Part shown: positions 1 through 64,000 of the stretch, piece after piece
Layout of the letters: each line of letters begins with the position of its first letter
Position numbering within the stretch: the first letter of the stretch is position 1
NCBI GenBank assembly: GCA_965649765.1
Contig: OZ287748.1
Location: 86,490,001 to 86,554,000 of the forward strand
Reading direction: 5' to 3'
DNA: 64,000 nucleotides
Source: Bispira polyomma
Lineage: Eukaryota
Position numbers and translations under genes: made by a program
The notes under the pieces: generated by a model
Told to the model about the DNA's origin: nothing
The model's database searches: none
What the model saw: the letters and a program-made list of their open reading frames with translations, nothing else

Positions 1-1765
1 TGATATACATCCTATCGGGTAAATAATGTTCAAGAAGAGATAATCCTAAGTACGAGAATAATTTTGTGACCAGTGAGAAACGTCTGGTGGTGGTGGTGGG
101 GGGGGGGGGGGGGGTATAGGCCGTCTAAAGATATATGTTTTAATCTGCTCCTGGAAGAAGTAATTTTTGTATAGGATCTGACATATGGTGTTACAATTGT
201 TCCATTATACTGGAGCAACAACTTGAAAGCTACAGAGAGAGAGAGAATTTTTTTATTTTAGTGCCACCTGCACTCCAGTATATATATACATTTTTAACAT
301 GACATAACTATGACAGCCAGCCCAGCATAAGCTACAAGGTCCATTTTGTCTCCTGGGATAAACAGTCGCCACTGAAAGTATGTTTTTTTACTTTTTCTAG
401 TTGGTTAATGCCAATATTATGTTTGTTATAACATATATATAATGTGTTTTAGTGGAATTATAAATGCTAATGCAGCTGCTATATTCATATTGCATTTATC
501 AAAGACATAATCTAGATATTGAAATGCTTTAATGATTAGCCTTAGCAAGGTTAGAGATTATTTCTGTCTATCAAGCCAACGCCTGGTATATACAGTGTTT
601 TAGCCAAAAAAGGTCACTGACAACCTTTACCATGTGCCCTGTCTGCAAAAGCTTTAATATCCTTTTATTGCTCTATAAAAGTTTATGTATACTGGTAATA
701 CCAGTTGTCTTCATTGAAACCTTTGTTCGATGTATCTGAATACTTAACATATTCAAGATTTAAAAAAAACCAACTACAAGAAACTGGAGTATTTCTGGAA
801 ATGAAATGAGAACTTACTTTATTGTCTACTTCAGACTTTTAACAGCAGCTTACTGTTTTGTCTTCTTCGAGTACTAAAAAAGGCAGCAATATTTCTTTAC
901 AAATATCCATGGGCAATAATACAGTGGGTCAACCTCAATACCATGAGGATTCTTTTGAGTTTGTTTTACAACTTTTTGGCAAGTTTGGCTGTAAACAAGC
1001 GTGGGATGACCTTGTTATTGTTGTATTTGTCTACTTGAGGTTTTGAGGTATATGGAAGGTGGGCAACAATAAAATGAGTGAACAATTGGAGTCAAATGTG
1101 AAAAAGACACCTGTGGTTTCATATACAGAGAGAAGGGGGATATTAAAACCTAAATACCCCAACACTTTTAAGATTTTGCTTAAACTCACATAAAAATATT
1201 TTTTTGCAGTCTCTCTAATGACTGTTATGTGGAGTTGTAGTACTATGGACCGATATTTGGTTTAACTTTATATATACACACTATATTATCACTGCTTACA
1301 GTGTTCATATTTCAGTTTGCATAAAAGTCAAGGGGTCATATGTAATATTCAAATATAGACATTTTTCATGGAAGCAAACATAGTTAAGTTTACCTGTGTT
1401 TTGATAAGTCTGACAATTCTGTGCAGTGACCATAGCACACTGAGCTGTACTGTATGACTTTTGATACCTGTTTCCCTCTTATAAAAGTCCAAAGATTTTT
1501 TCGTTTTTTTCCCCTTTTCTTTTGGCCACACCAAAAACCATTGTGTTGTGAAGGAGCATTGCTATGAATATTGAACCACACAGTATCACAAAGTATTATT
1601 ATTACATGCTTTAAGTGGCATATACAGCTTGTTTGTGTTTAATAGAATTTTATCAAATAGACCACTCTCAATAACTAAATCTGAGACGAATATGCTTCTT
1701 CTTGAGATGCAGAAATACATGCTAATGTCACCTATATCACAGAGAACAAACAACAAGGTGATATA

Positions 1766-1977
1766 TACTGTAAAAATGGAAAATTTAACCAGAAATTAAT
1801 TTCAGCTATTTTAGGTAATAAGTTGGCGTAGTGAAACTTAATTTCTAGTGAAAACTTGGAAGTTGTTTTATTACTTTACCTAAAGTGGTCAATAGGGAAG
1901 ATTGATCTCATTTAACCTCGCAGAAATAGCAAATTAGTGAAATTTTCATCTAGCTTAAAAATACCACTTCTACAATA
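1766..1977. mobile_element. Degenerate TA-flanked Tc1/mariner-type MITE (TACTGTA... family; related copy 34668-34872)
   Basis: Starts tactgtaaaaatggaaaattt, ends ataccacttctacaata; shared tagctaaaat-type internal motifs with the second copy. Confidence 0.45.
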
Positions 1978-2610
1978 TAGACAGAGATAGAGGTGTGTGT
2001 ATATCAAGAAGAGGCGACACATAACTCATATATCACCAGGGGGGAAATTACTACCAACCCTCTTTTGAAGAAAAAGGTTTACTATCAACCACCCTCTTTT
2101 CAAAAGATTGCTTCACTACTGACTATTTTTTGTTGAGGTTAATGTCATTCAGTCATAAGAAAAAAAAAATGTCATCCCTTCATTGCCAAAATAAGTAGTG
2201 TGTACTAGTAAAGTGCAGAGTTAAAATTTAGTTTGTTAATCATGTGTCATATATGCATGTTAGGCTTCTGTGTCAGAAATGAGGTGTCAAATGTTTGGTG
2301 CAAAATGTGAAGTCTGTATTATTCCTTATGCCATGTTGAATTGTTATCGTCGGGCATAACTTCTAAGTATATCAATTTGAGGTTCAGATTTTTTTCACAG
2401 AGGGCCTGGTCATATAGGGGCATGATGTTGGTGTAATAATTTTGAGATACCATTTGTGTCAACATTAACAAAGGTACACTAAGGTACACTATACCTGATT
2501 ACAATAAGGTTTAGTGTAATCACTCTATTATAAACAGAAAGACACTATGATATAGCTGAAATAACACCTTATAAAATGCTAGACATGAAGCATTTAAAAC
2601 GTTTTGAAGG

Positions 2611-2712
2611 CAAATTAATATGTTGTATGTAGACTTTGGTAAAGCCTTTGACAGAGTGGGGCATACCTTTTTGCACATAGACTTTAGCAAAGAATTTGAC
2701 ACAGTGGGCATA
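2611..2712 (+). mobile_element. LINE (CR1/L2-like) reverse transcriptase fragment, internally duplicated
   Basis: Translates QINMLYVDFGKAFDRVGHTFLHIDFSKEFDTVGI: the DFSKAFDTV RT motif twice, 48 nt apart. Confidence 0.75.
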
Positions 2713-3619
2713 CTAATACATCATTTCGCAGACCACTGGACCACACACACCTAAGATGATATAAAGAGGCCACTTCATACAGGGGGAAACCTGATGTAAT
2801 AGAGTTATATTCTCTCTCGCGCGCTTATAGAAACTATCTCTCTTGGCAAATCAAATACTGAATTTCATCTTGAACAAACTCAGTCACAGTCTTATGTAGA
2901 TTACCTTAAAAGTACTTATCAGTTTCTCCAGTTGAGATCAGTCACCAACAACACGATACAAACATATTATGTCGGCTAACCCTTTTAACATTTTAAACTT
3001 CAAGTTCACATATTTAAGATGATATTTTTGTGGTTTGACTTTTAGCAAGAATAATAATAACAGGAACTTGGTTCATAACAAGAAGATAGTTACAATTGTT
3101 GGAAACTGTGCATTGACAAAATTCCACAGATTCATGTGGCCCATTTTTTCCCCAGAGATATGATATGGAATGAAGACTAAAGTATGTTTTAAGGGTGTAA
3201 AGTGACACAGAGCACCATATTACCAAGTGCTTTTGGAATTACTCTTTGATTACTGTTACATAAAGTTTCATCACATCAAACACAGACAATATGCCTACAG
3301 CGATAAGACAAGAAACAACAACTCACAAATTTATAGTTTCAAATCTCAAGAGACAGAAAACATATGTAAGATAAACAAAGGGTAATATTTTCCTTTTAAC
3401 AATGTAAATGATAAAACATCCACCCTGTCTAATGTAAACTGAAGGTCCATAATGTACAGAGATTTACCATTATAATTATGCTATCTCTTTTCAATACAGT
3501 CCTTACTATTACAATTGAGTGCTGTATATTTAATTTAAAGTTATGATATTGTTCTAAAAGAGATCCCAGTAATCTACAGTATAAATAAAGGGGGTCTGGG
3601 TGATGTACTGCTAACACAT

Positions 3620-3782
3620 CTGCTATCGTAGGTTCCACTCTGTGGAAAAGTTGCTAGTGGACTTGCTGAAGGCCGGTGGTTGGCAGTAGAAATCTTCGAG
3701 CAACTACCCTGTTCCATCATTGACCTTTTCCTAATTACTTGACACAAAATGTGCCTAAAGTGAGTGTAAACTCAAACTAATG
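3620..3782 (+). mobile_element. SINE family 2, partial copy
   Basis: gtggaaaagttgctagtggacttgctgaaggccggtggtt...gtaaactcaaactaa shared with copies at 19436, 36908 and 41440. Confidence 0.7.
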
Positions 3783-3889
3783 ACTATATATTTTCTGTAA
3801 GGATAGATTATGGCTTGGTATGGGTTCAGATAAACTATCCTTACTAAATGACCACACATTTAAATATATTTATGATTTGTATTTTCTAG

Positions 3890-4005
3890 CCTTGGACAAT
3901 GACAATAAAGTGGTGAAGAAGCAGATCCTTGACCTTCTGTCAGCTCTGTGTGTGTACTCCACAGATGGTTACAATGGAGTACTGGATGTACTACAACAGT
4001 ACAAG
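3890..4005 (+). CDS. INF2: Formin exon A (116 nt), DID: (A)LDNDNKVVKKQILDLLSALCVYSTDGYNGVLDVLQQYK
   Basis: Acceptor ttttctag at 3889, donor AAG|gtaaat at 4006; resembles INF2 armadillo/DID segment. Confidence 0.92.
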
Positions 4006-4201
4006 GTAAATCAAATAGGTGACACCTGAACAAAGGTAAATAAAACAGGTGACACCAGTAGCAGGTAAATAAAATAGGTGACACCGGTACGAAGGTGAAA
4101 AAACACCTGATGCTGGTAACAAGGTAAATAAAACAGTTTTCATCGATACCAAGGTAAATAAAATAGGTCACAACAATGCCGAGGTAAATAAAACTGTGAG
4201 A
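3994..4201 (+). repeat. Tandem repeat, 7 x 29-30 bp, spanning exon A donor
   Basis: Consensus CACCAGTACNAAG|GTAAATAAAATAGGTGA; first unit includes the last 12 exon nt. Confidence 0.9.
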
Positions 4202-4689
4202 CAAGTGACTGTATTTTTTAAACATCTTAAGCTCAACTCAGACTCCAGCTCAAATCTAAGCTAAACACATATTTCTGGATAGAGTAAAGATAGGTAAAGT
4301 CTGAATACATATCTTAATTCAGTACCCAAAGCTCAATTAAAATGAATATGTTATTTCCATGTACAGGGAATAATAGATAGCCTTTATTTGAGTCTTTATC
4401 AAGTAGTCAGCTCAATTTAAAGTTTATACAGATACTTACAGTTAAATAGATAAAGATATTTATACTTTATGATATCATACATATTTATAAGACAACAAAA
4501 TAAATATTTGTAGAAAGACCTAATATTTATGTTTAATCTGTGTAGGAGCATTATGTATGTTTTAAACAATCGTGACTTACAAAATCTAAAACTACTTGAG
4601 GTTGTAAACATATTCAAATGAATTGCACGTTAGTGGGCAATGAATGACTCATTGGTTGTGGGGACATGCTTATGGCTAGCATAAGGATA

Positions 4690-5000
4690 ACAATACTAGT
4701 AGACACAAGATCAATTTTCTGTGCAGGAATATGGAGAAAAGTGGTTCAATTAACAAGATTGGAAAGATCAGGTAGGCAACATTAGGTTTATAAGGATAAC
4801 AAACTGAAAGTTCATGCAGATGTTTTGTTCATAGAATTGTTGACACGATCTCAAATTACATGGTGACATTCAAATCACCAGTTATGATTATACAATCTAA
4901 ACCCTTATGGGCGGAAACAAGGCATTTAGAACTTGATGAGAAATTGACTTCTAGAATGTGACAGCACTGGGTTCTTAAAAACCTACACAGAACAGTCAAA
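4690..5000 (-). mobile_element. Degraded LINE APE-endonuclease fragment
   Basis: Reverse strand gives DCIIITGDLNV (4862-4897) and downstream NLVN*TT...KIDLVST, matching the GD(F/L)N and IDL motifs of non-LTR endonucleases; stops and frameshifts present. Confidence 0.6.
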
Positions 5001-8000
5001 TATTGATAGTTGTTAAATGTTGAATGAAACCAATCAGATATCTAAATCAGTATAGTCTACATGCCCGAGGTAGTTAAGGGTGAGGGAATTAATAAAGGAG
5101 GTGGGGAATAGTGCATGAATAATTTTTGATATAAGGCTTAGTCTTTGAGGAGCCTTTTGGTAAAGTCAGTTTACTTGTGCTACCCAATTGAGCATACACG
5201 AAAGCTGGTAGACCAGAAATGGCTATTTAGATGTTCAAACTCTTGGTAAAAGCAATTCCTAATGTTCATTAAACATGTGGGCTTGAATTGCCTGAAGGTG
5301 AGGTAAATGAAAGGGTCCTTTACTCAGCGGGGAGCTTTAAAATGTATTGACAACTTAGAAAATATTGGTCAATGTTGCCCAGTGAAATCTGTTGGTCTGT
5401 CCGTTTTTGTGGGAATTTATTCTACTATAACTTTGAGGATTTTAAGTATTACTTGATATACTGAGACAGATGTTGTGAGGGTGCTGATGAGAGTTCTATA
5501 AAAGAAAAGAAGATAAAATCACTTCAAGGTGACCATAAGGTTATTATAAATGGGGGAGGAGAGTTATACCGGAAAGAGCTACCTCCTAAAAAGGGATGGC
5601 TTTATTTTCGTGTGATTAATGTTAAGGTGTTGATCTTCCTAGATTTCATTTACCATTTGTAAACATAAACAGTCTATAACAAATATAAATAATACACAGC
5701 ACAAATATTAACAACAAAGAGAAAGAGAAGAATTAAGTGTAGATATTAAATTGGTGTCTTGTCTTGGAGTATGGCCAAGCATACTCAGGGGGTGATTTGA
5801 GTACAACATTCTGGTACACATCAAACTCTATTTCTTATTGCACACAATTTGGCACGATGAATATTGACAATGTGTTGAAAACACAGAGCAAGCACTGCAT
5901 ATAAATTAGTTGTATTTCAATAATTGTCCCACTTCTGCTGAAAATAAATCCACCTAAATGTGCATATTAAATCTCACGTACAATGGCCACTTTCCTTTTG
6001 GCTAGTGGATGTTTTTGTGGACATTTATGTATCTATATATTATATAAGACATTTCACCTAATTAATTCTATGTGTGGTCAGATGAAAAGATATTTCTTAT
6101 TACATTAAATACAATATAGATCAATTTACACTGCAGAGTTTCCTATTCTATACAAAGGACCTTATACCCATGCTTTTTATCTTATATCTTCTATTTTCTT
6201 TAACATAGAATTTCTACCTTATTTCAACCTTATACATTGTCATGATGGACAGGTAGAAGTCACATACTTTGACACAAACTAGAAAATTCTGTTTTACTAG
6301 GCATTAACTTTTTTGTCGTTTTTTTTTCTAAAAATAACGAGCTTCAATTGTGTAAATTATTTCCCTGTTAAAATTTAAATTTGTATAAATACTTTCACTA
6401 AAAATTGGCTAATAGTTCATATATAATCCAATTAAAATGTTAATTGTTATATAAGGGAATCTCGCTCTAGCTAAATTTCCACTTAAAATTACAATACATA
6501 AGAGTAGCATATATCAATAATAAAATATGGAGAAATATGTAGCTTCTATTATTCTGCCTGTTACCTGCTTTGATTGCATCAGTATGTTGGTTTCTTTTTA
6601 TGCAGGTAAAATACCTTCATGACCTGTCATGTCAATGTTTATTTATTATCTGAAGTAGTGTTTCCAAAAAGACCAACTCAACCCATTTATTTTCAGATAA
6701 TTTTTTCAAAATCCTTTTTGATCTTTAAAAGTTATAAAACAGAATCAAATGCTTCAACAGGGTCTAATTGTGAAGACATTAAAACCACTTAACCTAATGC
6801 ACCTTGGAGATTCACAAGGCTAATCTGTGGGCCATCCCATGGCAGTTTAAACCCTCTGTTTTCTCATGTGAATCCTTCAACTAGAAAGTGTTTGATAAGC
6901 TATAATTACCCCAAGATCTTCAACATGTCCTTAAGTTTAAACTGTGATATAATTATTGGGCATTGCTTTAAAGAAATGACCAACAAGGCGATGTCATCTG
7001 CAAAATCCCAATCCTATAATTATGGTGGTGTGTTTTTATTTGAATTGAATTTGAGCAATTTGTGTACAAACAAACTTGGACAAGTTAGTCGTTATTATAA
7101 AACTTTATCAGTTTATAGCTATATATTGTATAATATAGTTGCATTCCATAATATCAGTGGAAGACATATACTTACCATTTTTAAAACTGTACAGGGAGTT
7201 AGGAAAATAATTTTGCTTGATTATAAAATGTGGCAAAATACACTCTCTCCAACAAAATATGTTTTACATTCACATCGAAGTCTAAATATCATTTAAAACC
7301 AATTCATTTCCCTCTTCTTCTCTACTGAATGCAAGAGGGGGACAGTGAATGCATAGAAAGTGAAATGTTATTCATAATTCTTGAGGCATATAACTGACAA
7401 TTGTTACTTTTTGATAGACAATTTTATAAAGACTATAGTTATGTCATTCCTGACAGCGGGTGTTTTCAAAGTCTAACAGTATGGGTGCTCTACTTAGCAG
7501 TTTGGAGTAAAACTAATGAAACTGATAGTTGGAGGGGACAGGGAGGGGAGTGTCTCAGGCTGATTGTAGAAAAAAACCCAAAATGCCAAGCTTTATAATT
7601 GACTATAAAATTAGGTTACTTATAGGTAATAGTTGATGTAAGCTTCTTGTTATACTCAATATTCAAGTGTTAATTGATGTATTCAAACACTGCATAAACG
7701 GGTCAACAATCGTTTATGGTCTAATACAATAGAACACACATAGACATGTTTGGAGATTTAAATGCAATCTCCTATTGTATCTATATTCGCAGCATTTAAA
7801 TAGCAATATTCAGTATTTCAACATATACTTAATTTATCTATACCCTTGAATAAAACTTTTTTGGGGGTAAGGGGCAAGCGTACCACAACTTTTTTTACCA
7901 TCAGTTTGGTAGAATATACATGCATGGTACAACAATAAATTTTTGTGATGTACAAAATACATTTTAAAATTCATACTTATATGGTTGAGATTTTATCCAG

Positions 8001-8354
8001 GGCATTAATTTTGAAGGCTGGCTATTAATATAAATGTTTGGAGTCACGACCGAAGTTTGTGGTTTGATGTCCACATACAGTAATTACTACAGTAGTATCT
8101 AACACTATGGCTGTGTATTATATAGCTTTTACAAGTAAACAGTGGTGCACAGATGCACACTCAGCAGCTGGAGTTTTTATTTGGCTCCATATTCAGGTGA
8201 CAAATACTGACAATAACATGTGTAATGGTGACAAATGTGTTGACATACTGACTGAGAACATCATAGTGTAAACAGAGATAGTGGCATATATTGGTATTCA
8301 ACTAGGGACAGAGTACAACCCAGCACTTGTGTTTTAAATGGTTACTATGTGAGT

Positions 8355-8640
8355 AGTCTCGGTGGCCTAGTGGTCAGAGTGTTCGATCAGAAGGTCCAAG
8401 GTTAGATCCTTGCTGCAGACCTGGAGATTGTGCCCTTGGACAAGGTACAAAGTTGTCCCTTTTCACCTATGTGTATAAATAGGTGTTAGTCTTTGGTAAA
8501 GCATGGCCAGTATGCTTCGTGAGGGAGCTGAAGTGAACAATTGGTTGAAAAGGTAAAGAACCCAAGCATAAATGTAAACTGTAAAGTTGGATGAGACCTC
8601 CACTATGGGTGATATCAGATGATAAACCTACACATACTGA
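8355..8640 (+). mobile_element. tRNA-derived CORE-like SINE (family 1)
   Basis: A-box tggcctagtgg, degenerate B-box ggttagatcc, core tgtgcccttggacaaggtac...tgtgtataaat; homologous to 16087 and 38955 copies. Confidence 0.8.
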
Positions 8641-8959
8641 CATTTATAGTCGAGTTTTTAATTAAACATCACAACTGTGAGTAGAAATTTCTACAAATGT
8701 CCATTGTTCATTATTACAAGTTAAAGGTGCTGCTCTACCGCAATAACCAATGGTGTCTGTTTTGATATAAAACACCAAACTCTCTCTTTTAACTCTGACA
8801 GAGATGACATATCTATACATATTTAACTCTAAGAAGAACACAGTTGTCCTTCACTGACACTAGAAGATTTCTAGTTTGAGACTCTAGTTCAAAAAGATAC
8901 ATAAAGATTGATGGTCAGCTGTACTTGAACAGTCAAGAACAGATTACCAAATAAACGAT

Positions 8960-9290
8960 CATAAGTATAAATATGAAGACCACACAGCAATACAATATAC
9001 TTGATATAGTTCTTCGTGGCCCTTGCTGGTGTTGTGGGTTAGTATTTTGACCCTGGGAAAGTTACCAGTAGACTTGCTAAAGGCTGGGTATTTGCAAAGC
9101 AGAAAATTTAAAACCAACTGCCCTGAACTGATTTCCTCCAGTAAACTGTCCGCCAGGATGTGACATAATCTAATCAAATCAATTCCATAATGGCGCTTAC
9201 TCTCCGTACTAGAAGATTCTAAGGAGCAACAATCACAATCATTGTTCAGTAGTCGTGATGTGGTAGATGGAAGAGAGGGTATGACATAAG
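8960..9290 (-). mobile_element. Possible degraded LINE RT remnants
   Basis: Minus-strand translation contains STTSRLL, HYGI and YCIAVWS, in the order expected for CR1/L2-group RT motifs but heavily deleted. Confidence 0.4.
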
Positions 9291-12200
9291 ACATGCTAAA
9301 AGTGACACTTAAATTCAAAATTAAAACTAAACTAAACTGAACACTAAAACTCTGTCAATGTCAAACCTCCATGACTGTTTTGTGTAAGTGGATTATTTGA
9401 ACATTAAGGGAGTCCCTGCTATAAACACACCAGTGAGAGCAGATGACATTTGGAGACATGGAGTTAAAACAATGGCTGTCTGTATATGTCACACATACCA
9501 GAGCCTTGTTTTTGGAGTTTGATGTTGTGATGTTTCACCTGAGGCAGACAATGTACTGCCGCCAAGAGATGGCTCTTTTTGAAGTGATCACGTGATTATG
9601 ATATGACGTCATTGACCTCGTCAAAATCATACTTGGCCATCAGAAACAGACAAAATGACATGCCAGCATTTTTTACCATTACCAAGACCAGTGGCTCGTG
9701 TCTGTACAGTTAAAGTGTCAGCATATCTGAAAAGTCCAATGGAATATTTAAATGACAAATAGAATCTAAGACAAAAACAAATTTAAATGTTGGTGCATGT
9801 GTACAGAGCTTATTTTATACTAAGGGTGTAATAATAAATTGATGTATCAAGTTGTTTTACAAAAACAATATATTGCAATACCAAATTGGAAAAGCAATAC
9901 TTATTGGCATATGATTTTCAAAGTAGATAGTAAAATCTCTGAATATCGCCCACCTTTTTATATTCTAGAAGTTCAGTCTGAAAGAGTAGAAGATATTTGT
10001 CAGGGGTGAAATAAAGCAAAAAGCAATAGATGCAATCTATAATAACTAAATTAATGTATGTAGTACTGTGTACCTTCTTCCAAGATCACTGCTTCACTTT
10101 ATTTTACAGCTAGACAGATGGCATATAACCTAAAATATGTTAATTCAAACATATTTTACCATACGAAAACTTGGACACACAAAACCTAAAATCCCAGTTA
10201 ATACCAGTCAGTCAGTCTTGTTTTTTTTAAGATTGCTTGTGAGTGTATTGTTAAAATATATTACTACAAGACATATCATGGTTAATTTAATTGCCAAAGA
10301 GTTATCTATAATGAAAATAAGCCAGCTTACTCATATCCCCACACCTCTTATTTTTCATCATTTATTGGAAAACTAATATAAATATATTACTCATATTTAA
10401 CATTCAATGAATATATTTTTCTATACATGGTGTGTAGCTTTGTTTGTAAGCAAGAGATACACTATACAATCATTTTACAGGTGATCCAGAAAATTACTTC
10501 CTACTTCAATTTATGACTTATAAGCCTTTCCTTGGGCCTAGACAATAGAGTCACTGCCTTAGAAACTCTAACAAAAGCACCTGAGAAGAAATCAGTTGTA
10601 TTTTTTGTAATACAAATGGCTTGTGTTTGGACAGAAATACAAGCTGCACCACCCACGTTAAGTCCATTGTCTGGATAAAGCACTTTTTCTCAGTAAACCA
10701 CAATTATTAAAATTAAGACATCTCCGTGCTATTTTGTACGAATAGTGCACCGAACTACCCATTACTTTCTGCCAAGTTAACTCTTGATCTTTACCTAAGT
10801 TAAATTGGACATAAGGCCTGTTGTTACAGACTTCTTACTATAAAGAAAAGCCCTGCAAGTATCACAGTCTAGTTGTATAGGAATTGCAGCTGAAGTGGAA
10901 AATATGATTGTTCAGCGACATATAAAAAGCATTTGACAACACGCGAAAGTTTAGTGTGGCCTCAACTATTGTTAAAATCTTTGTGTTATTAAATATGATG
11001 ACCATATTATCATAATACATGTATATGTATGCAGAAAGAATGAAAGTATGAGTATCATTAATATTTTTTGGGACAAACCCAAGAAAGCTTCAATTTGCTA
11101 AAATCTGTGTATTTGTTTATTAAACTGTTAACTGTTGGTAATATTAAAGCAGTATATGATTTATTTATGACAAGACTTTTATCTTTTCATACCACTTTAT
11201 TAAACATTATAATTGTCTGTGGGGACTTAAAATAAAAACAACTCTGAATTAGTTTACTAGTTATTTAACCAGTAGATAAAAATCTGTTACTAGAAATGAT
11301 TTTGGAACTGGTGCTTATTATGTCAGTAAAATAAAAACGAAAATGTAATACATGTAGATATATCAACGTTATTTAAATATAGACATCGGTATATAATCAT
11401 ACAGACGTTCTAGTTATGACGTTATTTGAAATGATTACGACTGTGTGATTTTGACACCACACATATGAACCACGTTGATTCATAAGGTCTGGCCTAAAAC
11501 ATTTATATACGTAGAAAAAAAGTTATTAGATTTGTGGCTAACTTTATACAAACACCAGTTTGAAAAGGTTAATGTCAGATTAAACAGCATATTATCAATT
11601 GTTTACCTACAGCTGTGCTCTGGCTTATTTAACTGATGAGTCTCTTTTGATATCATCTATTTATAATGTACACAGTAGGCAAACCGTATCAAAGGCCTTG
11701 TGCAAATTAAGTGAGAAAATTGCCTTGGGCTGGATGGGAAGCCGTTGAAACATGTATATCCAAAAGTGATCCATGATACTATACTATCCAAACCACAAAC
11801 CTAAATACTCCCTCTAAATCAATATTTAATTTAGTGCAAGCACTACCAACACACCAACTGATTAGACGTCACCTCTGGTTTATTGCTAACAGAGTAAGTA
11901 ATCTGATATCTCTTAGCCTAATCCCTTAAACTTTAACCAACAAAATCTTGTTTTATTTGCATTATTTTGATGTTACCATGGCCTAGTTACACAAAAACAA
12001 CAATTCCTGAAAAAGTCCCATAAAAATTTCCATATAAAATACAGACAACTTTAGATGTAATATATAGTTACTTTTATTACCTATTGGTTAAACGGATATG
12101 TATGAGAGATCTAAGATTAATATAGAGGTAGGTAGTTTCAAGTTTGTATTTTATAGTTTAACTTGAAAGTGTTAACAAATTTGGTTTTTATTATTAAGTT

Positions 12201-13387
12201 AATAAATGTTGTTCATTTATGTAAATGGAAAAAGTGGATTTGTTTCGATAATTTAATTAAATTAATTTAGAAATACGTAAAATAGAGCAAGACTGCTATG
12301 TCCATGGATTTTATCCAGTAAACATATGTCTTCTACCAAAACATAGCCACAGTAAATGATCACTTTAAATACAAAGACTGACACATAGGCAATATTTGCA
12401 AAGGAAGAAATATGCAACACTTAACATGGAATTTGGTGTGCAATTCTTTAGCAATTGGCGTGAAATGTGCCGTGATGTGAAGGATTCCTTACAGTCTAAT
12501 GCAACAACAATAACATATCCTTAACCTGACGTGTCTTTAATGCTATTATATTTCAGGGGCCAGCATTAACAGTTTTTACACATGCAGATTATGTGTTACA
12601 TATTTTTGCATTCTTTACATAAATACCCAGTGTTTATATATGGCAATATAATGAGGCAACAGTAAAGCATGCCTTTCACTTGGATAAACAGTGTGGTAAT
12701 TAAATTGACCCCCCAAACTAATGGTATTTACTAAGAATCATCAATTTAAGTTAACCTTTCAAGACAGGTATTCCACACAGTTCTTTTTTTCTGTTATGGT
12801 GGCATTTATTGTTTGTAACTCTTAGAATGCAAAAAAAAAATCCTCTCTTTTGGGATTTTGTGTCACCAAAACTTAGCATATTTAAGTTGACTGGTTGAAG
12901 AATCTGATAATCTGAGAAATATCTGGGTTTAGGTCAAAACTTTGCTGTTTAAATGAAATAACATTGTAACAATCGAAACCAGATGAATCTTATTGTATTA
13001 TTTTGTCCTGTTATAAAATGTTCAAATAAACCATATGTTGTTCATTGAGGTAGTGGAAGAACTTTTCCTAATTTTTATACTTTGTCTTTATGTTCAACAA
13101 TGACCGAAATCTACACTCCTGAACAACTTCAGTATTCCTTTCATTCTCCTGGTAACACCATAATGGTCATTGGGAGATGACATCCTGAAGATGCTAACAT
13201 GCCATTGCCTACAGATGATGACCAGTTAGCTATGTATTTTGATGATTATTAATGGTTTTAGCGATTTTGATATTACGCTTTAGAAGATAGCTGGCATCAA
13301 CAAAGTGTGTTAAAAAAGGAATACATTACAAATATATATTTATATCTACACATTCATTTACATAGAACTATATATTGTATATCGTAG

Positions 13388-13547
13388 GAGTCAAAGAAAT
13401 GCCGCTACCGCTTTAGTCCTCTGGTGGAAGAACTTCGAGATGCTGAGACCGTAGACTATAGGACCACCTTGTTGTCCCTCATCAACTGTATCATCATAAC
13501 TACAGAGATCCTAGAGGAGCGTATACGTATACGCAATGAGTTCATAG
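13388..13547 (+). CDS. INF2: Formin exon B (160 nt), DID: ESKKCRYRFSPLVEELRDAETVDYRTTLLSLINCIIITTEILEERIRIRNEFI(G)
   Basis: Not in ORF track. Acceptor atcgtag at 13387, donor G|gtatgt at 13548; phase 0 in, phase 1 out; YRF...L..IN...R..IRNEF formin FH3/DID motif. Confidence 0.93.
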
Positions 13548-16086
13548 GTATGTATCCTTGTAATTGTGGAGGTTTAGAGGCTGGTTATCATCCAGAGTGA
13601 GGTCACAAATGATTTTACAATTTATACCACAGCCTTGGTTCTTACGCTTGTCCAATCTCAGCTCCCTCATAGAGCATAATGGCCATGCTGCTCAAACACT
13701 ATCATGCACGAATTAGCAGCCAGGTACCTATTTATACACCTTATTCCTGTCAGTGTATTAACAAACTTAGTTGCAAGACACCAGAAAACCCACCAGAAAA
13801 GAATGTCTGAGGGGTTACTGGACTGCCATTTTTTCAAATAGTATTCGGCTTTTAAACATTACTGATTTAAACTACAAGGTTTAATAACTGATATGATGGG
13901 GGTATTCACTTATTTTTAATGCGGGGAAGAAGCAAGAGGCTAGGACTGTTACTTAAAAGTAATATATGTGAATATTTAATTATCAGTGATTAAGCAAACA
14001 TTAGTGCACACTTTGCTTTGCAGGCTGGACAATTATGTGATGTATTAGTTAATTCAGGTTATATTTAATTCGGTATCTTTAATTCTAAAGGATATCTGAA
14101 CCAGTCTTTCTGTCCACACATACATGTATATTCTGTGCTGGGCTCATGCCATATCGCATGTAAAGGATTGCAGGGTAAGGGACCCTCTCCACCAAGGCAA
14201 ATATTCAACAACATTTTTGTTGGATTGATTTAAGCTGTACAGTGAATATTCGTCCATTTCTTTTTAAAGAGAAAACAAAAAAAAAAAAAATAACAAAAAA
14301 CACAACAACCATGCCCTCCTCAAGTGACTTTAAGGCTTTCACAACACACACATATAAATATACTCAAGTAAATATTAAATATTATACACCTTCACTCACA
14401 AAAATATAGGGCAAAAAGAACTAGTGAAAGGATTTAATCAGTCGTGGCCTTCATTTTGTCCACTTTTTGACAAAAGGCAGCACTCTAACGTTGGAGAGGG
14501 AAACCTGCCCTGTATAAATAACACAAGACATGTTTTTAGGATCAAGGAAGGTTTACATATCTTTTGTATCTAGCTTATTTATAAATCTCTGCTCTCCTAG
14601 TAAATATATCTGGCTATATAGACAATATTTGTATGTGGTGGAATTCTATTCAGACAGACACTATTAAAAACACTGAATGTAACAAGTTTCCATTAGTTTT
14701 ATTATATCTATATATATATATACCTTTGTATATAATAATAAAAGGGTTAGTATCAGTTTACACAGTTATGCTAAAATACAGTGCATGAAAAGCTATCCTA
14801 ATCTGATCTTAAACTGATAAGTTAAGAAAAAAATTATTGTAACATTATGAATAAGAGAAATTTATATTTTAAAACAACAACTATATATAAATAAATTTCA
14901 TATTGCAGACATTTTTCTGGTGTATTGGGTTTATTTTTTAAGGAATTTGTAATTCATACATGACATAAACTTATCTTTAAGAGCAATAGGGGTAACTTTA
15001 CAAAGGCAAAGAGTGTCACCAAGTTATTGTCAGCTCTATCAGTCAGACCCCCCCTTATCTTTGCCTGTGGCCAAAGTAAGTCAGAGACTAAGCTTAAAAT
15101 GTAAACTTAACTTCATCCTGCAAAAAAAACCTACATGTCAGTATAAAGGGTTCAGAATTTGACAACTGTAAAGTTCCATCTTTAATTTTTATAATATTTA
15201 GAACCTGTAATAACAGCTCAAAGAACACTTGTATGTTCACTTAAAAATTGCAAATCTTAATAATAATATCATGCCTGAAATTCCGAAAGCTGGCTGACCT
15301 TTCCCTACCCAACCTGGTATATCTATACAGGGAACATGACTGTAGTAGCCTTTTCTGAAGAATTTGAAAATGTGAAATAGATTCTTGATTGACATTTTCA
15401 CATAAGATTTTCAAGAAGTTCAGAATGGAGTTAACATACAAATTAATATATACTGATAACTTGTTGTTAAGTTAAGTCTGGACTGGTTCAGGAATATTTG
15501 TCTCAGAAATAGATCCAAGTCCATGAGGTCTGTTGTAAACAAGCTTTACTTTCTCCCCCACGGAGGTCCAATGCTGTTCACAGAAATTCTTGAACTTGAG
15601 ATCTCATGACAACTGCCAAATATATATTTATAGTCTATACTTTACATAGAGCTATGGATCCTATAATACATATTTGTTGAAGTTTGACTTACCTATTGTG
15701 TAAAGATAATTGGTCTTATAAATGTTGATCATGTGTTGTAAAAATATGTTTGCAATTTACTTACACTGAAATCTATATTGTAACAAACCATTAGGGAACT
15801 TGTATTTATTTTGGCACTTTTACCCTTTTGTAATAATGGACCATACCTGTCCGCAACATTGCCTTAAAGTTGCACTATCCTTAAGTCAACCGAGTTGTTT
15901 AGTTCCTGCTAAATATAGTTCTCGATCTTTAAATAACATTTTGGCTGATTCAACATATCTCAATGTACATTAATACAAATATTATGAACATTACAAGGTA
16001 AAAATTAACCTTTCATTTGTTGCAGTGGCAGGCTTTATTATGGGACTTATCAAAACTAGGGCTAAAATCCGAAATATTGTACAAAA

Positions 16087-16345
16087 GTGGTCTCTGTGGC
16101 CTTGTGGTTAGAGTGTTCAACTTTCGATCAGAGGGTGCAAGGTTCAATCCTCGCTTCTGGCCTGGAGTTTGTCCCCTTGGACAAGGTACTTTGCACAAAG
16201 TTGTCACTCTCCACCCAAGTGTATATAAATGGGTACCTGGCCGCTAATAGGTGTTAGTCTCTTTCGCTGTATATATAACAGGAAGCTAAGAGTAAAGTTG
16301 GATGACCTTACTAGGGGTGATATGAGACTATAAACCTACACATTT
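16087..16345 (+). mobile_element. tRNA-derived CORE-like SINE (family 1)
   Basis: tggccttgtggttagagtg...ggttcaatcc (B-box), cccttggacaaggtacttt...ccacccaagtgtatataaatgggtacc; 3' end shared with the 8355 copy. Confidence 0.85.
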
Positions 16346-19300
16346 AGATTTACAATATGTTGAACAACTTATTGACTCATACAGAGTCATATGATTTGGT
16401 GGAGACCCCTCCTTATATAACTCCCACTTAATTGGTTACTAACTTTGCAACAAACTCTTTGGTAAAAGTAGCTCTTAAAATAATAATGATGCTTCATTGT
16501 GGGCGTACTTTGTCACACTTCTAGTAACTTCTTCAAGAAATTACAAGTGTTTTTTGGGTGTTATAAAAAGAGTTTAAAATAACTTTATAAGATGCATAAT
16601 TAGAACATGATATTGATAAACTGATAACTGAAACTGTGTCAGGTGGAAATACAACACTCCCTCTTGTCAGGGATGCTGAATTTGAAGATGGTGCAAATTT
16701 TAAACGGGTAAGGTGCCCTTGGTTCTTACATTATAATATAGATGAGGTAGCTTTTGTAGACGTAAAAGAGCTGTCAAAGGCTTTACTAAGGTCAAACGAA
16801 AACCGACATTTGATTTACTTTACTCAATAAAGCATTTCATTTGTTACATATATATATACATTTAGTATATCTGTGGTTTGGTTCTTCATTTATTATAAAT
16901 ATATAACCGAATTTTTTAACATTTTGTAAAAATTATTGAACTATATCTCCAACAATAAATACTGCTTTTTCAATTCAACCAACTTTTAGTCCTTCAAAAA
17001 CTATGTGAAAAGTTTTTTAAAAAGTTAGGGAAGGTGAAAGAAGGCATTGGAGACAAATACCTTCCGTATGATGCAGAAGTAGTGGGCTATATATCATGGA
17101 ATAAACGAACAATAGAAGCCAACTAGTCTCTGAAAAGAAAGGCAAGCCTTTGATGGGTATCAGAAACCACCAGAATGTAGTACACACAGGTACCTAGTCT
17201 TGTCTAAAGGCTCTAATACAACTTTTAATTGATTCACTTTATTATAGTGACATGCAATTTACAACAAAAAATAAGTAAAGAAAACATTCAATATCATAAT
17301 TGTCCGGCCCCGGTGAACTTATAATTGACCTCAGTTACAGTATACATGCATAAGGTTAATAAAACAAGCTTTACTCTCAATATAAATGTTTATAAAATAT
17401 GAGAGGAATACAATAGTAAACATAGTAGAAAGAACATTCTAATTCACAATTCAACAAGTCTATAATACTTATCATACCAAGAGTTGAAACACAAATACCA
17501 TTGCTATCTAGCTATAGCTACATTGATTTAACTGGTTTCTAGAAGGCGCTGAATCATATTTTGGATGATATTCTAACAAATAATCAATTAAACAAGCAAT
17601 AATTTTTAAAACGTATTAGAATTAATAAAAAATACACTATGTTGTGCACCCCTTTGTACAATGTCACACGTTGGTCAATTGTATCCAAAGCTTGGTGGAG
17701 GTCCTTCTATTGTCTGTAGCATCGTCTATTTGTCTTTATAAAGTCTACTACTACTACTACATCTAGTTTTAAACACATATGTTTAAAGCTCACTATTATT
17801 ACATCTTTTGTTACTAAGTCATAAATTACAAAAATGGAGGGAGAGGAGAGATCATTTCAAGTTTAGAGACATAGGCAAGGCCAATGGAAACCACGAAACA
17901 GGTTGTATGGAGGGGATGGGGGGCGGGTGGTGTCTGATACAAACTCTTGAAAATAAGAGGTACATAGCAATTGTAGACCTAAGACACTATTGTGTGTGTG
18001 TATGTGTGGAAGGTGGGTGTCAAATGTTGTGCAGAGACAGAAAGGCACTGAGACACATACAAACATAGAGGTTTCAAGTGCAGTATGCTCTCTATACACA
18101 AAATTGGTGTAAGCCCTAGTTTTACCACCCTCCTTATAAGACACCCCCCTCCTAACCACCCCCTAACAAACACCCCCCCCCCCTCTCCTCACATCACCAC
18201 AGCTGTGATTATTTAGCATTAAATTTAACAGTAATCTCTAACATTGGTTGAAAACAACAGTGGTTATCAAATAGATGCTTTCAAAAAATGCAGATTTTAC
18301 ACTTATTTGAGCAGAAATGTCAACTTAACTCAGCTTTTTTAGTCAATCAAACCCCTACTGTTGTTAGAGGTGCAGTGTGTTTTTTCGAGCCAACTTGTAT
18401 GCAAATTTGTCTTGACAAAGTTCTCAGAAGAGGAAAATGTCAACGACATTTGGCGGGACACTTGGTGTGAACGTAAATTTGGCCTATTTTCAACTAAGGA
18501 AAGTCAACTTTGACCATCTGTGGAGGTGCAAGCTTATAATTAGTTGTCCATGTGTTAAATTATTGTCACAATGGCATACTAACTAAATATGAGTAAATTA
18601 TACTTATCATCTACCATTGGAACAATTGGAACAATTCTGCTAAAGATACATCTAAAGAAGTGAATATAATTTGACCATAAAAAGTCACAATGTCTAATAT
18701 TTAGAAGCCAAAACAAAAGGTCTCTGTGTTTTTTTTGGGGGATGGGGCTTCAGGCCTGTCACATTTGAAGTGGAAGGAACTTCTAATTAATTTTCCCTTT
18801 AAGTCTATTTTAGATAGTGGGTGTCTGACAAAAAGCCCCCCTCTCTCCACAAATAAAAATAAAACCTGTTGGTGTGATGATTCATAGCCTACTCTAGCCT
18901 TGTAAAGTCGTTACTAGGCTTTAACTTTGTCTTCAAAAGAGTCAGGCAAACTGAGTATACTGCAGTACAGTCCAGACATTTATCATCAAATGAATATCTT
19001 TGAAAATTACACTGTCATTACATACCCACCACATGAGCCGATGACACACATGGCATCCATGACAAACATCCCTAAAAATAGAAATTTCTCCAAAATCTAA
19101 TTTCTGTTCACATGAGGAGGGATGGAGTGATGGTTACATAGAGATATATCATACATATATGATAGTTTACCAGTCTGTGACATATTACCCATGTGCAATG
19201 TTACTTGGCAAAATTTTATTTTAATGTCAGATCATTAGAAGCAGTATTTGCAAATGTGAAGAAAACTTACATCCAATCTAGTTTAATTGTATGGTTCTTT

Positions 19301-19435
19301 TTTGTCTTTGGATCATATTTGCCTGGACTCAGTCTGCAAGTTGTTTATATTCAGCATTTTCTATAAATTACAAAATATACAATTATATCCACAAGCTAAT
19401 GATAATACTATATGATATCACAGACCACATAATTT

Positions 19436-19660
19436 GGGGCCTTAATGGTGTAGTAGTAAGACACTTGTATCTCACCTCTACCATCATGTGTTCGAATCTC
19501 GTCTCTGATGGGGGGATTTGTTGGCATTAGACTTGCTGAAGGTTGGCGGTTTGCTGAGCAAAAAGACCTTTACCAAACTATCTAGTTTTGATTTCCTCCA
19601 CCCATAATTTGACACAAATGGTGTTAGAAGCAAGATATTATACCCAAACTCAACTAAACA
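19436..19660 (+). mobile_element. tRNA-derived SINE family 2 (V-SINE-like body)
   Basis: ggggccttaatggtgtagtagtaagacac...tgttcgaatctc (B-box), gacttgctgaaggttggcggttt...tttcctccacccataa. Confidence 0.78.
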
Positions 19661-20898
19661 TACACCTCCAATTACTTAGCCATATTCTTTTACTCCTGAG
19701 CTTTATAAGCTTTTGTGAAATAAAAGAATTCTGTGTACAAAACTAAATCCCATCCCAGGCTGTGAGACCAGCTTTCTCTGAGTAGGCATTAATCTCTGTA
19801 AGATTCCCCACCCCCACCGTCCTGTCGCCTCCAATCACCCTAAAAGAGGCTCAATGCTCGGATAAATGGAGGCAGCCCAGCCCCCTACCCCAGGGCAGTA
19901 CAAACAACTTAAAGACAGAGGGAAGAGTTTTTTATGTGGTTTCCAAGACAGTCTATTCAATAGGAGTGACTCCTCCCTCTCCCACACTCGACAAATTTTT
20001 TGAATAAAAAAAATAATCCAGAAATGTCACCATCATTGTGTTAATCACATTACTTTCACAACTGTGCAATCCTTTTCAGCAGTTGCTCCCAGCATTTTGT
20101 AGTGAATGCTCAGTAACTAGGGGATCTTGTCATTTAGACAAGTTGATAGCTTAAGTTTATACAATGATACAGCTTTTGTTATGTTTTACTACAAAATTTG
20201 CAATCAGTTATGTGTTTTGATATCTTCCTTAATGAGATATTAATGACGTAAGTTAAAAATTTTTTTATTGCAATATATCTCTGTTGTTTAGAAATATTAA
20301 AGGTAAGTTACATAATCACTTTAAGTTGTTGCCATTAAAGTTGGATAGTTATTCTAAATTTAACTGCTGAATAAAATGTTAATGCTGCTCAAATAATGTG
20401 CATTACAGTGTGGCTTGCGCAGATGGCTTTGGATTTGGGGGTAAAATTCTACTCTTGAAGTAAAAGCAAGAGAAATAGATGGGTAGTGTTTTCTCATGGA
20501 AAAATCCTGTAAAAAACCCAAAGGAATATATGTTTAAACTGACAATATGTTTTATTTTACCACTAAACTCTGCATTAGGATAGTAAATATATGAAATGTT
20601 TATAGAAGGGCAAAGGGAAATGATCAAAAGAAAAGGATAAAAAAAGGTTTGTTTAATATCAACAAAATATTTTTTTTTAAATTGTTTTCGATGAATATAT
20701 TTTATTTATGAATATATGTCATATATCTTTCTGTGATGTGACAAAATACTTTCCTGGGGATAAATAAATACATTAGGTTCTTGTGTCATGTTTATATAAT
20801 ATATGTATTTTATACATAGGTTTCTTTATATAAAACTCACACACATATAATTGTTATTCAGCCAGTATATTCTTACTTTTGAGTGGTTGTCATTTCAG

Positions 20899-20932
20899 GC
20901 TTGAAGCTAGCTGAAGTGCTGAACAACATCAG
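20899..20932 (+). CDS. INF2: Formin exon C (34-nt microexon): (G)LKLAEVLNNI(R)
   Basis: Acceptor catttcag at 20898, donor AG|gttggt at 20933; phase 1 in, phase 2 out, exactly bridging exons B and D; similar to INF2 GLQLLDVLARLR. Confidence 0.88.
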
Positions 20933-22563
20933 GTTGGTGTTTTTAATCACCATACTTTTTATTTGTCTTTGAAAATCTGAGATATGATCTACATATAAGA
21001 TCAACCTGAATCATAATAGTGCATCTAAAAAAAGTGTAGGCTTTGTAAAACTGTACAATTGTTGATTTCCAAATATAGATTAAAAATGATGATGCATGCT
21101 TCAATTTGTTTTTATTAAAAGATCACTGTTAAAATAAATAGATATACAAACATAAGCAAAATCTACAATGACAATACCTACAATTTTAGAACTAATCAGA
21201 ATCAAGTTAAGAGTAAACCTAACTTAGACATAAAAAAGGCCTTTGATAGCGTTCAACTTCTCCATTGTATCGTATATTTTTTTCAACCTTTCTGTTCGTT
21301 CTGCTATTCTATCTTCACGAGAGGTCTCTTGTAAAAGTATTAACATAAATAGGCCCCTTTAACTTGCTTGTCTGCAGAACTGACATTTTCTATTTAATTA
21401 TGAAAAAAAAGTATATATGTATATGGTTGATGATCATCATACACTGTTTTATATACATATGTATTTATACGTTGAAGTCACCGTTAAATATAATATGTAT
21501 GTCTGAGTTTTATGATGCAAATGATTAACCACAGCGTGACCTGAGCTAAACTTTGAATGATTAAAGTTATGGCAATAGTTGGTTCGCCTAATTATGAGAT
21601 CACACTGTGGTAGAAGCAATTGGTGGGTTTTTGCTCTTGATGTGATTTTTATGTCTTTGTAAAAATCTTTTTGTAAAAAAAAAACAAAAAAAAACTTAAC
21701 CATAATATTGACAATTATGGGTGATGTGTATTTTTATTTATTATTTGTACATCCAAATAATAAGGATATCCCATGCCTCTATGCTTGTTTGCTGAAAGCA
21801 ACCAGTAATTTATCCAATTTGACCAATTTCTATACATCCAAAGTGCATGTGTACATGTATATTAGATCTACAGTGTAGAGGTGTATATATTTGATAGGCT
21901 TCAACATTTTTCTGTGTGACCATTATTATATGATGATTTTTCAGTGGGAAATTACACAATCAAAAAACCAATCATGTGATTTATCTGTGTGAAATGTCAA
22001 TACAAAATTTCTCAGAATTTTTTTTTTTGAAAAGGATAAATTATGAACCACACTGAATATTTGTATATAAAATATACACGTCAGTCCTGTTATGACATTA
22101 ACACGTTTTCAATTAGACCAGATAGACCATGAAATAAATGATTAATTCATAGAGATAACAAAATATAGCCTCAACAAGCTAATGTCAAATATGAACTTCT
22201 AAGGGTTGCCTGTGCTTGGCTTTTCAGTTACAAAGTAAACAAAATTTAGTTCAAAATAGTCGAAGGACCAAAGGAATGAAAATGTAACCAACTTGTAAGA
22301 TCATCATAAAATGGTTCTTGGTAACATTTTTTTTACTACTTTTAAACATTTTATATTTTTCAGTAAATTTGTCTTTTAAAATGTGACCATCGCAACAATA
22401 GTATACTACAGGAAACAGTTAAAAGGATATACCTTTATTCATTTATTGGACATAATTGCTGTTTTCATTGATAAAGTTGACCATTATAGAAATCTTCAGG
22501 CCCCACAAAAAAGATTGCTCAATATATACTGGTACTTTGATTAGGCCAGAATCTTAACCATAA

Positions 22564-23006
22564 GTGAGCGTTTCCATGCAGGCAACTTTCTGAGGCGACC
22601 AGCCGACGTATAGCAGGCAATTTTCAATTTTTATGTTTCTATACAATTATTTGAGAAAATAGATACCTGCATTTAAACCTGAATATCTCAGCCATTTCTC
22701 AACCAATTTTGATGCAACAAAAAGCACAATATACCCGATAACATAAGCTTTCTCACCATATTTTCACAATATTTATACCTTCAGTATTTTTTGAGTTATT
22801 TAAATAAAACGGCAATGTTTACAAGGCGACGGGCAATGCCAGGCGATTTTTTTCGCTCCTAGTACCGAAAAAATCGCCTGGCATTGCCTGTCGCCTATCG
22901 GCGTTGCTCACATGGAAACACTTGGTTATAAATCAATGAAACTGATAGAATCGCCGTCGGCCGTCGCCTGATCGCCTCAGAAAGTTGCCTGCATGGAAAC
23001 GCTCAC
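22564..23006. mobile_element. PIF/Harbinger-type MITE, 443 bp
   Basis: ~45-bp nearly perfect TIRs (GTGAGCGTTTCCATGCAGGCAACTTTCTGAGGCGA...), TAA target-site duplication at 22561-63 and 23007-09. Confidence 0.9.
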
Positions 23007-23653
23007 TAAGGAAGTTATATTGTAAGGACAGAAAGATTGACCATCTTCACATGCTAAATTGCAAAAATGATTTAATTTCCAAGTCTCTATATAAAAAATC
23101 TAAAATATGTTTGGGTGTTTCTCTAATGTCACGATTATTCTATAATAAACATTTTCAATATTTCATGTTATGGTGACCCATTGACACTATCATATCACAA
23201 CACTTAGGATGTTATAACTGGTCTGGCTTTGTCTTAGTTACATATCCCTGGCAAAATGTATTTGCTATTTTACATCATAAAGTAGTTTACCGGCGGGTTT
23301 TTCTGTTAAACATAATGTGCTCGTACAAGTTCTGGCTAAGATATTTTGCAAACTGTTTTTTTTTTCTTTGGTTTTAAAGCCTCTGGCTTCTTAAATCCAG
23401 AACATACATGAGCTCATTATGGAAACTTGTTGGAACCTTACTGTACATGTCACTAAAAAAACTACTGAACAGATTTATATGAAAATTAATTAAGGGAAGG
23501 ATCAACTAAGGATTTGGTTAAAACGGCGGATCTATAATTTTTGTTTTACTTTTTAGCATTCGTTGGTTTTACACCAGTAAGTGCTTTCTGCACATATGTT
23601 TAACTGTTTCACTTTCCTGGTATTTGCCATGCCAAAAATGCTGCTATTACTTA

Positions 23654-24299
23654 TGACATGGTCACATTGAGTACGTTCGCATTATGTTGATTTTTTTCGT
23701 AAACGGGAAAACATGGAGTGAAAAACTGTGGGAAAATCTGGAAACGTAGCAAAAATCAAATGTATGGGCCATTTTGTACACATTGAGTATGCATCTGTAC
23801 ACGTTTGCAAACACATTTAATATGTTTTAATAGCCATTTCAATTATGTTTACTCGTTGGCCACGTTTTAATGATACGTTAGCCTCGTTAGTCTCGTTTTT
23901 AGAAATACGTTAGCTATGCTTCTAAACCCGTTTCAGTCCCGTTCTCCTCATTTTTAACATTTGTAAACCCATTTCGTTCTCCTTCTCCTCGTACTTAATA
24001 TTATTTGTAGGTATAGTTCATTTTATTCTCGTCCTTTATGTCAAATACGAATTGAATACGTGTCATATGTTTGCCACAAACGCACCACCCGTTTCCAGGA
24101 AAATTTTTAGCAAACGGCTAAAAACATAAAAAATTTCGAGCAGTCCAATAATTAAGATTAAAAAAAAATGGTAAATACCGAAACTTAAGGTACCATATTT
24201 TACTTACGCTTACTCACGTTACTTACTTTCACTACGTTTTAGCTTACATTAGCCATTTTTCATGCGTAAGTGAAACGTAAGGTCAGTGTGACGACAGCA
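23654..24299. mobile_element. Older Harbinger-like non-autonomous element
   Basis: CpG-rich block with many acgtt submotifs; degenerate TIRs tgacatggtcacattga / tcagtgtgacgacagca, flanked by TTA and TAA. Confidence 0.5.
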
Positions 24300-26074
24300 T
24301 AAAGCTGAATATTTATAAACACACAAATGTACGTGCTGGTCTCTTTTATTAATTGATTAAACAAGTATATGTACCATCGGTTATATTGTAATAATGAGCA
24401 ACCACTAATAGCCTTTTTTTACCCTAATTTGTTATCTATTAAAGAGGTCATGTTTTCACTCATGTCTGTTGGTGGGTCAGTTTTTTAGTCACCAAAAGTT
24501 ACTGAACTGATTCAGATGATACAATTAGGTAGAGAAATGGGGTATGGGCCAAGGAATATATATATATTTTTTTTATAAATACAGTTAGAAGGACAGATTT
24601 AGTATTTATTTGTTTTAACTTGTTTGCCACTGTGGCGCCCTGGCGATGGTATGTTATCTACTGAATTACCTTCTTCGTCTTGTTGTTATGAACATCATAA
24701 GCAAAATCAAAGCCAAGTGATCATGTTAAAACCGAGGCTCTCGATAAATTAAGTGATGTTACACAAATCAAGTGTATTTATATACATGTACTGTTGTTAT
24801 TGCCAGGATTGTTTATCGTAGGGAAAAACGAACTAACATTAACCTTAGTTATCAACAGAATTATAAAATTTACAGGAACTGGTCTGAAGTTTATGATATC
24901 AACGAGTGAGTTTAAACACACAACTGGTTTATTTATACATCATCGACGACCTCAGGGAGGTAGGTCATTGTAGCTTTACAGAGGAAATCTGTGACGAGTG
25001 TATTTCCTACGTGGGGGAGCATGCATTGTGTGTATCTGATAAACTACACAAAACTTACCAACAACCTTAACTGATGAATCATTATTTCTTAGAAGAAACT
25101 TTTGTGTCTATTAATATAACTTAATGAGGGTTCAAGTGCTGCAGTTAATGTGACACATTTGTGAACGAAGTAGATGTAGTATAATTATTTAATAATAACA
25201 AAAATAAACCAACCCACTCTATATATATAATTTTGTTATGTGTGCATATAGCTTGCACAAACGTGATACCAACGTCAAAACCTTTTGGATTATATTTTAA
25301 GCCTTTACACAGGAAAATACTGATAAAAACATTATACAACCAACAGCTATGTGCAACACAAAGAATGTTTTAACAGAGATTGTTCAAACAACAGTAATCT
25401 GAATAGATTAGCCCACATTTAGCCTCGGATCCAGAAGTACTTTGTATGTCATATATGTCACCTCTGGTTAATGCTCTCTTTTAAACCTTCTACAAGTTTT
25501 GATTTGTAGTTGACTTAAACTTGTATGCATTTTGATTTTATAAAGTCTCCGAGTAAACACTGTGTTAATATTGATATGTCACTATTTATGTTTGTAACTT
25601 CTGGTGTACATTTAATTTGAAATCTGTTGTTATTATTATCCAGTTTATTCAAAGTCAGACATTTTTTTTATTTGGTACAGAGGAAATATGTCATACAGAA
25701 AAAGTTTGACTTGATTATTAAGAATCTATTTCATTTAACCAACTTGTAAAGAGCATTTTGACGCTATTTTGGAACTAAACATACCACAAGAAAAAGTTTA
25801 AGTGTGTGTTATAAAAAAATATATTTGATTGTTGGGTGAAACTCAACCCCATGCTAGGAAATAGCAAAGAAATAGGTGAAACTACCTTTGTGAACTAGTA
25901 AAAGAAATGAGAGGAATATATTTTGGTCTCAGTGGGCCCAAAAAGAGCTAACCTTAAAACCACATGGCACATCCGGCTGTGGTATTAATCTGCTAGATGT
26001 ATATAGTCTTTCCCGAGGCTTTCAAATTGGTTGTTTTTTATTCAAATTTATCTACCGCCATCTGGTATTAATAG

Positions 26075-26340
26075 GGAAAGTAACCATTTTCTTGACTACC
26101 TAAGTATAGTCAACCAGTATCAGTAACTGTCATTCCCATACCTAAAGATACAGGCTTGGGGATGTTCTCACCAAATGCTTCAATTATTATAAGTTATTAT
26201 AATTATTATTTGACCTGCCACTGGGGATATGACCCAATAATAGAGGACAAATTCACTTTCTGGATTACCTTAGTATAGCCAACTGGCACCAGTACCTGTC
26301 ATTCTTTTTAATGAATGAAGACAGGGGCTTGGGGAAGAAC
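26075..26340 (+). repeat. Diverged direct duplication (~180-bp period)
   Basis: tttcttgactacctaagtatagtcaaccagtatcagtaactgtcattc...ggcttgggga repeated at ~26078 and ~26257. Confidence 0.7.
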
Positions 26341-26424
26341 ATTTATCAGGACCCTTAAGGTTCTTTTACCCTACCACTGTGGATAGGATCCAATAACAGA
26401 TGACTGCAATCTATCCATTGTGTA

Positions 26425-26512
26425 GTTACATGTACCTGGTCGCCCCAAGACACCGGGTTCGAACCCATATCCTCTGTGTTCCTATAATCGAGTATGTAAC
26501 TCACTAAGCTAC
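26425..26512 (-). mobile_element. tRNA-derived SINE head fragment
   Basis: Reverse strand gtagcttagtgagtt (A-box) ... gggttcgaacccggtg (B-box). Confidence 0.55.
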
Positions 26513-28103
26513 AGTATAGCTGAATTTTTGTGTTCGTCAAACATAGATATGTTGTTAGTCGTTGAAGAGTAGATTGATTGACTTATATTATCTGGATAAT
26601 TAATATATGAGAACGTTATGTAAAATAAAAGCCCCTGTGAAGAAATTTCTGTTGTAAATAAAATGAGGCTTTCGGACAAACTTTGAGCCCCCAGTTGAGG
26701 CTAATATATAAACGAACTACATGGAATAGGTGTTTTAGAAACATTCCACCACCCACACGAGGCTTATATCCACTGAATATAATTATAATACCCACAACAG
26801 AATGCAAATGATCCCCCCTTCCACCTTCATCTCTGTCTTTCTCCCTCCAAATTTGTTTGTAGGAAACAAATAATGTGACACTGATGTACACATATACAAT
26901 CATTCAGAGTCAATGTTTTTTTGGCCCGTCCATTTTTTTCCTGGAAGAATGGGACAGTTTTACAAACAACAAGATGATTATTCTGTATAATGTACGGGTA
27001 TTTAATGATTGAGAAGAGGGGGGGGGGGGGGGGGCTGTACTGCACTGCTGAAAAAGAACAATTATAGGAGACATCAAAACAATGAATCTACCTGATTATT
27101 GGGGGTCAATGTTTTGGTAAAAGATATATAAATGGCTGTGTAAGTGCTAGTGTGTCAAATCTAATTTCTCATATTAACATATCAAATGACTTGGGATGGT
27201 ATGTCAGACTTTTATTTTTTTAATTCTTCATGTCTTGTTTAGTTTTAAATGTTCACGTGTACTAAGCTAATGGCTCAATATTATGTCAATCAGGCTGGAT
27301 ATACAAATATCTAATATAGAGGCTTTTATTGCACATTGGGATCTCATTTTTTTTTAGTTAATCCATCACTGACAAATAGATCTATCCATATGGTAGATTT
27401 TTTAGACTTTTAAACTCACTTATGGGATATCAAACTACCACAACACAGACAGTTAAACTGTAAGTATTTATAGTATTATACAGTCTAGTTTTTGGTACTC
27501 ACTGTTGTTTTTTTTTGTTTTTTTTTTGTATGGTGTTTTAATATTCTCAGAAAACTTAGATGAATGACTGACATATTGGTATTTCTTGTTCTGGAAGTTC
27601 TGTGTGGTTTTAAGGGGATATTTCTGTCTTTGTAGACAAAATAGATAGTAGCCTTCTTCAAGGCTTTGTTTATCAGTTGGACAATATCTAAGATTTTTAA
27701 CATAATCACTAATTGCATTTTAGATCAATAAAAAGGTAAATCATGAATTATTTGTAAGGGGGTGGTGGCTTATAGAGATATTGATGTACTTAAACCATTT
27801 TTTTTTTCTTTATCTTTATCGAACCGTTTATGTTTCAAATAGATATTACATAACATAGAAACATGCTAAAATTTATGGGACATATTTCTGCAAGACATTA
27901 ATATATTGCACGACTATAACTAGCTTCATTCTGGCGGAGAAATACTTTCATAAAACAGCAAAGTCTAGAGCTGTATTTGTTTACAAAAATTGATGACGTC
28001 ATGACGATGTGATTAGCTTAATTATATCAAATTTTAACATCACTTCTAGTGTTAGGTTGTTTACATCTATGAGTAGTCATGGTAACAAACAATATCTACA
28101 CAC

Positions 28104-28111
<8 letters not shown>

Positions 28112-28143
<32 letters not shown>
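28112..28143. repeat. (AT)n microsatellite
   Basis: About 16 AT units. Confidence 0.95.
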
Positions 28144-28145
<2 letters not shown>

Positions 28146-29689
28146 AGAAAATGCCTTTCTGTATAGCTCTTTATGTTAGAATTGTATTTCTATTATTTTT
28201 TTTGACGGATACATACGCCTTTTCTGAAAGTCTAAAAACAGGTGGGTTGCTAAATGCAGCATTTTAAGCACTCCATGGTTTACCAATTTCATCCCATGCC
28301 ATTAAGATTGACAAGTTCTTTTCAAAGCCAGCTACAAATTTGGCAATGCCAGACATTTCCTAGGGGTTAACCACAGAACATTTGCTGCTGTGGTGATTAT
28401 TAGACAGGAACAAAAATAAACCAGAAATTACTGCATGCTCCCTTTTATCTCATTGTAATTTGTTTGCTGCTGTTAGCCTTGCTTGAGTCTCTCATTTTTT
28501 GCTCACTAAAATAAAGTAAACCACTATAAAGTCATAATATTGAGACACTGTGTGGTTAGAAAATAAGCCTTCAGTTATATACCCAAAAACCTACATTAAT
28601 TCATTTGTATAAAGTATGCAGATAAATAAATGTACAGTGTTGATAAAAAATTTCCACAATAATGATTGCCCGTGGTACACACTTCCAACAGTATGAGCAA
28701 AAGGTGTTTAAAATAATGTTTATGCGTTTCTTTTAATGTGAAAAGAAATAATTCTAAAACTTACCCATAACATGTGCAACATTAAACAAACTTAAGTGAT
28801 AATTGGGGTTTCACGTCGCTTTCTACATATTGTATAGGTTGTATTACAATGGCCAGTTATATGACGCTAAAAATTCAACGTCATTCATTTGTTTCATAAA
28901 TAAACTTGTACATAGAAATACATAGGCATGCCTTTTATGCAGAGAGTATATATTTAGTTTAAATGAAAAAAAAAAAAAAGTCTCGGCAAGGCTACAGATA
29001 TGATGGTTAAATTTCTCGGAAATTTAGGGGGCACATTAAAGATGAAAAAGAGCAGGATTGTTTAATAAATTGATAAATTGTTCTGTAGAAAATCAACACA
29101 TCACCTGCCAACACCTGGAAATATGTCCTGTGCTAGTCACTGTTAATGGAGTTTCCAGTGTGGAAAAAACCTCCAGGTCCTAATCGTTTTGTTTGTACAA
29201 GACCTCAAAGCTGTACTTAAACTGACACAAAGGCAGTGAAATGGATCATTCTGGCAACTGAGGAGGGTTGGCTATAATTGCAGTTATATAGTTAACATAG
29301 CATGTTATAAAAGGTGTAACAATAGTGATATATGTACTGTTAATGTTATTATCACTCATAGTGTTATTACTATCATTACCCTTGTTAGTATTATATTTTA
29401 CTTTATATATATATTCCCTGGGTGACTGAATGAAAAATGAGGATAGTTATAGTAAGTGTGACCATTTTAAAAATTAAAATACACTTTGAACCATTTAAAA
29501 AGACATATTTACTGTAATGACATGCATGTAAAACGTCCTACAATTACTTCTGCAGTGCATGTCCTTTGAATTTCACCAGTCATCTGGACTTCTTTTGTGT
29601 CTGTCTGTCTGTCCCTGTGTGTCAAATGACCGTAAGTTAACTAATAGAAGCCTCTTTGTGATCCCCATTTTTTAAGAGTTGGTCTGATG

Positions 29690-29800
29690 ATTAGAATGTC
29701 TGGGGTTGGATTCCTAGTACTGGCCGCTAGTTTCATTTGTGTGAGATAACATCCTTGGGCAAGATATGAACACAAGCATTTGCCTAGTGGCGCAGATGAC
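29690..29800 (+). mobile_element. SINE-like fragment (CORE-like)
   Basis: ggggttggattcc B-box-like followed by atccttgggcaagatatgaac. Confidence 0.45.
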
Positions 29801-30217
29801 CACTTCAAATTCCAGTCCACTATCACAGAGTTCTAACTCGAGTAGCAGGTTAAAGAGCTGTAGGGGGGCCGTTGATAAGTGGTCATCCTCAAACTTTGGC
29901 GTCCATACTGGCTGCCCATAAGAAAGCATATTTAAAATGATCCTATGTTGTATAAGTTCGCTATACCAAATATCATATGTTTAAATATAAGAAGCCCTCC
30001 CTGAAAATTATGACATTGTAATTGAAAACCAAATGATATAGTAATATACTGTATACTCCGTATTCAGTATAAGCTGAATGTCCAATATATCTACAGGATT
30101 TGGTATCTACAGGATTTGGTACCTTATCTAAAGCTGCTGCTTTTGTAAATTGGGACCTAACCAAAAAAAATTGATTCTGGTTCTAGAGAGAAATTTGATT
30201 TAGTGTATGTACACTTG

Positions 30218-30486
30218 TATGGGGCCTCCGATATCAGATGTCCGATTTGCAAAGTACAATTTTTCGTTCCCCCCCACCCTCCTTATATAAAAATTATTGG
30301 ATTATCACTTTAAACAGTGCGATTTTACATTCTCACCCGATTTTTTCATTCCTGGATGAAAAATTTTTAGATTCGAAAGCCGCTAACCGTGTGTTGCAAT
30401 TCACAGTCTGATACAAGTGAATAAAAAATATGAGGAGAAAAAAATTTGTTCTAGCAAATCGGACGTCTGATATCAGAAACTGCATA
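30218..30486. mobile_element. MITE with ~47-bp imperfect TIRs, TA-flanked
   Basis: gatatcagatgtccgatttgc on the left, gcaaatcggacgtctgatatc on the right. Confidence 0.8.
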
Positions 30487-32672
30487 CATATGCACATAAA
30501 CTTATATGTATAGTGGTTCTAGCTAAAGAGAGTCTACTGCATATATATATATATATATATAAAATGACTAATTGTGTGTATGTCAGAATTGAGCATATTG
30601 TTGTATTAATGTTATATCAACATTAAGCCTTTGATTAGGGCAGCCCTGGTTGGTTATCAGATAATTCAACAGGTTTTCTTTTTAATCAATATCTTAAAAA
30701 CTGGATTAATAGATTGTATTAAGCGGACTATGGCCATTTGCCATTAATGTAATTCACAAGTTTAGTTGTTTTAAATTAGCAGAAAAAATACATTCCACCG
30801 AGTTTAAACCTATTGAAGTTTTTATCCATTCATGATTATGTTAATGTGCTACTTCTCATAAGTCTCATTTTAACCTTAAAATGTGATTTAAGGAAGCATT
30901 TGTCAGTTTGTAACACAAACTAAATGGGTATATAGTTTATTTGTACAGCTATAACAACCTCGCAATCAAACTTTAGTTGCTTTTAAAGAAAACTTGGGTG
31001 CCAATTTACAATAATGTAGATCAAAACTTAGACTCACTTTAAGGTAAATACTTTACCTAAAGTTTGCGGTTGTCCACACATACCAACAAAAAGTTTTTGT
31101 TGACTTTTGATAAACTATTTGATCTAGCCTTTCTTGTGGTTTTTATCTGTTACCTTTAAAATATGTCAAATTCCTACACACACAAAAAAAAAACAACAAA
31201 ACTACACTAGGTGGCTTGAAAATAAATAGTTGCAGTCCTGTTGGGAGTACATTACGAATTAGTTTTCTGATTAATTAAACAAAGTTAAAAAATTTTAGAA
31301 GGTAATTTTTTTAAAAAACTTTTTCAAGCGATCAATGCCCTTTATTTGAAGTTTTTGCTTGGCTATCCAGAGAAGGAACTATAGTATGTGTGTGTGGCAA
31401 CGAGCTATCAGTAACAAATGGCAAATCATTCATTTAAAAAAAAAGCATATTTTATTTAAATTGATGTAACGACTTGGAAAGGCTGGGGTTAGAAACTAGG
31501 AAAAGCATACAACTTGAGTCAAGTGTTTTGTCACTGAGCATTTATTTACAATCAAAGTAGTTTTGTGTGTTCAATACACATTTGGAACCTCTTATGGAAC
31601 TGGATTGGGAGAACATAGGATGTGTAGTAGTAATAGGCGGGGAAATAAAAGAAATTACTTCATAAAGATTATAATCTTTTTGTCTGATCTGATGCTGTGG
31701 ATGAATTGTTCTTATTTGTAAAGTTTTCAAGCCAAAGGGGATATAACTTTATATATTCATATTTTGGTAAGAATTATAGTTTGTTAAATTAAATCTTGGA
31801 TAAGTAGGTAAGGTATAGTAATATCTGGTTAAATCTATACATATATATTAATTATTGATGAATTGTTTCAATAAAGTTTTGTAAAAGAAATGAAAAGTTT
31901 TAAAGAAATTACTGATATAATACATGTGTACTTAAAATTAATAATTATATAGAATATGTAGTAATTTTTGGCTTATTTGAATATTATTGTTTTTTAATTA
32001 AATGCATTTTTCTCTTGAAAATCAGTTCCAAAATGAACGTCTTTTAGATTTTCATCAAAAGCTTGTGGTTTTTGTGTATATTTAAACCACTATTTTCTAA
32101 ACTTTGATGTTTTTGTGAATAGGAAGACACTTTTTTTAAAATGGCTTTGACAATTGAAAGGTTACTTAATGGACATATTTAAAAAGAAGGAATGACTGTG
32201 TATTTCACTTCAGAGCAGTGCTAATTTTATTTCGTGGACTTAAACAAATCTTAAAAGAGCTTCTAACATATTTCAAAACAAAGGAACATATAATGACAAT
32301 TGAACCTAATGGCCGCCATCTAACAAAGAGAGATAAATATGTACATGTAGCTATATATGTTATACACATGTTTAATATTTAGTATACATAAACACTTGTT
32401 GAATGTTCTTGTATGTGTACTCAGAACTTATCTCAGAATTAAATATTAAAGTTTTTCAAAGTAACTCATGTACCCAGACGGAAGTAGGTTTTTGTCATTG
32501 GACCCATATATTGTTGGGTCCTTGGACAGATAAAAGCAAGGAGAACTGGGGGGGGAGAGGGGGGGAGAGGGGGGGGGGGTGGCAGTACGTCCCTATCAAA
32601 CGGATGTAAACCTCCTCATATGTGTATTTTATAACATTATGTATATTTGTTATCATTTGACATCTCATACAG

Positions 32673-32699
32673 TGGCGCAGTGGTGGCGGTTTCTTCTAA
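32673..32699 (+). CDS. Candidate 27-nt alternative microexon of the formin (adds SGAVVAVSSK in place of R)
   Basis: tttgacatctcatacag|TGGCGCAGTGGTGGCGGTTTCTTCTAA|gtaagc; stop-free and frame-preserving in the phase-2 intron. Sequence-only prediction. Confidence 0.35.
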   Translation, partial: WRSGGGFF

Positions 32700-35600
32700 G
32701 TAAGCATCACATGTGTGTACACAAATCATTTTGTAGAACATATATTTAAGGACACAGGACTTTTTTAGTTTGACTCTAAGACAATATAACAAACTGAAGA
32801 TATTTGTGTTTTTTTTGTTATAAATGTAAAAATAAAAATCCTTACATCTACATTCACCCCGATAGTTTGTTCCAGTTATAAGTTGAAATCAATTTATTTC
32901 ATAGCATAATTAAACTTAGTCATATTTAAATCTAGCTATTTTAATAATTTTTGAATATCCCTTTGTTCTCTATACAAGTGTTTGGTTTTAGACTTTAATA
33001 TATTGGACTTTGTAGATAAAATTTAACTGGCTTGACACTTGACAAAAAGAACTACCCACATATGATATGATGTATATATTTGTAGTATTTACTTAATTTA
33101 TTAGATAGAACTGTGGGGCATCCTGTTCAAATGAGACCCTTAAAAACTTGGTGTTTAAAGTTTTGTTTATAGAATCTGTTGATTTAATAAAAAAAACAAT
33201 TTCATTGGTCTCAAGGAGAATCAAATGGCATTTTCAACCTAAAAGTTGACATTGTTTAATGTTTGTGGTTTTCATGTTACTTTATGTCTCTAACTAAATA
33301 CACACACACATACACACACACGCCCTTTTTAAAAAAGTCACATCTCAGTGGAGCCATTTTTTTTAGCGCATGTGTATAAATCTCACCTAATGATTTGTTT
33401 ATTAAAATGTATAATCACCGGTAGTTCATGTTTTATTTATGACTCCAATTTCAAAATGACGTCATTGTATGATACAATTTAAATTAAAAATTACTTAGCC
33501 AAGTGGTGATTAACCCTCCCTACATGTTTAGGGGTTTACAATGGTAAACATGTAATAGGATAGCATACCCCTATTGGGTGAAATGCCATTTGTATAGAAG
33601 GTTTTTTTTACATCCCTAAAGTGTGCATGTTTCCACAATTTTAAACACAAGCCTTTGAGAGAGAAGTCATTCAGTCGGATATATTAAGAAGGAAAATTCA
33701 ATGAAACATTTTTGTATAGAATTCTAAATTTGTTCTTTTAATTAACATAAAACATGGAATACTGCTACATGTAAAAGGTAAGCATTTTATGGATATATTA
33801 GAAGTGTGCCTAACTTTTTCACTTGTTTGTACTTAGGTGTACTTTAATTTAATGGTCATGGGAAAAGTCACGCAATTTTTCAAGTCTAGCCAAAAAATTT
33901 TGGTTTGACCGCGACCACAACTGCAGCAGAATGGCACAAATTTAATTCTGGTCTGTGTCTTGTAACAGTAATAGACATCACAAAATCAAATTGTGCAAAA
34001 TAAAATGATGTCATATCTACACCTGGAAAGTGAAATTTTGTCTGGAAAAGTCATGGATCTCTGGAAATCCTGTATTTAAATTAACATACATGTACTACAT
34101 GATATCATTGTTTTTAATAATCATTTTGAATAATTTTGGTTTGGCATTTAAAGAGGAAATTCTCTCATGTTGTTACAGGTAATAACAAATGTACATGGCA
34201 AGTGATCTTTTAGTATGTATATTAACATGTATAACCCACTCAGCCATTTATAAATTTGAAGGATAGACAAACAAGAATTAGATTAGAATCCCAAGGTTTA
34301 AAAACACACCTGTAATTTGTGGGATTGTTGGTTTCTATTTTACCCTGTGATTGATAGCAGAATGGAAACACCTCATCACAGGTCACGAGAAATAATAAAA
34401 AGGGGAAAGAGAAAACTCCTAGGTAGCCTTCAAGTAAGTCAATTTAAAAGTGTGTGGCCACATAGAGGTAACGGGAGGGTTAGCCTTAACAAGACCAGGG
34501 GTTTTCCGGCCTGTGGCTCAAGATTGAGTTCTAAATTTGTAAAACACTTTTTCTTAAATGTGTCAGTTTACCTGCTGGGCACTTTCCCACTGGGGGCTTT
34601 TACTGCTGAGTACTTTTCCATACACCTGATAAAAGATATAATCATTCGATAATCATTTACTACTAAATACTGTATAAGCAAACATTTTAGCTGGAAAAAA
34701 GTTTTACTGATTTATATTTTATTGGATTTAATTTTTATAATTGGCTATTTATCTTACTTGAAATATAAACACAAGTTTAAATTTTCACTGGAAATAATTT
34801 TTTTACTATTCCATCTTATTAGCTAAAATAGCTAAAATTCAATTTTTAGTAAAAATTTCTCCATTTGAAGTATTCGGGGACGAATCTGAGGCTAGGCAAA
34901 GGCTAGGTGTAGTTACAAAGTATTGAATTCTGTATGTTGATAGACTGGACACAATTCTTTTTGGGTGGTGTTGGAGTGTCCCTCTTCAACTGTCACCCTA
35001 TACTTACAGGGGTGGCTCAAGCTTTTGTCACATGGTGTGTAAGGAATCCTATTGTTTGACAAGGTCAGGGTGAAACAAAAATGGCACCTAGGGTCATTAA
35101 TTAATTCACCCATATAAATAACATAAAGGGGGATGGGTATGTCATGGGGTGGGGTGGGGGGGGGGGGGTGAGGAGGGTGTGAGGGGTGTGTGTGGGGATG
35201 GACAGTTACACTCAGCTTGAAGTCTTCATGCATTGTAGCTTTCATTCAGAGTTTTCTGGGGGGGGGGAGGGGGGGGGGGGAAGGCATTATTTCACTAAAC
35301 AAAGCTTAGCTTAAAATGTGTGGAAGGTTGATTTATTTGAAAAAAAACATTATGTCATATTAACTTATTTTATATATATTTGTTAGTGTGTAAAAAGGAT
35401 TTGCTATATATATATGTACTGAAACATACACATACTTGGTTTAAATGGATACTTTTGTGTGTATAAAAATTCTGGAATTTTAGAAAATGCAGGTGATTAA
35501 AAATGTAAAATATCGAATAAATAAAGGCTACACAATTGTATTCTAAGGGAGAAATATACTGTATAAGTTATAAATAGAGAAAAAGCTTGGTACAGTTCTC

Positions 35601-36409
35601 TCACCTGTAAAACCTAGTGAGTATTTACTTAAGTCTAAGATAAAACAGTTATTGCCTTGGATAAAAACCAGATGGAACAAGTAACAAAGGATGGGGTTTG
35701 AAAACTCCCAGTTCTCTATTAATGGTTTTTTTTACTCACTACTTGTGAAGTCTGGACTGATAAATTACATTCAAGGATGGGCTGAGATTATACAATGTGG
35801 TAATGGTGTATTGAGGCTCCGGGAAAAAAATACAGGTATAATATACTTAAAGGTAGCATCAAAGTACCAATTAGTTGTAACAATTAATTATATGATGTAA
35901 AATGAGCTTCACTCACTCACTATCAATTAAAAAATATTACAAGGATTTGGGTTAATATATATTTTACCAGTAAGAAGGTTTCCATTTATAGATCAAAATG
36001 AGTTGAAAATGTAATAACTAAGTTTTGAGCCTTTCTTTTCTAGAGAGGAATCAATGAGTAGCAGATAGCTAAAGTCTTCTTCACAAGCAAGCAATGCCTT
36101 CTCGAGTAAAGAGACGATTTTTATTTGTCTGAAGAAAAAAAAATGGGAGTAAATGTGTTAATTTTATATATAGAACATTACTGCAACTGGGTTGAATGCA
36201 TCTCTTTCTTATGGAAAAAAAGGTAAAATAATATGAGAAACTTGCTGTAAGATTCATGGATACTAATATCTTCTCTGCCAGAATCTCTGCAAGGGGCATT
36301 TACCTGGTCTTGTAGAAGGCTTAAGTTGTATTCAGTTGATGTATTATTATTCTGTCTTAGTATATACCATCTAATTTGTGTCATATAGAATCATACCCAT
36401 ATACTTAAG

Positions 36410-36597
36410 TATGTTAACCTCTATAATATGAACATGTTTGGAGAGCCATATTTTGTTTTGTATAATAGAAGATTCACAACACATAAGAGGCAGTTATCTA
36501 TAAAAATAATAGTAAAATATACATTTAAGACAGTGAAAGTGAGTTCATAAAATCTAATATTTGGATAATAGAAGTTCAGATAATAGAGGTTTTACTG
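36410..36597. mobile_element. pogo/Tigger-type MITE, degenerate left end
   Basis: aacctctataatatgaac ... gttcagataatagaggttttactg|ta; same family as 58550-58733. Confidence 0.65.
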
Positions 36598-36907
36598 TAT
36601 ACACAATGTGAATATGAAAGCAGAAAAAGCAAATCATGCTTCATGTAGCTGAAGCAATACAGTATAATAACAAACCAAATAAAGTATGTTGGACTCAACG
36701 TTTAGGCGATGGTCAACCACCAGTGACTCTTTATGTTGGTACCTGGTCACCATCACTGTTCTGTTTTTGCAGAAGTAAGGATGCTTTTTATAAGGGACAG
36801 AAAAGTATGACTGGGTGTTAAGGACCCAAATAACATGGAAACTCAAAAATTACAGCAATACTAGCATGCTCTAATGAAATTAACTAAATATAAATACATC
36901 AATAATT

Positions 36908-37150
36908 AATTTAGTTTTAATTTGGGTTTAACGTCGCTTTCAATATGTTTAGTGTCATACCATGATGGGAGGTTACTGGTAGATGAAATCAGAAAGGGCA
37001 GTTGATAAAGGTTTTCTGTAATGCAAACTACCACCCTTTAGCAAGTCTTCTGCCAACTTTACTTCCCACATACACGCCAGGGCCGAGATTTAAACCCATG
37101 AAATGCAGAGGTGGGAGGCGAGTGTGTTACCACTAAATCACAGTGGCCCC
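36908..37150 (-). mobile_element. tRNA-derived SINE family 2, near full length
   Basis: Reverse strand ggggccactgtgatttagtggtaacacactcgcc...gggtttaaatctc...gacttgctaaaggg...ttgaaagcgacgttaaacccaaa. Confidence 0.82.
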
Positions 37151-37954
37151 CACATCAATTATAAAATAACGGTCTTTTAACAAAGTTTGAGCCCCAAGCC
37201 TGGCTGTTTTGTTTAGTCCAATTCAATGGATCCAGGCGTGAATAGAAATACATGTAAGTTCTTATCCTAGAAATCAAGAACAGGCCGTGCAAATGTCACT
37301 GCTATAAAAATGTGTAGTGTGTGTGTGTGTAATTTCTGAATAGTCTAGAATTCTGGCGCATGTGTGTGTGTGTGTATGTGTGTGTACATGGCAGGAAGTG
37401 TTTGGCTAGGATATGTTATAAAACTTTTCGAAAATCTGTGCTTATTTTTAAAATATAGCTTGTATTAAGGATATATATACTGGTTAACAGAGGTAGTAAA
37501 TCAAGATACCACCATAACATGATAAAAACTATTATTAAAAAGGAATGATGTAAAAATAATTTTTAAATAAATGTTCGGATTGTATGGTAACAGAAATTTA
37601 AACTATATCCTTGTTTAATGTCAATTTAAAAAACAAACAAATTGAAAGTATTATGGATATACATGTAGTTATAGCAACTAGGATGTTGTAAAACTACATA
37701 CATTGTATATATTATTACAAGACTGGGCCTGTTTCCTGGTTTGATAAACATATATTCTCTCTCTATATAATGTACAGTCGAAACTCTTTAAGTAGAAGTC
37801 TATGTTAAATCACTTTACACAGGGGTTTGACTGTTTATAACACAATTACACAAAGTTACACTATGAATTAACACTATAAAGGAACATTTCGCCAAATAAG
37901 GAGAAAAGTCTAATTTACCAAAATAACTCTGGTTGTGTTTTTGTGTCTTTCCAG

Positions 37955-38099
37955 AAAATCCGATCCTGGAGACTCTGACCTGACTGTCCAGTTGGACGTG
38001 TTTGACCAGTGGAAAGCTAACGATGATGAACAGCTGCCCGGGGCAGACGGAGTGGACTTAAACAGCCATCTGGACGTATTCCATGCCATTATAAAGCAG
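37955..38099 (+). CDS. INF2: Formin exon D (145 nt): KSDPGDSDLTVQLDVFDQWKANDDEQLPGADGVDLNSHLDVFHAIIKQ
   Basis: Acceptor tctttccag at 37954, donor CAG|gttagt at 38100; DLxxQLDVF and GVDLNSH motifs of DID end/dimerisation region. Confidence 0.92.
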
Positions 38100-38301
38100 G
38101 TTAGTCTACTTATATATATACAGGGGTGATAGGTTCTGGATGTATTGCATGCTATTATTAAGTAGGTGAGTCCACTTATTATAAAGGGGTGACAGGTTAT
38201 GGCGGTATTCCATGCCATTATCAAGCAGGTAAGTCCAGTTGTATACAGGTGTGATAAGTTCTGGATGTATTTCATACTATTATCAAGAACATGAGTTCAC
38301 T
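38070..38301 (+). repeat. Tandem repeat, ~3.6 x 62-66 bp, spanning exon D donor
   Basis: Units start at 38070, 38136, 38199, 38261: CTGGAYGTATTCCATGCCATTATNAAGCAG|GTNAGTCCACTT...GGTGAYAGGTT. Confidence 0.92.
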
Positions 38302-38954
38302 CAATAAGGATTATTAGCGAAAAATTGCTCAGCATTGGTTGACAGGCTGTAAATAAATTAGAAAACATAGATAAAGCAGTCGATTCTAACGAACAAAATA
38401 GACCAGAAAATCAAACGCATGGAAACACAACAATCTGCTGCTATCTGGCTACCATTAGTCTGCTACATGGAAACATTGGCATATGAATGTTGAAGATGGT
38501 CAAATCTGACATAGAGTACAGAGAGCTGATGAGTGATACCATAAGTGATACTATAAGGATGCAGTGTGGTTGTGACCACATCCTTCCCCACTAACCAATG
38601 TTTAGCATGTCTGCACGCCATAGATCATCTAAATGGAGGGACATTAAAGGACCTAAATGATTTCAAGATAGTGGTTTGAAAATAAACATAAAATACACAA
38701 GGTGAAACACTCAAGTGGTATTGACTGGCAAAATAAATATGGTTTCATTGTTATAAATAGCACCACACCTTTTCTGGTGCCACAAATCATGAACTCAACT
38801 TATATTTAAATCTTTGTACTGTAAAACTTCTATTTTCTCAATTTTCCATTTCCAAATATTCACCTTTTAAAAACTTAATTCTCAACGCACCTGTCATATG
38901 TTATGAACATTTTATTAGGGGTTGTTCCTATATTGTCAACTTTGGATCTGAAAG

Positions 38955-39255
38955 ATCTTAGGGCAACGGTTCGACCCTTGCTGCTGGCCTGGTGATTGTA
39001 GCCTTGGACAAAGTACTTTACACAAAGTTGTCCCTCTTTTCTAACCATGTGTATAAATGGGTACCTAGCCGCTAATGGGTGCTGGTCTTTGTGCGCCGTA
39101 TGTGGCAGCATGGCCAGAATGCTACCCGAGGGAGCTGAGACTGAACAAATGGTTGACAAGTGGAAGAACCCAGGCTGGGGTAATAATGTCAAAGCACATT
39201 CGATAACAGTGATGTTCACAACTGTGATGTATCAAATAAATAATAATAATTATTA
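38955..39255 (+). mobile_element. CORE-like SINE (family 1) with (AAT)n tail
   Basis: ggttcgaccc B-box, ccttggacaaagtacttt...tgtgtataaatgggtacc, agcatggccagaatgct...gagggagctga, tail aataaataataataat. Confidence 0.82.
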
Positions 39256-40750
39256 CTATGTGTATTTCATAGAATATAACAGTTAAAATAGTTAAGATAG
39301 AATCAAAACTTTATGTGTGATCTAAATCAGTATTTATGGTTAGTTCACCTTTCGTCTCCAAAGAGGTTATTTTTCTCACCATTATCCATGTATGAGGTTT
39401 GTGTTTGTCACCAGGATTATGTAAAAACTACTTTTGTGTTGAGGGATTGTGGGATGGGGGCAATGTTAGGCCAAGTCTCAAAATCCATTACAGTTTGGAC
39501 TGATTCTGGCCAGCTAGAAGGGCGGATCCATGAATTTTTGAGTTTTTCATTTTTTGTTGTTACTGTGGCACCTTTGCAGAGGGAAGCACTCTTCAGAGTG
39601 CCTTTCTGGTTTTAAATATTTAATATTTTCCATTGCTTTTGGTCTTGGTATTAATTCCTCAAGTTCTGTTTTTACAATTTCAAAAATTATGTTTAAAATA
39701 TCCAATAGCTTAAATTACTCTGACATAGTATGTATGGCCATTTGATGAATTTTCTATTGTCCCATATATTATATCCTATTTTCATTGTTATTTTGGTTAA
39801 TATAGAGAGGTTTATTTATATAGGGTCATGTGACCAATTAAATTGGATTTAAAAAAGGGACACATCTAATTAGGCTCTACCACAGTAAACATATCATATG
39901 CCACTCTGTGATGCACAGTAAAGTAACGTGAGCCTCACTTTCACTAAACAGATTAAAAATAATATTTCATCGCACATACAAACCAATGCCCAACAGCTAC
40001 ACAATATTATGATATTAATACCGGGGTACTCTACAAAAACCCCAGTGAACTAGAAAATCTAAAAACTAGCCTTTTAAAAATAGTTTAAATTATATGAAAA
40101 AAACAATGTATGTCAAGTTATTAAAGATAGGTAGAATGAATTGGTTAGCTTTTGGATTTTTTTTATGGATAACATCATCACACGTATTAAGCATGTCTTA
40201 TCTGGCTTGAAGGGTATATAGGTTTCCCCTTATTATTGTAAAATCTAAAATTTCAAAAATCTATATATGTAGAGTATCACTGTGGGGTCAGTAATATATG
40301 TAAGGAAAGATAAGTTAGGGGACATTTTGATTCAAATAATAAATATCTTCCGCCCTTGCAGTAATAAACTCTGTAAATACACACATATATACTGGTCTAC
40401 ATAATTTATCATCATATCAATAACATACATGAGGCTTCAAAATTAGTTAAACAAACAGTATTTGCAAAATTTATAACCCAAAAACCCCCAAGCAATTTCC
40501 TCCTTGATATGGTCTGTAACCTTATATGTTAAGAGGTTTCTTAACTGAAGTACATGTACTGTACATGTATATAAATTATTATCAGTGGGAATTTTTAGGC
40601 GAAATAAAAATTTTACTGATGTCATCATTTTATTTCTAATAAAGGAATTTATTTTCAACATTAGTCCTAATGATATCATGTTTAAATAAAGATTTAATGT
40701 TTTTAATAAATATTAATTTTCACATTTAGTCACTTACCCAACTCTGTAAC

Positions 40751-40930
40751 TAACAAGAGTTATTATGTAAAAAAGACACATGCACACCCAGTACGTGAAA
40801 TACACTAAAGTTGATATGGCCAATGTATGCTCAGGCAAATCTGACACCCCTCAGGTTGGATGGGTCGATTTCTTCTAAACAATCCATGAAAAGGCCTTAA
40901 ACATTATTTCTAAGATGGCGACACCTTTTT
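40751..40930 (+). repeat. ~170-180-bp repeat, inverted partner of 42387-42550
   Basis: taacaag...cgtgaaata...ttgatatggcca...ttatttctaagatggcg matches the reverse complement of 42387-42550. Confidence 0.8.
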
Positions 40931-41439
40931 TAATGTCAGTGCCCTTTCCAGAATGAAAACAGCATCAGGCTGCGCCTGATAAAAGTAGCCTGTAAACTAA
41001 ATTCCTAGTGTAACTGTCCACTTATAAATAGAGTAATTTAACAAGCTGGACAAGGTGTGAAGTATGTCAAGATTAGGTCAAGTGTAGTAATAAAGAGTTG
41101 AGTAGTTAAGTTAGTATGTAAAAACATGTGCTGATTTAATGGGTCAAAAGTCAACCACAACTATGAAGGAAAACAAAAAAAAACCCAAACACCGCTCTCA
41201 TTAACAATTGTTCTAGTCATCAAATGATTGTCATAATAAATTAAGAGTTTTATTACCTCGTGAACCAAACCCCCCAGCAAGTGTATTATGTACACATTGG
41301 GGTCACATCTTGTAATATTATTACTGTACATGATTGTTATTAGAAAAAAAAGAAATAGGAAAAGTATTTATATAACATGTAGCAAAGAAGGTTTCTGCAC
41401 GTTTTATTGGTATATTGATATATAAATCACATAACCTGT

Positions 41440-41640
41440 CTTTTAATCGAACCAATGTTCAAATCTCTGGTTCTGGCATGCATTTGTGGAAAAGTTGACA
41501 GTAGACTTGCTGAAGGCCAGTAGTTTTAGAGTACAGAAATGTTGACCAACTACCCTCTACTCTCTACTCATTTCCTCTATTAGTAAAACTGGCATTAGTG
41601 ATAGTATAATACACAGGTGTTTGGAAGCGACCTTAAACAT
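41440..41640 (+). mobile_element. SINE family 2, 5'-truncated
   Basis: tgttcaaatctc...tgtggaaaagttgacagtagacttgctgaaggcc...gaagcgaccttaaac. Confidence 0.72.
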
Positions 41641-41848
41641 TGACTACAGTATAACCTGTATTATGAAAACCACTATTATCTTAATATTTGATTTGATAAA
41701 CTCTTTTCTACTTTCCTAATTTTCTGTTTTTTCTAATTGCCTAATGTTTTATACAGAAATGCCTACTCTATTTTATATTTGATGAAACTTCGATTATCAC
41801 ACCAATGATTACACTGTATTTGTAATGATGATCTCAATACAAATGTTT

Positions 41849-42075
41849 GGATTAATAATCTAATCTAATCAAACTTTTATGGCGCTCAATCTCCATTTTA
41901 GTGGCTTCTAAGGCGCATGTATCATTATTGTATTCAAGTATTGAAACATTCTTTAACGAAAGGTGGTCGTATCCATGGATACACCGAAATGAATATGTAA
42001 CTAGGAATGAATTAAAAGCCTTGGCAAACAAGTATGTCTTTAATTTTGCTTTTAAAAATAACAGATGTCCTACAC
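41849..42075 (-). mobile_element. L2-clade LINE 3' end
   Basis: Minus strand encodes KAKLKTYLFAKAF (typical ORF2 terminus), then gcgcctt...gagcgccataaaag and a (GATTA)n tail. Confidence 0.75.
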
Positions 42076-42386
42076 AGTAAATCAAAACTAACTTTAAGTT
42101 CTTTCTGTGCAGTGTGTGATGTAATGGTGCAGTTGTCAGTAGATGACAGATTAGCCCCACTTCACCAGGGCACAGCTTCCTTCTTCACATTCCCCACTTA
42201 GTAGCCATTCAGACTGGGGGAGAAGTTCATGTGTCTGTCTGTACAGCCACCATATCCTTTGACATACACAATCTAGCCTTGTGGAAGCTCTAGATTCCTT
42301 CATAAGCTGGAACCCCCACCCCACAAAAAAAAAAAAATTCTTTATTTTTACTTTAGTGAATTTTTTCTGATATTGTTTTTTTTTCT

Positions 42387-42550
42387 GAAAAGGGAGCCGC
42401 CATCTTAGAAATAATATGTAAGGCTCTCATGAACTGGTTAGAAGCATTCGATTCGTCCAAAATGGCGTGCTTGAGTATATAGTGGCCATATCAATGTTCG
42501 TATATTTCACGCTTTGCGCCTGTATTTTTTTAAAAAGATTACCCTTGTTA
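42387..42550 (-). repeat. Inverted partner of the 40751-40930 repeat
   Basis: cgccatcttagaaataa...tggccatatcaa...tatttcacg...cttgtta. Confidence 0.8.
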
Positions 42551-43339
42551 TGTAAAGTAATACATGTACTTGTTTTTGTTATTGTTTATGTATGTATAGA
42601 GTAGAGATTCTATTATCCAAACATGTTGAGCTGAACCACTGTGTTTAGTTAAAATCTTAGTAATTTATTTAAAGTTTATAAATTCCTAAATTCTAAACTC
42701 ACAATGGATAAGTTTGTCCTGAAGTGTAGGTATTTCAATTTGCGCCTTAGTAAGGCTTGATGTGACTTAATCCTCTGTGATGGTTGTTAAAAACTGTCTT
42801 CAATGACATTGATACAGGGCTCTTGTGTCTGCATTTATAGAGCTATAGATTTAAACTGATCAAACCTGTAAACACACATACTGTATTCTCTCTAATAAAC
42901 AGCCCTGAGTTTTCCAAAAAAAGGGGCTATTGTTAAAGAAAACAATGTTCATTTATGGTGGTGATACGTATCGTTAATAAAAATCATAGTAATTTGTATT
43001 AAGCCATTAAACTTCCCAAAGAATGTTTGGATGCTATGAAATTTCGATGCTGACCTGCATTATCATACAATTGTCCGATATAAATTGTTATTTGCCATTT
43101 TGAGACCGATATCAGTTTTGAAGCGGCCATGGTGAGTAAAAATACACAATAACAGCAAATAGAGATACTACTAACCTTTCGATATATTACCAGGGAAAAC
43201 AGGTGGCCATTTGGAAACCGCCATTGGCCGTTTCGAAATGTAAATCACTAATATAACATCTTCAACTCTGGCTTGAAGGAGGGCTTATAATCGTTTACTA
43301 GGGGAAACAGAATCTCAGTCTGCGATACCAGAAAACGGA

Positions 43340-43402
43340 TGTTATACCTTCTCTGTTGCAGTGCCAACCCTATGGAACAATTTACTAGACAATATAAGAT
43401 CC
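43340..43402 (+). mobile_element. L2/CR1 LINE ORF2 C-terminal fragment
   Basis: Translates YTFSVAVPTLWNNLLDNIRS (FSVA.P.LWN.LP motif). Confidence 0.7.
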
Positions 43403-45038
43403 AAGAAGATATATAAGATCTCTTCACCCCCGCTTACCCTCTCTTGACATCTCTTTTCTCCACATTACCTCCCCGATCACAAATTTGCATTGGAAACAGA
43501 CTACAGACTACAATTTTACCAATTTTGTCAAAGGTGTTGCACTGTAGAAGATGCCTGGCATCAAATTAGGCACATTAAAAATCTATCATCCCATATCATT
43601 TGCATTATATTTTAGTGTAGAACCTGCTGAAATATTGGCAATTTTAGTGATCATCTAAGTTATTCTTTGAATTTCTGTGAGGGGGGGTATAATTACTCGG
43701 GGGGGGGGGGGGGGCTTTATTATGGAAAATACTGTACATATATATATATATATCTTCACCATATATATATTGTATAATGAAAGAGAAGAAGATAGGAGTT
43801 TAGATAACTCTTAGAAAAGAGATCTTAACGTCTTCTTGTTGTGGCGCATTCATAGCTCACACAGTGGTACTTGCTTCTTATAAACCCTGCTTAATTGTCA
43901 ATTATACACATTGAGATAGGGTAAAAGCAATAGACAAGTACTATTCTCTAAACCCCCCTTCTTTTCTTAGTTAATTTTTTTTTCATTTTAGTTTGGATAG
44001 GGTTTGTTTTTTTCTGATATAGATATTATGGACCACCTACAAAACTTAAACCACAATGACTTTTTTGTAGGGGGCGATGAATAGAGGGTTTCTTTTATTT
44101 ATGTATTCAGTCTTTTTTTAGAAATATTTTTATTTATAGTATATAGTAAACTGTGAATCAAGAACGGGGAGTTTAAATTGGAATTTTCCTTAAAACTTTT
44201 TTTTGGTTGTTGTTTTTTTGTAAGAGGACAAAAAAAGAAAGAAGTAAATATTGTTTTGAGATTTTGGCCTCATGTACACATAAATTTTTTTTGTACCATG
44301 TGTCTTTTTGCATTTAAAAGTAGATATTATGTAGAATAAATATTCATATATTTGCCCCTAACATATTATTTACGATTTTTTTTAGATTATGGTACGCTCA
44401 CTTACAAAAGCATTTAACACTATTTAAATTGAAGGCTTTGAATATTTTTAGCTCAATTTAGCTGATATGGTTGGCAAAGCTATTAATCTATTTCCATTTT
44501 GTTATCATATACCAAAAATCTGTTTGTTTCATTAAAGTGTATAAATCTCCGTAAGGTATTTGACTAATAGAGGTTAATCTCTGTTTATTTTCCTCCAAAT
44601 GGTTCTGTATTCATGAACCTTTTAAAGCTTAATTTCAGTGTTACTCCAAGTATACCCCAAATTTACCCTTTTCAAGGTAGATATTTATCTCATATATGTA
44701 TATACATATATATGTTGGGGAGAGGCTGCCATACTTAGGATCCTAAGTTGGGCTATAGATAGAAATATAATATTGACAAAATTGGAAGTTGGACTGCAAC
44801 ATATATACAGTACATGTATAAAAACCATAACTGAAAATATTTCCATACTTTGTGGCTAAGGAATTTAATTATAAAAAATCATCCGAATTAATTTATGTTG
44901 TTAAATCATAGAGGTACAATCTCAACATCATTAGATGTTATTTAAAGATGAATTGTATACTTATTCTTTTGAGAATATATGGCCCCTGGTTCTGTTTGAG
45001 AAATGACACTTAATTCCCTATTGTGTATATTTTTTCAG

Positions 45039-45914
45039 GTGATTGACACCCCTCAGGAAGTCCCATTTCTTGCCACACTACAGCATTTCCTGCAAATAGA
45101 ACCCTCGGATCCCCTCAGTGACACCATCTGGGAGACCATCGAGAAGGTCATCTACCGCGCCACCCTACTGGAGAAGCCCGAAGATTCCGAGAAGTTGATC
45201 ATCGGCAGTCAGAAGAGATTCGACAAGGCCATCTCTCAGAAGCAGTGCGAGAACTGCCACTGTCAGTGCCATGACGAACAAGAGGCTCGACTGAGAAGAG
45301 AAAGCCTCCAGGCACAGTTTTCCCCTACATCGCCTTCTTTAAGACATAGGGATATCACAGGCATGAGTCCAGGACCCTCTACACCACTTTCTACCATGGT
45401 TCCTGTGATGATACCGGTAGAAGGGGCAGCATCACCGGTTGGACCACCACCACCAGCTCCTCCAATGACTGGGGTTCCTGCCCCTCCTCCTCCCCCGCCA
45501 CCTCCTCCGCCTCCCCCGGCACCTCCAATTGTAGAAGGAGTAGGGGGGATACCTCCACCCCCACCCCCGCCACCACCACCAATGGGAGGACCTCCACCGC
45601 CTCCACCCCCTCCAGGAGGAATTAGCAACACACACACTCCAACAACAGTCAAACTACCTCAGCAGCAAACCCCTACGCCCAAGTCAAAGATGAGGAAACT
45701 CCAGTGGAACAAGATCCCGGCGATAAAAGTCATTGGGGGAGGCAACAACCTCTGGAAAAACGTGGGCAAGATGTTCACCGATGTCAGTGTGAACTTTGAT
45801 CAAATGGAAGAACTTTTCGCCGTGAAGTCTTCTTCGAAGGCAAAGGATAAAGAACCAGTGGATGAAAGTGGTGCCACTACACCTGTGACTGAGAGGAAGA
45901 AGAAATCTGAGGTG
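45039..45914 (+). CDS. INF2: Formin exon E (876 nt): dimerisation region, FH1 poly-proline, start of FH2
   Basis: Acceptor tttttcag at 45038, donor GTG|gtaagt at 45915; 292 codons within ORF 45003..46094; PPPPPPP tracts then KMRKLQWNKI. Confidence 0.95.
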
Positions 45915-46392
45915 GTAAGTTGTCAGTTATTTATCAGTCAGAGACTTGGTAATGGTACAAACAGATGTAAAGAGGTAGAGATTGTAAATTATGAGATATA
46001 TAGCTCAAAATTCTGCAATTTGTATGATCAGACAAAATCGGCTACAACAAGTGGCACTCTTTTGGGCAGGTTGTATCAACGTTTTATTGAGTAAACTTCC
46101 TGATGATGTTAATGAGGTTGCTGCTGGTTATAATTGATTGTATTTAAATATTTTACATGTTACTTTGAATAAATAATAATTATAATGAAATGATGATATC
46201 TGTTACCTCTGCATCAACCACTTCAATGGTATTCTTTGTTATATTTTGTCTGACGCTATGCCTGTCACCGTACTAAGTTGTACGAATCACATTGACTTAC
46301 AAGTCTTTATCATTTCAGGTTTAAAGATGTATATATGTAATAATCATAGTTATATAGCTGAGTAGTTTGACTGTTTGTCTTATTCTTTACAG

Positions 46393-46557
46393 ATAAATCT
46401 TCTTGACTCCAAGAAGAGCTTGAATGTGAACATCTTCCTGAGACAGTTTAGAATCCCCGTCTCTGAAGTCATTGGTCATCTGGCTAAGGGTGAGAGTGAG
46501 AAAATAGGTGCAGAGAAGCTGAAAAGTCTGATGAAAATCTTACCAGAAAATGATGAT
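46393..46557 (+). CDS. INF2: Formin exon F (165 nt), FH2: INLLDSKKSLNVNIFLRQF...LPENDD
   Basis: Acceptor ctttacag at 46392, donor GAT|gtaagt at 46558. Confidence 0.95.
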
Positions 46558-46619
46558 GTAAGTTACCACCGCTTACAAATGATATTCTTGGTACATATAT
46601 CCTAACTTGTACTGTTCTC

Positions 46620-46790
46620 TAACCGAGCAACATTGGTTTATTGTACACTGGAGGGAGTTCAGTCATCCATTGGTAACACACTTGTATAAACTCATCACCA
46701 ATTTCACCTGTTCTGATTTCCTCCACCGCTGAACTTCCCATTGTGATATGAGACAAATGTGTTGAAGCAATGTTTAACGTTAACTAAATC
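46620..46790 (+). mobile_element. SINE family 2, degenerate 3' part
   Basis: ttctgatttcctccacc...gtgttgaagcaatgtttaac...aactaaa. Confidence 0.5.
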
Positions 46791-47040
46791 TTAAATAGAG
46801 AGAGACAGCTTAGTTTGGGTGCATGATTAGTATGCACAATGTTCTGGTTTTGAAATAAATACCTAAAACCGATGTGGCATGATTTTAGTGCAAAATAGTA
46901 TTTTTTGTTTTACAAAAGTTTAAATTGAGAATTAAACATATTAATTATTGAAATTACATTTAATTAGTCTTATAGTAATGCATTACAAGGCATGTAAATG
47001 ATATCACAGTAACATTAGCATGTGTGACCATTGATTTCAG

Positions 47041-47129
47041 ATTGAGATGCTTAGAACCTTCACTGGTGACAAATCAAAACTGGGGACTGCAGAGGTTTTT
47101 TACTTGCAAGTATTGGAAGAACTTCCAAA
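47041..47129 (+). CDS. INF2: Formin exon G (89 nt), FH2: IEMLRTFTGDKSKLGTAEVFYLQVLEELP(N)
   Basis: Not in ORF track. Acceptor gatttcag at 47040, donor AA|gtgagt at 47130; LG.AE.F FH2 motif. Confidence 0.93.
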
Positions 47130-47719
47130 GTGAGTGCACATTACAACTCTAGGTATTAATTAATCGACCGTAAATTTAGTGGAAGTAACTTCCCTAGCGT
47201 ACTTTTACATGGTTTCGTACTTGCTTCCGATGCTATAGTGCTGAGTGGGTGGGGGTGGGGGATTTGATGGATAGTGGAGCAATTCCTTTCAGTAATCAGA
47301 GAAAGACTCCTGAGAGATTTTTAAAGCAATAGACCAAAATAGTTACTGGACTGCTCCAAATAGTGGACTCTCCCAACTTAACAACTAGATTTGACTAGAT
47401 ATCTGAGTGTAGTAACTGGAGAAATGAGAGAATATTATGGGCTGTTGTAAGACTAGGAGGCTTTGACCTTTAAGAGCATGGGATTTATGCCTACTTGACA
47501 CGGGCTGGTATTCATAAAAAGTCTTTGTCGTAAATTTTTGTGTCAAGCAATTTGAATCTGATTGGCTGAGATTAAAAAAAACGAAGAATGTTTGTAAGTA
47601 TACTGTCCCGGATGCTATTCCAACAATAATTTAAGTTTACTTTTTCATGCACATAGTGGATGTTTATCTGATCACTTTTTAAAGTTTTTAAGCTAATTTT
47701 GATATCTCTGACCAAAACT

Positions 47720-47985
47720 GGTGTGATAATGTACTCATATATATACATTGTCCCTTTACAAGGTAGTGTAGCTTATTTTTGTGTCATATTTCACACATAT
47801 ATATTTTATTTTCCCCTACACCCTCTACTGTAGCTATAAGGTGGGAATAGAAGCTATATACTGCTGACAGCTGATGTTTTGGATCAGTGACTGATTGGTG
47901 TTATATTGTACACCTTTATATTATTGTCTCTACACCATGTATTGTAGCTACAAGGTGAGAATAGAAGCTATGTTGATGAAGGAAG
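47720..47985 (+). repeat. Tandem duplication (~114 bp, plus a truncated third copy) spanning exon H acceptor
   Basis: ctacaccctctactgtag|ctataaggtgggaatagaagctat (AG at 47832-33) versus ctacaccatgtattgtag|ctacaaggtgagaatagaagctat (AG at 47946-47). Confidence 0.88.
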
Positions 47986-48119
47986 AGTTCACACAGACCT
48001 TGGATTGGCTGAAGCCAGCCATTGATGCCATCATCATCACAGCACGTGACTTACAAGAGAGCAAGTTCCTGCATGAGATACTCTACATGGTGTTGTTAGC
48101 AGGAAACTACCTCAATACT
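47948..48119 (+). CDS. INF2: Formin exon H (172 nt), FH2: YKVRIEAMLMKEEF...VLLAGNYLNT
   Basis: Acceptor attgtag at 47947, donor ACT|gtaagt at 48120; GNYLN FH2 signature. Confidence 0.95.
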
Positions 48120-48135
48120 GTAAGTGCACTGTCCA

Positions 48136-48336
48136 TAGACCATTGATCAATTCGTAGATGGTCACACATCCACCAATTTGATGTATTGTGGGTAATCTTT
48201 GGGATAAACATGCAACACTTTGAATGGATGTTTCCGAAGAATAACCCCAAATTTAAAGCTTTTTTTACCCCATAGATTACCCACAATACATCAAATTGGC
48301 GGGTGTGTGACCATCTACAAAGTGATCAATAGTCAA
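48136..48336. mobile_element. Fold-back MITE, ~200 bp with ~70-bp TIRs
   Basis: attgatcaattcgtagatggtcacacatccaccaatttgatgtattgtgggtaatct is mirrored by agattacccacaatacatcaaattggcgggtgtgtgaccatctacaaagtgatcaat. Confidence 0.88.
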
Positions 48337-48612
48337 AACCTCTATAAATTACAGTGGACGCTATTGGGTGACTGGGTCAAAATAGTCACTATACAGAGGT
48401 GTTTACTACTATACAGATGTAGCCACTTTTTTATGAAAAAAAATATTTCATAAAACACACCAGTACATCTTTAATTTCAAGTAATATAGATTATATAGAC
48501 CAGCACAGAAAGTGTGCACTAATGGGAATGTATTTACATGTACATGTATCTACATATAGATTTATTTGTTTCCATTGATATTTTCTGACTCTTTGTTAAA
48601 TTATTCCACCAT

Positions 48613-48774
48613 CAAAGTCAAAGTTAAAGTTTAGAGTTTTACGTCCCGTTCAACAGCCATGGTCATATTGGGACAGGTCCACAGCATTTGTCACTTGAGG
48701 GAGGTGAACCCACACAGAGGTGACAGCCTGTGATTAGATACCAAATTTGCTAACCACTCGGCCACTCAGAGCCT
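48613..48774 (-). mobile_element. Short full-length tRNA-derived SINE (family 3) with 14-bp TSD
   Basis: Reverse strand ggctctgagtggccgagtggttagc...gggttcacctccc...gctgttgaacgggacgtaaaac + (acttt) tail; TSD aattattccaYcat at 48599-612 and 48775-788. Confidence 0.88.
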
Positions 48775-48994
48775 AATTATTCCATCATAGATTGACTGGT
48801 TTTTTAAAAACTTTCAATATGCACTTTGTAAAAAGCTATAGTACATGACAATAAATGCAATTGTGCATCCATCTAATTTAATGGACTTCATTTTACAAAT
48901 CTACTTTGATATGCTGTATCCAAACTGTCCAAACCTTGGGCTCTTACAGGTAATAGATAGATGGCAACAAGTGTATACTTTTACTTCATTACAG

Positions 48995-49291
48995 GGTGGT
49001 TATTCTGGTGACGCAGCAGGCTTTAAACTGGGTTCACTGCTGAAGCTGACTGAGATCCGAGCCAACAAGCCGCGCATGAACCTGATGCACTATGTGGTGG
49101 CCCAGGCAGAGGACAAGAATGCGGAGCTGCTGAACTTAACTGAGGAGTTCAAATACCTGAAAGAGGCGTCCCGCTATTCTGTGGAATGTATCAACTCTGA
49201 CATCATCTGTATCAGGGACAAAATGAAAGTCATCACTGAACAGGTCCAGAGTGATGATGAATTCCAGCAGCAGATTTCTGGATTTCTTGCT
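48995..49291 (+). CDS. INF2: Formin exon I (297 nt), FH2: GGYSGDAAGFKLGSLLKLTEIRANKPRMNLMHYV...ISGFLA
   Basis: Acceptor cattacag at 48994, donor GCT|gtaagt at 49292. Confidence 0.95.
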
Positions 49292-49920
49292 GTAAGTTTT
49301 ATAAAACTCTTGTTATTTGCAAGGGTTATCACAAACAGTCGCAGTTTTTACATATTTGAAAGTATTACTTGTGTTGTTGAATTCAAATTTGTACTTAATT
49401 GTTTGTCCAGTATTCAAAGGATTAACTTTTTCTTGGCTGCCAAAGTACAACCAACCAGCATTTATTAGTAACTGTCCTTTCCTTCACTGAAGATCAAGAC
49501 TTGAGGGGTGACCATTTATTATCTAAGTCTCTAAGTTTCTTTAGCCTGCCTGCTTGCCACTAGGAATAAGACCCACTGAAAGAGGATTAGAATTTTAAGT
49601 GGTCATCCAAGTCACTATGTATTTGCCTGTATGTGGTTTCTTCAGGCTAGGATCGAATGTGTGTCCTCTTTATTGATCAATAAGTGTGTTACCAACTGGG
49701 GAAACAAGAAAATTTTAGCTAAAAGAATATTTAATTACTTTACAATTTTTAAATTATTCACTGGAATTTATTTTCAATATTGGCCATGTGTAATTGAGAT
49801 TAAAAGATTGATACAAATATTAACTCTTCAAGCTGTTTAGCGGAAATAGCTAAAATTAAGTCCTGGTGAATGTGACCACATTATAGACTATTTTATACAT
49901 TCTGTACCACTTTATATCAG

Positions 49921-50085
49921 ATGGCCCAAAATGAAATGGTTGAACTAGAACAAGATCTGACAGAACTGGAAAACCTTCGTGTTGAACTGTCCGATTACTT
50001 CTGTGAAGATAAAACTACCTTTAAACTGGAAGAATGTATCAAGATCTTCAGTGTATTCTGTGAAAAGTTCCAGAAAGCAAAACAG
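49921..50085 (+). CDS. INF2: Formin exon J (165 nt), FH2 C-terminal: MAQNEMVELE...YFCEDKTTFKLEECIKIF...KAKQ
   Basis: Acceptor tatatcag at 49920, donor CAG|gtatgt at 50086; YFCED..F.LEEC motif typical of INF2/FHDC1. Confidence 0.95.
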
Positions 50086-50621
50086 GTATGTTGCTTATTC
50101 AGGTATTTTGTTATTTATAGTTGAAACTAAGGAATATTGCAGAGTGCCACAAAAAATGTATAGAAATTTCAGTTGAAGTGCTTTAATTACAAATATCCTT
50201 AATTATTGCTAATATTTCAATATTTTTCAATATAACAGCTAATGAAAGAAGGTCCCCAGAATTGTCTAAAGGGGTGACTAAACCCCTTATTTGAGTGAAG
50301 AGTGTTGTACCCATTGTTAAACCGCCTTTGCTATAGGTATCGAATGGATGGATTTAAACACAGATGTTACAGAACAGGTTATGCCAGAAACCACCTGTAT
50401 ATTGGTAAATAAAAAGAACTGCACTTTAGTCCCATAAAAGTTTACAACTTTCTATATGAGCTAAAAGGCCAAGGCTTGACATCTCAGATAAATACAGCAA
50501 CCAGATGCCCGGACATATTGATTTTGTAAAGCACACTAGTGAAGTTCCCCTTCACGTTAGTGTCTGTATTAATGTTTCACACATATTCCCTGTACAGTAC
50601 AATATGCTGTTTATTTCACAG

Positions 50622-50727
50622 GAGAACCGTGAGCGCACTCTTGCAGAAGAAAAGGCAGAAATGCGAAAGCGACAGAGAGAAGAACAGCTCCAGCAGGCCA
50701 CAGACAAGAAGAAACGTAGACCAAGTG
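50622..50727 (+). CDS. INF2: Formin exon K (106 nt): ENRERTLAEEKAEMRKRQREEQLQQATDKKKRRPS(G)
   Basis: Acceptor tttcacag at 50621, donor G|gtgagt at 50728; post-FH2 charged helix. Confidence 0.92.
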
Positions 50728-51277
50728 GTGAGTGCTATCCAAGATACGGTCAATTCTACGTAACTAGAAAAAACACAGTCAAATTCCTCTATAAGTAGAA
50801 AACTAAAACCAAATCCTGTGGCTATTGGACAATCAACTTATATGGTAATTTTAAAGTTTCAGTCATATCTCCATAACAAGTGAGAAGTGGAAATACTGTT
50901 CCTTTTAAGTTTAACCTCAAAGGACCTGACAAAATACCTCTACTTTAGCAAAATATCCACTGCATGGGGACGCTTTTAAAGAAAAATACCTTTGTGGGAC
51001 TAATGACTTTAAATGAATAATGAATAAAAGGGAAAACAGAGTTCTGCTTAAAGAATTTCGACTGTCCATCTAGTTTTGTGATGGAATGTTGTGCCATAGT
51101 CAGCCTCTGCTGTATATAGAACTCTGTCAAGTAGAATATCATGTTTTAATCACATTAATTTCCCAATAAGGCTTTAAGTTTTGTCCTATTTAATGACACT
51201 TTAGTTTAGTAACTGATGGACATATTTATTGTAAAGCTAGAATCTGATCACATGCCAATGAACAGTTAGCCTCAGGT

Positions 51278-51765
51278 CCCTCTCAGCAGATGTCGACGTC
51301 GGCCGATTTATCAACATCCAAGCCAAACCGACATCAGCCGATGTAGCACATCCTTTCATCCAATATGTACTAAATATTTTATTATAAAATATATATATTT
51401 CTTTTTTCTTCAGAGATAGAAGTAAAATTGTGAGAAATTAAAAAAAAAATATTATTAAAAGAAAGAATTATTAACATCCAAACCAATCTGACATCAGCCG
51501 ATGTAGCACTTCCTTTCATCCGATATGTACTAAATATTTTATTATAAAATATATGTATTTCTTTTTTTCTTCATTTTTGTTCAAAAATCGGACAGACTTC
51601 CTGATTTTATCGCAACCCTGACTGATAAAATATGATCTGCTGCAAATACGGTGAAAGGGAGCACTTAGTAGTATTCTGTAATGAGCAATAAAATCGGCCG
51701 ATGTTGAGAAAAACATACTGAAAGGAGATAGAATTAAAATTAAGAGAAGTTAAAAAAAAGTATTA
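51278..51765. mobile_element. Degenerate MITE with internal ~100-bp direct duplication
   Basis: tcggccgattt / aaatcggccga inverted ends; 51313-51411 is duplicated at 51473-51572. Confidence 0.55.
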
Positions 51766-51878
51766 GCCCTTGATAAGTTTTCGAACTAAAGGTATAACCA
51801 AACAGGCAATAAGTCAAAAAATTATAACTACTAGTCAAACTATGACACTTACAACTTGCAAATTTTATATTTTTATAG

Positions 51879-54800
51879 GTGACCGGGTCAATGACAAAGG
51901 ACGACCAAATTCAAGTGCATCTGATGATGGTGATTCCAATATTGTGGACAAGCTGCTGGGAGATATTCGCAGTGGATTCACAAAAGGGAAATTCAGTGAC
52001 GGTGGAGAGTTTCAAATTACAAAGGTGCAGAAAGTCACACTGGACAATGGTGTACCCAATGGCGTCACTCCAAGCACTCCAAGCAGTGCTGAGGCTCAGG
52101 CTGACAACACGGCTGAAGAGACAACGGAGTTTACAAGGAATACTCCACAAAGAGGCAGTGGTAAAAAGGTGTCCATGATATCAAGTAGACTAAGAGCCAT
52201 CGAAGAATCTAAAAGTCAGATGGATACCACCACGTCAGATGACATACTAAACAGGAAGAGTGGAGAAACAAAAGATGACCTATTCGACTATTTGCTGCAG
52301 TCCGGCGATGACTCCGAAAAGCATTTGTTCGAAAGACAGGGTAGTTTAAGGCGCAGGCGCCGAAATCGTAATAGTAATGTGGATATCAAGACGGACAGAG
52401 AGAGAGCCAGCTCTCCAAGCATCACGGAGGTCGCAGATACCCGCACTACCCAGACAAGGAGTCCACAGTCACATAGCCCAGTTTTGGAATCCCCTCTAGT
52501 CACAGGTGAACTGCACAAATCTAAGCCCGATGAAGAGACACCAGAGTTGAAGAGATGGTCCAGTTCTAGTTCTGAGACCCACAGTGACAGAGCAGAAGAG
52601 ACAGTCACAGATTTAAAACAACGCCGGCTGGAAAGGCGCAGACGTAGTAATTTGGATAAAAGTGAGTTAGTTAAAATTATGAGCCAAAAGGAAGAAAGAG
52701 ACAGAAGATTGCCAGTACGTCATGTTGTAACGCCCGAACTTATTCCCGAGGAAGGCAGAGACAGAAGATTGCCAGTACGTCATGTTGTAACGCCCGAACC
52801 TCTTCCCGAGGAAGACAGTGACAGAAGATTGCCAGTACGTCATGTTGTAACGCCAGAACCTGTTCCTGAGGAAGACAGTGACAGAAAAGTGCCAGTACGT
52901 CATGTTGTAACGCCAGAACCTGTTCCTGTAGTAGACAATGGTACCCTTGATAAAATTGATATCAGTGATAAAAAGTCACGACAGTATCTTATTGATAGAG
53001 CAAGGTCACGTTTTACATCCCAGAATCAAGGAGAATCAAGCTTTGTAGCTCCCAATACGGATATTGTGGTTCCAGAGACAACTCTTAATAGAATTCGATC
53101 TTATCAAAGATCTCAGAGTGCTATTGAGTCTTCCAGGATTGATCGATTTCATGAAACAAACAATAATGAACCTTTAAAAGATATAAGTGACAAATATCGT
53201 CACAGGAATACAGATGTAGATGAGGCTATTGAGCATGTTCAGAAAACAGGAAGGGAAATGGAAAGCATGTTGGATATGGACCCAGAACATAGTGAACTTT
53301 CTAAGACAAAGTCTGCACTTTCAAAGTACAGGTACCTCTTAAACCCAGATGGACAGAGGACAAAGAAAAGTAATACATTTCATCCAAGTGATAGGGAATC
53401 CATCACCGAGCGTGCTTGGATAAAACACGTGAAGGACACAGAACGACAGCGTAGCAACGTAGATAAAGCTGATGTTGATGAGGCTTTTAGAAGTCTTAAA
53501 GAAGGGACACAGAACAGACCGTACAGTACTTATGATAATCTGATGAACTTAAATCCCAATTTATCTAACATAAATAGTGGTGGAGATGTAAGCTCGCATT
53601 CATCCTCGAATGCGAGTATCAGTACAAATGACAGTACTGATACCCTGATCTGTTCCGAGCCTCCACTGGCAACAACCATGACCCCGCGCTATACACGTAT
53701 AACTGGGCTACACTCGAGTGAAATTGCTGAAAAGAAATCTCCTCTGAAAAGATCTGCCACCTTACCTAGACGCTATGGGTCCAATTACTCTCCACAACGA
53801 CAAGAACGGGGTGTTATACAAGAAGAGGAAGGCAAAGCTACACTGCTTTCTCATAGGATATTGAGTAATAAAGAGGGGAGGGGAGAACAGTCCAGGGAAC
53901 CAGCTTCAAATGTGACAAGTAACCTAGAATCAAGACAGTTAGACAACAACGTACATGAATTCCAGTCGAGAATACCTGCAAATGAGAAAGCCAGAATGCA
54001 GAGTAAGTTTAAAGCTCTGTCACAACGGTATGCATCGGAGGACGACACCATGTGGAAACCTGCACGCGAGACAGATTCTGATGTTCAAAGGAATGACAAC
54101 AAAGAGAGGCCACTTAATATTGATGTGGGTCATCACCATAGTTCTATTTCATCCCAAATCACATCGCCACGTAGCCTACGGTCGAGTGAAGATATCAAAG
54201 GCGATGCTGATTCGGTGGCAAGCTCTAAGGATGAGGGCTTTGAATCAGAATGTGTATCTGATCCTAATGTATCTCAGCGAACCTCCATGAGCAGTACTTT
54301 GGAACAAGAGTTACATAAATCAGAAGAAGAGCATTCAGGAGATAAACTGTTCGCCAGAAGCTTTGACAGCCTTGTGAAAAATGACTTTGTAACGACAGAT
54401 ATAAATATAGAAGATTCTTCATCAACAGCGGTAACTGGTGACAAAACACCTACATCTGTTGGGAGTCGAAGTTTAGGAGTTTGGCACAGTGGAGAGGACC
54501 GATATAACAGAACAGTTACTAATACCCCAGATAATGATTTGAACAAGAGTCTTGGCCAAGACACAGTCGCAGATTTACCACCAACACCACCTGAAAGAAC
54601 AACATCAAAAAATATACAAGCAAATCAAAACAACTCCAAGACCTCCAGACTGTCATCCAAAACATCCAGTCCATCCAAAACCAGTGTGTTTTCTAGGCTT
54701 ACAAAAAATGGCACTGAGAGTCGAACACCAACTTCCACACGCCGATCCAGTAATGCTAGTTCTGGAAGTAGTACACCCAAAGGAACAAGAAGATCTGCAC

Positions 54801-55552
54801 CACTTAAGGATACAGCCAGTGCAGTAACAGCTCGCCTAACCGCTTCAAGACCAAGAAAACCATCTGGAACATTAGTAAGGCATCCATCCAACTCAAGCCT
54901 TGCCAGTGAAACTTCTACATCTGGTATAGTAACAAAAACAAGGTCGCCAATTAGATCACCGAGAGCCATGGCTAGCAAGTCACCAGCAATGGCAAGGTCA
55001 CCAAAAAGCAACTCAAAGGGAAATTCAAATGATGATCTAGCTGGAAGCGCCAGCCCGAGTACATTTGTTCGAGGAATAGGAGTGCGTGCAACTATGCCTG
55101 CTTCTGTTTTGAGAAATAATAAGAAATTAGCATCAGATAATAATAAAGCATCTGATGTGCCAACGCCTCCAAAGCGAACCACGTCTATTAGATCCACCAC
55201 TGATAGGCTGGCCAAGCCATCTTCACCTTCCCATTCTTTAAAAGCTACAATTGAAGAAAGAAAAGAACCTTCTCCAGGTACCCCAGGTAGAACCAGAAAG
55301 AATATCACAAAGCCTGCTCCTGCAAGACCTGCAAACCATGTGAATACTATACCCGCCAAACAGAATGGCCATGCAGAAACTGTTTATATTAATGCTACAG
55401 TTCCTAAAATAGATGATAAGAAGACCAACGTCTTCCAGAGACTGATGGCTAAACCAAGCAGGAAGAGCCTCACCCCTAAGTTTGAACCCACAGTTACAGA
55501 TAAAAAGGGTCGTGTGGGACTCAAAACAACAAAAGAGAGTTCAAACTGTTGA
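51879..55552 (+). CDS. INF2: Formin terminal coding exon L (3674 nt): WH2/DAD-like motif plus ~1200-aa disordered S/T/R/K/P-rich tail
   Basis: Acceptor ttttatag at 51878, phase 1 matches exon K; open frame to TGA at 55550-55552; IVDKLLGDIRSGF resembles the INF2 DAD/WH2 (DALLADIRKGF). Confidence 0.92.
52688..52928 (+). repeat. Coding minisatellite, 4 x 60 bp (20 aa: EEDSDRRLPVRHVVTPEPVP)
   Basis: Near-identical consecutive 60-nt units visible in the sequence and translation. Confidence 0.97.
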
Positions 55553-55795
55553 TTCAATTGCTTTGTTCAGAACATTCTTTACTGGTGTAATTTCCACAGC
55601 TATCACCAGAAATAACTGTTAAATGTAGAGACAATAATGCAATGTACCCTCAGTCAAAGCTTCACGGTATTTTATCCATGAGAACTCGATGCTGTAAGCC
55701 ACAAAGAAAAGTGTATAATTCTACAAACTGACCTGAATAATTAAAATAGGCATGTACATGTATATCTATTCCTGACATGAAGGCTTGTGGCCTGG

Positions 55796-56100
55796 ACATA
55801 AAGGCGTATGGTAAAAGAGTAGGTCTAATGTGACACAGAGATATATTGCTATCAACCAGAACTTGTGTTATGCCTTGGACTATGGGTGTATGGCTGACTG
55901 GTAGAAGCAGGAAGTCAAGAGCTAATACTTACCTGGAACTTGATGCTTGGTCTGTGCATAAAGGCCTTTGTGGAGAAGGTCTAATGTGACAAAGACAAGA
56001 GCTCTATTGACCAGAAGTTATGTCGAGTCTTGGGTTATGGGTGTGGCTTAAGCTGGCAGACGCAGGAAGTCAAGAGGTTAAACTGACCCGGAACTGAAGC
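55796..56100 (+). repeat. Diverged ~160-bp tandem dimer in the putative 3' UTR
   Basis: cataaaggc...aggtctaatgtgac...accagaa...tatgggtgt...gcaggaagtcaagag...ggaact occurs twice. Confidence 0.75.
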
Positions 56101-56539
56101 AGGCAGGGTCTGAAGATCAGTCAAGGGAATTCGGCAAACACAAATTGATACTGTGTTGACCAAGTAATGGGAATAACAGACAAGTGGGATAAAGGACAGT
56201 GAAGCAAGTCCCAGTACTTTTTGTACCCAAACTGTAGAGAAACTGGCTGACAACTAGTGATGGGGGGAGACTTTTCACTGAAGTGTGTTTATAAACAGTG
56301 ACATATGCTTATAATGGGGTTGGTAGATTGTTGAGTGTGGTTAACACTCTTCACCAAACGGTACTATATGGTAAAATATGCAGATTTTTATAATGTATAT
56401 GTTAAGTATGTGTATATATTATATATATATATATGTAGATCATGATGTTAATGTTATATTTGTCAATCTGTGCAATACTCATTAATTTATTGATGTACGA
56501 TAAATATCTTCTAACGTAAAAGCAACATTTCGACTGTTA

Positions 56540-56807
56540 TGCCTTGGTCCCACCGGATGCACGTTAGGTTAGGTACGTCACGCATGGCCTTGTAAATTAT
56601 TTGATGCAAAACGTCATGCAAAACTTGTGCATCTCTTGCGTGTCCAAATTTCAAACGGTTTAAAATTACAAATTTCTTGCAGCTCAACTCTCACGCCAGG
56701 TTATGTATGCTTATGTATATTACGTCAGCTCCCGCAAATACCACGCAAAACCTACGCAAAATAATTTTCAAACGACTCCTAACGGGACGGCCGGTGAGAC
56801 CAGGGTA
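56540..56807. mobile_element. PIF/Harbinger-type MITE, 268 bp
   Basis: Imperfect TIRs tgccttggtcccaccgg / ccggtgagaccagggta; TTA duplicated at 56537-39 and 56808-10. Confidence 0.75.
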
Positions 56808-57044
56808 TTAGCCAGTGTTCTTTTTTTCAGTGTGTGTGTGTGGGGGGGGGGGGGGGGGGGGGGGATCTCAGTGATTTAGTGTGAATATTTATGTGTACAT
56901 ATACTTGTATTTGTATAGTCATGACTAGGCACTACTTTCTGGGGCCTGTGGTGTTTGAAAATAAAATTTGGGGTAAACATAGTATTTTGTTAGTAAAAAA
57001 TCTGTAAAGTCATTGTACAAAATGTATCACATCTAGTTCGTTAG

Positions 57045-57403
57045 TAGACTGAGTTTTCTGTCCTCGCCAATGCTTTGATTAAGTGACGGTATATGCATGG
57101 CAAGGGACATAGTGGTTTACTATAGCAAATCATTGTAAATTATGTGTAACGACACCTATAATAGAAAAACTATCATCATTCCAAATAACAGTACACAATA
57201 GTATAACTTATGACCAACCTAAAAGTACTTGATCACTTAAATATCATTATTTCAAAATGTTGCTGTATATTTTCCGGTGAAGATAGCAAAATAAACTGCT
57301 GTGTCAGATTTATAATGACTTGCTATAGTAAACAACTCTGTCCCACGTTATGCGCACCATCAGTAAAAATCAAAGCATAGTCCAGGACAGAAAACTCAGT
57401 CTA
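57045..57403. mobile_element. Non-autonomous DNA transposon with ~100-bp TIRs (TAG...CTA termini) and imperfect 9-bp TSD
   Basis: tagactgagttttctgtcct...gtttactatagcaa mirrored at the right end; flanks gttcgttag / tttcgatag (7/9). Confidence 0.85.
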
Positions 57404-57927
57404 TTTCGATAGTAGTTCAGAAATGACTTCACATGATGATAATCATGTGATCAGACAGGAAATCTAGAAACACATCAGTTCGTACGAATGCTTTCTTAAA
57501 ATGACGTCATTATGTATATTCTCTTGACAAATATAAAACAGTAGATATGAGTAGGACCTTCATTAGTCCTTGATATGGTGCTTGTACATAAATAACATAA
57601 ATAATACATATTACAGCAATATAAATGCCTCAAGTTATCACTGAAAACAAGACTACTCACACGTCAAATGTATATTGTAACTGTTATTAATTAATATTCT
57701 TCATGTCAATGTTGTGCAGTACTTGCATTCTTCACACGGTGCTAATGTTTTATCTTTTGTGTTTTTATTGCTGTAATAATGTGCTTCTGAATTTAAAAGA
57801 CTGCACTGATCTATGCAATGTGTATATGGTTTAATAGAACAGATTGAAAATACTGGAATCATGGGTGTAAATTAGGATTTCAGTTATTATTCTGGCACAT
57901 TATACTTTTTATAATTTGAATATTCTA

Positions 57928-57933
57928 AATAAA
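57928..57933 (+). terminator. Candidate polyadenylation signal for the formin gene
   Basis: AATAAA followed by T-rich sequence; other candidates exist (e.g. ~56960, ~59972), so the assignment is uncertain. Confidence 0.3.
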
Positions 57934-58549
57934 GTTTTTCTTTTGATCCCAAGAGAAAACCAAAGCTGGAAACTGAAGCAAAATTTTTTTCGGCAATAGT
58001 GTACAAACAGTTTGAGTCACTAAAACACACACCACATAATACATCTGGCATTCATGTATAATTACTTTTAAACAGTGGATTCTGTTTTTTTTTACGAGGA
58101 ACTGAAGAAAAATAATATTTTTTGCCGACAGACATAGGTTCTGGCAGTATAAAATGCCGTTGTCTAGGGGTCAAAAGACAAAGTTCATCATATTGTAAAT
58201 CCGGAATTCGTCATTTTTAGAATTTCTTTTATTTATCGCATTCATTACATTGAAAATTTAGGAAAATATGCTGTCATAATATTTATGTTTTCACTTACAA
58301 TAATTGATTTTAGTAAAATTTTATTTATTGCTGTTTATGAAAGGAAAATATATAGATTGGTTATTGATGATTTGTTAAGAATATACAGACAAATTGTGAA
58401 AGATGTACATATATGTATGCACTAAAATCCATTGGCATTTTTGTTCACAACTTTAACATACTCTTATACATCCGCTAGTTAAAACTGGATTAATCCAGTA
58501 AATATTGAAAGTGTTACAGTTCATTACATTGTGCCTTGTAAGACAAGTA

Positions 58550-58733
58550 CAGTCTAACCTCTATTATCTGACCATATAAGGAGAGTATATTGTTTCGATA
58601 ATAGAAGGTTTTATATAATAGAAAAGACATGGTAGTGTAAAATCATTGAAAAACTTAAATTTGGGGAGAGTGAAAATCAGTTTATAAATTAAATATTCGG
58701 ATAATGGAATTTTGGATATTAGAGGTTCTACTG
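58550..58733. mobile_element. pogo/Tigger-type MITE, TA TSD
   Basis: ta|cagtctaacctctattatc ... gatattagaggttctactg|ta. Confidence 0.8.
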
Positions 58734-58978
58734 TACCACACTTATCAGACCATTATATAAGTCTATTGGATAAGTGAATTGGTTAGCAAGATCTGAGATT
58801 TACTAGTAAAGGAAAGCCAGGTTGTAATATTCTTGTAATATTCAAAGCTTCATTAATCCACTCATGACAACATGAAGAAACCCTTATTTCTGATGATAGA
58901 AAGCTCGCATTTAACTCTTTCTATAAATTTTCAATGTAATCTAGTTTATATTATTATATAAATATATAACTCTAACTG

Positions 58979-59173
58979 NNNNNNNNNNNNNNNNNNNNNN
59001 NNNNNNNNNNNNNNNNNNNNNNNNNNNNNNNNNNNNNNNNNNNNNNNNNNNNNNNNNNNNNNNNNNNNNNNNNNNNNNNNNNNNNNNNNNNNNNNNNNNN
59101 NNNNNNNNNNNNNNNNNNNNNNNNNNNNNNNNNNNNNNNNNNNNNNNNNNNNNNNNNNNNNNNNNNNNNNNNN
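58979..59173. other. Assembly gap (195 N)
   Basis: Run of N. Confidence 1.
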
Positions 59174-59329
59174 TATTACAAATGGATCATCTCCTTCCCA
59201 TGTATAATGACTTTTGTATATCCTTAATTAAGTGCCCTTGGGGCATTATCTAACTTGGTGCATTCGTACTCCCTGGACATCAATAAAGAGAAAGTACCAT
59301 AATACTTACAGTTGTAATTCCATAGTTAA

Positions 59330-59619
59330 AGGGCTTTGCTAAGCGGTGTAACAGAAAATTCTCCCTAGTATTTATACTGAAGTCAAAGACAAAATTCCAA
59401 TGATTTTTAATCATTCATATAAAAATGTGAAAGATTCATTATGAGCTAAAATTTGGGCAGCGTAGAAAAAAGCTCCATCCAAGATAGTCTGATCATATCT
59501 TACATTTTTATTTGGATCGTATTTCACTGGGTAGTCGGTTAGCAAGGCCCTAATATGGTCCGAAAAGAAATTGGTTAACAATTTATATATTTAACACTAA
59601 TTTTGTCTGCAAAGCCCAT
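59330..59619. mobile_element. Possible TTAA-flanked (Kolobok-like) MITE
   Basis: ttaa|agggctttgc ... gcaaagcccat|ttaa; short TIR only. Confidence 0.45.
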
Positions 59620-61042
59620 TTAACCAATCATATGGTGTTTCTTTTTGCCTTAGGAAGCTTTTGTGCATGCAGCTAGTATGTAAGCATGGAGGTGATTGGT
59701 CAGATGATATAGGGCAAGTGCTGTGGTTACAGTGTGGTGGCTTTATGGCTTTTATTGTCAAGGCCCATCTTATCAGTATTATGTTATCCCAGGTGAGGCT
59801 GGGGGAGGTGAGTTTTTATTGCAGAGCGTTGATTACCACACACATGGTCTTGTCAGAATGACGTCATATATTAGCAAAAATGCAAATTCTCTACTATATT
59901 ATCACTCATATATACCCCCTTCATACTTTTTAACTTTATGTATTTTATATTTTTATAGATATTTACATTAAATAAAGGTTTAAAAAAGATTGTTTGGTGT
60001 TGTTGATTGTCTTTTGTTTGATAACTTTATATTTATAGCCCTTGCAATCTCTTGCAAGTAAGTAAGATATTTAAATGGAAATGCATGAGACTGTTTCTGA
60101 ATGTATAAAAAAAGTAATTATTTAATTAAATAGCAAATGTTGATTACAAAGCATATAATGTATGTGTTTAAAAGATAAAAAAATCAAACCTAGTAAATTT
60201 TAGTTGTTATGACAACAGGGTAGACACTTGGGACAGCTTTAACAATTCTGCCTGTCGGATAGGAAGTTACTAAAAATCTGTTACAACTTTTATATCTTTC
60301 GTATCTATTGAGTATTCTTCGGTCCTTTTTATTATCACCCTTGATACTTGTCCACTTTTCCAGTTGGTACAGTTATTTCACAGCTCTGGGTATTCATTGT
60401 CTATATGTTGATCATGCCCAGATGTATTTGAATTTGGCCATCAGTGTTCAATGAGTCCTGTCTGAAGTGTCAACTGTTTTTGATGCAGTATATGACATGA
60501 ATGGGTAATAATGTCCCAAAAACAAGAAACAACTTTTTCACCAAAACCCTAGTTCCCATTAGTTTCTGAAGACAAAGTTGCTATGCAGCAATTTTTTACG
60601 GTTATTATTGATTGTAACGAGGATATAAATTTCAGAAGCAAGATTGTCTTATGATCAACACACCCGAGAAAGTTGGTAACGATACCCACAATAGTTTTGG
60701 TGTGTGGGGTGAGTGCTACCAATGAATGTTTCTAGGGTCGTTCCTAGGAGTAGATTAGATCATTGGTATTAGTAGGTCAAGTTCCAAACAAAAAACCCAC
60801 GTCTTTTGATAAACCTGCTAAATAGGATGCACATCTGTTTATAGCCCATTTTCTGGTTTAGTACTACCTCGTAGATTGCGTGTCAATTAAGTGCTCAGCT
60901 GACAATTCCAAATAACTGGTCAGACTATATCTTGGGAATCCACAACTAGTGACTAGTCAAACAACTTTCATATTTGGTGTACGGATGTTTTGAAGGATTT
61001 TAGTGTTCTGTCTCATGGATTCTGATCAGTTTAATCTTGGGA

Positions 61043-61098
61043 TTATAACCTTGACCTGGGGTTATAACCTTGACCTGGGGTTATAACCTTAACCTGGG
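61043..61098 (+). repeat. Minisatellite, 3 x 19 bp (TTATAACCTTGACCTGGGG)
   Basis: Directly visible; junctions form the GGTTATAACC palindrome. Confidence 0.9.
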
Positions 61099-61243
61099 AA
61101 TATTATCAATTTTTGACTATATGGGAGATCAGCTTACTAAAGAAATACTAGGTACAAATTATCCCTGACTTTTGGCCCTAGCGCTTAAAGTAAAATTCCC
61201 CACCACTATATATCTAATGTAGCATTAATACTATCACGTTCTG

Positions 61244-61692
61244 TGGCGTATTTATACCCCGCCAGTTTACTCCCGAATATAAGAACTTGGCTGATGGGGA
61301 GAGAATCTGGGAAAATGTTCATTTGCCAATCATTCACAAGATCATGCCCAGGATATGCCCCAATTGAGCCCAGTTTATGATCAGGATATGCCCAGCTTTT
61401 TAACCAGACTTCACCAGTTTATGCCCAGACCAGATCTAAGGCATTCATCGCACGTTCATGCAAGTTTGCTTCAGAATACACCTAATTACACCAGTCCTGT
61501 CCAGATCACACACTTTCTAAGCTGTTTAAGCCCTGATCACACTCCTCGTCTTCAGTTATTTCAAGATGTCCTTTTAGAGCCGACCACGCTCCCGTTCTTG
61601 CCGATCTCTCCAGTTTATGCCCAGATGTTATACATTTACTCCAGTTTACACAAGTTTTTGATATCGGGAGTAAAGAGCTCTAGAGAACGCCA
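61244..61692. mobile_element. MITE-like element with internal ATGCCCAG/CCAGTTTA subrepeats
   Basis: tttactcccgaatataagaacttg (61266) inverted at caagtttttgatatcgggagtaaa (to 61674); outer tggcgt / acgcca. Confidence 0.6.
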
Positions 61693-63133
61693 AGGTGTGA
61701 ACACCACATAAGCTATTGTTGATAAAAAGAACGTTTCTTTTTGTAGAAATATGGTTTGTTTTGTTGGAAGTGCATGTTATGATAGGACCTTGTTCAGTTT
61801 GAATTTAAACTTTTGATCATAAATATATTGCTCAGAGTAAATTAATTTCACGAACTTCTAGCCATATTTGGTAAATAATCCACAATTCTAGATTATAAAA
61901 TGCCATGGACTGTTTAGGTTTGACCTTTGGTATTTATCTCAAACCCTTCATGTTCTTTATCTTAAGCATGACATATTTATTGCAATATATTCACGGCTAA
62001 CTATGACTTGTTTGAATACAATAAATACCCACGGTCTCACATTAAGTTAGAAAGGAAAAATACCTCTATGACTTTAATATTTTCAATCTTACTTGGTCAA
62101 AATTTTACAAAACCACTAAAAAGCTTTTTAATCTTGCCACTAGGTGGAGATAGGATCTATGTTATTAAGTGGTCATTTATACCTGCCTGTGCCTTGTAGT
62201 CCCCAGTCTGGGATTAAACCTAGGCCCTGTACATTTGTAGGTCAACTTCAGTAACCTTGACCATACGAGCTGTGACACACACACTTTACTAGTCTTCTCA
62301 TGCACACAGGGACAGAGGGTGAATATAAGGTGGAACTTCTGATATATTTTTTCCTATTGTTTCATACAAAAATTATTCTATTTTATGAATCTTCTATTAT
62401 ATAAAAAAAAAATCATCCTGCTCTACCTAAAATGTTAAGATGATCAAGTGGGTGTATATTTTCTTGTTTTTGAATCTGTTTGGTCTCAACGGCTATTTGG
62501 GAACCTCTGGTTGGTTGGGTGTTAAATAAATTAAGTAATTTTACTAAAGATATTAAGTGATTGGATTGTACAAAAAACAATCTTTCCATAAGTCAGATTT
62601 TACGTCAGATACTGTAAACACATATTTTTGAAACTAGGGCTAAGGATCTATGTTAAAGACAAGTATAGAACACAAAGATCAATAAATTTTCAGGGTTTTT
62701 ATTAATTGGGTTATGTTTGGTCACTATTCAAATACTATTCAAATACATTTTCTCAATAGTGCTAACAACTTTAATATATGCTTATGGTGAGAAATATGAT
62801 TAATTTCTTTGCAAATATTTGTAATACAGCATTACAGACACGCAAGCTGTATTGCAAGAAACTTGTGATGTAAATCACTGTAACAGAACTAAAGCCTCAC
62901 AGTGGTGCAATACCCTTCAACATAGACAATGTTTAAGTTTTTGTCAGTTAAATAGTATAATGATGTAGATCTCTACAATAAGTTACAATAACCTGATCAT
63001 TTAAAGTTTTAAAAACAAAAATTTGCTAAAACCATTATGGTGATAAATAACCTTAACAACTCAGTATTTATAAATAAAAAACCAAAAAAAAATAACAAAT
63101 TAGCAGCAGTCAATAAATAAATACAAGAAACTG

Positions 63134-63865
63134 TCAATTTGAACTGTCGTCATGGTCTTCATTCTGAACTTTCACGATGTTATTCAAACTTGCTACAATG
63201 TCCTCAATGTTTCCCCTGATCCTCAGATCATCAGCCATCCCTTCGATCTCCTCTTCTAGCTCCGCCCTCTTTTCAGCACTCCATTCAGATATCTTCTTGG
63301 CATATGCCACCTGTTCTTCCAGTTCTCTGATTGTTTCCAACCTCTCAGATTCTGTCTCGCTATTTTTCACCAAGCTCCTGAACATATCCACTTGTACAGG
63401 GATCATGGAGGGATTGTATGTGTTATTAGTACCAACAGATGCGTGCACCATATTGGTTCTACCAAAGATCTTTTTGAACATCATCAGCATAGGATGGATT
63501 ACCGTGGCAATGCAGACCATGAATTTCTTCAGCATTTTGAACAGCAGCACAAGATTTATTAAATTCCAAATGGTGTAAAAGCAATACCTGATATAGTTGA
63601 ATCGGAAATCTTTGTTGTGCATGAAGTGTCGAATAGCAACACGAACCTTCCCATCTTGATGGCATATTTCAAAGATAGTGGAAGCTAAACCATCAACCAA
63701 TGATTGGGTCCAGGTTATCAGGTCTTGAGTTGATGCTGCCATCCTGTCAAAGGAAACTTTGTCAAGGTGAAGAAAACAGACAGAAATCGAATAGCATAGT
63801 CTGTAAGTGACACTTGTGATCAGTTCTGCAGCATATTTGACAAAACTTGAGAATGCCTTAACCAT
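63134..63865 (-). CDS. Unknown protein (243-aa ORF), hydrophobic middle segment and C-terminal predicted coiled coil; true start uncertain
   Basis: Uninterrupted 732-nt ORF, visibly more GC-rich than flanks, protein-like composition; no family recognised. Confidence 0.6.
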   Translation of the reverse strand: MVKAFSSFVKYAAELITSVTYRLCYSISVCFLHLDKVSFDRMAASTQDLITWTQSLVDGLASTIFEICHQDGKVRVAIRHFMHNKDFRFNYIRYCFYTIWNLINLVLLFKMLKKFMVCIATVIHPMLMMFKKIFGRTNMVHASVGTNNTYNPSMIPVQVDMFRSLVKNSETESERLETIRELEEQVAYAKKISEWSAEKRAELEEEIEGMADDLRIRGNIEDIVASLNNIVKVQNEDHDDSSN

Positions 63866-64000
63866 TTAATGTCCCTGATATACTGTCTGAGATATTTCCC
63901 CCAGTCGTCCTTCCACCACTGCTCTAAGGATTCAGTGATATGATCATACAAGAGGCTGGTGACAGTGACAGAGTGACTCTCTTCATTAGCTTTGAATTCA

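Follow-up and report, generated by a model that had tools for sequence, protein, structure and literature searches.

The formin gene and its exon edges

The analysed window is a 64,000-nt stretch of the Bispira polyomma genome (GCA_965649765.1, OZ287748.1:86,490,001-86,554,000, forward strand), and its numbering is used for all coordinates below. It contains 12 coding exons of a formin gene, which join into a single open frame of 1999 amino acids with 23 junctions, and the product includes an FH2 domain.

3890..55552, plus strand: formin gene (12 coding exons here; 5' end upstream of the window)
3890-4005, 13388-13547, 20899-20932, 37955-38099, plus strand: formin exons 1 to 4
45039-45914, 46393-46557, 47041-47129, 47948-48119, plus strand: formin exons 5 to 8
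48995-49291, 49921-50085, 50622-50727, 51879-55552, plus strand: formin exons 9 to 12

A tblastn comparison with six homologs backs 11 of the 12 exons, the exception being the 34-nt exon 3. The best of the seven homologs compared is an annelid protein (67%), those of molluscs reach 54-59%, and we take the gene to be an INF2/FHDC1-like inverted formin. The 10 kb preceding the window yielded no convincing further exons.

The initial annotation of this DNA described three tandem arrays in the gene, with periods of about 30, 64 and 114 bp, each including a real exon edge and its splice site. Such arrays are indeed present at three of the 23 junctions, of which two are donors and the third is an acceptor. 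A smaller repeat, two copies of 17 bp at donor 50085, had been missed.

3993..4193, plus strand: array 1, spanning donor 4005 (TRF: period 30, 6.8 copies, 74% matches)
38069..38301, plus strand: array 2, spanning donor 38099 (TRF: period 63, 3.7 copies, 77%)
47719..47971, plus strand: array 3, with the real acceptor before 47948 (1.6 bits)
50083..50115, plus strand: 17-bp two-copy repeat at donor 50085 (TRF score 50; under the self-match threshold)

The units of arrays 1 to 3 hold an exon edge together with the adjoining intron edge. In array 1, a unit of ~30 bp combines ~13 nt of exon end with the intron start, and decoy donors follow positions 4035, 4064, 4094, 4123, 4153 and 4183 with scores of 6.9-10.3 bits, compared to 9.3 bits for the real site. 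All six further copies keep AG|GT, the motif by which the copies were chosen. The 63-bp unit of array 2 comprises ~30 nt of exon end and the intron start; here the real donor after 38099 (9.9 bits) is followed by decoys after 38165 (9.7 bits) and 38228 (13.8 bits), and by a last one, after 38290, in which the GT is lost and reads AT. Taken together, the two arrays keep GT in eight of nine donor decoys, and the first unit of each contains an in-frame stop.

Array 3 is not a regular head-to-tail repeat; TRF did not call it at a score of 40, but self-alignment bears it out. Positions 47778-47857 match 47895-47971 at 80% over 80 nt, while 47719-47773 match 47896-47949 at 76% over 55 nt. The former copy holds 24 exon bases and a decoy acceptor of 3.1 bits whose use would lead to a stop, and the latter, more diverged, holds two exon bases and scores -3.3 bits. 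The spacing is 114 nt upstream of the acceptor and then another 62 nt further up, so that the annotated periods stand for arrays 1 and 2 (30 and 63), but 114 fits only one pair of this irregular array. The 17-bp repeat is weak and could have arisen by chance; its decoy after 50102 scores 6.9 bits against 11.5 for the real donor, and its use would shift the frame.

Use of any decoy in the window would result in a stop or a frameshift, and two decoys outscore the real site. Only the exon-proximal splice sites yield an open formin frame matching the homologs, to which the exons flanking the arrays align without insertion. The gain of introns or exons through duplication across AG|GT, which had been mentioned as a recognised route, is therefore not seen here, and no new intron or exon built from duplicated units is present in the window.

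The array copies are only 65-84% alike. Contigs of three out of three runs bridge all arrays with zero differing letters, which rejects assembly error as their source; the runs belong to a single study of no more than two samples, which may be the source of the assembly itself. Length variants of the window arrays were absent among the contigs of one study, a kind of contig that drops rare variants.

Junction arrays elsewhere in the genome

Exactly three of the 23 formin junctions pass the threshold of our array test, and all their copies lie on the intron side. The test uses an ungapped self-match score with practically no matches on shuffled DNA. As had been noted, comparable arrays are few in the introns of the window, where they occupy 0.55-0.67% of 42,364 bases; measured against this background, three of 23 corresponds to p = 3.7e-4.

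Two multi-exon families were sampled to obtain a junction rate for the genome. The dynein sample comprises 489 introns in 16 of the ~20 dynein heavy chain genes, with homology-based junctions that were accepted when supported by at least three of ten reference proteins; 419 of the 473 exons between them are frame-consistent. The myosin sample comprises 11 genes, 86 introns and 172 junctions (60 of 75 exons frame-consistent). An intron-side copy was found at 144 of the 978 dynein junctions, divided evenly between donors (71/489) and acceptors (73/489), and none of the 978 had copies on the exon side only. The annotated spread of copies into the intron alone thus holds in the dyneins as it does in all three formin arrays. 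We infer that this direction is forced, because the frame would be lost with an exon-side copy or if the outer site were spliced; it would need no special mechanism, as only outward copies keep the frame if the exon-adjacent site is used.

The overlap with junctions, which had been proposed to exceed what intron minisatellite density predicts, does so clearly in the dyneins, with 144 observed and 28 expected on collapsed intron length (ratio 5.2, gene bootstrap 3.4-7.1; p about 1e-21). Fifteen of the 16 genes lie above their expectation, the signal is strongest within ~20 nt of the junction, and 144 of the 329 dynein intron arrays are anchored at one. Arrays cover ~17% of dynein intron bases, and 3.6% of intron positions fall inside a terminal unit. 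GC matching brings the expectation to 17.6 and 16.3 (34 overall) and leaves a ~4-fold excess. The ratio is conservative in one respect, since missed small exons would raise the background. Arrays occur at 20 of the 172 myosin junctions, compared to a background of 2.7% (p = 3e-7). No significant excess of arrays at both ends of the same intron or exon was found (p = 0.21 and 0.43).

The link between arrays and junctions is therefore genuine and genome-wide, at about five-fold above the intron background. The density in the formin gene had been singled out as the outstanding feature, but its three of 23 (13%) equals the combined dynein and myosin rate of 164/1150 (14%; Fisher p = 1.0), and the gene is ordinary for this genome.

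Splice-site strength, sequence motifs and stop-codon arrays

Array-bearing donors score higher than array-free ones (9.9 versus 8.8 bits, p = 0.003), and acceptors with a G at +1 carry more arrays (p = 0.034, one of several tests). Splice-like motifs appear in 15 (sense) and 13 (antisense) of 185 purely intronic arrays, which amounts to no strand bias. When these 185 arrays were compared with 3700 GC-matched windows, no AGGT-type word stood out among 4-6-mers as a driver of duplication.

Two arrays, one in a GPCR gene and one in a dynein gene, are built across stop codons in the same way as the junction arrays. Each has four copies of a unit that runs from ~41 coding bases through the stop codon into 6-9 bases of UTR, showing that this build needs no splice site. 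Arrays were found at two of 34 stop codons versus 0.45 expected, an underpowered comparison (p = 0.08) from which two of 15 dynein stop calls were excluded as doubtful. Stop and start edges together carry arrays less often than junctions do (2/54 versus 164/1150, p = 0.025), most of these edges coming from repeat-poor GPCR loci.

Copy number and age of the arrays

The enrichment at junctions rises with copy number, from 2.9-fold for two copies to 6.8-fold for three to four and 9.4-fold for five or more. Two-copy duplications number 52 at junctions against 18 expected (p = 8.5e-11), and pairs of at least 97% identity number 5 against 2.6 (1.9-fold, p = 0.13). Clean fresh duplications count four at junctions versus 22 within introns.

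Array length is labile. In three myosin copies that are 98-99% identical, one donor array has 24, 12 and 17 units and another has 7, 12 and 12. A comparison of paralogs gave 24 length differences, which at junction arrays comprise one expansion and one gain or collapse, and showed no clear birth of a new array at a junction. The paralogs differ by few large deletions, which implies that the pinning of an array by coding sequence matters only if arrays are long-lived. Identity classes (enriched 2.2-, 6.9-, 9.7- and 7.3-fold) were dropped as an age clock, since over as little as 2% divergence arrays become homogeneous and vary in length. Copies near the exon seem to resemble each other more closely, but the choice of probe causes a comparable bias in intronic controls.

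Relation to known repeats

The formin arrays belong to the known class of mirage minisatellites, with which unit anatomy, intron-side copies and AG/GT retention all agree. The initial annotation had referred to duplication across AG|GT as the known mechanism class and had not named mirages. Mirages have been described gene by gene in amphioxus, in Adh3, the globins BflGb6 and BflGb9, troponin C and PGBD5 (PMC3087553, PMC3902484), in papers that call their mechanism of origin unclear. As described there, tandem units of 10-160 bp cross the exon-intron boundary at either end of the intron, the extra copies lie in the intron, and AG or GT is kept in many, though not all, copies. An unstable copy number is likewise reported for the amphioxus repeats and is seen in other arrays of the present genome, such as the myosin array of 24, 12 and 17 units. 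The present arrays differ in their lophotrochozoan host and in the greater divergence of their copies (65-84% alike). Furthermore, rate and enrichment are measured here over 1150 junctions rather than in single genes, the same build occurs on two stop codons, and undisturbed splicing, demonstrated in amphioxus, is predicted here. In the literature searched, mostly outside subscription journals, neither a genome-wide count of mirages nor a report from an annelid was found.

Two other systems are comparable in part. The first unit of the 37-bp VNTR in human F7 intron 7 crosses the exon-intron boundary, and the real donor is trailed by pseudo-donors, an arrangement it shares with arrays 1 and 2 (PMC1557585). 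That repeat is a single locus whose silence was established experimentally, with upstream-first selection of the site, whereas silence is predicted for the arrays described here. The Rogers model of intron gain also invokes a tandem duplication across AG|GT that carries splice signals; however, the sequence duplicated in that model is a proto-splice site within an exon, and the outcome is a new intron (PMC3265369), while existing junctions have been copied in the formin gene.

Fate of the decoy splice sites

In the dyneins, 88% of 274 copies retain the decoy GT and 90% of 146 the decoy AG, close to the rate at which exon codon positions 1-2 are kept in the same copies. Donor decoys keep their GT slightly better than exon positions (0.96 versus 0.91, 40 sites, p = 0.014), which is not the case for acceptors. 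Among the 96 intact decoys nearest to their junction, 88 would introduce a stop or shift the frame if used. Of the intact decoys, 157 are weaker than the real site and 53 are stronger. The decoys hence look neutral and decay about like unconstrained copies, and their selective retention, one of the two explanations offered initially, is not supported. They are predicted to stay silent. The exon-proximal site is used at the human F7 VNTR (PMC1557585) and in minigenes under exon definition (PMC9225289), and RT-PCR of amphioxus mirages revealed undisturbed splicing at the authentic exon-proximal site (PMC3087553).

Discussion

The reading we prefer, to which we assign a probability of roughly 0.55, is that these arrays are mirage-type minisatellites which arise through ordinary repeat turnover, persist and re-amplify when pinned by coding sequence, and carry decoys that are predicted to be silent. 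Short tandem duplication is very active in this genome, and junction arrays shift copy number fast. Duplications within an exon, or of a whole exon, would be purged, and those crossing one edge would survive, the exon-adjacent site being used. The excess of arrays is modest at two copies and large for many-copy arrays. A pinned unit could not be deleted, so that its array would live longer and might re-expand by unequal exchange or slippage, possibly aided by somewhat more frequent births at coding edges. The decoys would be neutral, and their rare use would feed nonsense-mediated decay.

The copy-number trend, the labile junction arrays, the lack of a motif or strand bias, the neutral-looking decoys and the stop-codon arrays together argue for persistence and re-amplification of coding-pinned arrays, perhaps with some excess births. 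Persistence alone explains the 2.9-fold excess at two copies only in part. The stronger array-bearing donors and the +1 G acceptors are hints of a splice-site component, and stop and start edges, most of them in loci with few repeats, are poorer in arrays than junctions. The data separate birth from persistence only in part.

Alternatively, coding edges might be hotspots at the DNA level that fire repeatedly and raise the birth rate with no need for splicing. Repair or recombination could, for example, begin in a conserved exon and slip at the point where homology between alleles stops, or nucleosome-phased replication errors could occur on exons. The symmetry of donors and acceptors, the stop-codon arrays and the excess already present at two copies are consistent with such a hotspot, as are the different exon breakpoints of the array 3 copies, expected of repeated independent events, and the origin of the known mirages in amphioxus, which is reported to be highly polymorphic (PMC13577491). 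We nevertheless consider such a hotspot rather unlikely, given that enrichment falls short of significance in the youngest two-copy class and that clean fresh duplications are far more numerous within introns than at junctions.

A mutational process coupled to splicing or transcription, the other explanation offered initially, would create duplications at splice sites through pausing, R-loops or spliceosome-linked germline breaks. The narrow peak at the junction, the surplus of arrays at stronger donors and their lower rate at stop and start edges point in this direction. Yet splice motifs in intronic arrays show no preference for the sense strand, no AGGT-type word is prominent after GC matching, donors and acceptors are equally affected, the enrichment follows copy number more than birth, and the identical anatomy recurs on two stop codons, all of which make this process improbable.

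It is very doubtful that selection maintains the decoys because they switch NMD or modulate splicing. The AG|GT retained in all six motif-picked decoys of array 1, the slight surplus of donor GT and the array 2 decoy that outscores its real donor would suit such selection, but acceptor AG is kept no better than its neighbours, weaker decoys outnumber stronger ones by 157 to 53, near-identical paralogs differ two-fold in copy number, and published mirages leave splicing undisturbed (PMC3087553). An explanation by chance, given how rich in repeats the genome is, or by errors of assembly is largely refuted: the formin count by itself gives only p = 0.045 against the dynein and myosin intron background of ~3.5%, but the excess has p about 1e-21 in the dyneins and 3e-7 in the myosins, and the array copies, only 65-84% alike, are bridged by exact contigs.

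What the present data contribute are the four- to five-fold excess at junctions, the 14% of junctions affected, the rise of the excess with copy number and the stop-codon counterparts; with these numbers measured, origin and persistence become directly testable against each other. The decoy sites in such arrays can also mislead gene annotation. More tentatively, the pinning proposed above may be one case of a general coding-edge effect to which splice sites are irrelevant, in that any boundary between essential and free DNA would seed or shelter outward-growing arrays where minisatellite turnover is very active. If this is true, about one in seven junctions would carry decoys and nearly half of the intronic arrays would be exon-pinned. 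It would answer how mirages arise and would make a single genome a source of thousands of natural experiments on how splice sites are chosen.

Exon 8 acceptor and a neighbouring donor-like site

The acceptor of exon 8 in the formin gene is weak (1.6 bits), and a strong donor-like site (10.4 bits) lies only 7 nt downstream of it (window 47948-47960), outscoring the real donor of the exon (5.8 bits). The decoy copy of this exon edge in array 3 retains the donor-like site, at 8.8 bits (window 47834-47846). The acceptor and the donor-like site could possibly together delimit a 7-nt microexon or serve as a recursive site.

Other features of the window

Two further repeats and an unassigned reading frame were recorded:

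52689-52926, in-frame coding repeat in the low-complexity last exon, four copies of a 60-bp unit at 93%
51305-51567, intronic duplication, two copies at a spacing of 160, 92% identical
63134-63865, minus strand, ORF of 243 aa

A pyrimidine tract followed by AG closes the first copy of the intronic duplication, which has no modelled exon attached, and the ORF returned no Pfam match. Long terminal inverted repeats, spotted by eye at ~22563-23007 and 48140-48330, resemble those of small non-autonomous DNA transposons; the second of these regions is high-copy.

Repeats elsewhere in the genome

Repeat load differs strongly between regions of the genome: local duplications occupy ~17% of intron bases in the dynein genes (L032-L151), compared with 1–2% in the window and near single-exon GPCR genes. 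Junction arrays are very dense in a myosin region that is present three times at 98–99% identity on different chromosomes (L204-L221; contigs C8, C11 and C13), the C13 copy spanning just part of the region and missing another 437 bases.

Four-copy arrays are also found at a GPCR stop codon (L225, 50-bp unit) and at the end of a dynein gene (L142, 48-bp unit), where each unit duplicates the final coding bases and the stop codon together with a few bases of UTR. These arrays have the anatomy of a mirage, the minisatellite whose units span an exon edge and its splice site with extra copies in the intron, but without the splice site.
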